Source of the DNA: Candidatus Rifleibacteriota bacterium
Lineage (GTDB): Bacteria > Muiribacteriota > Ozemobacteria > Ozemobacterales > Ozemobacteraceae
DNA: 64,000 nucleotides
Direction of reading: 5' to 3'
Assembly: GCA_024710525.1 (NCBI GenBank)
Contig: JANJUP010000022.1
Location: 128,001 to 192,000, forward strand
Below are positions 1-64,000 of the stretch, piece by piece. Below the pieces are notes generated by a model, which made no database searches, was not told where the DNA came from, and saw nothing but the letters and a program-made list of their open reading frames with translations. The position numbers were made by a program, and so were the translations under genes. Position 1 is the first letter of the stretch. Every line of letters starts with the position of its first letter.

Positions 1-656
1 AAAGAAGCCAGAATTCAGTTAAAACCATCATGGAAGCCCTCAGTTCGAAAGATATCCGCAATAAATACACATTTCTCGGCTGGTCCAACTGGAAACCTCA
101 CAGAATCACCAGATCGCTGGCACTTGCCAAAAAGCAGTCAGACCTTGCGAAGCCGGTTTTCAACAGCCCTTACTTTTCACTTTTTGAAATGTCGGAACGG
201 GCTATTCATGCCGGCGGTGTCCAGGTAACCCACGAAGAAATGATGGATGAAAGCTTTCTCAAGGGTATCAAGATCATGCCCTATTCGCCGCTTGGTGGCA
301 TCAGTATCCTCGACCGCCCCGAACCCTGCTGGGATAACGCCAGAAAAGCCGCCAGAAAAAAATACGCTCAGGGCGATCCTTACTGGCGCAATGTCTATCA
401 TTCCATCTTCACCTGTGCCAACGAAGAGCGATATAACCGGCTTGTAAAATTCACCAAAGATTTCAACAACAAACACAAGACATCATATACCGCCGATCAG
501 ATGGCCAACGCCTATGCCCTGGCCCACAAACGCACCGACTTTCTCGTAATCGGCCCAATCACTGTTGAGCAGCTGAGAAGAACCGTCGCTTCGCTCAAAC
601 TGGCTAAAATGCTGACAAAAGACGACCTCGATTTTCTCTATTACGGCAATGAATGA
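1..656 (+). CDS. Aldo/keto reductase, C-terminal part (5' end lies outside the window)
   Basis: The reading frame is open from the window edge. The C-terminal region resembles AKR-family proteins (motifs ...MPYSPLGGISIL..., ...VIGPITVEQLRRTV...). Family recognition is by memory of AKR C-terminal motifs, not by search. Confidence 0.55.
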   Translation, partial: RSQNSVKTIMEALSSKDIRNKYTFLGWSNWKPHRITRSLALAKKQSDLAKPVFNSPYFSLFEMSERAIHAGGVQVTHEEMMDESFLKGIKIMPYSPLGGISILDRPEPCWDNARKAARKKYAQGDPYWRNVYHSIFTCANEERYNRLVKFTKDFNNKHKTSYTADQMANAYALAHKRTDFLVIGPITVEQLRRTVASLKLAKMLTKDDLDFLYYGNE

Positions 657-690
657 CAAAATGGCCTGAATAACAGGCAATGCGTCGATG

Positions 691-725
691 AATCCCCGTT
701 CACTTTTTCAATGATGAACGGGGAT
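691..725. terminator. Inverted-repeat hairpin between convergent genes (aatccccgttca / tgaacggggatt)
   Basis: A 12-bp perfect inverted repeat with a T-rich loop lies downstream of the AKR stop and downstream of the convergent yitT-like gene. Flanking T/A runs are weak. Confidence 0.45.
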
Positions 726-794
726 TTCTGCATCGGAAAAGGTAGGGTGCGGGCTTTGCCGATAAAGCTGCGCCAGAAGATGTGTGGTCTTGAA

Positions 795-1733
795 TCAGCG
801 CGGCAGGGTTTCGAAGCCTTCGCCGTAGACCTGCGCCGTGTCCTGAATCACCACGAATGAGTCGGGATCAGCGTCGGCAATCAGACGGCGCAGGGTTGGC
901 ACGCGATTACGACCGATGACCGTGGCCAGCGTCGTTTTCTCGACGCCGCTGAAACCGCCGTAAGACTTGTATTCGGTTACGCCGCGTGACAACTCGGTAA
1001 AAATCAGTTCCTTGATCGCATCCGGCCGGCTGGTGATTATCATTACCAGCTGATTGGCTCTGAAACCGTTTAAAACCGCATCGAGCGTGCGCGCCTGGAT
1101 AAAGATGAAAATAAATGAATACATCATCGTTCTGAAGCCGACCATGGCGTCGCTGAAGGTGAAAAAGCCGATGGTCAGCACGATCGTATCAGTTACCAGA
1201 AGAGTTTTGCCGACGGGAATATGCCGAAGCTTGCGCACAACCTGCGCCAGTGCGTCGGCCCCGCCGGTCGCTGCGCCCTCGTTGAAGACGATTGCCATGC
1301 CGGTGCCGATCGCCAGAGCCCCATAAATTGACGCAACCAGAAGCTCCTGATCGAGCAGTTGCCTGATTTTTATGTCGTAGCCACGGCTCTGCAGATACCA
1401 GAGCAAAATATCCATCGAGAAATACAGCAGTGATGTCGAATATACCGATTTCGCGCCAAAGGCTTTGCCGAGAACCCTTATTGAAGCGGCAAAAATGATT
1501 ATTGTCAGCGTCCACGAAACCATACCGACAACCGGTAACATGCGGCCATCTGCAAAAAGGCTGCCGAGAAACTTGGCCACGATGATGCCAAGGCCGGTGA
1601 CGCCGCCTTCGAACAGGTTCAGCGGCAGAATGAACAGAACATAGCCAAACGAAGAAAGAAGAGTGCCAAGGGTTATCCATAACCATGAACCAGCGCCGGC
1701 TTCGACTTTGTGGGGTGTGCTGACTGATTCCAT
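795..1733 (-). CDS. YitT-family (DUF161/DUF2179) integral membrane protein
   Basis: 312-aa ORF with multiple hydrophobic helices and a C-terminal soluble domain. Layout is typical of YitT/YqfU-like proteins. Confidence 0.6.
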   Translation of the reverse strand: MESVSTPHKVEAGAGSWLWITLGTLLSSFGYVLFILPLNLFEGGVTGLGIIVAKFLGSLFADGRMLPVVGMVSWTLTIIIFAASIRVLGKAFGAKSVYSTSLLYFSMDILLWYLQSRGYDIKIRQLLDQELLVASIYGALAIGTGMAIVFNEGAATGGADALAQVVRKLRHIPVGKTLLVTDTIVLTIGFFTFSDAMVGFRTMMYSFIFIFIQARTLDAVLNGFRANQLVMIITSRPDAIKELIFTELSRGVTEYKSYGGFSGVEKTTLATVIGRNRVPTLRRLIADADPDSFVVIQDTAQVYGEGFETLPR

Positions 1734-1885
1734 TTTGCGCTCCTTGTGATTATTAACGTTTTATATTTCCGCCGTGGCACTCCATCGGATAAACCCGGAA
1801 ATGAAGGGGAAAAAGCTGCAACCATCTTAAACGAAGTCAGTCAGATTTGCCACCGCTTCAGGTCGTTTGCCTGTTTTGCCGGTAT

Positions 1886-1914
1886 TTGCCCGCGCTCGAT
1901 TAAAGCGATATAAT
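1886..1914 (+). promoter_or_regulatory. Candidate sigma70-type promoter (TTGCCC-17-TATAAT) for the secreted-protein/RND operon
   Basis: A perfect -10 TATAAT sits at 1909-1914 with a 4/6 -35 match at 1886-1891 and a 17-bp spacer, about 30 nt upstream of the ATG at 1945. Confidence 0.4.
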
Positions 1915-1944
1915 CAGTTCGTAAAAATCGTTGAAGGGGTCTTT

Positions 1945-2538
1945 ATGAAAAAAGTCACATTGCTTTGTGCCGGTTTGGGTTTCTTGCTGTTTGGCAATTT
2001 TGCTGGGGTAAATGCTCAGAGCGCGGTAAAAGAGCCGGTTGAAGCGGTTCAGAATGCTGATCAGGCACATGTCGGCCAGTTAAGCGTCGAGCGTGTCACA
2101 CCGACGAGCGGGGCTGATTCTGATGTTATGGCTGGCTCGGAAACTTCCGTTTCTGAGCCTGAAGCAACCTGGGAAGCTATCGTTTACGGCGAAGACTGGC
2201 AGGCAGAGCGCGAAAAAATCGGACTGTGCATTCCGGAGTTCGCTTCTGGGATCGCTATTCAGGCTACTCAGGCCGACAAAAACAATAAAAATACACTGCC
2301 GGTCGAAGTTGCCCAGAATATTACGCTGGCCATTGAAAATTATTACCTGCTGCTCGACAAAATCAGCCTTGGCGCGGCCGGCCGGCCTTTCGAAATAACC
2401 GCTGCCAGAATCACAGAGGGCTATATTCTTCTCTGGGTCGATGAGCCCGGCATTATGGACGGTGGTCGCGCCCTTGTCTACTCAATCGAAAAGGGAAAAA
2501 TCGTCGCAGATTTCTTTGACGGCGGCATCAGGGGCTGA
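1945..2538 (+). CDS. Secreted/periplasmic hypothetical protein (signal peptide)
   Basis: The ATG at 1945 is preceded by GAAGGGG. The N-terminus MKKVTLLCAGLGFLLFGNFAGVNAQ is a classic signal peptide. The gene lies immediately upstream of the RND operon. The six-frame ORF extends to 1867, but the internal ATG with an RBS is preferred. Confidence 0.6.
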   Translation: MKKVTLLCAGLGFLLFGNFAGVNAQSAVKEPVEAVQNADQAHVGQLSVERVTPTSGADSDVMAGSETSVSEPEATWEAIVYGEDWQAEREKIGLCIPEFASGIAIQATQADKNNKNTLPVEVAQNITLAIENYYLLLDKISLGAAGRPFEITAARITEGYILLWVDEPGIMDGGRALVYSIEKGKIVADFFDGGIRG

Positions 2539-2618
2539 TTTTAGCCCTGTTTGCAATGTTGTAATACTTCGTGTTATTTTAGCCGATGATAAATTAAAAT
2601 CTCAATCGAGGTCGAAGA

Positions 2619-5600
2619 ATGGAAAACCCGGATAATAGAGAACCGCAAGGTTTTATTGTATCTATCGTCAGAAGCTTTCTGACCGGGCCCCTGTCGATTC
2701 TTCTGATCGTGTTTGCAGCAATTGCCGGTCTGATGGCGATTCAGCTGACACCACGCGAAGAAGAACCGCAGATTGTAGTGCCGATGGTCGACATTTATGT
2801 CGGCTTTCCCGGACACTCGCCCCGTGAAGTCGAAGAACTCGTCACCCGGCCGCTCGAAAAACTGATGTGGCAGATCGATGGTGTCGAGCACGTCTACTCG
2901 ATGAGCCACCGTGACCAGTCGATGGTGACCGTCAGATTCTATGTCGGCCAGGACCGCGAACGCGCCATGGTCAAGATTCGCGACAAGATCGACGGCAATC
3001 AGGATCTGGTGCCGCCAGGCGTCAGTAACTGGATGGTCAAGCCGGTCGAAATCGACGACGTGCCGATTGTTACTCTTACTTTGACATCGCCTGACGCCAG
3101 TGCTTCAGAACTGCGGCGCATTGCCGAAGAAGCCGAGGCCAGGCTCGCCAGAGTGCGCAATGTTTTTCGTTCAGAAATTCACGGCGGTTACCGCCGCGAA
3201 GTGCGTATAGAAGCTGATTCGGCCCGTATGCAGGCACTCGGGGTCTGTTTCGCCGACATCCAGATGGCGGTGGCCGGCAACAATCTGCTGGCCGATGCAG
3301 GTCGCATTGTTGCCGGCGATACCAGCATGCGGGTGCTTTCCGGCAAAGTTATCAGAACCGCCGCCGAGATTGCCAGAATTCCGATTCGCTCGATCGAAGG
3401 CCGGCCGGTATATGTTGAAGACGTGGCGGCCGTGCATGATACGGTTGAAGAGCCAGAACGTTACCACCACTCAACCTGGGGTCCGGCATCCGGCAGAACT
3501 GAAGCCGGTGAGCGTCACCCTGCCGTTACCATCTCTTTCAGCAAGAAAAAGGGTACCAACGCCGTCGACGTTGCCCGCGAGATTATTGCTGAAGCTGAAA
3601 AGCTTAAAGGCAAGGTGATTCCGCCCGAGGTCGACCTGATTGTCAGCCGTGATTACGGCTCTACCGCTAACGAGAAAGTCAACGAGCTGCTTTCGAGCAT
3701 GGTTTTTGCCATTCTCACCGTTGTCGGCCTGATGGCCTTTACCATGGGCTGGCGCGCGGCCGTTGTCGTCGGTTTATCGGTGCCGGTAAGCTTCGCGCTG
3801 GCGCTTTTCATCAACTTGATTGCCGGCTACACCATCAACCGTGTCACCCTTTTCGCCCTGATCCTCAGTCTGGGTCTCGTCGTCGACGACCCGATCACCA
3901 ACGTCGACAACATTCAGCGCCATCTGCAGATGGGTAAAGAAGCGCCGGAAAAAGCAACTGTCAATGCTGTCATGGAAGTCATCGTGCCGGTTATAATGTC
4001 GACGCTCGCAATTATCGTGTCGTTTACTCCGATGTTCTTCATAACCGGCATGATGGGCCCTTACATGGGGCCAATGGCGATCAACGTGCCGCTGACCGTG
4101 ACCTTTTCGACCGTCTGCGCCCTGACTTTCGTGCCGTGGGTGGCCCTCAAGCTTCTCAAGGGCGTGAAGAGCGAAGATAATCCGCAGGACGACGGCGTAC
4201 CGCCCTGGATTCGCAGATTTTATCGCGCAATCATGGCGCCGTTCCTCAAAAAACGCAATGCTGTGATTCTGGTTATCGGCATTTTCATGATGCTGGCCGC
4301 TTCGGTGCTGCTGATGGCTCTTCGGAAAATCCCGCTCAAAATGCTGCCGTTCGATAACAAAGACGAGCTGCAGCTGGTTCTCGATATGCCCGAGGGCGTT
4401 TCGCTCGAGCAGACCGACCGGGCAGTGCGTGAGTTCGAAAAGTATCTCGCCCGTGTCAACGAAGTCAAAAGCGTGCAGTCTTATGTCGGGATTCCGGCCC
4501 CGATCGACTTCAACGGTCTGGTGCGCCATTACAATCTGCGTCGCAGCCCGAATAATGCCGACATCCGTATCAATCTTGCCCACAAAGGCCAGCGCGTGCA
4601 GCAGAGTCATGCGATTGCGCTGCGGCTGCGCCAGGACCTGACCGCAATTGCCGATAAATATGGCGCGATCGTCAGTATTGTCGAGCTGCCGCCGGGCCCG
4701 CCAGTTTTCTCGACTCTCACTGTTGAAGTATATGGCGATGAAGACCGGACCTACGAAGAAATTCTCAAGGGTGCCGAATTCCTGCAGCAGCAGCTGAAAG
4801 AAGAGGACGGTCTGCACATTACTCAGATCGACAACATGAACCAGGGCGAACACGATCGCATTGTTTTCGTTCCTGATGTTCACAAAGCAGCCATGCATGG
4901 TCTCTCGGCCATGTCGATTCAGCAGATGCTGATGCAGGCGATCAGGGGCAATCATCTCGGTATCGCCCACATCGATAACGAACGTGAAGCGGTTTTGATC
5001 AAAGCCCGTCTGCCTCTCGCTGACCGCAACAATCTGCAGCGCCTGCGCGAACTGCCCCTGCGTGACCGTGCCGGCAACCTGGTGGCAGTTGGCGAACTTG
5101 GTGAATTCAAGATCGAACGCGAAGAGCAGGTCATTCAGCACAAGAATATGCGCCCGGTGGTCTTTGTTACGGCTGAATGTGTCGGTCGCCCGCCGGCAGA
5201 AATCATTCTCGACATGTGGTTGAGGCTGCGCAAGCTGCAGATGCCTCCCGGCATTACCTACGAATGGGCCGGCGAAGGCGAATGGGAAATCACCGTGCGC
5301 GTTTTCAGAGACCTTGGCATCGCGTTTGGTATCGCGCTGCTCGGCATCTATCTGCTGTTGGCGGTTCAGATGAACAATTTTGTCATGCCTCTGCTTGTCA
5401 TGTCGGCGATTCCGCTTGTCATCATCGGTATCGCACCTGGCTTCTATCTGCTGAACCTTGTCAGCGCCGGTGTGGTCGGCGGTTACCCTGACCCGATATT
5501 CTTCACCGCGACCGGTATGATCGGCATGATCGCGCTTGGCGGCATCGTTATCAGAAACAGTGTGGTGCTGATCGAATTTATTCAGGATGCCGTGAAGCAG

Positions 5601-5858
5601 GGCATGAGTCTTGAAGAAGCCATTCTTGAAAGTGGCGCGGTGCGTTTCAGGCCAATTATGTTGACCGCTGCCACAACTCTGCTTGGTGCATGGCCGATCA
5701 CCCTCGACCCGATTTTTTCAGGTCTGGCCTGGGCGCTGATTTTTGGTCTGCTGGCGAGTACCGTTTTCACGATGCTGGTGGTTCCGACTATCTATTACTT
5801 CAGCCAGAAGTCTGGCAATGCGGCAACTGAGCCCGCAGTCAAGGAGGTTAAATCATGA
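2619..5858 (+). CDS. Efflux RND transporter permease subunit (AcrB/CzcA superfamily)
   Basis: 1079 aa with 12 predicted TM helices and two large periplasmic loops. Conserved TM4 region ...LGLVVDDPITNVDNIQRH.... Stop overlaps the start of the adaptor gene (ATGA). Confidence 0.9.
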   Translation: MENPDNREPQGFIVSIVRSFLTGPLSILLIVFAAIAGLMAIQLTPREEEPQIVVPMVDIYVGFPGHSPREVEELVTRPLEKLMWQIDGVEHVYSMSHRDQSMVTVRFYVGQDRERAMVKIRDKIDGNQDLVPPGVSNWMVKPVEIDDVPIVTLTLTSPDASASELRRIAEEAEARLARVRNVFRSEIHGGYRREVRIEADSARMQALGVCFADIQMAVAGNNLLADAGRIVAGDTSMRVLSGKVIRTAAEIARIPIRSIEGRPVYVEDVAAVHDTVEEPERYHHSTWGPASGRTEAGERHPAVTISFSKKKGTNAVDVAREIIAEAEKLKGKVIPPEVDLIVSRDYGSTANEKVNELLSSMVFAILTVVGLMAFTMGWRAAVVVGLSVPVSFALALFINLIAGYTINRVTLFALILSLGLVVDDPITNVDNIQRHLQMGKEAPEKATVNAVMEVIVPVIMSTLAIIVSFTPMFFITGMMGPYMGPMAINVPLTVTFSTVCALTFVPWVALKLLKGVKSEDNPQDDGVPPWIRRFYRAIMAPFLKKRNAVILVIGIFMMLAASVLLMALRKIPLKMLPFDNKDELQLVLDMPEGVSLEQTDRAVREFEKYLARVNEVKSVQSYVGIPAPIDFNGLVRHYNLRRSPNNADIRINLAHKGQRVQQSHAIALRLRQDLTAIADKYGAIVSIVELPPGPPVFSTLTVEVYGDEDRTYEEILKGAEFLQQQLKEEDGLHITQIDNMNQGEHDRIVFVPDVHKAAMHGLSAMSIQQMLMQAIRGNHLGIAHIDNEREAVLIKARLPLADRNNLQRLRELPLRDRAGNLVAVGELGEFKIEREEQVIQHKNMRPVVFVTAECVGRPPAEIILDMWLRLRKLQMPPGITYEWAGEGEWEITVRVFRDLGIAFGIALLGIYLLLAVQMNNFVMPLLVMSAIPLVIIGIAPGFYLLNLVSAGVVGGYPDPIFFTATGMIGMIALGGIVIRNSVVLIEFIQDAVKQGMSLEEAILESGAVRFRPIMLTAATTLLGAWPITLDPIFSGLAWALIFGLLASTVFTMLVVPTIYYFSQKSGNAATEPAVKEVKS

Positions 5859-7042
5859 CCGAAACCAATACAGAAAATAAAAACAATAAACAGCCACTGG
5901 CCCGACGCCTGGTCGGCCCTGTTGTCGGGGTTGGCGGGCTGCTGTTTCTGATGCTTTTCCAGGGCGGTTTTTTCGCTTCCGGGCAGATCGCGCCCGGCAT
6001 CAGCAGTGAAGCTCAGGCTGGCAATGCCGATACTTTGACAGTCGAACAGGCCGTTAAACCTGATTTTTACCAGGCGATCGGCACAGTTCGCAGTCGCAAC
6101 GAAGTCGACGTGGTGCCGCGCATCATTGCCCGCATTCTCGAAATCAAGGTGCGCAGCGGCGATGTGGTCAAGCGCGGCGACGTGCTTGCGGTTCTCGATG
6201 CCAAAGACCTGTCGGCAGTCGTGTCGCAGGGGCAGGAACAGCTGCGTGCCGTGACCGCTTCGGTCGGGGCTGCAGACGAACAGGTCAAATCTGCTAAAGC
6301 CGCTCTCGATCTGGCCACCAAAGAGATGGAACGCACGCGGGCTCTGTTCGAAAAAAATGCCCTTGCCAAACGCGATTACGATCAGTCGATGGCCGCTTTT
6401 CGTCAGGCCGAGGCCGGCATGCAGCAGGCAATTCAACAGCGTGCCGCCGCGTCAGCGCAGGCCGCCGCCGCCGGTCAGGGCATCAAACAGGCCGAAGTCG
6501 GGCTTGGTTATGCTACGATTATCAGCCCGATCGATGCGATCGTCGCTGAACGACTTGCCGATCCGGGCGACCTTGGAAACCCGGCCAATGTGATGTTGCG
6601 GTTGTTCGATCCTGAAAGCCTGCTTCTCGAAGTGCCGGTCAGAGAAAGTCTGGTGCAGGAAGTCGCGATTGGCTCACAGGTCAGCTACAGTGTTCCCTCA
6701 CTCGGCAGGACCTTTGAGGGCTCGGTTCGCGAGATTGTGCCATCGGTTGATCCGCGCACCCGCACATTTCTCGTCAAGGTCTGTATCGACAAGTCTGAAG
6801 GGCTGATGCCCGGCATGTTCGGCACGATCAGGGTTCCTTTGAAATCAGAAAAAAAAGTCATAATCGTGCCGGAATCTGCTATAATAAAAACCGGTCAGCT
6901 TGAGTCGGTGGTCGAAGTCGAGGGCGGCAGACTGCTGCGCAGGCAGATCAGAAGTATCGACGCCGGTAACGGTAATCGTGAAGTGATTTCGGGGCTGAAA
7001 CCGGGGCAAAAAATTCTCAAGGTTGGCAATTCCAGAAGCTGA
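5855..7042 (+). CDS. Efflux RND periplasmic adaptor (membrane fusion protein, HlyD family)
   Basis: 395 aa with an N-terminal TM anchor, a coiled-coil-rich middle and C-terminal beta domains. Translationally coupled to the RND permease. Confidence 0.85.
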   Translation: MTETNTENKNNKQPLARRLVGPVVGVGGLLFLMLFQGGFFASGQIAPGISSEAQAGNADTLTVEQAVKPDFYQAIGTVRSRNEVDVVPRIIARILEIKVRSGDVVKRGDVLAVLDAKDLSAVVSQGQEQLRAVTASVGAADEQVKSAKAALDLATKEMERTRALFEKNALAKRDYDQSMAAFRQAEAGMQQAIQQRAAASAQAAAAGQGIKQAEVGLGYATIISPIDAIVAERLADPGDLGNPANVMLRLFDPESLLLEVPVRESLVQEVAIGSQVSYSVPSLGRTFEGSVREIVPSVDPRTRTFLVKVCIDKSEGLMPGMFGTIRVPLKSEKKVIIVPESAIIKTGQLESVVEVEGGRLLRRQIRSIDAGNGNREVISGLKPGQKILKVGNSRS

Positions 7043-7084
7043 ACAGGCTTTTGCATATTTAAAATCTAAAACGGAGGAATTTCA

Positions 7085-7678
7085 ATGAGCAAAACTCTCA
7101 AGGGTACCAAAACCGCTGAAAATCTGATGAAGGCTTTCGCCGGTGAATCACAGGCCCGCAATCGTTACACCTATTATGCATCTGTAGCCAAAAAAGAAGG
7201 TTTTCTGCAGATCGCCGACCTCTTTCTTGAAACCGCTGAAAACGAAAAGGAACACGCCAAAGTGTTCATGAAGCAGCTGCTCAAATACGGCATGAATGAA
7301 GAATGTGTCGTCATCAACGACGCCGGTTACCCGGTCGCCTATGCCGATACCCTTAAAAACCTGCAGTATGCCGCTGACGGCGAAAAAGAAGAATGGACCT
7401 CTCTTTACAAGAGCTTTGCCGAAACCGCCAAAGCTGAAGGTTTTGCCGATATCGCCGCCGTTTTCACCAATGTCGCCAAGGTCGAAGAGCGCCATGAAGC
7501 CCGCTATCGCAAACTGCACGATAACGTCAAGAATCACACCGTTTTCAAAAAAGACGGCAAAGTATTCTGGAAGTGCAACAACTGCGGTCACATCATGGAA
7601 ACCCTCGAAGCCCCGCCGAAATGCCCGGTTTGCGAACACGGCCGCGAACATTTTGAAGTCTGGGTCGAAAATTACTGA
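7085..7678 (+). CDS. rbr: Rubrerythrin
   Basis: 197 aa with a ferritin-like di-iron domain (E..H motifs) plus a C-terminal rubredoxin-like CxxC...CxxC (CNNCGH...CPVCEH). Strong RBS AACGGAGGAA. Confidence 0.9.
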   Translation: MSKTLKGTKTAENLMKAFAGESQARNRYTYYASVAKKEGFLQIADLFLETAENEKEHAKVFMKQLLKYGMNEECVVINDAGYPVAYADTLKNLQYAADGEKEEWTSLYKSFAETAKAEGFADIAAVFTNVAKVEERHEARYRKLHDNVKNHTVFKKDGKVFWKCNNCGHIMETLEAPPKCPVCEHGREHFEVWVENY

Positions 7679-7703
7679 GTTGTCTGTGTATATTGAAAAC
7701 CAG

Positions 7704-7732
7704 GCCGTCAGCAGCGCTGACGGCTTTTTCTC
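7704..7732 (+). terminator. Rho-independent terminator after rbr (gccgtcagc-agc-gctgacggc + TTTTT)
   Basis: GC-rich 9-bp stem followed directly by a T run, 26 nt after the rbr stop. Confidence 0.7.
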
Positions 7733-7849
7733 TATTCTGGGTTAGGTTCCCGCCTCCGCGGGAATGGCGGAAAACTGTGTAAATCTTTTTTGACGGTAGA
7801 TTAGCAATACGCACTGATTTCTGAGAAACTTCTGAACGCCGGGGTCTGC

Positions 7850-10804
7850 ATGAAAAGTGCCAGCACAGACACTTCCACTAATATTTTTGTCAGGTTCAGG
7901 CTGCTGACCTGGCTGGGAGCGTTTTTCTGTTTCGTTCTGGTGCCGGCTCTTCTGATAAATGAAGCGCTGGGCAGCATGCTGCAGCTGCGCAGCGACAAGG
8001 AGCGCCGGCAGCTGTTCAAGGAAATGGATGACCGTCTCAGCTACCTGACCCGGCACGCTGATGAATCGCATTATTACCATTCGCTGCTGAAAAATGCCTT
8101 CAAAAAAGCTTCGCAGAGCGCGCGACCCCTCGATGAGTTTGCCGGCAGCATTGAGTTGCTGCGCCGGCGGTTTCCCGGGGCGCTCAGGTTTATTGTCTGG
8201 GATGCAGATGGCCGGGTGGTGGACCGGCTTACTGACGAGAAGAGCTATCGTTACATCGTCAACAACCTTTTTGAGTTTTTCAGGGAGATTGCAGGTCATT
8301 GCCGCAGCAATTACCCGGGTGAGCCCGAACAACTGACGATCGTCGAAAAGCGCATCAACCTCTTCAGGTCATACCTCGGGCGTTTTCTGGTTCCGCATCA
8401 TCTCAGACTGCCTTTCCAGGCAGGCGAACACGGCCGCTGCGTGCTGGCCGACAGCTCAGATGGTTTTCCGCTCTTCTGGTTTGATTCAAACAGTTCGCTG
8501 ACGGTTTTTTGTGCGATAAAAAATCAGCTGTTCCGTAATCCTGGTGTCAGGCACGCGGTCGAGGTGCTCAACCGGCCAGATGATCCCCTGAAGTGCGGGT
8601 TTATCGAAATGGGTGATGTCGGTCGTAAAATTGTCGGCATCAGTGATGCCGAACAGCGCCAGGTTCTTCTCGAACTCGGAAAATTCGAGAACGCTGGCCT
8701 GCCGCACCGGCAGACAGACGATTATCTCATGGCTTTCAAGCTGCTTTCGCCAGATCTGCGAGGCTTCTGTCTCGTGCATCGCGGCGCGCTCAGGCTTGGC
8801 TACCCCGATCGGCGGCGTTACGAAATTCTTACCCGGCTTTTTCTGGTCATAATCCTTATTTTGTGGGTGTTTTACTGTTACACACTGCGTTTGCCGAGAC
8901 TGAGTGTTTCGATACGCACGCGTATTGCCTTTTTGTTTCTCTACGCGAATGGTCTGCCGCTGATGATTCTCGGTACTATCGGCTATGAATATCTGCAGCA
9001 GCGCGAAGACGCGTTGATCGGCGAGGTGCATGCCCGTAATGAAAGGGTTCTTCAGGAAATCGACTCGGGCTATCGCCGTCACAAAATTGCGATGAATCGG
9101 CGCACTTTTGCCGAACTCGACAGTTTTTGCCGTGAAGTGCAGACGCGACTGCCAGGGCGAAACGATTACGAAAGGCTGAAACAAGCCGTGCATGCGCTTG
9201 ACGCTGAAGAACTCACGATTTATGGCGAAAGCGGTGATACGATCGTGGGCTACCGGCGTAACCGCAAACCGGCCGGCCAGACCTTCATGCGGATGTTTGC
9301 CACAAGTGCGATAGCCTTTGCCAATCAAACCGAAGAGACCTTTTCATTTGGCGGCCGCGACGGAAAGTCGCGCCTGGCGATCACCAGTAATACCATTGTT
9401 AATGACCACCGGTCGCTGCTCGAAAATCTTCTCAATACCCTCGATTCGGTCGAGCTTTACAGCTTTGGCACCGGGCTGAAACTTTGTTTTGCGCGTCTTC
9501 TCGGAGACCATATCGGCAGAAATATTCATTCAGCAATGGTTATAACCTGGGATCTCGAAGAGACCGAGGCAATTTACGCTGCCCAGCAGGTCGAACGCGG
9601 CAATGAAAACCGCAGCGAGAAAGCTTTTGCCGCGATTTCGGCGGTGACCGGTCAGATGTTTTCGCGGCCGGGCATGCGCGAAGAGACCCTGAGACGTGTT
9701 ATGCAGAAGGCAATGAATATTCAGTCGGCCCACGAAAATTATGTGTTGCTGCAGGGAAAAAGCAGCCTGATCACTGCTATCGCGGGCCGCCAGATGGGCA
9801 GCATCGCTCTGGCTGCCATTGTGCCGGCTGATCAGATCGTTGCTGAACTCGAGGCGACCTGGCAGCAGATGCTGGCGCTGGCGCTGCTGAGTATTTTTAT
9901 CATCAGTGCGGTCATTACCGCTTTGAGCCGGCAGTTTCTCAAGCCTGTCAGGCAGCTGGCAGAAGCGGTCAGGCAGATAGGTCAGCGCAATTTTTCCTAT
10001 CGAACCAGTATTGAAAGTCTCGATGAGTTCGGCGAACTCGGTGGAGTCTTCAATATGACGATGGAAGGCATGGCCGAGCTTGAAATCGGCCGGATCGTTC
10101 AGGAAGCCCTGTTGCCCGATCAGGGGTATCATAACAACAGAATCGGCATCTTTGCCAGAACCGCTACCATGACAAAACTCGGCGGCGACTATTATGACTA
10201 TCTGAAGCTTTCAGAGACGCAAACCGGTGTATTCATGGGCGATGTCGCCGGGCACGGTATTCCGGCCGCGATTATCATGGCGATGGCCAAGGCGACGGTT
10301 CTCGTTAACCGACCCCTTCTCACTGACCCGGCGGCTCTGCTTTCTGCGCTGCATGATATGCTTTTCAGACTTAAAAGTGACGGTTTTAAACGTATGATGA
10401 CCTGTCAGTATCTGGTAATCAACGATCAGACCGGTGAAGTGCAGATTGCCAATGCCGGGCACTGTTTTCCGGTTGTGGTTGGCAGTAACGGCAGCTATTC
10501 AAGAATGGAAGAGATTATCGGTACTCCGGTCGGCATCGCCCGCAAGGCGCGCTATAAAAACCACCAGATACAGCTGCAGCCGGGTGAAACACTGATTCTT
10601 TACAGCGACGGGCTGATCGAGGCGACCAGTGCTGCCGGCGATGTTTTTGGTCCTGATCAACTGCTTGAGCTGGTAAAAAGTGTCTGGAGCGAGAATCTCG
10701 AACAGTTCTATCAGAACCTCTTTCAGGCAAACCGTGCCTGGGTTAAGTCGGTAGATGACGACCTGACAATTGTTCTGGTCAGGTTCGAAAGGAGCAGCTG
10801 CTGA
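7850..10804 (+). CDS. Membrane sensor protein, subtype A: 4 TM, two extracytoplasmic domains, HAMP, PP2C/SpoIIE Ser/Thr phosphatase (paralog A1)
   Basis: 984 aa. Hydrophobic segments lie near residues ~20-40, ~325-345, ~355-375 and ~680-700. A HAMP-like linker (...DEFGELGGVFNMTMEGM...) precedes a PP2C/SpoIIE domain (GDVAGHGIPAAIIMAMAK...YSDGLIEA...DDDLTIVLV). Stop overlaps the start of the next gene (TGATG). Confidence 0.85.
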   Translation: MKSASTDTSTNIFVRFRLLTWLGAFFCFVLVPALLINEALGSMLQLRSDKERRQLFKEMDDRLSYLTRHADESHYYHSLLKNAFKKASQSARPLDEFAGSIELLRRRFPGALRFIVWDADGRVVDRLTDEKSYRYIVNNLFEFFREIAGHCRSNYPGEPEQLTIVEKRINLFRSYLGRFLVPHHLRLPFQAGEHGRCVLADSSDGFPLFWFDSNSSLTVFCAIKNQLFRNPGVRHAVEVLNRPDDPLKCGFIEMGDVGRKIVGISDAEQRQVLLELGKFENAGLPHRQTDDYLMAFKLLSPDLRGFCLVHRGALRLGYPDRRRYEILTRLFLVIILILWVFYCYTLRLPRLSVSIRTRIAFLFLYANGLPLMILGTIGYEYLQQREDALIGEVHARNERVLQEIDSGYRRHKIAMNRRTFAELDSFCREVQTRLPGRNDYERLKQAVHALDAEELTIYGESGDTIVGYRRNRKPAGQTFMRMFATSAIAFANQTEETFSFGGRDGKSRLAITSNTIVNDHRSLLENLLNTLDSVELYSFGTGLKLCFARLLGDHIGRNIHSAMVITWDLEETEAIYAAQQVERGNENRSEKAFAAISAVTGQMFSRPGMREETLRRVMQKAMNIQSAHENYVLLQGKSSLITAIAGRQMGSIALAAIVPADQIVAELEATWQQMLALALLSIFIISAVITALSRQFLKPVRQLAEAVRQIGQRNFSYRTSIESLDEFGELGGVFNMTMEGMAELEIGRIVQEALLPDQGYHNNRIGIFARTATMTKLGGDYYDYLKLSETQTGVFMGDVAGHGIPAAIIMAMAKATVLVNRPLLTDPAALLSALHDMLFRLKSDGFKRMMTCQYLVINDQTGEVQIANAGHCFPVVVGSNGSYSRMEEIIGTPVGIARKARYKNHQIQLQPGETLILYSDGLIEATSAAGDVFGPDQLLELVKSVWSENLEQFYQNLFQANRAWVKSVDDDLTIVLVRFERSSC

Positions 10805-13788
10805 TGAAAATTCTGCCGCGCTATCTGCTGCTCTGGTTTGCCCAGATATTTCTGTTCGTGCTGATTCCGGTTCTGCTTTTTTATGGCGGTTTCAGCCATA
10901 TTGAAAAACTTCGCAGCACTGCTCTGGTAAAAATTGTTGAGCAGAGTCTCGAAAACGAGATGCAAAGCTTTGAAGCTCAGGTTGATACTGAGAGGTTTTT
11001 GTCGCGGCTGTTTCGTGAGACTTATCACGCAAATCGGGTGGCCTCGGCCGCTTTAGCCTTTGGCGAACTGCACGCCAGGCTGAATGGCTCGTTCGATTAC
11101 CTGCTCTGGGATGATTCAGACAGCTTTATTGGCGGCTCGATACAGCCAGATGCACTTTCTGGCGACTGGAGCCTGGCCTTGAATTCTCTGAAGAAGCCTT
11201 TCAAAAAAAGTGACAGAGAAGTCGTCGCCGATGAAAATGAAATGACAAACCTGAGAAGAATGTTTGGGCCGCAGATTGTGCTGCATACGGTCGATAACTG
11301 TGTTTCTGAACGTGGTGAAAAGCTTCTCTGGTGTGACAGCACCGGCCGTCGACCATTGCTGTGGGTTGGTTTCAGGCTTGGCTACATGGCGGTTATTCTG
11401 GTAAAACCCGAAAATGCTGCCGGAACTGCCGGTCTGGAATATTATCTCAAATATCGTCAGTCAGAAAAAAGCATTTTTCGCCCTGGTTTTGTTAAAGGCC
11501 AGAACTGGGTTGCAGCACAATCGCTGCCGGATAACCCGGAAAATCTGCAGAAGCTCATCAGGCACGAAATGATGCCTGGTGAACGTCTCGAGACCGACAG
11601 GGCGTTTTATTATGCCAGAGTTATTGAAGATGATCTGACGCTGTTTGCTTTTGTTGAAAAGGCTGCTGGCGTAGTGCCCGAGCAGGCGAAAGCCAGCCTG
11701 GCGGCATTGCTTGTTTTTATGCTGCTGTTGCCGTGGGTGGTTGTCAGCGGACGTGCCGCTCTCAAGGGCAGCGGATTGAAAATGTCGATTTCGCGCAAAC
11801 TGGCGCTTTTGTTCGTTTATGCGAATGGTCTGCCGCTGCTGATGCTTTTCTTTGCCGGTTATGACTTCATGCATCAGAAAGAGCTGGCCCTTTACGACGA
11901 GATACATCAGCAGGGAACACATTTTCTGCAGAACCTCGATGAGCGATTTGAATCGGAGCATGCGCTGCAGATTGTCAATATTCAGGCCGGGCTGGATAAA
12001 TTCAGGGCCGATGTGCGGCAGCAGGGGCTGAACCTTGAAAATTACCGGGCTCTGGTCGACAAGGTATATTCGGTCGTTGAATCGCGTGGCAATGTGCGTT
12101 TTTATCTGATTGCCAGCGAAACCGATATTTTTGGAACCGGCGATTCGCTTTATGTCGGCGACAAGCGTCAGGCGCTGGTGTCAGAGATTATTGACAGTGC
12201 CGACCTGAGGCGTGGCGATGAAAAAAAAGTGCTTAATTCACTTGGGCGTTTTATCATGGCCAGTCTTAATGGCCGACCGCCTGACCCGCGTTCTTCGACC
12301 GAAGTCGAATTGATTGCCGAATCGGCGATGCAGAAACCTCTCATCGAGGTGCAGCATGATTTTATCGCCAATAACGGCAAAATTGACGTGTGGGGCATGG
12401 GTACCAACAAAAGCCCGGCCTGTCTGAATCTGATTTCGATCAATGACGACCGGCAGGTAGACTACATGGGCATTGTCAACTGGAACCCGCATGTCATGGA
12501 GAACCTCTATCTGAAACGGCAGTTTCTCAGCGCCAATCGCAATATCATCGACCTGAAGGTGGGGGTTATTCATGAAGTTGCCGGGATTTTCCTGCCCGAA
12601 AAATTTCCGGACCGTGAAACCATGGTGAAACGGGTACGCAGCTTTACTTCAAAACCTTGCCCGTCCCGCGAATTTGTCAGCATCGGCACGCAGACTTATC
12701 TGTTGATGGGTTTTACCGGCAGATATCTGACCAATTATCAATTATTTGGGCTGTATCCGGTTGATAAGGTAAAAAGTCAGATCAGTCGTGAAAAAACAGG
12801 CCTGTTTTTTGCCGGTCTCGTATCTTTACTGATAACCATAATACTTGGACAGTTTCTGGCGCAGAGTTTTCTTTTTCCTTTGCAGAAGCTTTACGCCGGT
12901 GCTGAAGCAATCAGATCGCGAAACTTTGCGCTGCGACTGCCGTTTCTCGGTCGCGACGAATTTGGCGAAATGGCTGAGATATTCAACACAACGATGGTCG
13001 ACCTTGAAGAACTGCAGGTCGCCGGGGTAATTCAGGAACATCTGCTGCCCCGTCAGATGCCTGAGTGCGGGCGTTTCAGGGTTTTTGGCCGTATCGTTTC
13101 GATGGGCGAGCTCGGCGGTGATTATTTCGATTATTTCAATACTTCTGCCGGGCGCTTCAGTTTGCTGATCGGTGATGTGGCCGGGCGCGGGGCCGGCGCG
13201 GCCTTGATCATGGCGATGGCCAAAGCTGCAATAATGCAGTTTTCAGATGTCGTAGAGAAACCGCAGATTCTCGCCATGCGTTTGCACGAGCTGATTCAGG
13301 CGGCTGGCAGAAGGACCCGCAAGACGATGATCATGCAGTATCTCAATCTCAACGGTGCCGACGGTACCGGAGTTTACACCAATGCCGGAGGCTGGCCGCC
13401 GTTGATAGTTAATCCACGTTCGGGCGCGGTTCGCGAGATTACTCTGCCCGGCCCGATGCTGGGGGCATTGAACCGGCCGAAGTTTGGTGCCGCCGAAATT
13501 TCTCTGCAGCCGGGCGAAGCGGTGATTTTTTACAGCGACGGGGTGATCGAGGCACGAAACATGGCCGGCGAAATTCTCGGGCTTGCCAGGCTCAAACAGA
13601 TGGCGGTGCATTGTTTCGACGCCGAGCCGCAAAAATACTTTGACAGGCTGCTTGAGGCGCATCGTGAATTTGTCGGCGCTACCAGGGCCCAGGATGACAT
13701 GACGCTGCTGATCGCCATTTTTGGCGACCAGCAGCATTCAGTTGATGCTAAACCGGCTCAGGCTGACGTTGTGACTGAGGCCGTCTGA
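10804..13788 (+). CDS. Membrane sensor protein, subtype B: 4 TM, HAMP, PP2C/SpoIIE phosphatase (paralog B1)
   Basis: 994 aa with the same architecture as A1. Subtype-B signatures: HAMP ...LGRDEFGEMAEIFN..., phosphatase GDVAGRGAGAALIMAMAK. The 3' end overlaps a convergent membrane-protein gene by 31 nt. Confidence 0.85.
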   Translation: MKILPRYLLLWFAQIFLFVLIPVLLFYGGFSHIEKLRSTALVKIVEQSLENEMQSFEAQVDTERFLSRLFRETYHANRVASAALAFGELHARLNGSFDYLLWDDSDSFIGGSIQPDALSGDWSLALNSLKKPFKKSDREVVADENEMTNLRRMFGPQIVLHTVDNCVSERGEKLLWCDSTGRRPLLWVGFRLGYMAVILVKPENAAGTAGLEYYLKYRQSEKSIFRPGFVKGQNWVAAQSLPDNPENLQKLIRHEMMPGERLETDRAFYYARVIEDDLTLFAFVEKAAGVVPEQAKASLAALLVFMLLLPWVVVSGRAALKGSGLKMSISRKLALLFVYANGLPLLMLFFAGYDFMHQKELALYDEIHQQGTHFLQNLDERFESEHALQIVNIQAGLDKFRADVRQQGLNLENYRALVDKVYSVVESRGNVRFYLIASETDIFGTGDSLYVGDKRQALVSEIIDSADLRRGDEKKVLNSLGRFIMASLNGRPPDPRSSTEVELIAESAMQKPLIEVQHDFIANNGKIDVWGMGTNKSPACLNLISINDDRQVDYMGIVNWNPHVMENLYLKRQFLSANRNIIDLKVGVIHEVAGIFLPEKFPDRETMVKRVRSFTSKPCPSREFVSIGTQTYLLMGFTGRYLTNYQLFGLYPVDKVKSQISREKTGLFFAGLVSLLITIILGQFLAQSFLFPLQKLYAGAEAIRSRNFALRLPFLGRDEFGEMAEIFNTTMVDLEELQVAGVIQEHLLPRQMPECGRFRVFGRIVSMGELGGDYFDYFNTSAGRFSLLIGDVAGRGAGAALIMAMAKAAIMQFSDVVEKPQILAMRLHELIQAAGRRTRKTMIMQYLNLNGADGTGVYTNAGGWPPLIVNPRSGAVREITLPGPMLGALNRPKFGAAEISLQPGEAVIFYSDGVIEARNMAGEILGLARLKQMAVHCFDAEPQKYFDRLLEAHREFVGATRAQDDMTLLIAIFGDQQHSVDAKPAQADVVTEAV

Positions 13789-14996
13789 CTCTCGGTGCTG
13801 TTGTCTGCGGGTTTTTCGCCATCAGGGTTATCATCACTGCCGTTGCGGCTGAGGCTGAAGAAAAAACCGGTGAGCAGCAGAACGAAAGAACCCGACATCA
13901 GAATGCCTGCCCACGCCGTGCGCGACAGTGACGAGCCATAATCGACGGCTACTTTTGCGCCGGTCATCAACTGCTGACCGGCGTGCCACAGGCCGGTAAG
14001 GGCGAGAACCCCGGCATTGACATGGTTGCATCGGGTGAGCCAGGTTGCCACAAGGCCGGCAACAAGCAGAGCGTGGTTAATCAGCACCGGAGCACTGAAA
14101 TCGGGTGCTGAAGCCTTGATGATGATCAGATAGACAAGCATGACGGTGCTGTCGTGAATGTTGATGTTATCGCGTGATCCGAGGAGATGGCGCCAGAGGG
14201 TCTGGGCGAAAAAAGCGGCAGCCAGCAGCCACGGCGCGATGATTGTTCCGATTGACAGAGTCGGGGCGATGAATCTGTAGGAGTCGCTCATGACTGTGGC
14301 ACTCATCTGCAGGGGCAGCACGACGAACGGAAAAATCAGCAGCCAGCGCCAGAACGTCGTTTCATTGCCGAGGTATTCATTGGCAACTTCGGTCTTGAGG
14401 TTGTTGTTACGCCAGTTTTCGATGATCAGGGGCAGGTGAATCAGCGCTGCGATGAGCCAGAGTGAATAAAAGACGTATGAGCCGTCAAAATAGCCGAAGC
14501 TTTCTCTGCCAATTGAATCGACGAGATAATAACCGACTTTCGGGGCGACCCAGATCAGCGAAAATGCCCCGGCGGCGAAGAACAGGCGAGTGTGATGCAC
14601 TGTCAGGCCAAGAACTTTGATGACCGCTGCGAGTTTAACCGCCGCCATCAGCATGTAGACGCCGGTGGCGATACCGCCGGCTGCGGTGCTGAGACCCGAG
14701 ATACGCACCTGATAAAAAGTCAGGTCACCGAGAAAAAGCAGCACGAAGAAGAGCAGCAGTTTGCCGTGCTGTGGCTGAATCTTTTTCTTGAGCAGATACA
14801 GAGCCATTGCCACCATGATAATCTCGTAGATATTCTGAACCAGAAAAAAGCCGCTTACTGCCAGGCTTGAAACTTTGCCGGTTTCAAGCTCTGAGCCGAC
14901 GAGGTAGAGACCGCCAAGCATGAGAACGACGCTCAGCAGATACAGGGGGTTGTTGTTTCTGAACCATTGTGACAGCCCGTTTGCGTTGCCGCTCAT
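13758..14996 (-). CDS. Polytopic integral membrane protein (about 10-12 TM), unknown function
   Basis: The six-frame ORF runs 13758..15092. The internal ATG at 14996 (MSGNANGL...) has a strong RBS (GGAGGTG, 6-nt spacing) and is preferred. The protein is very hydrophobic throughout. It sits between sensor pair 1 and pair 2 on the opposite strand. Confidence 0.6.
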   Translation of the reverse strand: MSGNANGLSQWFRNNNPLYLLSVVLMLGGLYLVGSELETGKVSSLAVSGFFLVQNIYEIIMVAMALYLLKKKIQPQHGKLLLFFVLLFLGDLTFYQVRISGLSTAAGGIATGVYMLMAAVKLAAVIKVLGLTVHHTRLFFAAGAFSLIWVAPKVGYYLVDSIGRESFGYFDGSYVFYSLWLIAALIHLPLIIENWRNNNLKTEVANEYLGNETTFWRWLLIFPFVVLPLQMSATVMSDSYRFIAPTLSIGTIIAPWLLAAAFFAQTLWRHLLGSRDNINIHDSTVMLVYLIIIKASAPDFSAPVLINHALLVAGLVATWLTRCNHVNAGVLALTGLWHAGQQLMTGAKVAVDYGSSLSRTAWAGILMSGSFVLLLTGFFFSLSRNGSDDNPDGEKPADNSTESQTASVTTSA

Positions 14997-15173
14997 GACG
15001 CACCTCCAGCAAATAATGAATAATAAAGGGGGGAATAATAATGATAAATTGTACAGCGCAAAGAATGTGCCAACTTGAAACCCTTTATTCAAGCAGGTTT
15101 TTGCAGAACGACCGCGTCGTTTGTGTCATGGGTGCGGCAGTTATGTCGCATCAGGCAATTTAAATCAGAAACT

Positions 15174-15201
15174 TTGCAAGTTGCCGCTTTTGCGGTATGC
15201 T
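15174..15201 (+). promoter_or_regulatory. Candidate sigma70-type promoter TTGCAA-16-TATGCT for the second sensor operon
   Basis: Good -35/-10 match. The -10 overlaps the upstream-most ATG (15197) of the A2 six-frame ORF, which argues that A2 really starts at 15233. Confidence 0.45.
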
Positions 15202-15232
15202 GTCTGCATCTGCAGGTCGTTTAAGGGAATCA

Positions 15233-18193
15233 ATGAGCGGTACCACGACAAAATTGCCAATCAGCAAGCGGTGGCCTCTGGCCTTCTGGTTTGGTGCCGC
15301 CTTCTGTTTTTTCATTTTTCCGGTCTTTCTGCTCGATGTTGGCCTCGAAAATATGCTGACAACTCGAAGTGAAGTGCATCGGCAGACCGTATACCGCGAA
15401 CTTGGCACAAGACTCGAGCGACTGCTGCAGTATTCCAACGCTCGCCATTATTACAGCGCTCTATTGAAGAGAATTTTCGAATTCGCCGCTCGTCAGGCCG
15501 ACCCGATAAAATATCTCAGAATCGCTTTGCCGCACCTGAAGGCTCGCAATCCCGATGTGTTCAGATTTATCATCTGGGATCACAAGGGCAACAGCATCGA
15601 AGATCTCAGCGACGAAAAAGGCTTCAGATATATTGTCAAAACAATTTTTGAGGTTCTGAGAGAGGTTAATCGCGATGTTGTCAAAAACTACCCGGGCGAA
15701 CCGCAGAATCTGAGTCTGGTCGAAAGGCGTCTGAATCTTCTGCGTTCGTATCTTGGCGCCTTTCTGATTCCTGACAAACTCAACCTGCCAATGCTGCGAG
15801 GCAGTCTCAGCGAGTGTATTCTCGCGAGCGGCGACCCGGAAAAGTCATATTTCTGGTATCAGGTCGATGACCGTTTCACCATGATGGCAACCCTGAACGG
15901 CAAGGCGATTGAATCTGACGAGTATCTCAAAAAGCTTGTCGATGCAATGAACAATGCGCCTGGCGCAAGAGTTGGCATTGTCGATCTGCTACGTGACGGG
16001 GCCATGCATACCTCTGTCTCAGATGAACTTAAGCCTGAGCTGCTGCTGGGACTGGCGAAGTTCGAAAATTTTACCCAGCAGCAGCTTGAAACCGATAATC
16101 TGCTGCTGCTGGTAAAGATTCTCAACCCCTTTGTGCGCAGCGTTGCCTTTGTTGAGAAAAGCAAGGTTCTTTTTGATGCTGCCGCAGTTCATCGGCGTAT
16201 TCTTGCGGTTTCGGCTCTGGCGATTCTTTTGTTTTCTGCCCTGACAGGTTATCTTATTTTCAGAGAAAACCGCGTTTTTTCGATTCGCTGGAAGCTCGGC
16301 CTGCTGTTTCTCTATGCCAATGGCCTGCCACTGCTGATTCTCGGTTTTATCGGCTATGAATATCTGCAACAGACGCGCGGCCTGCTGCTTGATCGTGCCT
16401 TTGATCAGGTTTCCGGGCTTATTGCTGACTTCGATACCCGCTTCGAAACCATCAAAACAGAAACCGCCGATTATCTGAACCAGCATATAGACGCCGTCAA
16501 TAAAGAGTTCGGCGGCACAATGGTTTCACAGAAAAGCCTCGACGAGCTGCTGAAAAAAGTGAACCGGCTCAAACCATTCGATTTTGTAGTCGCCGACCGC
16601 AATGGCAAACTGCACAAAGCAAAGGTGCCCGGCAGAAAAGCCAATGTTTTCTTCGCTTCGATGAGCAAGACCATGCTCAATTATTTCAATTTCAACGAGT
16701 ACACGCCGCAGCACCTCTTCAAAGAAGATGAAGCTACCAGTGGTGCCCGCGGCTCAATCAAGGCCGAAAAGTTTCTGTCGGGCAAAACTATTATTTTTCA
16801 CCGCATACTTCAACGGATTGGCAAGGTTCACCCCGAGCAGATGGCCCAGGACACCAGACAATATTACTGGAACGCCCTGGGAGATTTTGACAACCGGGTG
16901 TTCAACCTGCTCGTCGGCATCACATGGGACTTTTTTACCATGCAGGAATCCTATGTCAGCAAAAGCATCGACAGCCTCAATCAAAATACCGACGAAATCA
17001 GCTTTTACGGAATTGTAGAAGCCAACGGGGTAACCTACCCCTCGGCAAAGAATCTCAGCCGGGAGATTTTTGGTCTTTTCCGCCAGACGTTCAGTCTGCG
17101 CACGCTTTATGTTAACGAAGTCGTCATAGAAGGCCGGCAATACGCTGCTTATGGCACTATTGGCCGTGAACTCGACCAGGTTGCCATGGTCGGTCTGTAT
17201 CCGCTGGATCGCATAAACAGCCAGATTGGCAGCCTGCAATGGCGCCTGATCATTTTTGCCCTGCTCAGCCTGAGCCTTACAACCGGGGTTGGCCTGATGC
17301 TTTCAGCCCAGTTCATGGAACCGGTAAGGGAACTTGAGCGCGGGGTGCAGGCTATCGGTCGTCAGGATTTTCGCTATCGTCTGCCGGTGAAGACCGCCGA
17401 TGAATTCGGGCGGTTGAGTGGCGTATTCAACAGCGCTATCGAGAGTCTCGAAGATCTTGAAGTGGCCAGAATCGTTCAGGAAAACCTGTTTCCCCAGGAA
17501 CCGCTGTCGCAAAACGGTCTGCGGGTATTTGGCTGCAGCGTCGCCATGACCCGGCTTGGCGGTGACTATTACGATTTTTTCACTCTCGACGACAGCAATG
17601 TAGGTATTCTTATGGGCGATGTTGCCGGTCACGGCGTGCCGGCAGCGCTTCTGATGGCCATGGCAAAGGCTTCGGTTCTGCTCAGCGATGAAGACCGGCG
17701 CCGGCCGGCGGCAATGCTTGCCTCACTGCACAAGGTTATTCACCGGGTTAAAAGCAGCAAAATCAAACGTATGATGACCTGCCAGTATTTTTCAATCAAT
17801 TCAAAAACAGGCTCATTCCTGGTTTCAAATGCCGGGCATTGTTTTCCGGCTTTAATCAGGCGAGGTGGCGAAGACATCGAATTGCTCAAACTCGTCGGAA
17901 CACCGCTGGGTATAACCAAAAAACCGAAATATGAAGACACGCCGGGGCAGCTAGAACCCGGTGATATCGTGCTTCTTTATACCGACGGCATCATCGAGTC
18001 GCATAATGCCGAGGGGGTTGAGATGGGCTTCGACCGCTTTGCTCAGATGTTGCAGCAGCAGTATGACCCCGATCTTGAAACTTACTATCAGAAGCTTTTT
18101 TCTGCTTATAAACACTGGTCTCCGGCTGCAGACGATGACATAACGATGATTCTGATCAAATTTTCAGAAATCACCGGGGAGGCTTCGGCGTGA
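15233..18193 (+). CDS. Membrane sensor HAMP-PP2C/SpoIIE phosphatase, subtype A (paralog A2)
   Basis: The six-frame ORF starts at 15197. The ATG at 15233 (MSGTTTKL...) follows RBS AAGGGA and gives a 986-aa product matching A1/A3 length. Subtype-A motifs: ...FRFIIWDHKGNSI..., ...NYPGEPQNLSLVERRLNLLRSYLG..., GDVAGHGVPAALLMAMAK, KRMMTCQY. Confidence 0.85.
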   Translation: MSGTTTKLPISKRWPLAFWFGAAFCFFIFPVFLLDVGLENMLTTRSEVHRQTVYRELGTRLERLLQYSNARHYYSALLKRIFEFAARQADPIKYLRIALPHLKARNPDVFRFIIWDHKGNSIEDLSDEKGFRYIVKTIFEVLREVNRDVVKNYPGEPQNLSLVERRLNLLRSYLGAFLIPDKLNLPMLRGSLSECILASGDPEKSYFWYQVDDRFTMMATLNGKAIESDEYLKKLVDAMNNAPGARVGIVDLLRDGAMHTSVSDELKPELLLGLAKFENFTQQQLETDNLLLLVKILNPFVRSVAFVEKSKVLFDAAAVHRRILAVSALAILLFSALTGYLIFRENRVFSIRWKLGLLFLYANGLPLLILGFIGYEYLQQTRGLLLDRAFDQVSGLIADFDTRFETIKTETADYLNQHIDAVNKEFGGTMVSQKSLDELLKKVNRLKPFDFVVADRNGKLHKAKVPGRKANVFFASMSKTMLNYFNFNEYTPQHLFKEDEATSGARGSIKAEKFLSGKTIIFHRILQRIGKVHPEQMAQDTRQYYWNALGDFDNRVFNLLVGITWDFFTMQESYVSKSIDSLNQNTDEISFYGIVEANGVTYPSAKNLSREIFGLFRQTFSLRTLYVNEVVIEGRQYAAYGTIGRELDQVAMVGLYPLDRINSQIGSLQWRLIIFALLSLSLTTGVGLMLSAQFMEPVRELERGVQAIGRQDFRYRLPVKTADEFGRLSGVFNSAIESLEDLEVARIVQENLFPQEPLSQNGLRVFGCSVAMTRLGGDYYDFFTLDDSNVGILMGDVAGHGVPAALLMAMAKASVLLSDEDRRRPAAMLASLHKVIHRVKSSKIKRMMTCQYFSINSKTGSFLVSNAGHCFPALIRRGGEDIELLKLVGTPLGITKKPKYEDTPGQLEPGDIVLLYTDGIIESHNAEGVEMGFDRFAQMLQQQYDPDLETYYQKLFSAYKHWSPAADDDITMILIKFSEITGEASA

Positions 18194-21100
18194 CAAAATC
18201 CCGAAAAATCACCGGCTGGCTTGCATTCATATCCTGTTTTATCGGAATCCCGGGCTTTTTACTGCTGTTCGGCATGCTGTATCTGCAAAACCAGGACACT
18301 GAAAATCGCCTTGAAAGCCAACACCAGAAATTGCGTGATTTTTACCTTGAGTTGAGGAAATTTGCCGACCCGCAATATTACTGGTGTACTGCGTTGATGG
18401 AAAAGCTGGCTCCAGATTCTGTGGCCAGCGAAGCTTCGGCCATCAAAGAGCCAGGCGCTGTCGCCGAGGTTGTCATTGCCCGTCTGAAAGATTTGCGGCG
18501 CAATCTGAAGTTTAACTACGTTGTTTACACTCCGACGCGAGGGGTTTTGGCGTCTTCTTTTCCTCTTGAGCCTCTCGAAGTGTGGAAACCCGGATTAAGC
18601 TTCACCTGGAAAGTGATTCAGTCAGGCAGGTCACAGGTTTCACACGAAGAACAGGTCGCCGGGGGCAAAATTTTCGGCCCGCAGCTTTACTGGGGACATT
18701 TCGACAGTAATATTTCAATCGGCAGTCTCTATCTTATCTGGGGTGACAGCAGTTTCAAACGGCCGCTGGCATGGGGTCGAATCATTCACCGTCATCTGGT
18801 GCTGGCTTTTATAGATATTAAAGATCTCAAGGGAAATGATGGCATTCTGAATCTGTTGAACGAGTTCAGCCAGAACAGCGGTCATCTGTGGCGTTTTTCA
18901 CTTCAGGATGATGCGCATGGTTTCAGGCATGGAACGGGCGAGCGCAAAGTTGCCCGGCAGGTTGAAGCCGCTGCCGACGAATACGGCAAGCACAAGACCC
19001 AGAAGATCGAAACTGAAGACCTGATGGTCTACCCTTTCTTTCTCAGGCCGGGTATCAAGGTCTACGGTTTTATCGAAAAAAGCCGGTTTTCGAGCAGTCT
19101 GGTGCCTGGCTACGCATGGTCGGTGGTTTTCCTCTTCTTTGCCGTGGCTTATCTGCTGGCCGGCTATGCATGGGGACTTTTCTTCGGTGACCGGCCCGAT
19201 GACCTGTCGCTGCGCTGGAAACTGCGTTTTCTCTTTTTCTTCGCCAATGGTCTGCCGCTGCTGGTGCTATTTTTTATCGGTAATGACTATCTGGCACAGA
19301 AGCGCAGCAACCTGATGCTCGATGCACACAGCCGCGGCATCGGCTTCATTCAGGATTTTGACGAAAAAATCGAAGTCGAGTATGCCCGCCGTCTTGTCGG
19401 CAAGAAAAAAGCCCAGGAAAAAATGATCGAAAAGCTTACGCTTAACATGAATGATGACCAGGCGTTGCAGGAATTTGTCGACACACTCGGGTCAGACGGT
19501 ACCGAGAGATGGAAAATCGTCATGGTTGCAAGTCGCAGCAATACCATTGTCACCGAGAAGGGGGTCTATGACGAAAGCCGCAATCTCAGCCCGAAAGAAG
19601 ATGAGCAGAGGGCTGAGCGCAGTCGCAACCAGAACGAATTGACCCGCAAAATCGGGCAGTTTTTTCTTGATAAAATCAATGGTGTCGAGGTTTCAGAAAA
19701 GGTTCAGACCGAGCTTGAGCTGTTTATCGAGTCGACAACTCAGCAGCCGCTGGCCAATTTTCTCTTCGATCTGCTTCAGAAACGCGGATCGTTCATTCAG
19801 TGGGGTTTCGGGCAGAACGTCAACCCGGCCATTTTCGACACGTTTTCTCTCAAGAACAGCAGTTCTCAGGATCTCTTTTTTCTTTCGTCATTTGGTGTTC
19901 ACCTGTTTCAATATAATTATCTGCTGAAAGCTGTGCCACAGGCTAACCGCAACAATATCGGCCTGAAGCTGGTGGCTCTGATGAACCAGGAATACACCGT
20001 TCCGCGTGAGGCTTACAATAGCGCCGCTCTAAGGGAATTCGCCAACTCTCTCACTTCTTACCCTGGCAAAGAGATCAAGATCGTTGATTATCTTGGCGAA
20101 AAGCATCTGGCAATGGGTATAGCCGGCAGACATATCAAGGACTTCCGCCTGATCGGACTTTACCCGCTCGAAAAAATCGATAATCTCATCGATTCGCAGC
20201 GCCGACAGCTGCTGCTGTTCGCCTTGCTCAGCCTGTTCATGACCTGGGGCCTGTCACAGGTTCTGGCGCAAAGCTTCATTCTGCCCCTGCAGCAGATTAC
20301 GGCCGGCGCCCACGCAATCGAAAACAAGCACTTCAGTCATCGTTTGCCCGATCTGGGGCGTGACGAGTTCGGTGCCATGGGGCGGGTGTTCAACTCAGTC
20401 ATGGTCGACCTCGAAGAGCTTTCGGTCGCCAGCGCCATTCAGGAACAGCTGCTGCCACAGCAGCAGATCGAAACCGGCAATTTCAGTCTGTTTGGCAAAA
20501 GTGTTTCGATGGGCGAACTTGGCGGTGACTATTTCGACCACATCGAGCTTGCTGACGGAAAATTTTCGGTACTGCTCGGCGACGTGGCGGGGCATGGCGT
20601 CGGCGCCGCCCTGATCATGGCCATGGCAAAAGCAGGCATCATTCAGTCAGAACATCTTCTCGATCAGCCTCTGGCGCTTGTTGCCAGGCTGCATGGCCTG
20701 ATTTTTGCCTCCAAGACAAAAAAACAGAAGAAAGTCATGACTTTTCAGTATTTGTGCCTTGATGGCACTGCCGGGCGCGGCATCTACTCGAATGCCGGGG
20801 CCTGTTCGCCAATGATTGTCAGAAAAAATGCGGGGCAGGTCGAGGAGCTGACTCTGACCGGTGCGGCTCTCGGTGCCTTTAAAAAAGCGAATTATTCTGA
20901 AACCGAAGTGGTTTTTAACCCGGGTGATGCGATTGTATTCTATACCGACGGTATTGTCGAAGCGCGTAACCGCAACGGCGAAGAATTGGGCTACGATCGT
21001 CTGAAGCAGCTTCTGCTCGAAACCTGGAATATCGATGCCGAGGTTTTTTATCACAACGTTTTCAATGCCTATCTCAGGCATATCGGCGACGAAGGGGCCC

Positions 21101-21210
21101 AGGACGACCTGACAATGGTCATTCTGGTATTCGATCCGCAGAGAACCAGGGGAAGCACCCCACCCGCCGCCGCCAGCCCGTCCAGTCCCGAGGAGGCCGG
21201 CAATGGCTGA
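18190..21210 (+). CDS. Membrane sensor HAMP-PP2C/SpoIIE phosphatase, subtype B (paralog B2)
   Basis: 1006 aa. The GTG start overlaps the A2 stop (GTGA). Subtype-B motifs: ...LGRDEFGAMGRVFN..., GDVAGHGVGAALIMAMAK, KKVMTFQY. Confidence 0.85.
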   Translation: MTKSRKITGWLAFISCFIGIPGFLLLFGMLYLQNQDTENRLESQHQKLRDFYLELRKFADPQYYWCTALMEKLAPDSVASEASAIKEPGAVAEVVIARLKDLRRNLKFNYVVYTPTRGVLASSFPLEPLEVWKPGLSFTWKVIQSGRSQVSHEEQVAGGKIFGPQLYWGHFDSNISIGSLYLIWGDSSFKRPLAWGRIIHRHLVLAFIDIKDLKGNDGILNLLNEFSQNSGHLWRFSLQDDAHGFRHGTGERKVARQVEAAADEYGKHKTQKIETEDLMVYPFFLRPGIKVYGFIEKSRFSSSLVPGYAWSVVFLFFAVAYLLAGYAWGLFFGDRPDDLSLRWKLRFLFFFANGLPLLVLFFIGNDYLAQKRSNLMLDAHSRGIGFIQDFDEKIEVEYARRLVGKKKAQEKMIEKLTLNMNDDQALQEFVDTLGSDGTERWKIVMVASRSNTIVTEKGVYDESRNLSPKEDEQRAERSRNQNELTRKIGQFFLDKINGVEVSEKVQTELELFIESTTQQPLANFLFDLLQKRGSFIQWGFGQNVNPAIFDTFSLKNSSSQDLFFLSSFGVHLFQYNYLLKAVPQANRNNIGLKLVALMNQEYTVPREAYNSAALREFANSLTSYPGKEIKIVDYLGEKHLAMGIAGRHIKDFRLIGLYPLEKIDNLIDSQRRQLLLFALLSLFMTWGLSQVLAQSFILPLQQITAGAHAIENKHFSHRLPDLGRDEFGAMGRVFNSVMVDLEELSVASAIQEQLLPQQQIETGNFSLFGKSVSMGELGGDYFDHIELADGKFSVLLGDVAGHGVGAALIMAMAKAGIIQSEHLLDQPLALVARLHGLIFASKTKKQKKVMTFQYLCLDGTAGRGIYSNAGACSPMIVRKNAGQVEELTLTGAALGAFKKANYSETEVVFNPGDAIVFYTDGIVEARNRNGEELGYDRLKQLLLETWNIDAEVFYHNVFNAYLRHIGDEGAQDDLTMVILVFDPQRTRGSTPPAAASPSSPEEAGNG

Positions 21211-24136
21211 GATGTCAGAAAACCGGCCAGCTGAAGCTTCGAATCTCCGCTCTCTGAAAAATGCGGTGTCGTTGCTGGTTCTGATCTTCTGTTTTCTGGC
21301 TTTTCCGCTTTTCATAATTTTTTCGGCACTGAACAATCTCTATCAGGTCAAGATTGGTAATTTGCGACAACAGAAGCTTGACCAGATGCACGGGCGCCTC
21401 GAATACCTCGAAAAATACAGCAATAATGGCAGATACTTGCATTTTCTGCTGCTGCGCCTGGCGGAGAACGCCGAAAAAGCAGTAGTTCCGGCGGATTTTC
21501 TCAAAGCGGCATTTGTAAATCTGCATCAGCGCTACCCCGGTGATTTCGAATTCATTGCCTGGGATGCAAAAGGCGTGGTGATCAGAGAGCTTACCGATCA
21601 GAAAGGTTTCAGCTACATTCTTGCACGCCTTTATGAGGTGCTGCGGGATGTTTCTGAAGCCGTCAGCAATGACAGCCAGGTTGACATCAGCAATATCAGG
21701 TCGGTAAGCAAGAATCTCAACCTGGTCAGGCAATTTCTTGGCAAGATTTTTATTCCTGAGTATCTTAAAAAGCCTTATCTGCAGGGCAATGATGCCGGTC
21801 CGTTGCTGACCGACTTTGCCGGCAGATTCTCTTCGGTGTGGTACCGGGTTGGCAATCGCATCAGCTTTTTCTGCTTTATCAGCGAAAAACTGATGAAAAA
21901 CAGTTCGGGGCTCTTGAAAATTGCTGATTCTCTCAATTCCCGCCAGGATGGCATCATATCTGGATTCAGCATCAGCCCTGACTTTTCGCTGCCGGCCAAT
22001 CAAGTTGACGAGCGATTTATGCCGGCGCTGAGCCTGGCCCTGTCACAGTTCGAAAATGTTTCTGAGCCTGTTTTCGAGAACGATCAGGCCCTTGTCTGCA
22101 TGAGCATGCCTGAGCCCGGACTAAGAACTTTTTGTCTGCACCCAAAAGAACCGGCGCAGTGGTCGGTTGAATTGAACCGTGACATGGTGTTTGTCAGAGT
22201 TTCGGTTCTGCTGTTCGCCTTCTATCTGTTTTTATATATTTATTTTCGTTTCAAGCAGCAGTTTTTCTCAATCAGCTGGAAACTCACCGGCCTGTTTCTT
22301 TTTGCCAATCTGGCTCCCCTAAGTATTCTTGGTTTTATTGCGCATGACTACCTGATCAATCGCAAGCAGGCGCTGCGTAACGAGATTGCCTCAGATCTCA
22401 GCAAGCTGATGCGTGATTTCGACATGCGTTATGCTTCTCTCAAATATGATTTTGCGCGCGAGATTACCAGCAAGATCGAAAAGGTTGCGGCGGCGGGTAT
22501 GAATGGCAGTTTGAGTTCAGCCGAAATTGCGGCCATTAAAGGGGCGATGCGCGAATTTGTACCGTCAGATGCATATATGATTGCCAGCGGTGGCATGGTG
22601 TTTGCCGACCATCTGGCAGGTGAAAAGGATAAGTCTGACTTTAACTTCATTGAACCGATGGGGCAGGCGATTCTTCAATTCTGTAATGGCACAATTCTGA
22701 AGCGAAACAAAGAAGATATGTTCAGTGCGATCATGTCGCCCGAAGATTCTGATTTTGTCAGAAAAATCTATCGTGACCAGCGCCAGGTAATTCCTCTCAA
22801 TATGGCGAACATAAAAAAACTCAGTTACTGGCATATCTTTGGCGATCGACGCAATTACCAGAACAATTATTTCCTGATTCTCTTCTGGGATGAAGACCGA
22901 TTTCAGGAGCTTTACATCAACCGTTATTTTGAAAGTCTGCAGGCAAATTCTTTCGGAGCCCCTCTTTTTGCCCGAAAAATCGATGGCAAAAAGACCTGGG
23001 CGCCAGCCGGAGCCTTTCCGGTCGAGCTGGCGCGGCAGATGGAAAGAACCACCGGTTTTCGCGAAAACCTTATCGGCAGCGTTATCATTGCCGATCAGCC
23101 ACACCTTTTCGTCGGGCTGAAGGGGCGAAGTCTTAATTTTAACCTGCTGGCGGCTCTTTATGCCGACAGCAGGCTCGATGCAAGAATTGCGGCTCTGCGG
23201 TTCCGAATCATGACAGGAGCTTTTCTCAGTCTGCTGTTGACACTGATTATCGGTCAGGCGCTGTCGCGGCAGTTTCTCACTCCGATCCGCAACCTCGCGC
23301 AGGCAACCCTGGCGATTGGTGCCCACAATTTTGCCCATCGCATTCCGGTTGTCGACGAAGATGAGTTCGGGCATCTGAACCAGGTTTTTAATCGGGTAAT
23401 CGAGGGACTTGGCGAGCTGGAAGTTGCCAAAATCGTTCAGGAAAGCCTTTTTCCGGGTAACAACTTTGCCGCCGGCCGATTTTCGATTTACGGGCGAAGT
23501 GTTGTAATGACGACACTCGGCGGCGATTATTACGACTGTCTGCAGATAAATAAAGACCATTGGGGTCTGGTTATCGGCGATGTCGCCGGTCACGGCGTTC
23601 CGGCCGGTCTGATGATGGCTATGGCCAAGGCAAGCGTTCTGATGGCGCCTGAAAATGAGAAAATGGATGCTGCCGTTCTTACCAGCAGGCTGCATCGCAT
23701 GTTTTTTGCGATCAAGAATGATCGGCTGAAACGCATGATGACGTTTCAATATTATGTTCTGCGTCCTGCTGACGGGCATTTTTCGTTTGCCAATGCCGGG
23801 CACTGTTTCCCGGTGGTAGTTAAGCCGGCAGAGAAGAGCGCTGAGCTGATAGAGCACATTGCCACCCCTCTCGGAATCGGGCCTAGAGCCAGGTATAAAA
23901 ACTTTGAGTTTACGATCGCGCCGGGTGAATCGCTGCTGCTCTATACCGACGGTATTGCCGAAGCCAAAAACAGCGAGGGCGAGGAGTTCGGTTATGAGCG
24001 TCTCAGACAGTTATGTCTCGACGCCTGGGACCGCGACCCGGAAACCTATTATCGCCGCATTTTTGCTGCTTATGAACAGTGGTCGGCCCGACCTGATGAC
24101 GATCTTACGATAATCGTGGTGAATCATGATGCCTGA
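21203..24136 (+). CDS. Membrane sensor HAMP-PP2C/SpoIIE phosphatase, subtype A (paralog A3)
   Basis: 977 aa. RBS GAGGAGG. The start overlaps the B2 stop by 8 nt. Subtype-A motifs: GDVAGHGVPAGLMMAMAK, KRMMTFQY. Confidence 0.85.
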   Translation: MAEMSENRPAEASNLRSLKNAVSLLVLIFCFLAFPLFIIFSALNNLYQVKIGNLRQQKLDQMHGRLEYLEKYSNNGRYLHFLLLRLAENAEKAVVPADFLKAAFVNLHQRYPGDFEFIAWDAKGVVIRELTDQKGFSYILARLYEVLRDVSEAVSNDSQVDISNIRSVSKNLNLVRQFLGKIFIPEYLKKPYLQGNDAGPLLTDFAGRFSSVWYRVGNRISFFCFISEKLMKNSSGLLKIADSLNSRQDGIISGFSISPDFSLPANQVDERFMPALSLALSQFENVSEPVFENDQALVCMSMPEPGLRTFCLHPKEPAQWSVELNRDMVFVRVSVLLFAFYLFLYIYFRFKQQFFSISWKLTGLFLFANLAPLSILGFIAHDYLINRKQALRNEIASDLSKLMRDFDMRYASLKYDFAREITSKIEKVAAAGMNGSLSSAEIAAIKGAMREFVPSDAYMIASGGMVFADHLAGEKDKSDFNFIEPMGQAILQFCNGTILKRNKEDMFSAIMSPEDSDFVRKIYRDQRQVIPLNMANIKKLSYWHIFGDRRNYQNNYFLILFWDEDRFQELYINRYFESLQANSFGAPLFARKIDGKKTWAPAGAFPVELARQMERTTGFRENLIGSVIIADQPHLFVGLKGRSLNFNLLAALYADSRLDARIAALRFRIMTGAFLSLLLTLIIGQALSRQFLTPIRNLAQATLAIGAHNFAHRIPVVDEDEFGHLNQVFNRVIEGLGELEVAKIVQESLFPGNNFAAGRFSIYGRSVVMTTLGGDYYDCLQINKDHWGLVIGDVAGHGVPAGLMMAMAKASVLMAPENEKMDAAVLTSRLHRMFFAIKNDRLKRMMTFQYYVLRPADGHFSFANAGHCFPVVVKPAEKSAELIEHIATPLGIGPRARYKNFEFTIAPGESLLLYTDGIAEAKNSEGEEFGYERLRQLCLDAWDRDPETYYRRIFAAYEQWSARPDDDLTIIVVNHDA

Positions 24137-27116
24137 AAAAAACGAAAAGCAAGCATTGCAGCCGTTCGGTCGCTTTATGGGCTGGCTGCTGCTGGTTGCC
24201 TGTCTGGCCGGAATTCCGGCGATTCTGGTTTTCACGGCCGCCTCAAGATTCTACCAGGTTTCTGAAGACGAGCTCGCATTCAAACTTAAAATGCACATGC
24301 AGCAGGCAACCAACGAGGCAATGCGCAACACCAGCCAGGAAGAATTCTGGTGCCGGCATCTGCACCAGAAATTTGTCGAATTCATGGAAACGAATGCCTC
24401 TGCGGCAGTGGTAATCGAATGGCTGCATGATCAGCGGCGGCTTTTTCCGGAAGAGATTGACTTTATATTCTGGGATGGCAACGGCAATCAGCTGACGAAG
24501 ACCTTTACAAGCGACTTCTCGGAGGCTGAGTGGCGTGAGGTGTTCTGGACTTTGAGCGATTTTGGGCCGTATCTTATGAATGTACCTTATCGCAATCCGC
24601 AACGTAGCAATATAGAGACGGCCCGCAGGGTTCTCGGGCCGCAGACGCTCGGGGCAATGTTTTCGAGCGTGACTGACCCGCGCGCTTATGCCCTGGCCTG
24701 GGTCGACAGTTCGCAGCTGCGGCCGCCGGTCGGGGCCTATTTTATCGGTTGCGGTGGAGCGGTTGTGCTGCTCGACCACCGACATTTTTCGAAATTTTCC
24801 GGGTTGAAGCATTCAATCAGGGCGCTTGCATCAGATACCGGCATGCCTTTTGGGGTTATCGACAGTTCTGGTGATACTGCGGTTATCTGGCGCACCGATG
24901 GTCTTGATACAACTGATGATCTGCGGCAGGCTTTTTCAGAATGTGAAAAGCGCAGCCTCAATTATTACGAGCTTGCGGAACAGCATCTTGGCTATCAGTA
25001 TCTCAGCCCCGGTCTGCGGCTTTTTGTCGTTGTGCCGCGGCTTTATACATGGTCGGGTATCGTCTGGCGGTCGATGTTGGCAGCTTTTGCCTGTCTGGTT
25101 CTTCTCTGGCCATTTTTTCGCTATACCTGGCTGACGATGATCAGGCAGCAGCCTGGCAGTGCCTCGATCAGGAACAAGCTGGCGTTTCTTTTCCTGTTCG
25201 CTGCGGGCATACCGCTGCTGGCAATGGCTATTATTTCGCAGGAACATTATTTGCACAAGCGACACACTCTTATGGTTGCGGCACATCAGAATTCTGTAGA
25301 GCTGTTACTGAGCTTCGACCGGCGCTATTCGTCGTTTCTCAAAGATGTCGGGCTCGACCTCGACAGGTTTTTTGCCGGCTGGAGTCTTGAGGCCCGCAGC
25401 ACGGAACTCGATGACCGGTTGACAAAGATGGTTGCAAGCTATCTGTTGAAGTTTGAGACCGAAAATTTCTTTGTGATAGCGAGTGAGAGCCGCGTTCTTG
25501 CGGCTCGAGACGGTTTTGTCGTGTATTCAGGTTCCATGGAAGACATCAAAATCAATCATGAGAATTCAAGGCTTAAGAAGAGTCTTTCTAAATATGCTGT
25601 AGCCGATATTCAGACGGCAAATCTGGTTGGCAAGAAGGTAATGAGCGATCTGAACCGTGTTGAAATCCCCGGGCAGATTCTCAGTAAAATCGAGCTTGTC
25701 GTTGAATCACTGCTACAGAGAACATTTATCGAGATTACCCATTCTATTATCGACAATATCGGAAGCATCAATCAATGGGGATTTGGCTATCTCAAGGATC
25801 TGACCTATTTCAGATTTCTTTCTGTCGCCGGGCACGAAGTTACCGATTATCTGACCATGGTTTTCTGGAAACCGCATGTCATCCAGAGGGCATTTTTGCG
25901 CAGGGCCCTGCCTCTGGCGAACCGTAATTCGGACGGTTTTAAACTGCTGTCTTTCGATCGTCTGAAGGCAAGATTTGTCGATGAATCGCCTGGTTATGAC
26001 AATGCTCTGGTTGAGTTTGCGCGTCGGGCAGGCCAGAAACCGACTGAAGAGATAGAAATTGTCAGGTTGAACGGTGAAGACTATCTGGCTGTCGGTTTCA
26101 GCGGGCGTTACCTCGAATTTTATCAGTTGATCGGGCTTTATCCGATGCGCAATATCGACCGTATTATCAGCGGCCAGAAAACCGATCTGCTGTTGTTTGG
26201 CCTGTTCAGTATTCTTCTTGCGGCTGGTCTGGCGCAGTTGCTGGCCCGCGCCTTTGTCGAGCCTCTCGGTGTGCTGCGCGAGGGGGCTCTGGCGATCGAA
26301 AACCGCAATTTCAGCCACCGTATCCGAAATGCCGGGCGCGATGAATTTGGTGAGGTGGCCGGCATTTTTAATCACATCATGGTTGGATTCGAAGAGCTTG
26401 AGGTTGCCAGAATCGTCCAGGAAAGCCTGTTCCCGAAACCTGATTTTGAGATGAACCGGTTTCGTCTGTTTGGGCGCAGCGTTTCGATGGGCGAGCTGGG
26501 GGGAGATTATCTCGACTTTTTCAAAGTCGATGAAACCGGTTTTGTGGTTCTGATGGGCGATGTGGCCGGACATGGAGTTGGTGCGGCTCTGATCATGGCG
26601 ATGGCCAAAGCCGGCATTCTCAGCAGTGGCGAGCAGCTGGCATCGCCAAAAACAATTCTGAACGGGCTGCATCAGATGGTGCTTGCCTCAAAGAGCAGTC
26701 GACAGAAGAAGGTAATGACCTTTCAGTATCTTTATATGAACAGTGTTACCGGTGCCGGGCTTTATGCCAATGCCGGCGCCTGTTCGCCACTGGTTTACCG
26801 ACGTTCTGCGGGCATTGTCGAGGAACTCAAACTTACGGGTGGCGCACTTGGAGCTTTTAAAAAGGCTGTCTTCAATGAGATGCCGGTGCTGCTCGCCTCT
26901 GGCGATGCGGTTATTTTTTATACCGATGGCATCGTTGAATCGCGTGACCGCAGTGGCAGAGAGATTGGCTACGAGGGCCTGCAGCAGATGCTTGTAGAAA
27001 GTTACGATGCTGACCCGGCAGTTTATTATCAGAACATTTTTGCCCGTTATGCGAAACATATCGGCGGTCAGGAAGCGCAGGACGACCTGACTTTTATCAT
27101 CATGACATGTTTGTGA
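24126..27116 (+). CDS. Membrane sensor HAMP-PP2C/SpoIIE phosphatase, subtype B (paralog B3)
   Basis: 996 aa. The start overlaps the A3 stop by 11 nt. Subtype-B motifs: ...AGRDEFGEVAGIFN..., GDVAGHGVGAALIMAMAK, KKVMTFQY. Confidence 0.85.
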   Translation: MMPEKNEKQALQPFGRFMGWLLLVACLAGIPAILVFTAASRFYQVSEDELAFKLKMHMQQATNEAMRNTSQEEFWCRHLHQKFVEFMETNASAAVVIEWLHDQRRLFPEEIDFIFWDGNGNQLTKTFTSDFSEAEWREVFWTLSDFGPYLMNVPYRNPQRSNIETARRVLGPQTLGAMFSSVTDPRAYALAWVDSSQLRPPVGAYFIGCGGAVVLLDHRHFSKFSGLKHSIRALASDTGMPFGVIDSSGDTAVIWRTDGLDTTDDLRQAFSECEKRSLNYYELAEQHLGYQYLSPGLRLFVVVPRLYTWSGIVWRSMLAAFACLVLLWPFFRYTWLTMIRQQPGSASIRNKLAFLFLFAAGIPLLAMAIISQEHYLHKRHTLMVAAHQNSVELLLSFDRRYSSFLKDVGLDLDRFFAGWSLEARSTELDDRLTKMVASYLLKFETENFFVIASESRVLAARDGFVVYSGSMEDIKINHENSRLKKSLSKYAVADIQTANLVGKKVMSDLNRVEIPGQILSKIELVVESLLQRTFIEITHSIIDNIGSINQWGFGYLKDLTYFRFLSVAGHEVTDYLTMVFWKPHVIQRAFLRRALPLANRNSDGFKLLSFDRLKARFVDESPGYDNALVEFARRAGQKPTEEIEIVRLNGEDYLAVGFSGRYLEFYQLIGLYPMRNIDRIISGQKTDLLLFGLFSILLAAGLAQLLARAFVEPLGVLREGALAIENRNFSHRIRNAGRDEFGEVAGIFNHIMVGFEELEVARIVQESLFPKPDFEMNRFRLFGRSVSMGELGGDYLDFFKVDETGFVVLMGDVAGHGVGAALIMAMAKAGILSSGEQLASPKTILNGLHQMVLASKSSRQKKVMTFQYLYMNSVTGAGLYANAGACSPLVYRRSAGIVEELKLTGGALGAFKKAVFNEMPVLLASGDAVIFYTDGIVESRDRSGREIGYEGLQQMLVESYDADPAVYYQNIFARYAKHIGGQEAQDDLTFIIMTCL

Positions 27117-27125
27117 AATTTTCGC

Positions 27126-27154
27126 TTGACGTTCGCTTTTTATTCGCCTATATT
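27126..27154 (+). promoter_or_regulatory. lexA promoter candidate TTGACG-17-TATATT
   Basis: Near-consensus -35 and -10 with a 17-bp spacer, about 33 nt upstream of the lexA ATG. The palindrome GTTCGAAC (27168-27175) lies between the -10 and the RBS and is a candidate operator. Confidence 0.55.
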
Positions 27155-27186
27155 TAAGGTGTGAAAAGTTCGAACGGAGGCGAAAC

Positions 27187-27810
27187 ATGACCCCTGATCC
27201 ATTGACCCCGAAGCAGCGCACCGTACTTGATTTTATTCGCCGTTTTTTTGCGGAGTGGGGTTATGCCCCGACCATAGCCGAAATTTGTGACGGTCTAGGT
27301 CTGGCTTCGACCGCCACGGTTCACAAACATCTGAAAACTCTCGTCGAGAAGGGGCATATCGATTCGCTTCCCGGTCGTTCGCGCGGTCTGTCGGTTAAAC
27401 CTCATACCGTTGTGTCGGCCCGCAGTGTTGATGTGCCTCTTCTTGGCAGGGTTACGGCCGGGCAGCCGATTCAGATCAACGAAGTGCCCGAGACCATCAG
27501 CCTGCCCGAGTCGATGATCGGTCGCGGCGAAACCTTTGTACTTGAGGTGCGTGGCGAATCGATGATCGATGAAGCGATTAAAGACGGCGACCTTGTTATT
27601 GTCGAAAAGCGCAACAGCGCCAACAATGGCGATATGGTCATCGCCTGTATCGAGAACGAAGAAGTGACGCTCAAGCGCATTTACCGTGAAGGCGGTCGGG
27701 TGCGCCTGCAGCCTTCGAATCCGGTTATGCCGCCGATCATTGTCGAAAACTGCGATGTGACGGTTAAGGGCATTGTAATTGGTGTAATGCGCAAATACCG
27801 CCGTTTCTGA
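27187..27810 (+). CDS. lexA: LexA repressor (SOS regulator, S24 peptidase)
   Basis: 207 aa with an N-terminal winged HTH (…TPKQRTVLDFIRRFF…GYAPTIAEI…) and a C-terminal S24 autopeptidase carrying the Ser (…RGESMID…) and Lys (…VTLKRI…) motifs. RBS GGAGG. Confidence 0.9.
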   Translation: MTPDPLTPKQRTVLDFIRRFFAEWGYAPTIAEICDGLGLASTATVHKHLKTLVEKGHIDSLPGRSRGLSVKPHTVVSARSVDVPLLGRVTAGQPIQINEVPETISLPESMIGRGETFVLEVRGESMIDEAIKDGDLVIVEKRNSANNGDMVIACIENEEVTLKRIYREGGRVRLQPSNPVMPPIIVENCDVTVKGIVIGVMRKYRRF

Positions 27811-27924
27811 AGCACGAGCACTGATTGACGCGAACCACGTTAACACGCATAGACACCGATAAGTCATAAGACGACGGGTCAACGCAACGGGCAAATCTAT
27901 ACAGATTTCAGGCAGGTCGAAACA

Positions 27925-28203
27925 TTGATTGATACAATAAGACAAAACCTCAATCTGATGGTGATCGAAGCAGCTGAGCTCAACCGACACCTGCTGCTCT
28001 GGCAGATTGGCAAGCTCGAAGACGAGCTGCTGCCCTGCGAACAGCAGCTTGAAGAATGTCTGCAGGCAATCAGGCATGGTGGGCAGGTTCCAGATCGGGC
28101 CGTGATCGACAGGGCAGCGCAGACTGCCGCCCGCCTGCGCCGTCTGCAGAACGAACTGCAGGCGACCGAACATTTGATGCAGATTGCCACAGGGGTAAAC
28201 TGA
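27925..28203 (+). CDS. Small helical hypothetical protein downstream of lexA (low-confidence gene)
   Basis: 92-aa ORF with a TTG start and a weak RBS. The protein is Leu/Gln/Glu-rich. Its only support is position, co-directional 115 nt after lexA. Confidence 0.25.
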   Translation: MIDTIRQNLNLMVIEAAELNRHLLLWQIGKLEDELLPCEQQLEECLQAIRHGGQVPDRAVIDRAAQTAARLRRLQNELQATEHLMQIATGVN

Positions 28204-28433
28204 CGGCGGGCATGTTTTAACTGCCGGCTTTACCCATCTGCTGGTTTTGTTTATAAACTTTCGGCTGAGGGCTGCAAAATTGCGGCAAATCCGGTATACT
28301 TACCACACTGTATGAAACGGCTGAGTTGTTTCTGTCTGGCCGGGCGTGCGAGCCATATTGCCTTTGACGGCCAGAAAGGGACAGTTCAGGTATTCTGCAG
28401 GCGAGTTTATTCAGCAACCCTCAGGAAATCGCC

Positions 28434-29876
28434 ATGAAAATTGTAATCTCTGACAGGAGCGGGCAAATTCTTTATGAAGGCAGCCCAAGCCTGAACGGAA
28501 ACGGTGTAATAATCGGCAGTGGCAATGATTGTGATATTCAGCTCAACAAGATGGGTATTGCCCACAATCAGATTCAGTTGCGCTACAATGCCGACGGCCT
28601 TCTCACCCTCCAGGATCTCCAGAGCCCGTTTGGCACCATTGTCAATGGCAGCAAAGTGCAGCCTGGCTTTATTGCAATTATTAAACCGGGGGCTTTTATC
28701 GAGCTTTCTGATGATGTGTTTATCAGGCTGCAGCTTGAGGGCGGCGATATTCCGATTGCCAATGCAGAAGAAAAGCTGTTTCCGTTTTTTCTCAACAGCA
28801 ACGAAACCTTTGTGCGCAAATGTTTCAGCCAGATAAAGAGTAAGATTCCCAGACAGCATTACAACGCCATTTCAGCCGCCGAGGGCGAAATGGTAACCAG
28901 AATAAAAGAACTGTCGGCGGTTCTCGAAGTAACTTATGCTCTTAACTCGATTGGCAGTTTTCCGAGACTGCTCGAGTTCACTCTCGAAATGGCGATTGCA
29001 GTAACCGGTGGCGAACGTGCTCTTCTGATGCTTTATAATGAAGAGTTGAACCGTCTTGAGACGGTCTCGATGCAGAATTTTCTGCCCGGCGAGATCAATG
29101 ACGATATGCAGGCAACTGCCGGTCTGGTAAGCCGCTGCTTTGAGACCGGCGAAACAATGATTGGCCCGTCTCATCGTTTTAAACAGCCGGGTCGGCGCGG
29201 CCGAAACCCAGAAGATGCCGGTATCGTTTCGGTAGCACTGGTTCCTCTTAAAGAAATGGCCACTAATATCGGAGTTTTATACATAGATACCAAGCACAGC
29301 GGCAACATCATGACGGCCCGCACCGACCAGATGCTGCGTATTTTTGCGGCGCAGGCAGCGGTTGCGATCAGCCGTACCCGCATGTTTCATTCGGCGACTA
29401 CCGATTCGATCACCGGTATTGCCAACCAGAATCTTTTTATGCGTCGACTGGGTGAAGAATTCTGTCGGGCGCAGCGTCACCAGAAAGATATTTCGCTGAT
29501 TCTGATGGATCTCGATCATTTCAAGGCTCTTAATGACACTCACGGAGAGGCTAATGGCAATCGGGTTCTAAAAGAAGTGGGCCGGATTTTCAGAAGTGCA
29601 ACCCGTATTCATGATCTGGTGGCACGCTTTGGCGCTGATACCTTTGCAATGTTGTTGCCCGAAACGCCTTTTGCCGGCGCAAAGACGGTTGCGACCAAGC
29701 TCAAGGGCAACCTTTCAGATACCAAGATCAGAGCAGGCACGAGGTCGATTCAGGTGACCGGCAGCTTTGGTATTGCCAGCAGTTCGAAGGCGACCTCAAA
29801 ACCGGCTGATCTGCTCAGAATGGCAGAAAAAGCCCTGAAAATGGCAAAAAAACGCGGCGGCAACCAGATTTCCTAA
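28434..29876 (+). CDS. FHA-GAF-GGDEF protein (putative diguanylate cyclase)
   Basis: 480 aa. N-terminal FHA-like region (…IGSGNDCDIQLNKMGIAHNQIQLRY…), a central GAF-like region, and a C-terminal GGDEF (…LILMDLDHFKALNDTHGEANGNRVL…RFGADTFAMLLPET…). The catalytic GG[DE]EF residues read RFGADTF, so this may be a degenerate or variant motif. Confidence 0.75.
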   Translation: MKIVISDRSGQILYEGSPSLNGNGVIIGSGNDCDIQLNKMGIAHNQIQLRYNADGLLTLQDLQSPFGTIVNGSKVQPGFIAIIKPGAFIELSDDVFIRLQLEGGDIPIANAEEKLFPFFLNSNETFVRKCFSQIKSKIPRQHYNAISAAEGEMVTRIKELSAVLEVTYALNSIGSFPRLLEFTLEMAIAVTGGERALLMLYNEELNRLETVSMQNFLPGEINDDMQATAGLVSRCFETGETMIGPSHRFKQPGRRGRNPEDAGIVSVALVPLKEMATNIGVLYIDTKHSGNIMTARTDQMLRIFAAQAAVAISRTRMFHSATTDSITGIANQNLFMRRLGEEFCRAQRHQKDISLILMDLDHFKALNDTHGEANGNRVLKEVGRIFRSATRIHDLVARFGADTFAMLLPETPFAGAKTVATKLKGNLSDTKIRAGTRSIQVTGSFGIASSSKATSKPADLLRMAEKALKMAKKRGGNQIS

Positions 29877-29895
29877 GACAGCAGAGGAACAGCAG

Positions 29896-31533
29896 ATGAT
29901 CAATCCCCTCGATGACCTCAATTTTTCGCGCAACCAGAAGAGTATCGAAGAGCTCGAAAAGCTGGCAGGCTTTTCCCCCAACCGGAGCGGCAGCAACAAG
30001 TTTACTGCTGTCGCTGACAGCCTGGTAAAGAAAACCGAGCGGCCAGCAGAACGTGGCAGCGAGCCAGAGATCGACAAATACTGGGATTTTCACAAATCAT
30101 TTGTCAGCCTTTATGAACGCGCCGGGCGTTCGTTTGCCCTTTTTATCGGGGATCTCCTCGATATAATTCTTGGCGGGCCGGTTCAGACGCGTCTTGTTAA
30201 CGATATGATCGAAGAGAAGATCAATCGTATGCGCAAGGCCAGAGAGGCAGCCGCTGAACCCTCGACTCAAAAACACAAAGTTCAGGCCCGGCGCAATTCA
30301 AAATATGACGTGGTCATTGGTGGCGAAAAGCGCGTTTTCTCACGGCATTTTCTGAAGCGCAAAGGCTTTCTCGCTGCCCTGTTTCTTGACAGTGACGAAT
30401 ACCCCTCGTTCAAGAAGCTTGTTCGCCAGATCGAGATCGTCTGCCGCGAAAGCCTTCAGGAAGACGCGGTGCCCGATTCCGAAGACGCCCGCCTTGCCGA
30501 ACTGAAGAAAATTGTGGAAAATCTGCGCTATGAAATTTCGCAGGCAGAAGTCGTGCACGCCTGGGCTCTGCTTGAAGCTGACGGATTCAAACACCTTGAG
30601 TGGGCGTTCAACGAGACCCGCAGCCTGAATCTGGTGCGCCCTAACTTTTATGAAGATCTCGACAAGGCATATCGCGATGGCAAGAAACTTATCAAGCTTC
30701 TTATAGAAGATATTCAGACTGAATTTCCGCCAACCGAAGATAAACAGGATGCCTACGAAGATTACCTCAACAATATTCTCGAAATTTATACACACCACCA
30801 CTTCGTTCTGAAATACTTCAATCAGACACGGCCAAGCATTTCGCTCAAAGATTTTGAAATGACGCGCGAAGAACTGCACGAAAAAATTCAGGACCTGCGC
30901 GAAGAGAGCGATGAAATGCGTCGGCGCATTAACCAGGTCAGTATCGAAAAAGACCAGGCCCTGGCCGAGGCCCGTGCCTTGCGCACCCAGAACGAAGAAC
31001 TCAGGCAGAAACTTGCCAGACTCGATCCTGTCGAAGTGCAGAAACAGCTCCAGTCGGCCGAAGCCAAAGTTCGTGCCAGCCGCAAGGAACTCGAAGAAAC
31101 CATAAAAGAAGAAGAGGAACTGCGCGAAGACATGCTCAAACTCGACCAGGAAAATCAGGAGCTGACCCGCAGACTGCAGGCTCTGCATGCGATTCCTGAC
31201 GAAGATGCCTACTCGGTGGCAGGTTTGCTTCAGGGCAAGCGCGTGGTGATTTTTGGTGGTGTCGGCCGAGATCACTATCTGCCGATTCTTAAGGAGGCAG
31301 GTGTCGCTAATGAGGATTATGAATGGTATGAGGGTTATCATACCATCAGTCAGGCGAGAACTGCAGAAATTGTCGGCCGCTGCGACCTTGCTGTAGTCGT
31401 CACCAGTTACGCCGGGCACCTTTTGCTTTATCAGGTACGCCCGTGCATCAAAGAGCATCAGCATTTTTTCAAGATTCATAACAGCGGCGCCGGTTCTTTG
31501 CGCAAAGAAATCCTGAAAACTTTCAAAAAATAG
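29896..31533 (+). CDS. Coiled-coil protein with C-terminal DUF2325-like domain
   Basis: 545 aa. Strong RBS (AGAGGAACAGCAGATG), 20 nt after the GGDEF gene. A long charged heptad-repeat region spans residues ~330-430. The C-terminal ~100 aa (…KRVVIFGGVGRDHYLPILKEAGV…DLAVVVTSYAGH…) resemble DUF2325, assigned by memory. Confidence 0.55.
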   Translation: MINPLDDLNFSRNQKSIEELEKLAGFSPNRSGSNKFTAVADSLVKKTERPAERGSEPEIDKYWDFHKSFVSLYERAGRSFALFIGDLLDIILGGPVQTRLVNDMIEEKINRMRKAREAAAEPSTQKHKVQARRNSKYDVVIGGEKRVFSRHFLKRKGFLAALFLDSDEYPSFKKLVRQIEIVCRESLQEDAVPDSEDARLAELKKIVENLRYEISQAEVVHAWALLEADGFKHLEWAFNETRSLNLVRPNFYEDLDKAYRDGKKLIKLLIEDIQTEFPPTEDKQDAYEDYLNNILEIYTHHHFVLKYFNQTRPSISLKDFEMTREELHEKIQDLREESDEMRRRINQVSIEKDQALAEARALRTQNEELRQKLARLDPVEVQKQLQSAEAKVRASRKELEETIKEEEELREDMLKLDQENQELTRRLQALHAIPDEDAYSVAGLLQGKRVVIFGGVGRDHYLPILKEAGVANEDYEWYEGYHTISQARTAEIVGRCDLAVVVTSYAGHLLLYQVRPCIKEHQHFFKIHNSGAGSLRKEILKTFKK

Positions 31534-31567
31534 CTAAATCTGTTGCGGTGGGTCGGCGTTTGCAATT

Positions 31568-32146
31568 ATGGAAAACATGAAACCCGAAGAGTTATGGCAA
31601 AAAGCACTTACAGGCGATCAACAGGCCTGGCAGCGGCTTTATGAACTTTTCGCAAGCCGTGTTTATCAGTTCTTTCTCAGAAACACTCGAAATGCCGATC
31701 TGGCTGCCGACAAGACCCAGGAAGTATTTCTAAAAATCTTCAGAAACCGCGAAAACTTCAGGTATGGTTCGTTGAAAACCTGGATATTCAGAATTGCCCG
31801 CAACCTGCTTATTGATGAATGGCGGCGTGCCGGTCAGCGCGAAATACCGAGCGAAATTCTGCCTGATATTATCGATTCGGGAGTGCAGGTTGAAGAGAGC
31901 GTAATTGCAGCAATTGAACACCAGCAGATGGTTGTTTATATCGATGAATGCCTTGACCGCCTGGAAGAGCCGGATCGAATGGCGGTATGTCTGGTCTATA
32001 TCGCTGGGTTGAGCATTCCTGAGTTCGCCGAGGTTATGGAAGTCCCTCTTGGAACGGCCAAAACCCGGGTTCGTCACGCCAGACTCAGGCTTGACCAACT
32101 GCTGAGCGAAAAGATTCAGTTGAAAAGGTTTGAAAAAAGCGTATGA
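31568..32146 (+). CDS. ECF-type RNA polymerase sigma-70 factor
   Basis: 192 aa with sigma region 2 (…ELFASRVYQFFLRNTRNADLAADKTQEVFLKIF…) and a region 4 HTH. Stop overlaps the anti-sigma start (ATGA). Confidence 0.85.
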   Translation: MENMKPEELWQKALTGDQQAWQRLYELFASRVYQFFLRNTRNADLAADKTQEVFLKIFRNRENFRYGSLKTWIFRIARNLLIDEWRRAGQREIPSEILPDIIDSGVQVEESVIAAIEHQQMVVYIDECLDRLEEPDRMAVCLVYIAGLSIPEFAEVMEVPLGTAKTRVRHARLRLDQLLSEKIQLKRFEKSV

Positions 32147-33252
32147 ACTGCGAAGAGAGCAAAAATTTAATTGTTGAGATGAATGAGGCTGATGAAGTCA
32201 GTTCTAATGCTGAGCTTTCGGCTCATCTTGCCGCTTGCTCGACCTGTCGCCAGTTTCTGAAATACGAGCTGAAGATGCGGGACGGGTTTGAAGAAATCGC
32301 TTCAGAGCCTTTGCCTGCCGAAGTTGCCCGAAAAATACTGGCGGTGCCGAGAATTGTGAGTAATGAGACTTCTGCAGCCAGCCCGGAATGGGTCAAGAGG
32401 CTGAGTGCCTTTATCAGTTCCATGACTTTCAAAATTGCACTTGCTTCGGGAATTACCGGTTTTGCCGCCGCCATAATTTTTCTTCGGGGTTTTACGCCCG
32501 GCTTCGACAGGCATTCTCACCCTGCGGCGGAAGATTTAAAACAGGTTAAAAGACTTGAGCGCCCGCTGTTCAACCGAGATAGCTCCTTTCCACAGCCGGC
32601 TTCGACAACTACTGTCGCTGCCGCGGGTGCTGCCGTAACTATCAACCCGGAGCTCAAAAAGAAACTGGAAACCAGATCCAGACTCACAGATGACCTTCTG
32701 GCGCTCAAAGCAGAAGAGGGCATCGCCGTGACCGCAGAGAGAAAGGCGGCGGTTTCAGAGCATATCCCGGGCGCTGTAAGCTTTTCTCTTGACGAAAATG
32801 CCGATGCTTCCGGCCGATTTGCCATGGCGCCTGCTGCTCCTGCCGCTGAAACCGGTGAGCTGGTTTTTGACGAGGCCGAACAGGTGAGCGCCGAAAGCGA
32901 TGATAAGGCACAGGATGCTATGGTGATGGCCTCGGCGCCCAAGCTCAAGGAAGTTCTGCGCAGTCTGCCAACTTCGGCAAAGTCTTCAGGTGTGACAAAG
33001 AGCGAAATGGCCGACTCGTTCGCGGTGTCTGAGGCTGAGGTCATCAGCGACCCGCGTGCTGTCGTTATTTTAAAATTTCTTGAAAGCAATGGTCTGGTCT
33101 CTGAAGAAGGTTTTATTGACCTTGATGATCTTTTTATCAAGGGCTACATCGATAATTCTCAGCGACGCGAATGGCGGGCACCGGATGGCAATGACTGGTA
33201 TCTGACCCGCACCGGCAATCGACTGGCCATAATTCTCAGGCGCAAACCCTGA
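32143..33252 (+). CDS. Anti-sigma factor (N-terminal zinc-finger/ZAS-like, single TM, extracytoplasmic C-terminal domain)
   Basis: 369 aa. Cys motif …HLAACSTCRQF… near the N-terminus, a TM helix (IALASGITGFAAAIIFL), and an Ala/Glu-rich periplasmic region. Translationally coupled to the ECF sigma. Confidence 0.7.
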   Translation: MNCEESKNLIVEMNEADEVSSNAELSAHLAACSTCRQFLKYELKMRDGFEEIASEPLPAEVARKILAVPRIVSNETSAASPEWVKRLSAFISSMTFKIALASGITGFAAAIIFLRGFTPGFDRHSHPAAEDLKQVKRLERPLFNRDSSFPQPASTTTVAAAGAAVTINPELKKKLETRSRLTDDLLALKAEEGIAVTAERKAAVSEHIPGAVSFSLDENADASGRFAMAPAAPAAETGELVFDEAEQVSAESDDKAQDAMVMASAPKLKEVLRSLPTSAKSSGVTKSEMADSFAVSEAEVISDPRAVVILKFLESNGLVSEEGFIDLDDLFIKGYIDNSQRREWRAPDGNDWYLTRTGNRLAIILRRKP

Positions 33253-33323
33253 AAAAATAAATTTTTTCCCTTTTTCTTTTTTCATTTGATTTACCTGCAG
33301 AGTGAAAATTCTGGAGGTAAAAC

Positions 33324-33815
33324 ATGCGTAATTTTCTGGCTGTTTTTTTGCTGTTATCTGTATTTTCTCTGTTAGCCGATCTTTTTGCCGAAGAACAGTT
33401 TTCGCTGTCGGCCGAGGTGGTGCAAAAATCCCGTGCTGAGCTGGTTGAACAGCTTTTGCTGCTCGATCTGCCTTCTATTTGCGAGGGCGAGGAACACCTG
33501 AGTGACCTCGGTGCCGGTTATGATCGGGATAACCGGCGGTATTTCCTTGAGCGCCCAGCCCGGCCCGATGGCTTTTCTGACAGCGGTTATCTTATCACCA
33601 TCGATTTTCCTGACGCCCGCAGCCCCATAATCACTGTTTTTGCACCTCAGGATGTCTGTTATCAGTGGCTTCAGATTCGTCCCCGGGTCTGTAATGGTAG
33701 ACTGACCGGCCGGCCGGTTTTTCAACCTGACGGTTGTGCTGGCGATCTGCTCGATTTTGGCAGTGCCGGCTCCGATCAACCGTTTTTTCAGGCACGTCTG
33801 ACTGATGATAATTGA
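33324..33815 (+). CDS. Secreted hypothetical protein
   Basis: 163 aa with a signal peptide (MRNFLAVFLLLSVFSLLADLFA). RBS GGAGG. Directly downstream of the anti-sigma gene. Confidence 0.55.
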   Translation: MRNFLAVFLLLSVFSLLADLFAEEQFSLSAEVVQKSRAELVEQLLLLDLPSICEGEEHLSDLGAGYDRDNRRYFLERPARPDGFSDSGYLITIDFPDARSPIITVFAPQDVCYQWLQIRPRVCNGRLTGRPVFQPDGCAGDLLDFGSAGSDQPFFQARLTDDN

Positions 33816-33890
33816 CACTGTTGCGGTTGTATTTATGGCTGGTTGGGTGTATTCTTTTCGGGGTACGATAGCACACTGAAAGGGGATAAT

Positions 33891-34211
33891 ATGGCACTCG
33901 AACTTAACAGCAAAAACTTCAAATCCGAAGTTACCGAATTTCAGGGAGGCGTTCTTGTTGATTTCTGGGCTCCGTGGTGCGGTCCCTGTCGCATGATGGG
34001 TCCGATTATCGACAGCCTGGCCGGTAAATTTGCCGGCAAGGTGAAAATCGCCAAGCTGAATGTTGATGACGCTGCTGATATCGCTGCCTCGTTCAATGTT
34101 TCCACGATTCCGACCCTGATTTTTTTCAAAAATGGCAAAGCCGTGCACACTTTGGTTGGTGTAACTCCTGAACCAGAACTCGAAAATCAGATCAACAGCA
34201 AACTTCTCTGA
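33891..34211 (+). CDS. trxA: Thioredoxin
   Basis: 106 aa from the ATG preceded by AAAGGGGA, carrying the WCGPC active site. The six-frame ORF extends to 33843, but the internal start fits thioredoxin length. Confidence 0.9.
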   Translation: MALELNSKNFKSEVTEFQGGVLVDFWAPWCGPCRMMGPIIDSLAGKFAGKVKIAKLNVDDAADIAASFNVSTIPTLIFFKNGKAVHTLVGVTPEPELENQINSKLL

Positions 34212-34243
34212 CGACCATTTCGCACCCAGAACAGGAGTTATAA

Positions 34244-36463
34244 ATGAATCAGATCATCAACAGTAGCGCCATTCAGGCTATTGTAAGGACCGATCATCAC
34301 GACCCGTTTCAGATTCTTGGCGCCCATGTTGCCGAATTCAAAGGCAAAAAGTGCGTAGCAGTCAGAGCTTTTCTGCCTGATGCTGAAAAAGTCGAAGTAA
34401 TTGATATTGCCAATGGCATGCCTTTTAAAATGAACCGGCTCGATGACGCCGGTTTTTTTGAAGCGGTAATTCTTGATCGAACCAGCGTTTTTGCCTATCG
34501 ACTCAAGAGTTTCTACGCCAATGGCGCCAGCGCCGAATTTTATGATTCTTATGCATTCATGCCGACTCTTGGCGAGACAGATCAGTATCTGTTCAATGAG
34601 GGCAACCACCATGAGCTTTATGAGAAGCTCGGCGCTCATATCCGCTATATGGACTATTATCAGGACAAACTTGGCGGCATTTCGTTTGCCGTCTGGGCAC
34701 CGAATGCAAAGCGCGTCAGCGTTGTCGGCGATTTTAACTGCTGGGATGGCCGCCGCCATGTGATGCGGTCCCTTGGCAATTCAGGTATCTGGGAAATTTT
34801 TGTTCCTGGCCTGCAGGCTGGCCAGAATTACAAGTTTGAAGTGAAAACACAGCAGGGGCATCTTCTCGAAAAGATTGACCCGTTTGCATTTTATGCTGAA
34901 ATTCGTCCGAAAACCGCCAGCAAGATCTATGATATCAGCGGTTACGACTGGAAAGATAACGACTGGATGAAGTCGCGCTCGCAGAAAGACTGGAAACGCG
35001 AGCCTGTCTCGATTTTTGAGTGCCACCTGGGTTCATTTATGCGCAACCTTGAAGAAGGTAATCGCTTTATGACCTACCGTGAACTGGCCCCATTGATCGC
35101 AGATTACGCAAAAAAGCTCGGCTATACCCATGTGGAGCTGCTGCCGATAACCGAGCACCCCCTCGACATGTCGTGGGGTTATCAGGTAACCGGTTATTTT
35201 GCACCTACCAGCCGCTTTGGCAGCCCGAAAGATTTTATGTATTTCGTCGATTATCTGCACCAGGAAGGCCTGGGCGTGTTGCTTGACTGGGTTCCGGCGC
35301 ATTTCCCCAAAGATGCTCACGGGCTTGCCAAATTTGATGGCACCGCTCTTTATGAGCATTCTGATCCCCGTCAGGGCGAACATAAAGACTGGTCGACGCT
35401 GATTTTTAACTTTGGCCGCAATGAAGTTAAGAATTTCCTCATCAGCAGCGCTCTGTTCTGGATGGATAAATACCACATCGATGGTCTGCGCGTCGATGCG
35501 GTCGCTTCGATGCTTTATCTTGATTATTCACGCAAAGCCGGTGAATGGATTCCTAACCAGCATGGTGGCCGTGAAAATCTTGAAGCCATCGAATTTCTCA
35601 AATACCTCAACAGCATCTGCCAGGAAAAACATCCGGGCATCATGAATATTGCCGAAGAGTCGACCGCCTGGCCAGGGGTTTCGAAACCCTGCAGCGAAGG
35701 CGGACTTGGCTTCACGTTCAAGTGGAATATGGGCTGGATGAACGATACGCTTTCGTATTATCAGAAAGATCCCATCTATCGGCGCTATCACCATAACAAT
35801 CTGACTTTCCCGCTGATCTATGCCTTTCATGAATACTTCATCTATGTTCTTTCACACGATGAAGTTGTGCATGGCAAGGGCAATATCATCAATAAAATGC
35901 CCGGTGATTTCTGGCAGAAATTTGCCAACGTCAGGCTGCTGTTCAGCATGATGTGGACAATGCCCGGCAAAAAGCTGCTGTTTCAGGGCACTGACTTTGG
36001 TCAGTGGAACGAGTGGAACAGCAATCAGAGTCTCGATTGGCACCTGCTCGAATATGATTCGCACAAAGGCCTGCAGCGGCTGGTCAGCCATTTGAATCAC
36101 CTTTATCGCAGCGAAGGCGCTCTTCATCTCAAAGACTGCGATTCAAGCGGTTTTGAATGGATCAATTTCGACGATGCAGATAACAGCATGATCAGCTGGG
36201 TCCGTAAAGGTGACAACCCTGACGACCTGATGGTATTTGTCGCCAACTTCACTCCGGTGCCGAGAAGCGGTTATCGTCTGGGTGTGCCTCGCGAAGGCTA
36301 CTATCGCGAGATTCTCAACTCAGACAGTGAAATGTATTTTGGCTCGAACGTCGGCAATTTCGGTGGCCGCTGGAGCGAAAAGCATGGCTGGCACTATCGT
36401 GATCAGTCGATTGTTATCGATATTCCGCCTCTGGCGCTGGTTGGTTTCAAGCTGTCTGTGTAA
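34244..36463 (+). CDS. glgB: 1,4-alpha-glucan branching enzyme
   Basis: 739 aa with a GH13 catalytic core (…[17 protein letters not shown]…, …HDEVVHGK…) and an N-terminal CBM48-like region. Confidence 0.9.
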
Positions 36464-36473
36464 ATGTGTGATT

Positions 36474-36510
36474 AAAAAGGGGCTGTCTCGATGAGGCAGC
36501 CCCTTTTTTA
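36474..36510. terminator. Bidirectional rho-independent terminator (AAAAA-ggggctgtctc...gcagcccc-TTTTTT) between convergent glgB and dxs
   Basis: GC-rich hairpin flanked by an A run on one side and a T run on the other. Confidence 0.75.
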
Positions 36511-36567
36511 ACGAATTTTTCGGACTTTTGCGCGCGCAGGTAGCGGATTTCGGGATGTTGTTGAAAA

Positions 36568-38451
36568 TTACGGCCGGTGGCGGGTTTTCAACCAGCTGGT
36601 AATGCGCTCTTTAATGCCTTCGGCATCAATTTTCAGCATGTGGCGAAGCTCTTCCTGGCTGCCGTGTGGCACGAATTCGTCAGGAAGGCCGATACGCAAA
36701 ATGCCGGCTGTGTGACCGAGTTCCATGGCGTGTTCGGCTACCAGGCTGCCGAAGCCCCCAGGCAGTGCGTTTTCTTCGACGGTGACGATCGGCAGGTGGC
36801 GTCTGACAGAGTCGGCGAGAAGTTCGGTGTCGAAAGGCCGAATGAATCTCGGGTTGATCAGTCTGGCGCTGATGCCTTGTTTATCAAGTTCTTCGACGGC
36901 GCGGGCGGCCGTGCCGAGGGTGTGGCCGAGGGCCCATACTGAAATCTGGGAGCCTTCCTTGACCACTTCAGCCTTGCCTGACTGCAGCAGCGGGTGTCGT
37001 TGCCCCGACTCAAGACTGCAGGCGCTGGCGCCACGGGGGTATCTGATCGCAACCGGGCCGGTTGCAGCCGCGGCATAGTGCAGCATTTTTTTTAATTCAG
37101 CTTCATCTGCCGGCGCTAGAAACTGCAGGTTGGGAATTGCTCGCAAAAACGAGATGTCGAAGGCGCCGTGATGGGTAGGGCCGTCTTCGCCGACCAGACC
37201 GGCCCGGTCGAGGCAGAAAACCACCGGCAGATTCATCAGAGCGACATCATGCACCACCTGATCAAAGGCTCTCTGCATGAAGGTCGAATAGATGGCAACA
37301 AAAGGTTTCAGGCCACCTCTCGCCATGCCGGCTGCCATTGTTACCGCGTGCTGTTCAGCGATGCCGACATCAAAGAAGCGCGCCGGGTGCTCGCTGGCAA
37401 AACGGTTAAGTCCGGTGCCTTCTTTCATGGCAGCGGTGATTGCCACGATTTTGCGGTTAGTCTGCGCAAGTTCGCAGATGGTTTCGCCGAAAACTTCGGT
37501 AAAGGTCGGTCTGGCTTCGCCCGACTTTTTAACTTTGCCGGTTTCGATTTCGAAAGGCCCGATGCCATGAAATTTGGGGCGCTGTTCCTGCGCCGGCTTA
37601 TAACCGCGGCCTTTTTCGGTCAGAACATGAACCAGCACCGGGCCTTTACGATCTCGGGCCCTGATAAGAGCTCTTTCAAGCGTTTCGAAATCGTAACCGT
37701 CGACTGGCCCGAAATATTTAAACCCAAATTCTTCGAAGAGCATACCAGGGGTCAGCAGGTATTTAAGGCTGCCTTCGAGCCGGCTGATAACATTGTAAAG
37801 TCTTGAGCCAAACCCCGGAATCTGCTTGAGGATATGGGCAAGGTAATCTTTCGGAGTGGTGTAGGCCGGTTCAAGCCTGAGTCGGTGCAGATACATCGAA
37901 AGGGCGCCGACGTTTGGCGAAATCGACATCTCGTTGTCATTCAGAATGACAACCACATCATTTTTTTCGTGGCCGGTAAAGTTCAGGGCTTCGAAAGCCA
38001 TGCCGGCAGTCAGAGCTCCATCGCCGATGATCGCAACGGTTTTGCCTCCCATTTGCAGCTGTTCTTTGGCTATTGCCAGGCCTTGAGCGGCAGAAATCGA
38101 TGTCGAACTGTGCCCGGTGTTGAAAACGTCATGCCGGCTCTCACATATCTTGGGAAAACCGCTCAGGCCACCAAAGGTTCGCATGGTCGCAAACTGTTCG
38201 GCCCGGCCGGTGATAATTTTGTGGGTATAAGACTGATGCCCGACATCCCAGACGATCTGATCGTGAGGTGAGTGAAAAACCCGGTGAACGGCCAGTGTCA
38301 GTTCGACAATCCCGAGATTGCTTGCCAGATGCCCGCCATTCTTGCTGACGACGTCAATTATGCGCTCACGGATTTCGCCACTGAGCTGCTTCAGTTCGTC
38401 GATTGAAAGGCTTTCCAGGTCTCTGGGTTCGCGAATTCGGTTTAAAATCAT
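36568..38451 (-). CDS. dxs: 1-deoxy-D-xylulose-5-phosphate synthase
   Basis: TPP-binding motif (…GDGALTAGMAFEALN…), transketolase-like pyrimidine domain and C-terminal domain. The start is set at the internal Met (MILNRIREPRDLESLS…), typical of DXS N-termini. The six-frame ORF runs to 38490. Confidence 0.9.
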   Translation of the reverse strand: MILNRIREPRDLESLSIDELKQLSGEIRERIIDVVSKNGGHLASNLGIVELTLAVHRVFHSPHDQIVWDVGHQSYTHKIITGRAEQFATMRTFGGLSGFPKICESRHDVFNTGHSSTSISAAQGLAIAKEQLQMGGKTVAIIGDGALTAGMAFEALNFTGHEKNDVVVILNDNEMSISPNVGALSMYLHRLRLEPAYTTPKDYLAHILKQIPGFGSRLYNVISRLEGSLKYLLTPGMLFEEFGFKYFGPVDGYDFETLERALIRARDRKGPVLVHVLTEKGRGYKPAQEQRPKFHGIGPFEIETGKVKKSGEARPTFTEVFGETICELAQTNRKIVAITAAMKEGTGLNRFASEHPARFFDVGIAEQHAVTMAAGMARGGLKPFVAIYSTFMQRAFDQVVHDVALMNLPVVFCLDRAGLVGEDGPTHHGAFDISFLRAIPNLQFLAPADEAELKKMLHYAAAATGPVAIRYPRGASACSLESGQRHPLLQSGKAEVVKEGSQISVWALGHTLGTAARAVEELDKQGISARLINPRFIRPFDTELLADSVRRHLPIVTVEENALPGGFGSLVAEHAMELGHTAGILRIGLPDEFVPHGSQEELRHMLKIDAEGIKERITSWLKTRHRP

Positions 38452-38548
38452 CGGGTTGATCGTGGCAACAGATTTGCGGCAGTATATCACAGTTTACAGA
38501 CTATTCCAAACCTGAATTAACAAGGAAAAGAACAGGCAGAATGTCGGC

Positions 38549-38740
38549 TTAACTTTCTATTCTGAGGGCTCGAAGTAGCTCTTTCAGATTGACTTCGTGA
38601 GCTTTTGCGGCGCCTTCGAGCGTTTCTCCAGCTGCCACCGCACAGCCAATACAGTGCATGCCAAACTGCTGCAGAATTCTGGCCGCATCGGGTCTGGCTT
38701 TGAGTATTTCAGCGATCGTCATTTTTTCGTTAATTGCCAT
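38549..38740 (-). CDS. DUF1858 domain protein (hybrid-cluster-protein-associated redox disulfide protein family)
   Basis: 63 aa, …MTIAEILKARPDAARILQQFGMHCIGCAVAAGETLEGAA…, with a CxxC pair. Typical small DUF1858 protein. Confidence 0.7.
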   Translation of the reverse strand: MAINEKMTIAEILKARPDAARILQQFGMHCIGCAVAAGETLEGAAKAHEVNLKELLRALRIES

Positions 38741-40193
38741 TATTTTCTCCTGGCTGGGTTTCTTCTGGCGCCCTTTTCATTCCGTCAAGCTCGTGGTGCT
38801 GATCCTGCAGGGCCTTGTTAGACTTGAAAAGCAATACCCAGACAGTCTGGAAAATGATTTTGATATCGAGAACGAAACTGTAGTTGTCGAGATAATAGTA
38901 GTCATAAGTTACCTTGTCAACCAGCCTGAGGTAGTAGCGGGAGTTTACGGCTGCCAGCCCGGTAACGCCAGGTTTGACCGCCAGTCGTCGGCCCTGAAAT
39001 TCATAGTAATCTTTGACGAAAAATGGTCTTTCGGGGCGTGGGCCCACCACCGACATTTCGCCGGTCAGAACGAGAAAAAACTGTGGCAGTTCGTCGATCC
39101 CGAACCGTCGCAGAAACTTTCCGAGTGATGAAATACGCGGGTCGTCCGCAGTTGATACGGTCGGCCCTGATTTCGCCTCTGAACCTACCCGCATCGATCT
39201 GAACTTGATGACGTCAAATTCTTTGCCGTAACGACCTACCCGCTTCTGTTTATAAAAAATGGGACCTGGCGAATCGAGTCTCACAAGAATTGCGGTGGTG
39301 ATCATCACCGGCATGCTTATCAGAAGCGCAAATATCGAAAAGAATATGTCGAAAGCTCTTTTGATAAGCCGTTCGAGTGAGGCGAGCGGCCTGGAGGTAA
39401 TAGTTATAAGAGGAAAATCTTCAAGGCTCTGCAAGCCTACGGTTCCGGCAGCCTTGCGAGGGTCTACTGAAATACGCACCCTGAATTCGTGCGGTTCTTC
39501 TTTGCGGCTGTAATAAATCTGCGCCCAGAAACTGTCGAGATCCAGATTCGGGTCGGTGACAAAAACCTCATGGGCATTACGAAAAATAACCTCAGAAGCA
39601 AGATCTGGCAGCTGATCAGAGGTCATGGTGTGAACAATTCTGAATCGTACGCCGCCGCGGCGGTGAAAATGCTTGATAATTCGTCGGCCCTCTGACTGGT
39701 CGCCGATGATTATGGCTCTGAGCATGCGCGGATGGGGTTTAAGCAGCGCCGATATGATTATTCTGAGCCCAAAGGTTGTAAATATGCTCAGGCCCGTCGC
39801 CAGAAGAAAGATCGGCCGCGGAAATGTGTAGGCATAATAGGCCACGGCACGCGAAAAGAAGGCAAGCAGGTTGAAGCCGACAAATGATGCGAGAAGGGCG
39901 CTGGAAGTATGCGAAAAAATGTCTGATGCAGCTGTCAGTTTTCTGATGTTGAAAATACCTGAAAGCAGGCCAAAACTGACATAAAGCGCAAACAGAATCC
40001 AGCGCACATGAAGATAAGAATCGAGATAAAGCTGGATTTGCGGGTCAGAACGGAGCCACAGAGTAAAGGTGAGCGTGAATACCTGGTTGAGCAGCAGAGT
40101 ATCAAAAAGCAGCAGGAACAGAGAAACCATTGTTTCTGCACCCTGAGGCAGTCTCAGGCCCTGCCATCTCCTGCGGCTTCTGGTTCCGGCCAT
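38730..40193 (-). CDS. Polyprenyl-phosphate sugar phosphotransferase (bacterial sugar transferase, WcaJ/WbaP-like)
   Basis: 487 aa with N-terminal TM helices and a C-terminal bacterial sugar transferase domain (…KRAFDIFFSIFALLISMPVMI…DSPGPIFYKQKRVGRYGKEFDVIKFRSM…VGPRPE…). Start overlaps the upstream gene's stop (ATGA). Confidence 0.85.
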   Translation of the reverse strand: MAGTRSRRRWQGLRLPQGAETMVSLFLLLFDTLLLNQVFTLTFTLWLRSDPQIQLYLDSYLHVRWILFALYVSFGLLSGIFNIRKLTAASDIFSHTSSALLASFVGFNLLAFFSRAVAYYAYTFPRPIFLLATGLSIFTTFGLRIIISALLKPHPRMLRAIIIGDQSEGRRIIKHFHRRGGVRFRIVHTMTSDQLPDLASEVIFRNAHEVFVTDPNLDLDSFWAQIYYSRKEEPHEFRVRISVDPRKAAGTVGLQSLEDFPLITITSRPLASLERLIKRAFDIFFSIFALLISMPVMITTAILVRLDSPGPIFYKQKRVGRYGKEFDVIKFRSMRVGSEAKSGPTVSTADDPRISSLGKFLRRFGIDELPQFFLVLTGEMSVVGPRPERPFFVKDYYEFQGRRLAVKPGVTGLAAVNSRYYLRLVDKVTYDYYYLDNYSFVLDIKIIFQTVWVLLFKSNKALQDQHHELDGMKRAPEETQPGENNGN

Positions 40194-40196
40194 GAT

Positions 40197-40697
40197 CTAC
40201 TTGATGTTGCCAAGCAGTGTGTAAAGTCTGGCGATGTGAATCTTTTCCTGGCGGATCAGTTCTTCGACCAGGCCCTTGTTCGCGTCTGCGGGGCCAAGAA
40301 TACTGAGAATTTCCTGAAAGAACAGAACCGTATCCTTTTCGAAGCCGATGGCGTGATAAATCGCCTGTTCATCGGTGTTTATTTCATTGGCGATTTCGGC
40401 GTGTGAGCGCAGATTGGGAAAAACCCGGCCATCGAAAAGGGCATTGAGGTAGCCGAACATTTCGGGAGTATTATACTCATCAGCTATCTCAAATTCTTTT
40501 TCGGCCTGGCTTTTTGCAAGCCTTTCGCGAATTTTTACAAAATTTTCGAGGTGACTCTGTTCTTCGCGGCCAAGATACTCAAAAACCTGCCTGACTTCGG
40601 GGCTATGTGATTTTTCAGTCATCAGAGCGTAATATTCTTTGCCGTTTTTTTCGATCTGAATGGCCATTTCCATGAGTTCATCGGTATTGAAAGTCAC
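40197..40697 (-). CDS. Ferritin-like/rubrerythrin-family domain protein
   Basis: 166 aa with an all-helical Glu/His-rich pattern (…EKNGKEYYALM…EEQSHLENF…) consistent with a ferritin-like di-iron fold. Confidence 0.55.
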   Translation of the reverse strand: MTFNTDELMEMAIQIEKNGKEYYALMTEKSHSPEVRQVFEYLGREEQSHLENFVKIRERLAKSQAEKEFEIADEYNTPEMFGYLNALFDGRVFPNLRSHAEIANEINTDEQAIYHAIGFEKDTVLFFQEILSILGPADANKGLVEELIRQEKIHIARLYTLLGNIK

Positions 40698-40717
40698 AAG
40701 GATTCTCCTGAATGTTC

Positions 40718-41782
40718 TTAAAGTTTGACCGAAAGCTCGATTTCACGGGCGATTTCTTCGAGATTGAGAATACGCACGGCGGCTTCCTGTTCGAGGGCGG
40801 CTCTCGGCATGCCATAAACAACCGAAGAGTTACGATCCTGGGCAATGGTGAGCCCACCCATCAGCTTGATATTCTTCATGCCGCGCACGCCGTCTTCACC
40901 CATGCCCGTAAGAATTACACCAATGCATTTATGGGCGAATTCTTTGGCGGCCGAAAAAAACAGGGTGTTGATACAGGGGGCGAATCTGTCCTGCTCGACT
41001 GAATTTGGCGTGACCGAAAAGCAACACCGGCCGTCGAGGGAACGGCTTACCCGTGTCTGGTGGTCACCCGGGCAGATGTAGGCAATCGAGTTCTGCAGTG
41101 TTTCACCGTCGCAGGCCTCTTTAACCCTGATGCCGCAGAGCATGTTGAGCCGTGAAGCGAACGCGGCAGTAAAGGCCTTGGGCATGTGCTGGGCAATGAT
41201 AATTGGCGCCGGCAGAGCCGGGTCGATAAGGGTCAGAATTTTTTGAATTGCCGGTGGGCCACCGGTAGACGATCCGATAAAGATGGCACGATTGATAACT
41301 TCATCGGTGTTGCCGGCGTTTTTCTTGGGGCCCCGGCGTGCCTGCGAGTATTCAAGCTTGATTGCCTGCGGCTTGCAGCCGGCCGCCGCATGAATCTTGT
41401 GCAGTAGATCGTCTTTGAGAGTAAGAATGGTCGCCGAAAGGGTCGAACCCGGCTTGGGTACGTAATCTACGGCGCCAAGATCAAAAGCGTCGAGAGTGAC
41501 TTTCGCCCCTTCTTTGGTCAGCGAACTCACCATAAGAACCGGGGTTGGACAGATGCGCATGATTTCTTTCAGCGCCTGCAGACCATCCATGATTGGCATT
41601 TCGACATCCATGGTCACGACGTCAGGCTTAAGTCGCGCAACCTTTTCGACAGCCTCGCGGCCGTTGGCAGCTGAGCCGGCAATTTCGATACCGGGGTCGG
41701 TCTGAAGCATGCGCTCAATCGCTGTGCGCATGAAGGCCGAGTCGTCAACAATCAGAACCTTGATTTTTCGTGTTTCGGTCAT
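40718..41782 (-). CDS. cheB: Chemotaxis response regulator protein-glutamate methylesterase
   Basis: N-terminal REC domain (…KVLIVDDSAFMR…DVVTMDVEMPIMDG…) and a C-terminal methylesterase with Ser/His/Asp. The start is set at MTETRK, which forms an ATGA overlap with the cheR stop. The six-frame ORF runs to 41872. Confidence 0.85.
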   Translation of the reverse strand: MTETRKIKVLIVDDSAFMRTAIERMLQTDPGIEIAGSAANGREAVEKVARLKPDVVTMDVEMPIMDGLQALKEIMRICPTPVLMVSSLTKEGAKVTLDAFDLGAVDYVPKPGSTLSATILTLKDDLLHKIHAAAGCKPQAIKLEYSQARRGPKKNAGNTDEVINRAIFIGSSTGGPPAIQKILTLIDPALPAPIIIAQHMPKAFTAAFASRLNMLCGIRVKEACDGETLQNSIAYICPGDHQTRVSRSLDGRCCFSVTPNSVEQDRFAPCINTLFFSAAKEFAHKCIGVILTGMGEDGVRGMKNIKLMGGLTIAQDRNSSVVYGMPRAALEQEAAVRILNLEEIAREIELSVKL

Positions 41783-42642
41783 GTCTTCTGCTTTGATAAT
41801 AGAGGTTTCCGGTAGGCGTAGCTGTTCTTGTGATTCACCATCGTAAAGCCGCCGATGCCGGCCGGCATGCATTCGGTTTCGCCCAGAAAAACCACGCCTC
41901 CAGGATTGAGATACTTGAAAAACTCTTCAAAAAGACGATTCCTCAGATTCTCATCAAAATAAATCAGAACGTTTCTGCAGAAAATGATATCTGACCCGGT
42001 CAGGCATTGCAAGCTCTGCAGGTTTTTTAAATTCAGACGTTGAAATTCTACCATACTTCGAATGTCATCAGATACCCTGCAGTTGCCATCTGAATCAGGT
42101 TTGCCGAGTTTCATGCCAAAGCGGTTTTCGAATTCAGGCAGTTTGTCGCGCAGCGATCGGCTGTTGAAAAAACCCTCGCGAGCCATCTGAAGATTTCTTG
42201 AATTGATGTCGCCCGCATTGATAGAAAATCTGGCTTCCGGAACCCGGTTCTGAAAATATCTGGCAAGCATTGCCACCGAGTAAGCCTCTTCGCCGCGCGA
42301 ACAACCGGCGCTCCAGACGCGGAACGGAAACTGATAGCCGTGCAGAGTGAAAAATTCGGGCAGCAGGACTTCGAGCATGAAGTCAAACTGGGCCGGATTG
42401 CGAAAAAAGAAGCTTTCGCTAACTGTCAGGTCGGCGATAAGGTCATCCATGGCAAGCGGGTTATGGTTGCAGGTCTCTAGAATTCGTATGTAGTCGTCAA
42501 TTGAGTTGACCTTGTAGCGCATCATCTGGTCGAGAATCTTTTTTTCAGCCTGCCGTGTGGTGACCCGCTCGACCATAATGCCCGAATATTCGTGCACCAG
42601 ATGGCTGATTTTAGCTATTTTTCGGGGTTCCATACTGGTCAT
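41779..42642 (-). CDS. cheR: Chemotaxis protein methyltransferase
   Basis: 287 aa with a CheR N-terminal helical domain plus a SAM-dependent methyltransferase domain (…VWSAGCSRGEEAYSVAMLA…). Confidence 0.85.
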   Translation of the reverse strand: MTSMEPRKIAKISHLVHEYSGIMVERVTTRQAEKKILDQMMRYKVNSIDDYIRILETCNHNPLAMDDLIADLTVSESFFFRNPAQFDFMLEVLLPEFFTLHGYQFPFRVWSAGCSRGEEAYSVAMLARYFQNRVPEARFSINAGDINSRNLQMAREGFFNSRSLRDKLPEFENRFGMKLGKPDSDGNCRVSDDIRSMVEFQRLNLKNLQSLQCLTGSDIIFCRNVLIYFDENLRNRLFEEFFKYLNPGGVVFLGETECMPAGIGGFTMVNHKNSYAYRKPLLSKQKT

Positions 42643-43064
42643 GCTTTATGATAGGGCTCCCCGAACATGATTGAAACGGCGCGGTAAAGCTGTTCGGCAA
42701 TTACCAGAAGCGCCAGCTGATGGTTTAAAGTCAGCGGTGAAAGAGAAATGAACTCCGTAGCGGCGGCTTTTACCCTCGGATCGTGTCCTTCTGCAGCGCC
42801 CAGACAGAAGGTCATGCGGTTTACCCCTGAGTTGATCTTTGCTTCAAGCCATTGACAGAAGCCAATGGTGTTGTGGCACTTTGCGTGCTCATCGAGGGCG
42901 ACTATGCATTCGCGGCCTGCCAGCCGTCGCAGCAGCTCATCTTCGTTGCGACAATTGACTATCTCAACCGGCAATCTTCTTGAACAACGTTCAAGATAAA
43001 GCTCTATCAATTTCTGATAGGGCTTGTCAGCGATTTTGCCCGGCATGAGAATTTCGACCTTCAT
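42639..43064 (-). CDS. rlmH: 23S rRNA (pseudouridine1915-N3)-methyltransferase
   Basis: 141 aa SPOUT-family protein. The C-terminus …LALLVIAEQLYRAVSIMFGEPYH matches the conserved RlmH tail. Confidence 0.8.
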   Translation of the reverse strand: MKVEILMPGKIADKPYQKLIELYLERCSRRLPVEIVNCRNEDELLRRLAGRECIVALDEHAKCHNTIGFCQWLEAKINSGVNRMTFCLGAAEGHDPRVKAAATEFISLSPLTLNHQLALLVIAEQLYRAVSIMFGEPYHKA

Positions 43065-43927
43065 CTGACGGCAGCCCTTGTTTTTTCGGCAGTCGGCTCA
43101 GATCTATTGATAAGATGCTTTTTGAGACCTGCCGGCAAAGGTGACCCTACGGCAAGTCTTTCGCCGGGCTCGTCCTGAGTAGCGATGCTCAGGTGTGCAC
43201 TTCTGAATCTGGCCCCTGAATTTGAAAAAAAGGTTTCGAGGGCTTCTCTGGCAAGCTCAGGTGTGTTCGATTCCTGGCTGATGTGCATAAGCACAAGAAC
43301 TTCCGGAACCTTGCTCATGCGTGAAAGAATGCCTCGCACACCCTCGTTGGGGAGGTGCCCCATTGGACTTCTGATACGGCGTTTCAGCCATGTCGGGTAA
43401 GAGCTGCTGCGCAGCAGGTCTTCGTCGTAATTGCTTTCGACGCAGACCAGATCGGCGTCTTTCATGTGTTCAAGAACTTCGGGGGTAACATGTCCGAGGT
43501 CGGTGGCCAGGGTCATGACTTTGTTTGAACTCTCGAACCTGAGCCCGACAGGCTCGGTGGCGTCGTGCGGCACCTTGAAGGGCAGGCAGCGACAGCCGTT
43601 CAGCTCAAGCTGGCGTCCATAGAGAAGCTCGATATGATTCTTCACTTCGAGCCCCTTGGAGGCGAGGGCGCACAAAGTGCCCCGAGTTGTGTATACCGGA
43701 ATATCGCCGGTGCGACTCAAAACAACGCGCAGTCCCTTGATGTGGTCATCGTGCTCGTGCGTGACGAAAATGCCTGAGAGATCAGAAAAATCAAGCTGCC
43801 GTTGATCGAGAAAATCTTTTATTCTTTTGCACGACAGGCCGGCGTCGAGCAGATAATTGCGCCCTTCAAGTTCAAGCAATGCCGAATTGCCTTTGCTCCC
43901 CGAACCGATAAATGTTATTCCTATCAA
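43061..43927 (-). CDS. MBL-fold metallo-hydrolase
   Basis: 288 aa with the HxHxDH motif (…THEHDDHIKG…). 4-nt overlap with rlmH. Confidence 0.75.
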   Translation of the reverse strand: MIGITFIGSGSKGNSALLELEGRNYLLDAGLSCKRIKDFLDQRQLDFSDLSGIFVTHEHDDHIKGLRVVLSRTGDIPVYTTRGTLCALASKGLEVKNHIELLYGRQLELNGCRCLPFKVPHDATEPVGLRFESSNKVMTLATDLGHVTPEVLEHMKDADLVCVESNYDEDLLRSSSYPTWLKRRIRSPMGHLPNEGVRGILSRMSKVPEVLVLMHISQESNTPELAREALETFFSNSGARFRSAHLSIATQDEPGERLAVGSPLPAGLKKHLINRSEPTAEKTRAAVR

Positions 43928-44024
43928 GTTTTATACCTGCTTTATGGGTTTGTTTGCTGTGTCAATTATGCACTGTGCCCCAAAAAAATTCCATAGTTTT
44001 TGCTATTTTCATGGCAAAATCTGC

Positions 44025-45590
44025 TCAGCGTGACTCGCTGACATTATCGCCACGCAGGCTGCGAAATGCTTTCGGAATAAACGACGCAACTTCAGAAATA
44101 GACATGGCATCGGCTCCAAGTTCGGCCCGGGCCAGGTCTGCCGCTTCGGCAAGCAGAAAAACACCGGCGATGGCAGCATGCAGTTCGGGAATCCCGGTGG
44201 CAGCGAGGCCGGCAATGATCCCCGAAAGGAGGTCGCCCGATCCACCTCTGGCCAGACCACTGTTCGGTCGACTGCAGATGTAGGTGACACCGCGATGGTC
44301 CGCGATTACCGTTATTGCCGATTTCAGCACCACGGTTACGCGATGTTTGCCGGCAAATTTTCGGGCAATTTCGATCTGATTTTCGGCGACGTCGGCGACC
44401 GTAGTCTGGCAAAGTCTTGCCATTTCGGCGAGATGCGGGGTAATGATTATGCGGGCCTGTGATTTTGCCAGAAGATCGGTGTCGGCAATCATGTTGAGTG
44501 CATCGGCATCGAGAACCATCACGCCATTCCAGCACTCAAGAAGATTTGTGAGGCTGGTCGCACGGTTGGCGCCACGACCCCAGCCAGGTCCGGCAAGAAT
44601 AGTTCTGAAGCGCCCGGCAAGCTCTGAACATTTTTCTGCCGAGATTGACAGGCCGCCTTCAAATGAGGGTAGATACTGCAGAATGGTCTCGGGCAGAACC
44701 TGGCAGCACAACCTGCCCTGCAGACAATCAGGCAGAGCCAGAGTGACGATGCCGGTGCCGGCACGGTGGGCGCCAAATGAGGCCATGACTCCGGCTCCCT
44801 GGTATTCTTCAGAGCCGGCCATAATCAGCAGTTTTCCGGCATCGCCCTTATGGATGCAGTCGTCCCGCTGTGGCAACAGAGCCGAAACCAGCCCGGAAGT
44901 GACGAGAAAATGTGTCGAGCCCGGACTGGCCGCTGAAATTGCCGGCAGACCGATGTCGGCGATCCAGATTTCGCCGGCGGCACGCTTCCCGGGCAATACA
45001 AACAGCCCAACCTTCGGAACCCCGAGGGTAACGGTGTAATTGGCGTTGAAGCACGGGTTTGACAGCCGGCCGGTGGTCGCGCACAGGCCAGACGGAAGAT
45101 CTATGCTGATCCGGGTGGCGCGAGTGTCATTCATCGCTCTGATTACATCAGCATGAAAGCCCTGTATGTCACCTTTGATACCGGTGCCATAAAGGCAGTC
45201 GATCAGGCATTCAGAAAACTCCATCGCAATACGCAGGCGGTCGATATCTTGCGATTCTTTCAGCAGAACCGGCGTTACTCCGGTTCTGAGGAGAATTTCG
45301 CAATTGATACGCGCGTCCGGAGTCATTTCTTCGGGAGTGGCAGTGATGAAAACGTGAGCGGGGATATCGTTGTTGAAAAGGTGTCGGGCGATTACCAGAC
45401 CGTCGCCGCCGTTGTTGCCGCGGCCGCAGACTATGGTAAATCTCTTGCCCTTGAGACCGCCAAGGATTTTTTCGATCGTCAGCAGCGACTTGATGCCGGC
45501 ATTTTCCATCAGAACCGTGCCCGGAATGCCTACTTTCTCAATGGCATGCCGGTCGGCGGCACGCATTTCCTCTGCGGTAAAAAGCCTCAT
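44025..45590 (-). CDS. nnr: Bifunctional NAD(P)H-hydrate repair enzyme (epimerase + ADP-dependent dehydratase)
   Basis: 521 aa with a YjeF N-terminal domain (…VCGRGNNGGDGLV…) fused to a carbohydrate-kinase-like C-terminal domain. Confidence 0.8.
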   Translation of the reverse strand: MRLFTAEEMRAADRHAIEKVGIPGTVLMENAGIKSLLTIEKILGGLKGKRFTIVCGRGNNGGDGLVIARHLFNNDIPAHVFITATPEEMTPDARINCEILLRTGVTPVLLKESQDIDRLRIAMEFSECLIDCLYGTGIKGDIQGFHADVIRAMNDTRATRISIDLPSGLCATTGRLSNPCFNANYTVTLGVPKVGLFVLPGKRAAGEIWIADIGLPAISAASPGSTHFLVTSGLVSALLPQRDDCIHKGDAGKLLIMAGSEEYQGAGVMASFGAHRAGTGIVTLALPDCLQGRLCCQVLPETILQYLPSFEGGLSISAEKCSELAGRFRTILAGPGWGRGANRATSLTNLLECWNGVMVLDADALNMIADTDLLAKSQARIIITPHLAEMARLCQTTVADVAENQIEIARKFAGKHRVTVVLKSAITVIADHRGVTYICSRPNSGLARGGSGDLLSGIIAGLAATGIPELHAAIAGVFLLAEAADLARAELGADAMSISEVASFIPKAFRSLRGDNVSESR

Positions 45591-45651
45591 CTTGCCATCC
45601 TCCTGTCAGGAATGGCAAATTATATCAGGATTCTGGCACCGGCAGCAAATT

Positions 45652-46413
45652 TTAGAAATTGGCACCCAGGCCGACGATAAGTGGCCGATAGTCGTAAAAC
45701 TGATCGTAACTGCTTGGGCTGTGAACCGCCACGTCTACCCAGAAACCGCGATGCGAGCTGTAACGCCAGCCGGCAGAAACCACGTCGCCATTGTAGTCGA
45801 TAAGATATTGGCTTTTATAGCCGCGTTCACCCGGCCTGCGCCCGGGAAATTCGGCGCCGATAAGCAGACACAGCGATTCTGGCTCTTTTTTGTCACGGTT
45901 GTAACGGCCAAAATTGGCCATGCCACTGCCGGGGTTGCCGCCAAAATTCCAGCCTAAGCCAAAACCACCGATCGAAAAATACATCGTGTGATAATTATTG
46001 GGGTTGGTGTCAAAAACAGCCCCAACGGCCACTTCAGAAAATTCGCCCTCGCCGATTGATGGCAGTCTCACCTTGAAATTAAGCGTTGGATCAGGGTCCA
46101 GCGCACTGTTTCTGGAATCAATAGCCTTCTGCAGGCCGAGTTCAAGATCGCGAAACGGTGAAAAAGCAAACGCCATGTGGGTCAGGTAACCCTCGGTGTC
46201 AGTTCCGGGAACCTGATAAAGCCGGTTATGTATTGCCAGCTCGACACCCTTGGCGTCGACGGTTTTGTGCGAAGGAACCTGAACGAAGCCTGATGGTCCC
46301 TGCAGTGACAGGCCGGCGGCAGCGGTCGGGTCGTTCAGACAGACAAAGCCTGCAATCATCGCAGGCAGCAATAACTTGTTGAAAAAACTGCGGATTTCAG
46401 AGCTTATTGTCAT
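45652..46413 (-). CDS. Putative outer-membrane beta-barrel protein (signal peptide, C-terminal Phe)
   Basis: 253 aa with an N-terminal signal peptide, alternating hydrophobic beta-strand patterns, and a C-terminus ending …LGANF. Confidence 0.45.
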   Translation of the reverse strand: MTISSEIRSFFNKLLLPAMIAGFVCLNDPTAAAGLSLQGPSGFVQVPSHKTVDAKGVELAIHNRLYQVPGTDTEGYLTHMAFAFSPFRDLELGLQKAIDSRNSALDPDPTLNFKVRLPSIGEGEFSEVAVGAVFDTNPNNYHTMYFSIGGFGLGWNFGGNPGSGMANFGRYNRDKKEPESLCLLIGAEFPGRRPGERGYKSQYLIDYNGDVVSAGWRYSSHRGFWVDVAVHSPSSYDQFYDYRPLIVGLGANF

Positions 46414-46437
46414 GGTCGGGCGTTACATCGACCCGTT

Positions 46438-46788
46438 TCAGATTTCCGGAATTTCCTGGTTTACTTTGCTGTTGGCGCAGAATTTCTTGTGGCAGTCCCA
46501 AAAATTCTGGCAGTAGGTGCAGCAATTGCGCATGGCCATGTTGCGCTCGCCGCGATACCAGTTGATTTTGCAGTTCTGGTAATACTGGCAGCGCCAGCAG
46601 CAGTGCCAGCTGATTTTAAGAAAGTTTCGCCGTTTGATTTCTTCAATGATCAATGCCATCGACATCAGGTTTTTTTCGACCTGTGTCGCTTTCATCAGTT
46701 CATTGAATTCCTCGATTTCCTCATCGGTGCCGTAGAGGTTGACGATGAAGATTTCTTCAGCAAATACCGGCAGATATTCCTTGGTCAT
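46438..46788 (-). CDS. Cys/Trp-rich small hypothetical protein
   Basis: 116 aa. Acidic N-terminal half. The C-terminal ~50 aa contain 9 Cys plus several Trp (…SWHCCWRCQYYQNCKINWYRGERNMAMRNCCTYCQNFWDCHKKFC…). Confidence 0.45.
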   Translation of the reverse strand: MTKEYLPVFAEEIFIVNLYGTDEEIEEFNELMKATQVEKNLMSMALIIEEIKRRNFLKISWHCCWRCQYYQNCKINWYRGERNMAMRNCCTYCQNFWDCHKKFCANSKVNQEIPEI

Positions 46789-46875
46789 AGGTTGTTCAGT
46801 AATTCCGGGTGGGGGTCAGACCCTGTAATTATCGGCAGTTTTTTCTGTTCACAAGAGCAATTTTACTTTTTTAAT

Positions 46876-49260
46876 TCATTGTCGTCCAGCCAGTGTCTTT
46901 ACGCCAGAACCGGTAAAGACCAAAATCGATCTGCTGTCGGCAACCGGAAAGGCTCCGAGAATTCGCTCGCTGGCCCTGAAAGGCGTCGGCACAAAACTGT
47001 TGTTTTCAAGAAAGAACAGGGTTTCCCGGGTGGCGATCCACAGCAGCCCGGAAAAATTCATCGCAACCGGCTGGTCGGTAATGACTCCGATAAAGTCGAG
47101 TTTTTCGTTTTTGAATTCAAAAATTCTGCCATCATTGAGGGCAATATATAGATTGTCGTGTTCACCGGGCTCTACTGCCGCTATTTTTGCCGCATCGATG
47201 TTGCCTTTAAAAAATACCAGGTTCCACTGACGCTCTGACTCATGTATCATCACGCCCTTGTCAACAACGACCAGATAACGGCCGCCGATTTTCCAGACTG
47301 AGTTGAAGTCGCCTTTGAATTCACCGGGGATTCCGAACAGTTCGCGTATTTCACCGAAGGCAAGGGTTTTTATTGAGCCGTCAGCGAAGAGCAGCAGCAG
47401 TGTCTCGTCGGCGTCAGCAAAGATATGCACCAGTTGTCTGGTTTTTTCAGGACCGGCCAGTTGAATGCCTGCATCGCCGTCGATTCTGAAAATTCCTGCT
47501 TCTGGCCCCCATGCATAGCATGATTGATGGTTTTTTACCAGATTGGCAACGCCAAGCTGGCTGATGCCACTGATCTGCGACCAGTTGTTGCCATCGTAAG
47601 ACCACACACCACGGTTTTCGGTCGACAGCAGATATCGCCCGCCATACTGCACCGTATCAGAAAAAACTGGTTTCTGCAGCTCGGCCGGCAGCGCGACGAA
47701 TGGCTTTTCATGGGGCGCCCAGGATTCTGAAGCGGCCTGGCTCTCGGTCAAAGGCAGCTTGTCGTCGGTTTCAAGCAGCCCGAAATCGGGCAGACGGCCG
47801 TATTGCAGTCTGGTTGACGGCAGAACCGGAACCATCGGAAAGGAAGGAGTGTAGGTTCCGATTTCTGGTATGGGCCCAAAAAGCCTGGCATTGGCATCGC
47901 CAGGTGCCGGTGAAAAATAGAACAACATGATCGAATCGGCGTTGACAGCCGCCAGAAAATTGAGGCCGATGCTGAGGGCCTGGCACGGAATAGCTGACAG
48001 CCTTTCCATACGCCCTTTGTTGAAGCGAAAAACCCCTTCGTCTGAGCCGACGAAAAGAACGTCGCCAGAAACGGCGATATCGTTGATGTAGCCGGGCTTG
48101 CCGGCCGAAAGTATTGTCCAGACCCAGTTGCGTGAGTTGCGATAGCCGGCGATAACTCCCTGATCGGTGCCGATAAAGACGTTACGGTCGGTGGTGACCA
48201 TGCAGCGCAGGTGTCGGCCAGCCAGTACCTGCAGGTTGAGCGGCTCAAAATTGTCGGCCCGGCCGGTCAGAATGCCATCTTCATGCAGAAGCCAGAGTTC
48301 GTTGCCCTGCCTGCCAAAGTCTTTGATCGTGCGATTCTGTGTGCCAAGCACAAAAACGGCCGCATCGCTGCTGCCCCGCAGCATACCGCGCCCTACGGTT
48401 CCGATGAGCAGGTTTTCAGGGCCAGAAATGGCAACAGAGTTGATCAGCCTTGCCGGCAGCTGATTCTGGTGATAATAGGATTTCAGGATCGTATTTTCGA
48501 GCACGTAGATTCCTGAGTAGCCGGCGATAAACATGCGGTTTTCATCGATTTCGATGTCGCGCACAAAGAAATCTTCCGGCAGCTCAGAGGCGATCGAGGC
48601 CGTGCCGGTGAGTGGATCGACCGATGTCAGACCACCATCGCCGCCAATGAAAAGTCGGTCATTGAACCACCTGGCGCAGGTTACAACTGAATGGCCGGTG
48701 AACGGCAGATCTCTGACCCGACTGACCTGGCCGCTGAAAATACCGGGTTCTGAAACCTTGCGTGGCAGAAAAGTTCGACCCGGGTTCAAGCCGATCAGAC
48801 CGTAAAGAAATAAACAAAAAAGGCCGATAAAAAGCAGTTCAGGGGTCATTGCCCAGCAGCGGCTGCGTAAAAACTCTTCGCGGCCGGCAAGGCGGGTCTG
48901 CTCTTCGGTTACGCCGATCAATGCCTGTTTTTGTTCGGTGACGATTTCACGCCCGGCCGCCTCGTCTGCTTCTATGGCAGCAAGAATGTCGGCGCGACGC
49001 CTTCTCAGGGTTTTGAGCTGAATCGACAGCTTGCCGATTTCCCACCAGCGCACCGATTCGTCGACTATCCAGAACATGGCGTCGATGAGGTGATGAATCC
49101 ACTTGACCATCAGTGTCTGATTGGTGTTTTTCGGTTGCCCGTGCAGCGATTCACCGCAATGGCGGCAGAATTCCACCATCGGGTAGTTCATTTCGCGACA
49201 ACGCGGGCACTGAAAAGTTTTCTGTTCCATTCTGATATTTTCAACCACAGGGGCTGCCAA
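46876..49260 (-). CDS. Membrane protein: N-terminal zinc ribbon, single TM, extracytoplasmic beta-propeller-like repeat domain
   Basis: 794 aa. N-terminus CPRC…CRHC, then a TM helix (LLFIGLFCLFLYGLIGL), then ~600 aa of repeated Gly/aromatic-rich blocks suggestive of beta-propeller blades. The true start may be the internal Met at MEQKTFQCPRC. Confidence 0.55.
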   Translation of the reverse strand: MAAPVVENIRMEQKTFQCPRCREMNYPMVEFCRHCGESLHGQPKNTNQTLMVKWIHHLIDAMFWIVDESVRWWEIGKLSIQLKTLRRRRADILAAIEADEAAGREIVTEQKQALIGVTEEQTRLAGREEFLRSRCWAMTPELLFIGLFCLFLYGLIGLNPGRTFLPRKVSEPGIFSGQVSRVRDLPFTGHSVVTCARWFNDRLFIGGDGGLTSVDPLTGTASIASELPEDFFVRDIEIDENRMFIAGYSGIYVLENTILKSYYHQNQLPARLINSVAISGPENLLIGTVGRGMLRGSSDAAVFVLGTQNRTIKDFGRQGNELWLLHEDGILTGRADNFEPLNLQVLAGRHLRCMVTTDRNVFIGTDQGVIAGYRNSRNWVWTILSAGKPGYINDIAVSGDVLFVGSDEGVFRFNKGRMERLSAIPCQALSIGLNFLAAVNADSIMLFYFSPAPGDANARLFGPIPEIGTYTPSFPMVPVLPSTRLQYGRLPDFGLLETDDKLPLTESQAASESWAPHEKPFVALPAELQKPVFSDTVQYGGRYLLSTENRGVWSYDGNNWSQISGISQLGVANLVKNHQSCYAWGPEAGIFRIDGDAGIQLAGPEKTRQLVHIFADADETLLLLFADGSIKTLAFGEIRELFGIPGEFKGDFNSVWKIGGRYLVVVDKGVMIHESERQWNLVFFKGNIDAAKIAAVEPGEHDNLYIALNDGRIFEFKNEKLDFIGVITDQPVAMNFSGLLWIATRETLFFLENNSFVPTPFRASERILGAFPVADSRSILVFTGSGVKTLAGRQ

Positions 49261-49280
49261 GTCAACAAAAGAGCGAAAGG

Positions 49281-50093
49281 CTAAAAATCATTCTGCCAAG
49301 AATGGGTGATGCATTCACCCGAAAGGGGGCGACCAAGAAAATCGGCGGCGATGGCAGCAAAGCTTTCCGGGCTGTCGGTGACGAAAAACTTCTCTTTGCC
49401 ACTTTTTACTTCTTCAGTCGATATGCGTCTGGCGACCAGCATTTCTTTGACTTCACGCGCCGTTTCGCAGGCTGAATCCACCAGAGTGACCTTCTCGCCG
49501 AGAAAGTTTTTGATGAGGTTCTTCAGCAGCGGGTAATGCGTACAGGCAAGTATCAGGGCGCCGATATCGATTTTTTTGAAATCACCCAGATACATCTCAA
49601 GAGTCAGTCTGGCAATTTCCGAATTCATCAGGTTTTCTTCAACCACCGGCACCAGCAGCGGGCAGGCGCGGGCAACGACTTTGATACTGCTGCGCAGTCG
49701 GTTGAGCCTTTCCTGGTAGGCACCAGAATTGATAGTCGCCCTGGTGCCGATAACCCCGACGGTTCCGGCGCCGGCCGCCTTGATCGCGGCCCTGACCCCG
49801 GGGTCGATAACTCCGATTATCGGCAGCGATGTTTCAGACTTAAGCTTGTGCAGCGCGATTGCCGAAACGGTGTTGCAGGCAACCACGATCATTTTGACGT
49901 TCTGCATTTCCAGAAAATGGGTGATTTCTGAGGCGAACTTCTGAATTACCTGCACCGACTTGCCACCATACGGAACCCTGGCCGTATCGCCAAAATAGAT
50001 GAGGTTCTCGGCCGGCAGCAGTTCGCGAATCTCCTTGAACACTGTCAGCCCGCCAACGCCAGAGTCGAATATGCCTATTGGTCGGTTGTCCAT
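49281..50093 (-). CDS. murI: Glutamate racemase
   Basis: 270 aa with …IGIFDSGVGGLTV… and the conserved Cys-containing motifs (…VVACNT…, …LACTHYP…). Confidence 0.9.
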   Translation of the reverse strand: MDNRPIGIFDSGVGGLTVFKEIRELLPAENLIYFGDTARVPYGGKSVQVIQKFASEITHFLEMQNVKMIVVACNTVSAIALHKLKSETSLPIIGVIDPGVRAAIKAAGAGTVGVIGTRATINSGAYQERLNRLRSSIKVVARACPLLVPVVEENLMNSEIARLTLEMYLGDFKKIDIGALILACTHYPLLKNLIKNFLGEKVTLVDSACETAREVKEMLVARRISTEEVKSGKEKFFVTDSPESFAAIAADFLGRPLSGECITHSWQNDF

Positions 50094-50096
50094 ATA

Positions 50097-51137
50097 TCAG
50101 TTTTCTTTCACGCCGGTTTTAATTTTGCCTTCGATGATGCCGCGGCGCAGCCCATTCAATTCCTGAATAAGGTTTTCGCCAACAACTTTAAAGCTTAACT
50201 GAAAATCAGTCAACCCGATGGCATTATCCGCGAGCCCGTATGAACGCCTGATGTAATCCGGTTTACGCCCGGCACAGATATTGGCGACTATTGTTTCGAC
50301 CACAAGATCAACTCTTTTCAGCATGCTGGTAAGCACCAGGCCCGGTGCCAGCGAATCCTGGTTCATGTCGACTCCGATTGCATAAGCTCTGGCTTTGACG
50401 GCCGAAGAGATTACTCCGAGCCCCGAAGCACCGGCGGCGGGGAAAATGACATCGCAGCCGGTGCGGTAAAGGTTGTCGGCAATGCTGCCAGCCGCCTCCG
50501 GATTGTTAAAACCCGAAAAATCATTCGCGACATATTCTTCAACAACCTGGGTCGAACTGGCTGCGTCTATGGCTCCAGTGCGGTAGCCGGTCGCAAATCT
50601 CTCGATCACCGGAATTTTTACACCACCGATAAAGCCAATTTTGCCGGTTTTGCTGACTCGGGCCGCCAGGTAGCCACACAGGTAAGCACCCTCTTCTTCG
50701 CGAAATGAAATGCCCCTGATGTTGTTCTCATCAAGATCCGAGTCGATAATGAAAAACGGCAGATCAGGCCTTTCTGCCGCAATTTTTCGAATAGCGTCAG
50801 CGAAGGCGACGCCAACCGCAATGATGGCATCGAATTTCTGCCCGGCAAAGAAGCGCAATGAAGCTTCCGGATCCTGCATGGTGGCGGGTTCTATGATGAT
50901 CGATTCGATGTTGTGCTTTTTTTCGGCTTCTTTCAGACCGTCGAGAGCGTAATCATTGAACCCTTTGTCATTCAGGCCCCGGGGTGTAATCATCAGCCCG
51001 ATTCTTTTCGGCGGATTCTCGGGCTCAGGGGCGTTCCTGCTGCAACACCCCGACAGCAGCAGAACCGTTGCCAGAATTGCGGTCAGAATTCCAGTGCCGA
51101 AAATTGATTGCGCGCAAATAGCTGATTTTCGCGACAT
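50097..51137 (-). CDS. BMP-family (PnrA/Med-like) ABC-transporter substrate-binding lipoprotein
   Basis: 346 aa with a lipobox (LLSGC) and a periplasmic-binding fold (…GLNDKGFNDYALDGL…). The 5' end overlaps the upstream radical SAM gene by 55 nt. Confidence 0.7.
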   Translation of the reverse strand: MSRKSAICAQSIFGTGILTAILATVLLLSGCCSRNAPEPENPPKRIGLMITPRGLNDKGFNDYALDGLKEAEKKHNIESIIIEPATMQDPEASLRFFAGQKFDAIIAVGVAFADAIRKIAAERPDLPFFIIDSDLDENNIRGISFREEEGAYLCGYLAARVSKTGKIGFIGGVKIPVIERFATGYRTGAIDAASSTQVVEEYVANDFSGFNNPEAAGSIADNLYRTGCDVIFPAAGASGLGVISSAVKARAYAIGVDMNQDSLAPGLVLTSMLKRVDLVVETIVANICAGRKPDYIRRSYGLADNAIGLTDFQLSFKVVGENLIQELNGLRRGIIEGKIKTGVKEN

Positions 51138-52561
51138 TCCTGTGCCTCCCGTGCGTAAATCTCTGCCAGTTCTGGCCCGACACGCGACAGATATGCCTGT
51201 CGCATAGCTTCCTGCGGGCTCTCAAACGAGACTTTCAGCGAGCCCGGCAGGCGATTCAGCTGCTCTTTGAGATATTTCATGGTTTTTTTTATTTCGTAGC
51301 TGCCTGGAGCCTGCAATTCTGCCCAGGGGGTGTGATTTTTGGGGACAAAAATTGAAAAAGCGGCCGAAACAGACGAGGTGCCCGAAGCCTGGCGGGCGAC
51401 CTTTTCGATCAGGGTTATGGTTGCGTCGAGATCATCATGCTCTTCGCCGGGCAGACAGGCAACAAAATACATTTTAAGATGCTCAAAACCCTGGGCGAAC
51501 AGTTCTTTGACCCGTTCAAGGAAACGCGCTTCATCGAGAGGCTTGTGCATTTCCCGTCTCAGACGTTCGCTGCCGGTTTCTGGGGCAATCGTGAGACTGC
51601 TTATGCCTGATTTTCTCAAGGCTCCAATAATCGGTGGAGTCAGTTTTTCCCATTTTACCGATGAATTTCGAATTCTGACGCCCCGTTCGACCAGCATGCT
51701 GAAAATTCTTTCAACCTGCGGATGATCGAACAGGGAGGGGGCAACCAGTCCCAGATCTTTGCAGTCTGGGTGCTGATTCAGCCACTCTTCGATAACGGCT
51801 GCATCGACGGCCCTTACCGGCGAATAGATGCAGCGTGCAAGACAGAATGAGCAGACTCGCGGGCAGCCACGCATGACTTCGATGATGTGAGCTCCGCCAA
51901 AGGCATTGCAGTTCGAAACGATGTGTGACCATGCCGGCTGCCGGTTGACGTCGTGCAAACCACACAGCTGCGGGGGGAGGGGTTGAATTGCCGGAACCCA
52001 TACCCCTTTTATTGCCGATACCGCTGCCGGGTCGAAACCATCGGTTTGCAGCTGGTTTAATATCGGAACAACGGTTGTTTCAGCCTCACCAGGCACAAGA
52101 ATGTCGAAGATTTTTGACAGTGCCGGGGCATTCGATGCAACTGCCGCCCCACCTGCAATCAAAAGCGGGTGATGGCGGTTGCGCTGTTCTGCAATTACGG
52201 GCAGTCCGAGCGCGGCAAAAAGGCCGGGTATCTTGTCGAAGTCGCCCTCATAACTGAATGAAAACATGAGAATGTTAAAATCGCCAAGCGGTCGCCCGGT
52301 CTCAAAAGAATAAAAGGGCGGCGGCAGTGGAGTTTCGGCTTCAAGCGCCGGGAAAAAACGTTCGACGCCAATTCCGGGCACCGAGGCTGTAAGTCGATGC
52401 ACCGTGAGGAAACCGAGATTGCTCATGCCCAGACTGTAAAGATTCGGGTAGATCAGGGCGACACTCGTGGCACCCGCATGGGCGGCCGGCAGATAATGCC
52501 GTTCTGAAGCCTTGAGAGTGCTGACGACCGATTCGTAGTTATGGCGGTGTTTAAGACCCAC
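51083..52561 (-). CDS. B12-binding-domain radical SAM protein
   Basis: 492 aa with a CxxxCxxC motif (…RGCPRVCSFCLA…) following an N-terminal Rossmann-like region. Confidence 0.65.
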   Translation of the reverse strand: MGLKHRHNYESVVSTLKASERHYLPAAHAGATSVALIYPNLYSLGMSNLGFLTVHRLTASVPGIGVERFFPALEAETPLPPPFYSFETGRPLGDFNILMFSFSYEGDFDKIPGLFAALGLPVIAEQRNRHHPLLIAGGAAVASNAPALSKIFDILVPGEAETTVVPILNQLQTDGFDPAAVSAIKGVWVPAIQPLPPQLCGLHDVNRQPAWSHIVSNCNAFGGAHIIEVMRGCPRVCSFCLARCIYSPVRAVDAAVIEEWLNQHPDCKDLGLVAPSLFDHPQVERIFSMLVERGVRIRNSSVKWEKLTPPIIGALRKSGISSLTIAPETGSERLRREMHKPLDEARFLERVKELFAQGFEHLKMYFVACLPGEEHDDLDATITLIEKVARQASGTSSVSAAFSIFVPKNHTPWAELQAPGSYEIKKTMKYLKEQLNRLPGSLKVSFESPQEAMRQAYLSRVGPELAEIYAREAQECRENQLFARNQFSALEF

Positions 52562-52587
52562 TGTTGGTATATTCTCTGTAAAAGATA

Positions 52588-52621
52588 TGAACCAGGGGCA
52601 GGCGTGCCTGCCCCTGGTTCA
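52588..52621 (-). terminator. 16-bp perfect GC-rich palindrome (tgaaccaggggcaggc / gcctgcccctggttca) immediately after the ftsZ stop
   Basis: Perfect inverted repeat 24 nt downstream of ftsZ on the minus strand, followed on that strand by a T-rich stretch (atatctttt). Confidence 0.65.
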
Positions 52622-52644
52622 TGGTGTTACGGGAAAATTCCAGG

Positions 52645-53775
52645 TCAGCCGTTTCTGCGTTTTCTCAGGAAGGTCGGAATTTCGCGTTCATCAGAGGTAT
52701 TGTAAGTCGGAGGAGCATTTACAACCTGCTGCTGAGGAACGTAGGTTTCCTGGATCGGGCGAACGGTGCGGATGTCGTCGAGAATGCGCTTCTTCGCGTC
52801 GATGCCCGATTTGATTTCTTCGCCGAAGCCGGTAGCGATAACGGTAATTCTGATGGCACCGCCCATAGCGTCATTTACAGCAGTTCCGAAGATGATGTTG
52901 GCATCTGGGTCAACCACTTCCTGAATGATGCTGCAGGCGTTCTGTACTTCATGAATTCCGAGGTCAGAGCCGGCGGTGATATTGAGCAGAACGCCCTTGG
53001 CGCCCTGAATTGAAGACTCGAGGAGCGGGCTGGCGATTGCCATCTGAGCAGCGGTGACGGCGCGGTTTTCGCCTTCGGCAGTGCCGACGCCCATAAGGGC
53101 AGAGCCGGCCTGGCTCATGATGGTTTTGACGTCAGCAAAGTCAGTATTGATTTCGCCGGGCACGACGATAAGATCTGAGATGCCCTGAACACCCTGGCGC
53201 AGAACGTCGTCGGCATAGCCGAAGGCCTGCAGCATGGTGACGTTTTCTTTTGAGATCTGGAGAAGTTTGTCGTTCGGCACAACGATAATCGCGTCAACAC
53301 AGCTTCTGAGGTTTTTGATGCCGATTTCAGCGGCACTGGCACGCTTTTTGCCTTCGAAAGCGAACGGCTTGGTGACTACGGCCACGGTAAGAGCCCCAAT
53401 TTCACGGGCAACTTCAGCTACGACTGGAGCAGCTCCGGTGCCGGTGCCACCGCCCATGCCGGCAGCGATGAAAACCATATCGGCGCCTTCAAGAACTTCG
53501 GCGAGAGCTTCACGGTCGTCTTCAGCGGCTTTTTTGCCAATTTCATAGTTGGCGCCGGCGCCAAGACCTTTGGTGAGCTTGTCACCAAGCTGAATCTTGA
53601 TTTTGGCATTTGATCGTGTAAGGGCCTGGGCATCAGTGTTGGCTGTAATGAATTCAACACCTGACAGACCGGCCTCGATCATGCGGTTTACTGCGTTTGA
53701 GCCGCCGCCACCCACACCAATTACCTTGATTTCAGCGTTTTCCAACGCTGACTGGTTACTAAAATCAAACACCAT
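52645..53775 (-). CDS. ftsZ: Cell division protein FtsZ
   Basis: GTP-binding motif [10 protein letters not shown], tubulin-like core, and a C-terminal peptide …[12 protein letters not shown]. Confidence 0.95.
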
Positions 53776-53839
53776 GCTCGCCTCCTGTTTATTACTGCTC
53801 TGCCTTCGGCAAATCTATTTCTTTTATTTTAAAAATTCT

Positions 53840-55102
53840 TCAATCGGTAAAGAATTTTCTTAACCAGGACTGAATTCGTTCAATTATACCATTTAGGGCA
53901 CCAGATTCTCTAGTGGGTGCACGATAATTTTGTGCGCCATACCTTATCAGGCCCAGGGCGGTAGAATACTGCGGTTTCCGCACCTGCTCATGGAGACCGA
54001 TCACGTCGATTGGCGCACCGCGTCGTATTGGCAGGCCCAGAATTTCTTCGGCGAGTTCGGGGCACCCGCTCATCAGAGAGGTGCCTCCTGTTAATACAAC
54101 ACCTGCGGGTATGACGTCAAGAGAAACATGTTTTTCGATCTGTTTCTTGACCTCATAAAAAATCTCTTCCATGCGCGGCTCGATTATTTCAGCAAGAAAA
54201 GTCTGCTGGAAAGGTTTTGTGCGCTCTCCGCCGGCTACCGGAACCTCGATGGTCAGGTGACTGTCAGCCAGTTCAGAATATGCAACTCCGTGGCTGATTT
54301 TAAGTTCTTCGGCTGCCTGTGTAGAGGTTTTAAGGCCTACTGCCAGGTCGTTGGTAACAAGGCGTCCACCAATATCGATGCTGTATGAATGAACGACGTG
54401 CCCATTCTGAAATATGATCAGATCGGTTGTGCCGCCGCCAATGTCAACAAGAACGACGCCAAGTTTCTTTTCGTCTTCAGAGAGCACCGCCATGCTCGAG
54501 GCATACTGCTGCAGGACTACGTCTTCCACTTTCAACTTAGCCATTTCGCAGCACTTCATGATGTTCTGCATGGCAGTCACTGCACCGGTTACAATATGCA
54601 CCTGGGCTTCCAGACGGCCGCCTACCATGCCAAGCGGGTTGTTGATATCTTTCTGCTCATCGACCACGAATTCGCGTGGCAGGATGTGTATGATGTCCTG
54701 ATGCGGCGGAATTGAAACTGCGGTTTTTGCGTTTTCTACGGCGCGGTCGATATCTTCAGAGGTGATTTCCTGGTTGTTGCCTTTGATCGCAACTATACCC
54801 TGACTGTTCATTGAACAGATGTGCGCGCCGGCAATGCCGACATAGATGTTGTCGATTACCACATCAGCCGATTTCTCAGCTTCTTCGACCGCATCAATGA
54901 TGGCCTGGGTCGTGCGCTCGATATCAACGATTGCACCCTTTTTTACACCGTCGCCGGAAGATGCCGTGCCAACGCCGAGCACATTTATGGTGCGCCCGTT
55001 CTGGACTTCGCCAATCACCGCACAGACTTTGGTTGTGCCTATGTCGAGGCCAATAATGATATCATCCACCGGCAGAAGGACCCCTGTTTCCCTTTGATGC
55101 AC
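53840..55102 (-). CDS. ftsA: Cell division protein FtsA
   Basis: 420 aa actin-like ATPase (…IIGLDIGTTKVCAV…, …VDIGGGTTDLIIF…). Confidence 0.9.
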   Translation of the reverse strand: MHQRETGVLLPVDDIIIGLDIGTTKVCAVIGEVQNGRTINVLGVGTASSGDGVKKGAIVDIERTTQAIIDAVEEAEKSADVVIDNIYVGIAGAHICSMNSQGIVAIKGNNQEITSEDIDRAVENAKTAVSIPPHQDIIHILPREFVVDEQKDINNPLGMVGGRLEAQVHIVTGAVTAMQNIMKCCEMAKLKVEDVVLQQYASSMAVLSEDEKKLGVVLVDIGGGTTDLIIFQNGHVVHSYSIDIGGRLVTNDLAVGLKTSTQAAEELKISHGVAYSELADSHLTIEVPVAGGERTKPFQQTFLAEIIEPRMEEIFYEVKKQIEKHVSLDVIPAGVVLTGGTSLMSGCPELAEEILGLPIRRGAPIDVIGLHEQVRKPQYSTALGLIRYGAQNYRAPTRESGALNGIIERIQSWLRKFFTD

Positions 55103-55991
55103 CAGCGCTTTTTTTAGGTCGCACGACGATTTCGCTTGGTGCCCTCATGTCGAGGTAGAATGGTTCTACATTATTCTTTCTCAGGTTGTCAAGGAGTGCA
55201 CGTAAAAAATCATAACGATTCTTGAAATCCTCAACGCTTCTGGGAAATATTTTTTCACCAGTAACAAGCACCAGATAAGGGTTTTGTGCGCTTGAAAAAT
55301 TTATTTCCGAGACCTGATTCAGTATACGGTCACCCAGTGATTTAACCCAGTTTTGTGCAACGTAAAAGTCGTCGTTCGAGTGGAGCGAGTCGCCGGCCCT
55401 TGCGGTTTGAAGTTTCAGGCCGGTAATTACCGGAAGCTCTTTTTCGCCCATGCCTTCGGTGCTTATTATCACGCCATCTTCGGCGATTTCATAGAAGGCG
55501 ATTCCTACCTTGACGTAAAGAGTTGGCTGGCGTTCAGTGATTTCGATTCTGAGTGTGTATAGCCCGTCGAGGTTCAACTTTACGTCTTTGATAACCGGCT
55601 CGGTCAGCAGTATGCTTCTGATCTGGTCGCGATCTAGGGCAAAAAGTTTCATGCCCGGTGCCAGACCTGCCGTTTTGAGGATATACTCACGCGACAGGGT
55701 GTTATTGCCTGTTACCTCAAGGGTTTTTATCTCGAAATATGAAGTGTGAAAAAACAGATGCCGTAGCTGAGTGATGGCCAGGTAGCACAGACTGATGATC
55801 AGAAGCAGAAAGGCAACAGTTTTTACCGGCCCGGCAAGCCGCGCAAAATTTGACAGCCTTGAACGATACCGCTTCTGGCGCAGCTTGTTGCGCGCTTCTT
55901 CAGAAAGCTGTTGTTCAAGAGGCTGCCGGTATGCACGGCCGGCTCTACTGAGATCTTCTGGCAAAATACAAACCTCAGAAAAAAGATGCAA
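55062..55991 (-). CDS. ftsQ: Cell division protein FtsQ (POTRA)
   Basis: 309 aa with a single TM (VAFLLLIISLCYLAI) followed by a POTRA/FtsQ periplasmic domain. 41-nt overlap with ftsA. Confidence 0.75.
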   Translation of the reverse strand: MHLFSEVCILPEDLSRAGRAYRQPLEQQLSEEARNKLRQKRYRSRLSNFARLAGPVKTVAFLLLIISLCYLAITQLRHLFFHTSYFEIKTLEVTGNNTLSREYILKTAGLAPGMKLFALDRDQIRSILLTEPVIKDVKLNLDGLYTLRIEITERQPTLYVKVGIAFYEIAEDGVIISTEGMGEKELPVITGLKLQTARAGDSLHSNDDFYVAQNWVKSLGDRILNQVSEINFSSAQNPYLVLVTGEKIFPRSVEDFKNRYDFLRALLDNLRKNNVEPFYLDMRAPSEIVVRPKKSAGASKGNRGPSAGG

Positions 55992-56030
55992 TATTCTAGC
56001 ATCGTTAAATTATCAGTACAAGCAGGAAAT

Positions 56031-57113
56031 TCAGTTCTTCAACAACTGCGATATCTGTGCAAGAATGCGCTCTTCGACGTCGTCCGGCCGGCTTTTTGCC
56101 ATGGCTGCAGCCATGGTCGCAAGCTTCTCTGGCTGTTTCAGCTCTTCAACCATTCTGGCAAGACTTTCGCCGTTCAGGTCGCGGTCGAGAAGAAGCCTGG
56201 CAGCACCCAGATTTTCGAGTACTCTGGCGTTCTTTTCCTGGTGGTTGTCGGTTGCAAACGGAAATGGAACCAGAATAGCCGGCTTGCAGCACACGGCAAT
56301 TTCAGCCAGTATCGTGGCTCCGGCTCGCGAAACCAGCAGGTCGGCTACCTCAAAGGCTTCCCGCATCTCGTGCAGGTAGGGCAGCAGGGTGTAATTTTCC
56401 GGGAGTTGGCCAATCGCGGATTTCACCATGTCATGGTCGCGTTCGCCGCTGATGTGAATCAGTCGGACGCTGCTCTTACCAGGCAGCCAGTTTTTTGCCA
56501 GGTCGATACAGGCGCGGTTCAACGATAAGGCACCGCGCGAACCACCGACTGCCAGGATGATGAACTCACCCGGTTTGCGGTTGAATCTTGAGCTGGTGAC
56601 ATTTTTGCTCAGGAAGGCTGAACGAACAGGATTTCCGGTGAGAACGGTCTTTTTCCCGTCTTCCTGTGCAGCAGAGGCGTAGGTCAGAAGCACCTTCGCA
56701 GCCGAGCCTGCAAAAATGCGGTTTGTAACACCCATAGCTGCATTCTGTTCATGAATGACTGCAGGAATTCCGAGTATTCTCGCTGCTGCGAGAACCGGAA
56801 ATGCAACAAAGCCACCGGTAGTGACCGCAAGATCAGGTTTGAATTGTTTGAGGTGTCTGAACGCATCGTAAATACCGGCGGCATTTCTGAAGGGAAATGT
56901 CAGCCAGTCTTTGCTGACGGTTCTCGGCATGCCCTGGGCTCTGACACCCATAAATGCAATGTCTGCTTCCCGACTGACAATTTTTTCTTCCATGCCACCA
57001 CTGACGCCGACGTAACCACTCGAAAAAGTGAAGCGCCGCGCCAGGATTTCTCTAATGGCAAGTGCCGGGTAGATGTGCCCGCCGGTTCCGCCGCCGCTGA
57101 AAACTATACGCAT
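56031..57113 (-). CDS. murG: Undecaprenyldiphospho-muramoylpentapeptide beta-N-acetylglucosaminyltransferase
   Basis: 360 aa GT28 protein (…IVFSGGGTGGHIYPALAI…). Confidence 0.9.
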   Translation of the reverse strand: MRIVFSGGGTGGHIYPALAIREILARRFTFSSGYVGVSGGMEEKIVSREADIAFMGVRAQGMPRTVSKDWLTFPFRNAAGIYDAFRHLKQFKPDLAVTTGGFVAFPVLAAARILGIPAVIHEQNAAMGVTNRIFAGSAAKVLLTYASAAQEDGKKTVLTGNPVRSAFLSKNVTSSRFNRKPGEFIILAVGGSRGALSLNRACIDLAKNWLPGKSSVRLIHISGERDHDMVKSAIGQLPENYTLLPYLHEMREAFEVADLLVSRAGATILAEIAVCCKPAILVPFPFATDNHQEKNARVLENLGAARLLLDRDLNGESLARMVEELKQPEKLATMAAAMAKSRPDDVEERILAQISQLLKN

Positions 57114-57119
57114 TTTTAT

Positions 57120-58298
57120 TTACCTTCTTCTGGTTACCGGGACCGCCGGTTCGGCGAACTGCCCCGAGAAAGGTGCGGCCCGGTGCTCTTCGAAGGCGTT
57201 GCGTCCGGAGCCGTAGCGCGAGACATTGAGAAGAATACCGACGCCTATGGCCAGAAACACAAGACTGGAACCACCGTAGCTGACGAAGGGCAGAGTGATG
57301 CCGGTCGTTGGCATCAGACTCAGAACGACACCGATATTGACCAGTACCTGTAACCCAATGATGGCTGTTATGCCCGATGCCAGCAGAAATCCGAAATTGT
57401 CGGGGGCGCGGGTAGCAATGTATAAACCGCGCCAGAGCAGCGCAAGAAACAGCAGCAGAACGACAGCACCGCCCAGCAGGCCAAGCTCTTCGCAGATGAT
57501 GGCAAAAATAAAGTCGGTGTGTCGCTCAGGCAGAATAAAAAACTTCTGCCGGCTTTGCCCGAGCCCAAGACCCCAGAATCCCCCCGAACCGATTGCAACC
57601 AGCGATTGAATGATGTGGTAACCGCTGGTCCTGGCGTTTTCCCAGGGGTCGATGAAGGCCCAGAACCGCCGCATGCGGTAACCGGCCTGAAAAATCAGCG
57701 CAGTGATCAATACCGCGCCCCCTGCTGCAAGTCCGCCAAGATTTGCCAGCGAACCGTTTCCAAGAAAATACATGGCCAGATAGGTGCCGCCGATAAGCGC
57801 AGCGGTCGACAGATTGGGGCCTTTGTATATGAGAATGAATACAATCCCGGCTACCAGCATGTCTGGCAACATCCCATGCAGAAAATTTCTTATTCTGTCC
57901 TGGCGCAACGAAATTGAATGTGCCATATAAATCACAAAACAGAGCTTGGCAAACTCTGACGGCTGAAAACCAAGACTACCAAAACGTATCCATCTTTTGG
58001 CGCCGCCGATGTCGCGTGCTACGCCAGGCACCAGTACCAGTATGAGAAAGAAAATGGCGACGCCAAGCAGGGGCACTGCCATTTTTTCGAGTTTCTGATA
58101 GGGAAAGTGCGAGATTCCGAACATTGCCAGCAGACCAACGACAACCCACATGAACTGGCGCTTCAGATAGTAGTGTGCGTCTGACATCGTCGCCAGCGAG
58201 GTGACCGAACTGGCTGAATAAACCATGATCAGGCCAACGCCCATCAGGGCGATGACGACGAAAAGAAGCAGATGATCGAAGTGACGACTTTTGTTCAT
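57120..58298 (-). CDS. ftsW: Cell division protein FtsW (SEDS family)
   Basis: 392 aa, 10-TM SEDS protein, sitting between murD and murG as in dcw clusters. Confidence 0.85.
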   Translation of the reverse strand: MNKSRHFDHLLLFVVIALMGVGLIMVYSASSVTSLATMSDAHYYLKRQFMWVVVGLLAMFGISHFPYQKLEKMAVPLLGVAIFFLILVLVPGVARDIGGAKRWIRFGSLGFQPSEFAKLCFVIYMAHSISLRQDRIRNFLHGMLPDMLVAGIVFILIYKGPNLSTAALIGGTYLAMYFLGNGSLANLGGLAAGGAVLITALIFQAGYRMRRFWAFIDPWENARTSGYHIIQSLVAIGSGGFWGLGLGQSRQKFFILPERHTDFIFAIICEELGLLGGAVVLLLFLALLWRGLYIATRAPDNFGFLLASGITAIIGLQVLVNIGVVLSLMPTTGITLPFVSYGGSSLVFLAIGVGILLNVSRYGSGRNAFEEHRAAPFSGQFAEPAVPVTRRR

Positions 58299-59656
58299 TT
58301 CGGCTGTAAGGCTTTCACCAGTTCTTTGAACCTTTCGCCCCTGACTTCAAAATTGGGAAAAAGATCGTAACTGCTGCACGCCGGCGAAAGCAGCACGGTA
58401 TCGCCCTTTTCTGCCCATTCGTAGGCAATATTGACAGCCTGTTCAAAGCTGCCCGCGCTCTTCAGTGGAACCAGCCCCTCAAAGGCAGATCTGAACCGGT
58501 CGCGTGCCTCGCCGTAGAGCACCAGTCCACGACTGGCTGTGCGCACGGCCGTAACCCATTCAGAGAGGTCTGTGCCTTTATCGCGACCACCGGCGATAAG
58601 AATTATTGGCGGCCGACAGGCTTTGAGAGCCGTAATCGAGGCAGCGCAGTTGGTGCCCTTTGAGTCATTGATGAAGGTTACGCCACTGACATCGGCGACC
58701 CATTCAAGCCGGTGTTCAACCCCCGGAAACTCTTTGACCACCTTCTCAAGGTTTTTCGTCTCGACCCCGGCAAGAATTGCAGCCAGAGCGGCGGCCATAA
58801 CGTTTTCGAGGTTGTGTCCGCCAATCAGTTTCACCGAAGAAACCGGGAAAAGATCGTGCCTCTTCTGATTTTCATCAACATAAACAAAGCGTTCGTTGCA
58901 AATGGTTACACAGGGAAAAAGCTCCCCGGTATCCCAACCAAACCAGGCTGTTCTGCACCTGACCTGCCCGGCCATCTCGCGCATGCTCTGCTGATCGGCA
59001 TTCAGTATCAGCCAGTGCTCCGGTCCCATGTTCAGTGCGATGCGCTTCTTGGCATCGATGTAGGCTCTGTAGCTGGGGTAGCGGTCAAGATGGTTCTCGA
59101 AAAAGTTTGTGATCATGGCGATATCAGGAGTAAAATCTGAAATCGTCTCAAGCTGAAAACTGCTGACCTCAAGGACCTGCACCGAATCGTCGCTGGTTTT
59201 TGCCGCAAAATCCATCATTGGTATGCCGATATTGCCACCAAGAAAGACATCACTGAACTGTTCGCGACAGAAAAGAGACAGCAAAGTCGTTGTGGTGGTC
59301 TTGCCGTTACTGCCGGTAACCACCAGTCTCCGCCCCTTCGAGAGTCTGTAGGCAACTTCAATTTCTGAGTAGACCGGAATTTTGCGCTTTTCGGCTTCGA
59401 CAAGAACCGGTATGTCGGGTCGCACGCCGGGGCTGAGAACAATGAAAGACGCATCAAGAACGCGCTCGGTGTGCCCTCCGGCCTCGAACTGAACTTTGCC
59501 GGTCAGGCCTTCACGCTGAAGACTCTGTTTTAACTTCTCTTCGCTCTGAATGTCGGAAATGAAAACATGTGCACCACTTTCAGCCAGACTTCTGGCTGCC
59601 GAAAGCCCGCTCTTGGCGGCTCCAATAATACTGATGGCCTTTCCTGCGACGTTCAT
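58295..59656 (-). CDS. murD: UDP-N-acetylmuramoylalanine--D-glutamate ligase
   Basis: Mur ligase domains (…VTGSNGKTTTT…). The start is set at MNVAGKAISIIGAAKSG. The six-frame ORF extends 21 codons further, to 59719. Confidence 0.85.
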   Translation of the reverse strand: MNVAGKAISIIGAAKSGLSAARSLAESGAHVFISDIQSEEKLKQSLQREGLTGKVQFEAGGHTERVLDASFIVLSPGVRPDIPVLVEAEKRKIPVYSEIEVAYRLSKGRRLVVTGSNGKTTTTTLLSLFCREQFSDVFLGGNIGIPMMDFAAKTSDDSVQVLEVSSFQLETISDFTPDIAMITNFFENHLDRYPSYRAYIDAKKRIALNMGPEHWLILNADQQSMREMAGQVRCRTAWFGWDTGELFPCVTICNERFVYVDENQKRHDLFPVSSVKLIGGHNLENVMAAALAAILAGVETKNLEKVVKEFPGVEHRLEWVADVSGVTFINDSKGTNCAASITALKACRPPIILIAGGRDKGTDLSEWVTAVRTASRGLVLYGEARDRFRSAFEGLVPLKSAGSFEQAVNIAYEWAEKGDTVLLSPACSSYDLFPNFEVRGERFKELVKALQPK

Positions 59657-59708
59657 TGTCTGCCTCATTCGGTGTGTAGATTCAGGCGCAATGATAGCAC
59701 AGTGTGCA

Positions 59709-61032
59709 TTAAACGACAATTCTCTGTTTTATTTTTCGCGGCGCGCAGTTCTGTTCTTCTGCAATTCTGATAACCTCGTCAAATTCAGGCTCGATGACCG
59801 TTTCGCCATCAGGTTTGGTAATTTTCTTGACCCTGATTCTGCCAAAATTGCTGTCGGCTTCTTCGCATTCCCGCTGCAGAGTTGACCGGTCGACACTGCA
59901 GCGTCGCACCCCGATGGTCGGCAGAAGTGAAAAAATCATGTTTTCGATCATTGCCGCCTTTGCCTGCTCAGAGAGCACCTGCAGCTGGTGCCCTGGTCGA
60001 CCTTTTTTCATCAGAATCGGAATCAGACAGGCATCGAGGGCACCGGCCGCCATGAACTTGCTGATTGCGTGCCCAAGCTCTTCGCCTGTGGCATTATCGA
60101 TGTTGCTGGTAAGCTGGGTTATCTGATCAGATTTTTTTTTTTATCGTTTCCGATTCGATCAGAAACGCTCTTAAAAAGTTGGCCCGGCCGGTTTTCAGGC
60201 TGCCATGTCCGTGCCCGACTCTGGTAAAAGTCCGGTTGCCGGCAGCTGCTTTGGCCTGAAGACCGCGCAGCAGCGCTGCACCTGTTGGGGTTGTTAATTC
60301 GAAAGGAACATCGTGGTCAAAGACGACGCTGAACCCCTTGAGAAGCAGGGCGGTTGCCGGCGCCGGCACCGGCATGATGCCGTGTGCGCACCTGACCATG
60401 CCAGAACCGAGATGCACTGGCGAAACGATGACCTCATCCACATCGAGGTCGTCAAGGCAGATAGCTGCACCAACGATGTCGGCAATGCTGTCTCGGGCCC
60501 CAACCTCATGAAAATGCACTTCGTCTGCTCTTTTGCCGTGAACTGTGGCCTCTGCCTCTGCCAGTTCCCTGAAACAGCTGACGGCGATTGTGCGAGCCCT
60601 CGGGCTTATGGCGGCCGCATCGATCATGGCCGTGATTTCTTTCAATCCTCTGTGCGGCGCATGTCCGTGCTCGCTTCGACTGTGGCTGTGGTCACTTGAA
60701 TCATCATTGTCATTGTGACAATGCGTATGGGAATGTTCGTGTTCATGATCGTGATCTTGATCGTGATGTTCGTGGCAGTGCGAATGCCCTGAATGGTTGT
60801 GATCGTCGTGACGATGGTGATGTTGGTGCTCGTCATCGACCGTATTGAAATACAGCCCTCTGATGCCGTCGACCAGACGTTCTTCAATAATGATCTCTAT
60901 CTGACCTTCGGCAAAATTTATGGATTTCAGCCCCTCAATCAATTTCTGGCGGTTTGCACCGAGGTCAAGCAGAGAGGCAACCGCCATATTGCCGGCGATG
61001 CCGCTGAAACAATCCCAGTAAAGAGTTGTCAT
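59709..61032 (-). pseudogene. larC: larC (nickel-pincer cofactor Ni-insertion/CTP-dependent enzyme), split by a frameshift at an A11 homopolymer (60132-60142)
   Basis: The N-terminal 301-aa ORF (60127..61032) contains the His-rich Ni-binding stretch and ends …ETIKKKI* immediately after the A11 run. Removing one A continues the frame as …SDQITQLTSNIDNATGEELGHAISKF-MAAGALDA…, fusing to the 114-aa ORF (59709..60053) with no stop. This would give a ~440-aa LarC. Confidence 0.7.
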
Positions 61033-61829
61033 TGTTTTTTTCCTTTCAGAATGCGCACGGCCGCCGCCGCTGCCCCAAAACCGTTATCGATGTTAACCAC
61101 CGTAATGCCTGCTGAACATGAATTCAACATTCCTAAGAGCGCTGCAAGGCCATTGAAACTTGCCCCATAACCAACCGAGGTTGGCACTGCGATTACCGGG
61201 CACGCTACCAGCCCGCCAACCACGCTTGGCAGCGCGCCTTCCATGCCGGCTGCAACTATTACGGCGTCAGCGTGTCTGAACTGCTCGATGCGGTTCATCA
61301 GCCGATGAATTCCGGCTACTCCGACGTCGAAAATCCTGTCGACGCCGAAGCCCATAAAATCAAGCGTGATCGCAGCCTCTTCGGCAACAGGAATATCAGA
61401 GGTTCCGGCCGCAAGAATGGCAACCCGGCCCCATGGCCGCATTACCACCTCAGAAACCGCCCAGGCAGCACTGCAGCTGAAAATTATGTTTGCCTGCGGG
61501 CATTTCTCGGCAAGAAGTTTGAGAGTTGCTTCACTGCATCTTGTTGCCAGCGCTTTCCCGGTGGTTTCATAAAGGCGATTGAAGATTTCACAGACCTGCT
61601 GCGGTGTTTTTGAAGCGCCATAAATTGCCTCGGGAAACCCGGCTCTGGCTTCTCTGCTGGTGTCGAGCACCGCATCTTTAGTTAAGACTTCGCTGTCTTT
61701 TACCACCTGGTCAGCGGGCAGCTGCGATTGCCCGGTTTCAGTCAGTCTTCTGGCTGCTTCCGCTGCGGTTATCAGGCCGCTTTTATAATCTTCCAGTATT
61801 CTTCTGGTTTTCAGATCGACTGTTTCCAT
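61029..61829 (-). CDS. larB: Nickel-pincer cofactor biosynthesis protein LarB (PurE-like carboxylase/hydrolase)
   Basis: 266 aa PurE-like domain (…AVIVAAGMEGALPSVVGGL…PVIAVPTSVGYG…). 4-nt overlap with larC. Confidence 0.75.
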   Translation of the reverse strand: METVDLKTRRILEDYKSGLITAAEAARRLTETGQSQLPADQVVKDSEVLTKDAVLDTSREARAGFPEAIYGASKTPQQVCEIFNRLYETTGKALATRCSEATLKLLAEKCPQANIIFSCSAAWAVSEVVMRPWGRVAILAAGTSDIPVAEEAAITLDFMGFGVDRIFDVGVAGIHRLMNRIEQFRHADAVIVAAGMEGALPSVVGGLVACPVIAVPTSVGYGASFNGLAALLGMLNSCSAGITVVNIDNGFGAAAAAVRILKGKKQ

Positions 61830-61864
61830 AGTTTCCTTCTGTCTTGTGGTTTGTTGTTTGCCGG

Positions 61865-62863
61865 TTATGAGCTTGTGCCGTTTTCCGGACTGAGTGTGAA
61901 AGCCTGAAGATCTGATCGCTGATGCCCGAGTGCAAATACCAGAGTGCCGAGGCAGACTGCAAACCAGAGAGTCAGAGCCCGTATGAGAAAGGTTGCCGAT
62001 ACTGCCTGTGCCTGCGGTATTGCAGCGAACACGAAGAACATTCCCATTGCGCCTTCGGTTATCAGAAGTCCGCCGGGTAAAAACGACAGGGCACCGGCAA
62101 TCGAGCCGAAGGCGTGCGCAAAAATCGAAATAGCGGGCAGATTGTCTGCCTGCAGACCCATGGCACGAAAAATCATGAAAAGTGCCACCCCTTCACCTGC
62201 CCATGAAATGGCGCTCAGAGGCACCGAAACCATCATTGCTCTCAGGTTCAGAATACTGCCCGTGCTCTGCTGCATAGCCCGCACCGCGCTCTTAAGACCT
62301 GCCAGTTTAGGGTGCAGATTCAGGGCCCTGTCAGCCAGATTCCAGAATGCCGGTCTGGTGAGGCAGATAACTCCCGAGGTGATTAATATGCCGGTCAATA
62401 AAAGCATTCTGCCACCATAGGCGAACTGTGAGAAGCCGGCTGCACACAGGATCAGAAGTCCGATCAGGTCTGTCAGACGCTCTGCCATGATAATCGGAGC
62501 GGTGGCCGATATGGGTATTCCCATACGGTTTTTCAGCAGCAGCGATTTAACGAGTTCGCCGAGCTTGGCTGGACTGAGGACCATGGTAAAGGCTGAAAAA
62601 AATACCCATAGATTTAATTTGAGCGGCACCCTGATATTAAGAAGCCGCAGAAACCAGTTCCATTTGGCGAAACGCAGTGCGTAGTTGAAGAGCACGGCCA
62701 GAATGATGAGGCAGAGCCACTGCAGCGAAATGCCTCCGACCAGTTCGATTACCCGATCCAGATCGGCGAACATGGCTGCGGCGGTTAAAAAAAGCACAGC
62801 AGCCACAGCCAGCCATAAAGATAGTCTGAAAATAATTGAAGACAGGGAAATCGCTTTTTGCAT
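61865..62863 (-). CDS. UPF0104/flippase-like (LPG-synthase TM-region-like) membrane protein
   Basis: 332 aa, ~8 TM helices, Leu/Ala-rich. Resembles YbhN/TIGR00374-type proteins. Confidence 0.5.
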   Translation of the reverse strand: MQKAISLSSIIFRLSLWLAVAAVLFLTAAAMFADLDRVIELVGGISLQWLCLIILAVLFNYALRFAKWNWFLRLLNIRVPLKLNLWVFFSAFTMVLSPAKLGELVKSLLLKNRMGIPISATAPIIMAERLTDLIGLLILCAAGFSQFAYGGRMLLLTGILITSGVICLTRPAFWNLADRALNLHPKLAGLKSAVRAMQQSTGSILNLRAMMVSVPLSAISWAGEGVALFMIFRAMGLQADNLPAISIFAHAFGSIAGALSFLPGGLLITEGAMGMFFVFAAIPQAQAVSATFLIRALTLWFAVCLGTLVFALGHQRSDLQAFTLSPENGTSS

Positions 62864-62902
62864 CAGCCTATTTTTTCATATCTGCAGGTTAAATTCAAAT
62901 GC

Positions 62903-62941
62903 AAAAAAAAGCCGACTGCTTGCAGCAGTCGGCTTTTTTTG
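62903..62941. terminator. Bidirectional rho-independent terminator (A8-gccgactgc...gcagtcggc-T7)
   Basis: Perfect 9-bp GC-rich stem with a 5-nt loop, flanked by A8 and T7 runs. Sits downstream of the minus-strand gene ending at 62950. Confidence 0.8.
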
Positions 62942-62949
62942 AATGAATA

Positions 62950-64000
62950 TCAGCGGCGATTGTAATAGTCGCGCATTGCTTTTTCGGTGAGGCGGTTCAA
63001 AGTTGCTTCGTCACGCTCTTCTGAGTCGAAGGGTATGGCGACCGGAATAATCTTTGCGGTTTTGGGGGCGACCACCTGCAGACCATTCTGAATTCCGCCA
63101 GAGAGCTGACTTTCAACCGTAGAAATGGTTTTGTTGGTAAGCGATTTTTTGAGAAAGTCAACGATCTTATTGAGGTCCGGGGCGGCTCCGTCATCATACT
63201 TGGCCTTTTCGAGGCCCGAGGCGAGGATTTCTGATTTGGCCACACCGTTCCAGCCGCCAAATGTCTGCAGCATTTTACCGTTTGCCTCGTCGACGATTCC
63301 GCCGAGTTGTTTGTCAATCTGCTGCTCGGTCATTCCCTGTGACCGGAGCTGGTTAACACGCATGTTGACGTATTCGTTGCGGAAAGAGGTGGGTTTAACC
63401 ATGGCAGAGGCATTGTAGGCGCGTCTGACCACATTGTCGATTTCGGCCTGTTTGAGTTCAGCCTGTGAGCCGCCTTTGAGGCGATCCATCCAGTGGGCCG
63501 CATCGCCGCCCTTGTATTCGGTGCGCATGACTTCGACGCCATTTTCGTCGGTTACCACTACATAATGTTTGCCGTCATTGCCTTTTTCTACCTTGCCGAG
63601 AAGTTCCTGGGTCTGGCGGTTGGCCTTTTCTTCCATCTGGGCAAGTTTCATGGCGTTGGCTTTGGCTGCGTCATCGTAGCCCTTTGCAACTTCGGCCTGG
63701 GCTTTGACTCTCAGCTCCTGGGCGTCGAGATCCGCATTTTCCGGCTTTTTACTCAGTTCCTTGATTTTGAATTCGACGTAGCTTTCGCGACCAAGTGAGC
63801 GGGCGAGTTCAGACTGCCGGGCATATTCGATATCCTGTGCCACCTGTTTTTCGATATTTTTGATGACAGCTTTGTTTTCGCTGGTGCTCTGAGCGTTGCT
63901 GGCGTCGACCTTTGCCTTCTGATAATCAGTGCGCAGGCTGTTAACTTCACGGGCATACTGTTTGAGAGCCTGAGAATATTCCTGTTTGGTGGCATAATCG
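62950..64000 (-). CDS. Hypothetical Lys/Glu/Ala-rich helical protein (5' end outside the window)
   Basis: The reading frame is open from 64000 down to the stop at 62950. The six-frame track begins at a GTG (63843), but no stop lies upstream, so the gene probably extends past the window edge. Confidence 0.5.
   Translation of the reverse strand, partial: DYATKQEYSQALKQYAREVNSLRTDYQKAKVDASNAQSTSENKAVIKNIEKQVAQDIEYARQSELARSLGRESYVEFKIKELSKKPENADLDAQELRVKAQAEVAKGYDDAAKANAMKLAQMEEKANRQTQELLGKVEKGNDGKHYVVVTDENGVEVMRTEYKGGDAAHWMDRLKGGSQAELKQAEIDNVVRRAYNASAMVKPTSFRNEYVNMRVNQLRSQGMTEQQIDKQLGGIVDEANGKMLQTFGGWNGVAKSEILASGLEKAKYDDGAAPDLNKIVDFLKKSLTNKTISTVESQLSGGIQNGLQVVAPKTAKIIPVAIPFDSEERDEATLNRLTEKAMRDYYNRR

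Follow-up and report, generated by a model that had tools for sequence, protein, structure and literature searches.

A block of six long genes, all transcribed in the same direction, lies within the window (the whole stretch of 64,000 nucleotides that was analysed). The original prediction described them as same-strand genes of a common architecture for proteins of about 1000 amino acids, and the open reading frames (977-1006 aa, all on the plus strand) together with the Pfam and transmembrane (TM) helix calls agree with this description. Independent gene calls in the source assembly GCA_024710195.1, a metagenome-assembled genome of an uncultivated Riflebacteria bacterium, yield the identical six products, and the source samples SRR19748630 and SRR19748631 contain the locus. 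The genes belong to two subtypes in the order A-B-A-B-A-B, and every junction matches the stop/start overlap that had been read from the DNA, including the one between B2 and A3 (Table 1). The array is flanked by RND efflux genes and a rubrerythrin gene upstream and by lexA downstream. The terminator-like hairpin in the gap between the rubrerythrin gene and A1 has an 11-bp stem with 7 G-C pairs and a T-rich tail. It is the top score of a scan whose promoter part was otherwise uninformative for Riflebacteria, and it implies that A1 opens a new transcription unit. The predicted units are A1-B1 and A2-B2-A3-B3.

Table 1. Coordinates of the six-gene array and of other features in the 64-kb window
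Feature	Position	Strand	Remarks
Terminator-like hairpin	7702..7726	+	rubrerythrin gene/A1 gap
A1 (subtype A, 984 aa)	7850-10804	+	HAMP residues 692-737, SpoIIE 789-979; catalytic residues complete
B1 (subtype B, 994 aa)	10804-13788	+	1-nt overlap with A1 (TGATG); GDVAGRG; NAGH histidine missing
Polytopic membrane-protein gene (412 aa)	13758-14996	-	separates B1 from A2
A2 (subtype A, 998 aa)	15197-18193	+	TM1 28-46, outside domain 1 ~47-334, TM2 335-353, TM3 367-385, outside domain 2 ~386-683, TM4 684-702, HAMP 702-753, PP2C 798-989
B2 (subtype B, 1006 aa)	18190-21210	+	GTG start; 4-nt overlap with A2 (GTGA)
A3 (subtype A, 977 aa)	21203-24136	+	8-nt overlap with B2
B3 (subtype B, 996 aa)	24126-27116	+	11-nt overlap with A3
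CheB gene	40718-41872		receiver domain

Each gene encodes what is predicted from its sequence to be a transmembrane receptor phosphatase with four TM helices, a HAMP domain and a SpoIIE/RsbU-type PP2C domain. The four hydrophobic helices span approximately residues 10-45, 300-350, 335-385 and 665-705. An N-in topology with two domains outside the membrane is indicated by N-termini and TM2-TM3 loops that are rich in K/R. The HAMP domain begins 0-3 residues past TM4 in all six proteins and is matched by Pfam in each (E 1e-7 to 1e-11, 31-43 bits against a cutoff of 25). A short helix joins it directly to the PP2C domain, where the Pfam SpoIIE/PP2C model PF07228 matches over its full 192 positions in every protein (E 6e-33 to 5e-41, 115-141 bits, cutoff 25). 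The metal-binding acidic residues of the GGDxxD, GDVxGxG, TDG and DD.T motifs are all present in the six proteins, so that the proposed identity of the C-terminal domains as PP2C/SpoIIE stands. The histidine of the NAGH motif is missing from all three B proteins.

The sensor domains of this family are invisible to Pfam. Across residues 1-680 none of the six proteins matches a Pfam family at E<=0.01, be it Cache, PAS or another, and the outside domains have no NCBIfam match either. Structural models predict that both outside domains, of about 290 aa each, fold as tandem-PAS/dCache-like sensors: the models show the features of the dCache fold, namely a long helix and a pair of PAS-like alpha/beta modules with TM helices on either side. 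Sequence identity to the dCache/tandem-PAS sensors LuxQ, Tlp3, PscC, KinD, PctD and DctB is just 6-14%. In contrast to these sensors, the Riflebacteria proteins carry two such domains in series on one chain, joined by a TM hairpin. Domains 1 and 2 share a weak collinear similarity (hhalign probability up to 92%) that suggests an internal duplication. Instead of a small molecule in a PAS-like pocket, LuxQ-like domains bind a periplasmic binding protein.

Pairwise identity is 29-33% among the A proteins, 31-34% among the B proteins and 23-27% between A and B. Alignment and phylogeny separate the two subtypes as two clades with 100% bootstrap support, in keeping with the division first made on motifs. 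These motifs are essentially right, except that A1 reads LRFIVWD where (F/V)RFI had been given and B3 reads AGRDEFG where LGRDEFG had been given. A recent duplication or an assembly artefact can be ruled out as the source of the array, the paralogs being just 23-34% identical. Positions that distinguish the subtypes under a strict rule (at least 85% conserved in both types) come down to a single site, R858/K848; a 75%/15% rule is more informative.

An A gene and the translationally coupled B gene behind it form the unit of function and of evolution. A-B synteny outside this array, which the original prediction made a test of its reading, occurs in every other genome examined: 24 typed pairs at 14 loci in about 12 genomes, all 24 of them co-directional with A before B. 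The A-to-B junction is an overlap or a gap of at most 3 nt in all typed pairs of the 14 loci, whereas the spacers from B to the following A are loose (-35 to +194 nt, and up to 1409 nt in this window). Every clearly typed member at the 14 loci belongs to an A-then-B pair, and no typed B gene without an upstream A gene occurs there. Literature searches on the family, on PPM phosphatases that are paired or heteromeric and on signalling in Riflebacteria brought up no paper, and the conserved A/B pairing is an arrangement that has not been described for bacterial PP2C phosphatases.

The sensor half is essentially confined to Riflebacteria and is found there solely in this architecture. The genome scan used an alignment of A2 orthologs whose search patterns fell in the PP2C domain. 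About 50 of the 80 loci that it returned are unrelated SpoIIE proteins of other phyla, matching residues ~680-990 only; their sole use was as evidence that the sensor half does not extend beyond Riflebacteria. Within the phylum, whose members inhabit aquifers, the rumen and wastewater reactors, the family is strongly expanded: it comprises 772 clusters at 50% identity, the loci read in HGW-Riflebacteria-2 (L005, L010 and L011) account for at least 13 members, and some of the untyped relatives duplicated recently in tandem (L021). Such abundance is what a simple tandem expansion of a lineage-specific family would give, with the A/B alternation as a functionless accident of duplication history. 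That explanation is very improbable. Order, coupling and mirrored phylogenies hold in pairs that are only 25-50% identical to those of the window and lie in unrelated genomic contexts, and a B gene lacking its upstream A, as noted, does not occur among the typed loci. Synteny and the mirrored orthogroups largely refute it, and the claim that the array is no random paralog expansion is borne out by the A-then-B order, the tight coupling and the mirrored trees across loci.

The history of the pairs can be read from their orthogroups. Those of A and those of B comprise exactly the same loci, in three groups with 99-100% support. As the A tree mirrors the B tree, the pairs were duplicated as units, and the identical locus sets directly support the amplification of an ancestral A+B module. 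HGW-Riflebacteria-2 carries the same six-gene array between the same flanks at ~50% identity, with at least two further A/B pairs near the array. Sharing at this level of identity means that the triplication is old and did not happen locally. Pairing had a single origin in Riflebacteria, from an ancestor that was unpaired, and later duplications of whole pairs gave the six-gene array; the trees are neighbour-joining trees with midpoint rooting, and two of them place the unpaired clade differently.

A and B are conserved in different parts. Among A2 orthologs the first outside domain is 51% identical and the second 40%, while among B2 orthologs the values are 33% and 50%. This bias towards domain 1 in A and domain 2 in B has the same direction in all eight matched A/B ortholog comparisons. 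The positions conserved specifically in A concentrate in domain 1 and those specific to B in domain 2 and in TM4/HAMP. The catalytic residues D790, D793, D808, H812, D930, E934, D980 and D981 are kept in 24 of 24 A proteins and in all unpaired relatives. H881, the histidine of NAGH, is lost in 20 of the 24 B proteins, and substitutions of H812 also occur in B. At three Rifleibacterium-type loci (L008, L009 and L011) the B protein additionally lacks metal ligands and adjoins an intact A. The PP2C domains at these loci are 26-36% identical between species in B versus 59-72% in A; domain 2 (48-54%) and TM4 plus HAMP (64-74%) of the same B proteins are still conserved. B thus keeps its sensor and its HAMP domain while its own output decays, which argues that it needs the output of its partner.

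The asymmetric conservation, together with the catalytic decay of B in some lineages, suggests that A and B may form the heteromeric sensor presumed in the original prediction. HAMP domains are obligate dimers. A search of the HAMP domains for charge-complementary positions found no obvious ones. Regulation of RsbU-type PPM domains, a predicted HAMP-PPM among them, runs through a dimer formed by helices alpha0-alpha2 (PMC12143880), and the PP2C domain of SiaA crystallises as a dimer (PMC7647112).

A and B could instead be separate homodimeric sensor phosphatases, kept adjacent and co-translated solely by a shared substrate and each reading different outside signals, that integrate two inputs without A:B contact. 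Homodimers are the default state for HAMP proteins and SiaA-PP2C, both types have the complete architecture and all B copies in the window keep the metal-binding Asp residues. The PP2C domain of B2 is also highly conserved in this lineage (77% identical to HGW-Riflebacteria-2). Since this domain is conserved and every metal-binding residue is retained in B2 and B3, B in this window may be a fully active phosphatase working as its own homodimer. As an account of the pairs in general, separate homodimers are nevertheless rather unlikely. They leave unexplained why the sensor and HAMP domain of B stay conserved at L008, L009 and L011 in spite of catalytic decay beside an intact A, why the conservation of domains 1 and 2 is strictly complementary, and why the A-to-B junctions are tight but the B-to-A junctions loose.

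Several known systems resemble parts of these proteins. Like the window proteins, SiaA of the Pseudomonas aeruginosa SiaABCD system combines a membrane-anchored sensor with HAMP and a SpoIIE/PP2C domain at the C-terminus. Five of the six proteins have SiaA as their top NCBIfam match, and by sequence SiaA-PP2C (6k4e) ranks among the nearest solved structures. The SiaA equivalog model NF038263 scores 28-72 bits against a cutoff of 700, with matches to the HAMP and/or PP2C parts only; the window proteins are therefore not SiaA. In SiaA there are two TM helices and a single periplasmic region, against four TM helices and two tandem-PAS-like domains in the window proteins. The SiaA gene is a single one adjoined by siaBCD, whereas the window has A/B pairs with no SiaB/SiaC-like neighbours: siaB, siaC and siaD were not found in the flanks examined, and the context of an FHA-GAF-GGDEF gene 1.3 kb downstream is not SiaD-like. 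The PP2C domain of SiaA dimerises and dephosphorylates the small partner-switch protein SiaC at pThr68 (PMC7647112).

RsbU, RsbP and SpoIIE of Bacillus and the membrane RsbU of Chlamydia belong to the same PPM subfamily (PF07228). Chlamydial RsbU also has a periplasmic Cache-like sensor. The RsbU_N domain is absent from the window proteins, and no rsbV/rsbW/sigB-type genes lie in the window or beside typed pairs. The known RsbU/RsbP/SpoIIE members are single genes whose products are homodimers, in contrast to the conserved A/B paralog pairs of Riflebacteria, and the doubled outside sensor is new relative to these phosphatases. Their activity, as described for the RsbU type, is controlled via an N-terminal sensor, a helical linker and the phosphatase dimer (PMC12143880).

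In RssB-type PP2C-like domains, as probably in the degenerate B proteins, the fold is kept for regulation over catalysis. The PP2C-like domain of RssB binds without turnover. RssB itself is a soluble response regulator/adaptor, whereas the B proteins of the window are membrane sensors. RssB (3eq2) is the closest sequence match in the PDB to the cytoplasmic part of A2, and for three of the six proteins it is the second-best NCBIfam match after SiaA. B might accordingly be a pseudo-phosphatase-like decoy or adaptor, binding a phospho-substrate or a partner without turnover, that opposes or buffers A and forms no joint receptor with it. The NAGH histidine missing in 20 of 24, the H812 substitutions and the complete loss of metal ligands in some lineages would all suit such a role. 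It is improbable even so. The metal sites of B are intact and conserved in the lineage of the window. Where the sites are lost the entire PP2C domain drifts (26-36% identity), which is unexpected for a decoy that binds substrate.

For the heteromeric receptor an analogy, not a homology, is offered by the heterodimeric ABC exporters BmrCD and PatAB, which are unrelated in family and function. These are adjacent co-transcribed paralogs from a homodimeric ancestor with one consensus and one degenerate catalytic site (PMC4046567, PMC9541285). Heterodimerisation has been demonstrated for the ABC pairs, whereas for the A/B phosphatases we infer it.

A lead on the substrates comes from the unpaired relatives, which adjoin a STAS protein and a HEAT-repeat protein. 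STAS genes lie beside unpaired family members at five loci (L017, L019, L025, L032 and L034), and the column of SpoIIAA-Ser58 is kept. With the phospho-acceptor Ser retained in these neighbours, STAS substrates are plausible for the A/B proteins as well, and the substrates are not as wholly unknown as first stated. One locus with an A/B pair (L010) has a weak STAS homologue 1.8 kb past the pair; Pfam makes no call on this ORF and jackhmmer E-values are inflated by iteration, so its assignment relies on a BLAST match to the L019 STAS protein (E 2.5e-15). No recurrent STAS, kinase or anti-sigma gene occurs beside typed A/B pairs among 92 ORFs at 12 loci, and the genes that do repeat there (RNase PH, Ham1 and CheW) come from orthologous contexts only. 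The window itself had been said to encode no RsbV/RsbW proteins, kinases or response regulators. This holds for STAS, RsbW-type (HATPase_c serine kinase) and Hanks-type kinase genes, none of which was found in the 64 kb (a STAS HMM run at E<=10 returned no gene); it does not hold for response regulators, as the CheB protein has a receiver domain. CheR and an ECF sigma factor are encoded as well. No RsbW/SpoIIAB-type kinase is present in the window, neighbours elsewhere show hybrid histidine kinases only, and the 64 kb hold no gene for a HEAT-repeat partner. As no STAS, kinase or HEAT partner is present in the 64 kb or recurs at typed pairs, the substrate class is extrapolated from the unpaired relatives.

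The preferred reading, whose chances we regard as evenly balanced, is that A and B together make up a heteromeric receptor phosphatase and that its substrates are STAS-type partner-switching proteins whose genes lie elsewhere. The two would assemble 1:1 as a heterodimer via their HAMP and PP2C dimer interfaces. From A would come the conserved sensor domain 1 and the catalytic site, which in A is ancestral and always intact. B would contribute the conserved second sensor domain and its HAMP domain, with a catalytic domain that is modified and in some lineages dead, so that it would act mainly as co-sensor and regulator. TM4 and HAMP would relay the binding of a ligand or partner outside to the PP2C dimer, whose phosphatase activity would be set in this way. 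The likely substrates would be phospho-Ser forms of STAS-domain partner-switching proteins with genes elsewhere in the genome. A bolder and somewhat more doubtful version makes the heterodimer obligate. An ancestral homodimeric double-sensor PP2C protein would have split into a catalytic A and a co-sensor B drifting towards a pseudo-phosphatase, with one outside tandem-PAS domain constrained in each subunit, and the pairs would have multiplied as phylum-specific asymmetric receptors feeding a STAS/HEAT partner-switching network.

Membrane HAMP-PP2C sensor phosphatases are common, but little is understood of them. They are currently modelled as homodimers in which a helical linker and the phosphatase dimer set the output. 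An A/B pair that is conserved and duplicates together would show such a dimeric switch to be divisible between two specialised subunits. If the obligate A/B heterodimer is real, the bacterial PPM family would gain its first heteromeric sensor, and bacteria a parallel to active/inactive receptor pairs. The analysis defines a large sensor family of a single phylum that is currently annotated merely as 'SpoIIE family protein phosphatase', and the STAS and HEAT-repeat proteins next to its unpaired relatives provide a lead to the pathway. The A/B pairs may serve as a natural system in which to ask how the activity of a HAMP/PPM dimer depends on its asymmetry.

The six window genes form three A-B pairs whose products (977-1006 aa) all carry HAMP and SpoIIE/PP2C domains, scoring well over the Pfam gathering thresholds and matching no other family. 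The same six ORFs appear in the public gene calls of GCA_024710195.1 (JANJVH010000143.1). A hydropathy scan places four membrane helices in each protein, and the K/R-rich N-termini and TM2-TM3 loops of all six put both ~290-aa regions outside the cell. The stop/start overlaps described in the original prediction are exact, at 1, 4, 8 and 11 nt. The array is broken only once, in the B1/A2 spacer, by a minus-strand gene for a polytopic membrane protein of 412 aa without a Pfam match, which is also present in the gene calls of the source assembly. This gene is convergent with B1 and covers its last 31 nt. It is missing from the orthologous spacers of HGW-Riflebacteria-2 (94 nt) and locus L004 (~190 nt) and is thus a lineage-specific insertion splitting the array. 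The best-conserved stretch of the sensor half (residues 1-705), common to A and B in all six proteins, is S(I/L)RWKL..LF(L/F)(Y/F)ANGLPL, which comprises the cytoplasmic TM2-TM3 loop and TM3.

Coordinates of features in the window and in fetched Riflebacteria loci (L numbers)
Feature	Location	Strand	Remark
Terminator-like hairpin, strong	7702-7726		between upstream rubrerythrin gene and A1
A1	7850-10804	+	ORF call
B1	10804-13788	+	ORF call
412-aa membrane protein gene	13758-14996	-	between B1 and A2
A2	15197-18193	+	ORF call
Conserved stretch in A2	~16275-16355		residues ~360-386
B2	18190-21210	+	ORF call, GTG start
A3	21203-24136	+	ORF call
B3	24126-27116	+	ORF call
lexA	27187-27810		70 nt past B3
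FHA-GAF-GGDEF block	28434-33252		just downstream of lexA
cheB, cheR	40718-42642	-	adjacent genes
253-aa ORF, no Pfam match	45652-46413	-	upstream of ftsA/ftsZ/mur cell-division cluster
794-aa ORF, no Pfam match	46876-49260	-	upstream of ftsA/ftsZ/mur cell-division cluster
L010 FHA-GAF-GGDEF block	1893-6699		HGW-Riflebacteria-2
L021 untyped neighbours	8981-14895		overlapping
L028 untyped neighbours	8096-13763		overlapping
L029 untyped neighbours	395-5627		overlapping
L017 phosphatase/STAS/HEAT trio	16733-19625		unpaired phosphatase
L019 trio	6763-9972		unpaired phosphatase
L019 STAS	6763-7155	-	
L019 HEAT protein	7444-9972	+	
L019 phosphatase	9980-12805	+	
L025 trio	5309-8153		unpaired phosphatase
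L032 trio	9509-15329		STAS, phosphatase, HEAT protein, immediately successive
L034 trio	824-3337		unpaired phosphatase

Full-length identity in the window is 29-33% among A proteins, 31-34% among B proteins and 23-27% between the subtypes. The two predicted clades are recovered in a neighbour-joining tree of 112 family proteins and in a bootstrapped tree of 53 proteins from the loci (100% support); the motifs proposed to define them hold overall, with two slips of one residue each. HMMs for A and B, applied to the family ORFs of all fetched loci, bear out the expected synteny: every locus with clearly typed members has A followed by B, on one strand and alternating, with all typed members falling into 24 such pairs (14 loci, about 12 genomes). 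HGW-Riflebacteria-2 has A-B-A-B-A-B; six loci, among them those of Ca. Rifleibacterium amylolyticum and two rumen MAGs, have A-B-A-B, and five have A-B. An apparently solitary B gene at L024 was rejected as such, as the C-terminus of an A-type ORF directly precedes it. A-to-B junctions always overlap or lie at most 3 nt apart; B-to-A junctions range from -35 to +194 nt elsewhere and reach 1409 nt in the window.

The six-gene array is flanked alike in the window and in HGW-Riflebacteria-2, by an RND pump, a membrane-fusion protein and rubrerythrin upstream and by lexA downstream, yet the array proteins share only about 50% identity, so the triplication is old. The position of lexA next to the array is kept in HGW-Riflebacteria-2, where a DinB/IMS-type polymerase gene comes next; none is found there in the window. 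Two extra HGW-Riflebacteria-2 pairs, one before the FHA-GAF-GGDEF gene and one after glgB, are missing from the window. In the loci read from this genome (L005, L010, L011), the array shares its contig with at least two further pairs, and another contig has an A-B-A-B set, giving at least 13 family members. The more distant genome of L003 has an A2-B2 pair only, in an unrelated context.

A and B orthogroups in the bootstrapped tree contain identical sets of loci, as expected from the proposed amplification of an A+B module as a unit. The A3/B3 group (window, L005, L007 and the second pairs of L006 and L013; A/B support 100/100), the A2/B2 group (window, L003, L004, L005 and the first pairs of L006 and L013; 100/100) and a third group (L010, L014, L016; 99/99) mirror each other, as does the A1/B1 group (window, L004, L005), joined to both Rifleibacterium-type pairs with support of 63/88; L012 is basal in both trees. 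Duplication has proceeded by whole pairs. The A2B2-A3B3 tetrad, fused in the window by the 8-nt overlap, is contiguous in the two rumen MAGs too. Ozemobacter and other lineages have unpaired family members, which fall outside A+B in one tree and beside A in the bootstrapped tree. Because they carry the A-type signature (P815, mostly H881 and the full catalytic set), A represents the ancestral state and B the derived one under either rooting. Untyped overlapping neighbours also lie outside the A/B clades: the L021 pair looks like a recent tandem duplicate, and the L028, L029 and L030 proteins (G/S at 815, Q at 881) may be a second, independent pair type.

The closest homologs of A2 and B2 are 98-100% identical, the most distant about 40%. 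Almost all those with organism names belong to Candidatus Riflebacteria/Rifleibacteriota, the two exceptions, labelled Clostridiales and Erysipelotrichia, being taken to be mis-binned MAGs. At E<=1e-3, a sensor-half profile searched against 1.84 billion representative proteins hits 772 clusters, of which 563 also pass E<=1e-10; almost all have 940-1000 aa and hence the same architecture. The named members checked are all from Riflebacteria, annotated as 'SpoIIE family protein phosphatase' or 'hypothetical protein'. In a genome scan, proteins of other phyla align over HAMP and PP2C only (roughly residues 610-990). The outside domains of the six proteins have no match in Pfam or NCBIfam. AlphaFold2 models built from ortholog alignments (A2 1-705, pLDDT 80; B2 1-695, pLDDT 84) predict that in each outside region two alpha/beta modules follow a long helix. 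Profile-profile comparison of domains 1 and 2 gives a weak but collinear, full-length similarity (best 92% probability, E 7e-7), which fits an ancient internal doubling of a TM-sensor-TM unit.

The two subtypes are constrained in complementary ways. Identity among A2 orthologs is 51% in outside domain 1 and 40% in domain 2; for B2 orthologs the values are 33% and 50%. The contrast runs the same way in each of the eight A/B comparisons of matched orthologs and in the window paralogs. A-only conserved positions concentrate in domain 1, B-only ones in domain 2 and TM4/HAMP. The PP2C helix alpha1 starts with GHG(V/I)P in A and the unpaired relatives versus GHGVG in B (B1 has GDVAGRG). With one exception, the checked catalytic residues are intact in A (24/24) and in every unpaired relative. 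The exception is the NAGH His: four A copies have Gln there, and five untyped relatives have Gln or Asn. This His is gone from 20 of the 24 B copies, and H812 is substituted in eight. The B catalytic site is eroded in some lineages: at the Rifleibacterium-type loci (L008, L009, L011) both B copies lack metal ligands (D793A/E, D930G/A, E934R/G/L, D980N/F), nearly all of them in L009 B2. Interspecies PP2C identity there is 26-36% for B against 59-72% for A, while B domain 2 (48-54%) and TM4+HAMP (64-74%) are still conserved.

That B keeps a constrained sensor and HAMP beside an intact A while its own output domain decays speaks most strongly for a mixed complex, and against A and B acting as two co-regulated homodimers. 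However, B catalytic domains in the window's own lineage are intact and conserved. Since B here looks catalytically competent, the strongest point against a mixed complex, two co-regulated homodimers are a realistic alternative.

The window proteins are SpoIIE/RsbU PPM family members with HAMP, nearest in working to SiaA or to membrane RsbU-type sensor phosphatases. Scores of 28-72 bits, where the cutoff is 700, exclude SiaA itself, and the genes do not lie within an rsbV/rsbW-type locus. No counterpart turned up in the family models and literature searched for a tandem-PAS sensor doubled on four TM helices, for a conserved A/B gene pair that duplicates together or for the catalytic asymmetry between A and B.

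The 64-kb window encodes no STAS, RsbW-type or Hanks-type kinase gene, in line with the original prediction, and a STAS HMM finds no match in it at E<=10; nor is there a recurrent partner gene among the neighbours of typed pairs. A sweep through the small ORFs in 476 kb of Riflebacteria sequence showed STAS proteins next to unpaired family members at five loci (L017, L019, L025, L032, L034), each time with a HEAT-repeat protein of 700-840 aa; L027 has the HEAT protein only. A weaker STAS homologue lies 1.8 kb after the L010 A/B pair. All six STAS sequences align with SpoIIAA and RsbV and retain the column of the phosphorylated serine, which is Ser58 in SpoIIAA and Ser56 in RsbV. The HEAT-repeat protein, without any other recognisable domain, may be the switch partner, replacing an anti-sigma kinase.

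The block downstream of lexA comprises FHA-GAF-GGDEF, DUF2325 coiled-coil and ECF sigma factor genes, and a gene for a protein of 369 aa that lacks a Pfam match and may be an anti-sigma factor. HGW-Riflebacteria-2 has this block in synteny, with 67-75% identity for the FHA-GAF-GGDEF, DUF2325 and ECF products, and there further A/B pairs lie on both sides. The proximity of Ser/Thr phosphatases to a diguanylate cyclase whose FHA domain binds phospho-Thr could be a functional link. The window has cheB (receiver and methylesterase) and cheR, with no cheA, cheW or chemoreceptor genes; CheW genes recur near the Rifleibacterium-type A-B-A-B loci L008 and L011.

HAMP domains act as parallel dimers. 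RsbU-type PPM switching involves an alpha0-alpha2 helix dimer fed by crossing helical linkers and is predicted for a HAMP-PPM too (PMC12143880), and SiaA-PP2C is a dimer (PMC7647112). The analysis establishes, for an uncultivated phylum, the architecture, the predicted sensor fold, the clades, coupled pairing, co-duplication, complementary constraint and, in some lineages, the erosion of the B catalytic site. The mechanism proposed on this basis is that A and B form a 1:1 heterodimer. In such a heterodimer A would contribute catalysis and sensor domain 1, B would contribute sensor domain 2 and HAMP-level regulation, and the output would be dephosphorylation of a STAS-type protein encoded elsewhere.

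Follow-up and report, generated by a model that had tools for sequence, protein, structure and literature searches.

The larC gene in the window (the whole stretch of 64,000 nucleotides analysed here) is split into two reading frames at a run of 11 adenines. We rate the chances as somewhat better than even that this A11 run is a conserved, selected and slippage-prone recoding site in the linker between the LarC1 and LarC2 domains, and that the gene is functional and not decaying. A frame break at the larC linker is already known from Lactiplantibacillus plantarum larC1/larC2, as described in PMC13510736. What is new here is that the tract is under selection, that it occurs in three frame states, and that the Lactobacillus site is the same homopolymer. 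The window is best filed as a larC1/larC2 recoding site in a Riflebacteria-like genome, whose A11 run needs the opposite shift from the run in L. plantarum.

The larC split is a recurrent feature and probably a functional one. Annotation pipelines will call a larC gene of this kind broken, and nickel-pincer cofactor synthesis absent, in the window's genome and in many related genomes. In some lineages the required shift runs opposite to that of L. plantarum.

A larC gene split at its domain boundary

The homopolymer is a T11 run on the forward strand at positions 60132-60142 and an A11 run on the coding (minus) strand, where it is read in the codons AT[A AAA AAA AAA A]TC. Among the other homopolymers of the 64-kb window the maximum length is 8. 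The zero frame of larC (60127..61032, minus strand) encodes the LarC1 domain. Its product is 301 aa long, ends in ...ESETIKKKI and matches the TIGR00299 LarC1 model with an E value of 2.2e-59. The stop codon, TGA at 60127-60129, lies one codon past the run (A11, then ATC TGA).

The LarC2 domain follows in the +1 frame relative to LarC1 (59709..60131, minus strand). This coding sequence has 140 codons plus a stop (59709-59711) and matches the NCBIfam model NF052512 LarC2 with an E value of 5.9e-35. Directly upstream there is a UAA in the same frame, hence the LarC2 frame is open only from within the run onward, and in the window its coding sequence is reached through the run alone. Between the run and position 60053 we found no ATG, GTG or TTG in the LarC2 frame. 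The first ATG in this frame (60053) is not preceded by a Shine-Dalgarno (SD) sequence and falls past the conserved NIDNATGEE motif. A start there would lose about 26 residues, among them the invariant N310, D312, N313, G316 and E317. Independent translation of LarC2 in the window was therefore rejected, as no start codon lies ahead of the conserved motif.

Deleting one A in silico produces a 440-aa protein that covers positions 1-374 of 375 of Pfam PF01969 (E 3.5e-121) and matches both the LarC1 and the LarC2 models of NCBIfam. It also matches PDB 12BI, the LarC described in PMC13510736, with an E value of 1.9e-57. The window gene is thus a member of the LarC family (PF01969 / TIGR00299 + NF052512) with both domains present; its catalytic activity is putative. 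LarC is the nickel-pincer cofactor cyclometallase, in which LarC1 binds nickel and LarC2 binds CTP.

Directly upstream of larC lies larB (61029..61829, minus strand), and the larB stop and the larC start share the sequence ATGA. The 266-aa product is intact and matches NCBIfam NF033503 LarB with an E value of 3.4e-84 (281.7 bits vs a cutoff of 175). An earlier sequence-only reading of this DNA had described LarC1 and LarC2 in two frames split at the A11 run, a single open reading frame restored by one A fewer, and an intact larB upstream. Our ORFs, translations and model matches agree with all of this. Within LarC1 there is a His-rich, putative nickel-binding segment (60652..60834, minus strand) with 24 His in 61 aa. 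Its length differs between strains; a 6-nt in-frame indel separates the window from one close relative (L099). The assignment of nickel binding to the LarC1 His residues follows PMC13510736.

The run lies exactly where the two domains meet. In alignment, the crystal construct of L. plantarum LarC2 (PDB 6BWO) begins at query residue 301, right after KKK, and the LarC of M. thermoacetica has a 13-residue flexible linker in the same region (PMC13510736). The length of the run alone is not beyond chance for the window's composition. In dinucleotide-preserving shuffles a 10-A run had a mean of 1.12 matches, and two or more matches occurred in 25 of 100 shuffles. Since a run of 10 A's is unsurprising at this composition, the case rests on the position at the domain boundary and on the conservation in relatives.

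Run length and reading frame among relatives

A protein search shows both forms of the gene. Intact close homologs read ...ETIKKKSDQITQL..., and many relatives have products that end right after KKK. We also scanned contigs with full-length alignments, which gave 80 loci ranked by tblastn E value, among them L003, the distant L007 and a Paenibacillus locus (L039). Ranking by E value favours intact single-frame genes, hence the full-length scan is not usable as a census of split genes. The census draws instead on the DNA of the homologs from the protein search and on a scan of metagenomes with only the first 66 aa as seed, which introduces no bias from the junction. The window's clade, with a LarC1 core at least 61% identical, is Rifleibacterium-like.

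Every sampled locus of the clade carries a run of A8-A12 at the linker, including the loci from the N-terminal seed, which is blind to the junction. All three frame states occur. In-frame genes have A10 (L083, L099, L100, L094/95, L101-105 and L118), A9 (L003/L111, L107, L109, L112 and L113) or A8 (L114). LarC2 is in the +1 frame behind A11 in the window and in L084. LarC2 is in the -1 frame behind A12 in L085 and L110, and behind A10 in L086/87, L088-92, L116 and L093. The out-of-frame allele of L088-92 recurs in five separate JGI metagenomes. In the basal subclade four of the five deep lineages are out-of-frame.

In a more distant Ozemobacteraceae-like group the linker is GC-rich and the gene is always in-frame; among the loci of this group in the same census we found no A-run at the linker. 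A distant LarC with 37% identity (L007) has an in-frame A10 at the same position.

Both frames that do not lead to LarC2 stop 0-6 codons from the run in 23 of 24 loci, and the exception is a partial contig (L085).

The window and its closest relatives

The run of the window strain is longer by one A than that of its closest relatives. Three loci with 97.6-98.2% nucleotide identity to the window (L083, L099 and L100) have A10 and are in-frame. Over about 4-5 kb aligned to each of the three, the extra A is the only frame-breaking coding indel. One other coding indel is present, the 6-nt in-frame difference in the His-rich repeat, and the rest of the gaps fall within an intergenic hairpin.

In a neighbour-joining tree the window is placed among in-frame A10 alleles. 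Because the nearest relatives are A10 and in-frame, and because the window nests among A10 alleles in the tree, we consider the A11 state to be recent. It is best read as an additional A that is tolerated at a recoding site. A second lineage (L084), with 80% protein identity and a different codon before the run, shares A11 with LarC2 in the +1 frame.

Selection on LarC2 and on the tract

LarC2 is under purifying selection. Between the window and two of its nearest relatives (L083 and L099) the dN/dS of LarC2 is 0.09-0.10, a value that is uninformative on the window's own branch because the A11 state is so recent. Between two relatives that are both out-of-frame (L088 and L116) it is 0.12, with synonymous sites saturated. 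When the run length is adjusted, all complete out-of-frame loci yield a full-length LarC with a conserved C-terminus.

The A-run itself, beyond the lysines it encodes, is kept by selection at the nucleotide level across relatives. The linker lysines are encoded by AAA in 57 cases and by AAG in none, vs 128 AAA and 46 AAG at the remaining conserved Lys columns of these genes. In 20 of 21 genes the run is preceded by a codon with A in its third position, although the encoded amino acid varies. Seven codons are used at this position, and all of them are rare in this genome, at 1-16% of their codon families: ATA (13% of Ile), GTA (13% of Val), CTA (1% of Leu), TTA (2% of Leu), CAA (11% of Gln), TCA (16% of Ser) and ACA (14% of Thr). 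The overall fraction of A in third positions is 15%. Rare A-ending codons lengthen the tract, which argues that the tract is used, beyond being merely tolerated.

A predicted hairpin upstream of the run

The sequence before the run is predicted to fold into a hairpin in the nascent RNA, CGUUUCUGAU-CGA-AUCGGAAACG (60145..60167, minus strand). It would have 10 bp and would end 2 nt upstream of the A-run. The minimum free energy is -11.2 kcal/mol, with a z score of -3.2 vs shuffles. In seven clade sequences 89.6% of the cells are paired, and the observed values were reached by 15 of 500 shuffles. Two pairs are doubly compensated in L110 (G-C to A-U and U-A to C-G), and a third pair exchanges G-U and A-U across the window's subclade. 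We regard the support for the hairpin, which comes from folding and covariation, as moderate. It is present in the window's subclade and in L110, and was not found in the A9 subclade, in the basal subclade or in Lactobacillus.

No other signal was found near the run. Folding of the 92 nt past the run is no stronger than that of shuffled sequences (z +0.29), and a downstream structure as stimulator of ribosomal frameshifting was rejected; no SD-like motif was found upstream of the run, and a search of 59600-61100 against Rfam gave no match at E values up to 1. A scan for terminators and promoters gave nothing relevant at the run. An intrinsic terminator was considered and rejected, since a hairpin does not qualify as one when the run behind it consists of A's on the coding strand.

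Proposed recoding mechanism

In our proposed mechanism the run length of the mRNA would determine the product. Standard decoding of A11 would give LarC1 alone, with 301 aa and the end ...KKKI*. If RNA polymerase slips on the T11 template, then some mRNAs would carry A10 or A13 and would encode full-length LarC, with a predicted 440 aa and 441 aa, respectively. An mRNA with A12 is predicted to encode 304 aa with the end ...KKKNLIR*. The yield of full-length protein may be low, because the one-A insertion (A12), which is the predominant event in known A-run slippage, gives a truncated product here. A +1/-2 slip of the ribosome on the Lys codons could also contribute to full-length LarC, and slippage may be promoted by the nascent-RNA hairpin that ends 2 nt before the run. 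The window allele would gain nothing from a single -1 ribosomal shift, and for this allele we favour transcriptional slippage.

We infer from sequence comparison that slippage occurs in the window's organism, and the same holds for its efficiency and for the choice between a transcriptional and a ribosomal route. The evidence speaks more for slippage of RNA polymerase as the general mechanism than for a dedicated -1 ribosomal signal, because alleles of the clade need opposite shifts at the same run and a spread of run lengths produced by the polymerase explains all of them. The -1 alleles fit classical ribosomal heptamers, including A_AAA_AAG. Hence transcriptional and ribosomal slippage may both contribute.

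A wider interpretation is possible, and we put it forward tentatively, judging it to fall well short of even. The LarC poly-A tract could be an ancient, positively maintained programmed slippage site that is shared by at least two phyla (Riflebacteria-like and Lactobacillaceae) and by the distant lineage L007. Its role would be to fix the proportion of free LarC1 relative to full-length LarC. The L. plantarum "ribosomal" frameshift would then be largely transcriptional, and the hairpin would tune the slip in the Rifleibacterium branch. Under this wider interpretation the spread of run lengths made by the polymerase would make the gene robust to +1/-1 indels in the DNA, so that lineages could drift among the in-frame, +1 and -1 states.

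The arrangement suggests that free LarC1 may be needed in the cell alongside full-length LarC. This bears on the mechanism of LarC, where trimers of LarC1 are rearranged around a hexamer of LarC2 via the same linker.

Alternative explanations

The sequence-only reading had offered three explanations for the interruption: a slippage-prone switch, a sequencing error and a pseudogene. The first of them pointed in the right direction. That reading had not noted the published frame break at this linker, the conservation and selection of the A-run across a whole clade, or the three frame states of the relatives. The other two explanations fared less well.

If the A11 run is an assembly or sequencing error, then the true run is A10 and larC is one intact ORF, still with a conserved slippery tract. 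Homopolymers of such length are error-prone, and the nearest relatives all have A10. The cluster of the window protein at 90% identity points the same way. It has 24 members, of which 15 are listed under the name Candidatus Rifleibacterium sp.; the window protein is the only listed one that is cut at the run, and the other listed full-length members have 436-444 aa. Against an error stands the recurrence of the allele. The pair of a 301-aa and a 114-aa ORF is recorded on three contigs of differing size (3,022, 73,099 and 446,097 nt), and DNA was read for two of them, a contig of the NCBI MAG and one from an independent Logan assembly of SRR19748632. Both have A11, and over its 3,022 nt the Logan contig shows 2 SNPs relative to the window. 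Because the extra A is the sole frame-breaking indel in about 4-5 kb vs three strains, the assembly is not generally indel-prone. Moreover, the L084 lineage shares the A11 state, and the out-of-frame allele of L088-92 was found in five metagenomes. The claim of an error is weakened by these contigs and retains the A10 of the nearest relatives in its favour. We consider it unlikely, if still to be taken seriously.

Alternatively, A11 could be real and have arisen by slipped-strand mispairing in replication, leaving LarC OFF. The allele would then be phase-variable, or null and very young, and recoding would play no meaningful part. Tract length does differ between near-identical strains (A10 vs A11), among the window's relatives and among Lactobacillaceae plasmids alike, which resembles a hypermutable contingency tract. 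The A11 state is also young, and slippage does not most often yield the change of -1 or +2 nt that is needed here. However, an enzyme of cofactor maturation is not known as a typical target of phase variation. Lineages that diverged deeply have kept out-of-frame states, with LarC2 at a dN/dS of about 0.12 and dS saturated, and the rare A-ending codons that lengthen the tract argue for its use. Slippage on such a run and function of such an allele both have precedents: A11 tracts of Citrobacter rodentium give mRNAs with 10-15 A's (PMC4256274), and in L. plantarum active full-length LarC is made from the out-of-frame allele, according to PMC13510736. A switched-off LarC therefore seems to us improbable.

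A third possibility is that LarC1 and LarC2 are two separate polypeptides that assemble in trans. The sequence-only reading had raised the possibility that orthologs naturally encode LarC in this way, and in Paenibacillus (L098 and L039) this is what we find: larC1 ends in TAA and is followed by an SD sequence and an ATG for larC2. Stand-alone proteins of LarC2 size are also common among database representatives (PDB 3C19 is a 186-aa example). The window lacks the Paenibacillus arrangement of stop, SD and start ahead of a complete LarC2; its LarC2 frame has no start codon before NIDNATGEE, and changes to the covalent linker strongly lower the activity of M. thermoacetica LarC (PMC13510736), so that we regard assembly in trans as very improbable here.

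A decaying pseudogene was rejected, as LarC2 is open over 140 codons and evolves at a dN/dS of 0.09-0.10 and there is no other frame-breaking indel, although this test has low statistical power because the A11 event is recent.

Comparison with known systems

The threshold for slippage of RNA polymerase is an A/T run as long as the RNA:DNA hybrid, with 9 or more nucleotides (PMC5009743). The A11 run of the window exceeds this threshold, and the runs of the clade range from A8 to A12. The closest case with experimental data is tssM1 of C. rodentium, which also has an A11 run right before a premature stop, with the C-terminal domain in another frame. There ESI-MS of cDNA showed the spread of run lengths in the mRNA, and full-length protein makes up about 25% of the product (PMC4256274). 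As in tssM1, no SD-like motif or downstream structure accompanies the run, and one gene would give two length variants in larC as well. The protein is unrelated (tssM1 encodes a membrane component of the T6SS). Furthermore, tssM1 obtains its full-length product from added A's, whereas the window needs A10 or A13, and slippage in the window is a prediction.

The dnaX gene (tau/gamma) of Thermus thermophilus is likewise a conserved gene that contains a homopolymeric A/T run of 9 or more, and stops lie close by in each of the two alternative frames (PMC5009743). In T. thermophilus the two products result from transcriptional slippage, and in E. coli from ribosomal frameshifting on A_AAA_AAG (PMC5009743). 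This exact E. coli heptamer is carried by two of the -1 relatives of the window (L088 and L116). As for dnaX, we would expect full-length and truncated products from larC. The long product of dnaX is made in the zero frame, unlike that of the window, which requires a shift. The short product of dnaX has an established stoichiometric role (PMC5009743).

In IS630 of Roseiflexus, a stem-loop stimulates slippage that removes one nucleotide from the transcript; +1 shifts of the ribosome, too, can be favoured by a 5' stem-loop (PMC5009743). The window resembles IS630 in having a predicted nascent-RNA hairpin directly 5' of the slip motif, and a deletion of one nucleotide would restore its frame. The slip motif of IS630 is T5C5, which does not slip without the hairpin, whereas an A11 run slips unaided; the hairpin of the window is moderately supported.

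Insect endosymbionts such as Buchnera and Blochmannia keep frameshifts in homopolymeric tracts, which are rescued by polymerase infidelity. Their out-of-frame poly-A tracts persist in genes under purifying selection, in genomes that are AT-rich, reduced and under weak selection. In contrast, the genome of the window has 52% GC and its tract is lengthened by rare codons, which suggests positive maintenance.

The most direct comparison is with L. plantarum, in which larC1 and larC2 are joined by a "programmed ribosomal frameshift" at the same linker, in the words of PMC13510736. We retrieved plasmid-borne lar operons of L. plantarum Heal19 and CXG9 and of L. paracasei pW56. In all three the junction reads ttc gAA AAA AAA AAc taa, with A10, LarC2 in the -1 frame and an annotation as two CDS. 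In L. paracasei TCS the run at this position is A11, and larC is one in-frame gene. Since the retrieved L. plantarum junction is A10, the published frameshift site is itself poly-A, at the position of the A11 run in the window.

The window and L. plantarum belong to different phyla (Riflebacteria-like vs Bacillota), and it is the Lactobacillus case that has experimental support. They share the gene, the LarC1-LarC2 linker and a run just before the start of the LarC2 crystal construct. In both cases the run is of the 10-11 A type, codes for Lys-Lys-Lys and has a zero-frame stop close behind it, and in both groups in-frame and out-of-frame alleles occur side by side among close relatives. They differ in the frame of LarC2, which is -1 behind the A10 of L. 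plantarum and +1 behind the A11 of the window. The L. plantarum junction fits the classical -1 heptamer A_AAA_AAC or an insertion of one A. The window, in contrast, needs a deletion of one A, an insertion of two A's or a +1/-2 shift of the ribosome. The -1 state of the L. plantarum type is absent from the window and is found in its relatives L085/L110, L086, L088, L093 and L116.

Gene neighbourhood of larB and larC

In the window, a gene for an LPG-synthase-like membrane protein, larB, larC, murD, ftsW and murG lie in this order on the minus strand (56031-62863). The same order is found in the window's subclade of Rifleibacterium-like larC genes and at two further loci, L085 and L093. Four other loci (L086-L089) carry an alpha-amylase gene in place of the LPG-synthase-like gene, and retain larB-larC-murD-ftsW. 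Genes for the nickel-pincer cofactor therefore stand at the head of a cell-division and wall (dcw) cluster in the window and its relatives.

A GC-rich intergenic hairpin at about 62903-62950, with A8 on one flank and T7/T8 on the other, resembles a bidirectional terminator. The hairpin carries several indels among near-identical strains.

Strain variation in the LarC1 His-rich segment

The His-rich segment of LarC1 (60652-60834, minus strand) contains 24 histidines in 61 amino acids. Its length differs among strains, and LarC proteins of the clade range from 436 to 458 amino acids. When strains are aligned, the window differs from its near relative L099 by a 6-nt in-frame indel in this segment.

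Another near relative, L100 (JGI Ga0116176_10003632), is 97.8% identical to the window locus. Within the His-rich segment, codon 84 of its larC (about 60781-60783 in the window) is changed from TCG to an amber codon, TAG. Apart from this codon the gene is intact, with an in-frame A10. The amber codon may reflect a sequencing error or be read through; alternatively, the allele may be truly null.

The linker between LarC1 and LarC2 in other lineages

A metagenome-assembled chromosome (OW818663.1, L007 2341-2350) has an in-frame A10, read as GKKKS, at the same linker as the window's tract, in a LarC just 37% identical to that of the window. In related proteins (P0096, P0098, P0107) the linker is GKKKS or GEKKS. 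With L007, the number of independent lineages that carry the tract may rise to three. A second, divergent plasmid-borne larC of Lactiplantibacillus plantarum, on plasmid pLP12-1 of strain TS12 (NZ_CP018325.1, L129), has an unbroken frame and a linker (..ITESNLSMQINSETKDHV..) without an A-run. Hence, the tract is not universal, even among the lar genes of one species.

We surveyed the lengths of proteins matching the LarC2 domain database-wide. More than a third of the best 150 cluster representatives (50% identity) matching LarC2 are shorter than 260 amino acids. These may be stand-alone LarC2 proteins, pieces of frameshifted genes or products of truncated contigs. For three short proteins, P0136 (114 amino acids), P0140 (111) and P0260 (123), the match to the query begins at residues 27-28; a frameshifted larC would be expected to leave just this gene-calling artefact.

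Comparison with split larC genes

In two Paenibacillus loci, larC is genuinely split into two genes, at the same linker as the window's A-run (P. cellulositrophicus plasmid NZ_CP045296.1, L098 1290-1340; Paenibacillus sp. J45TS6, L039 2420-2465). larC1 ends in GGC GAA TAA in L098 and its stop is TAG in L039; AAAGGAG / GAGAGGAG and then the ATG of larC2 follow (L098, L039). Such a split is a third solution at the boundary between the LarC1 and LarC2 domains.
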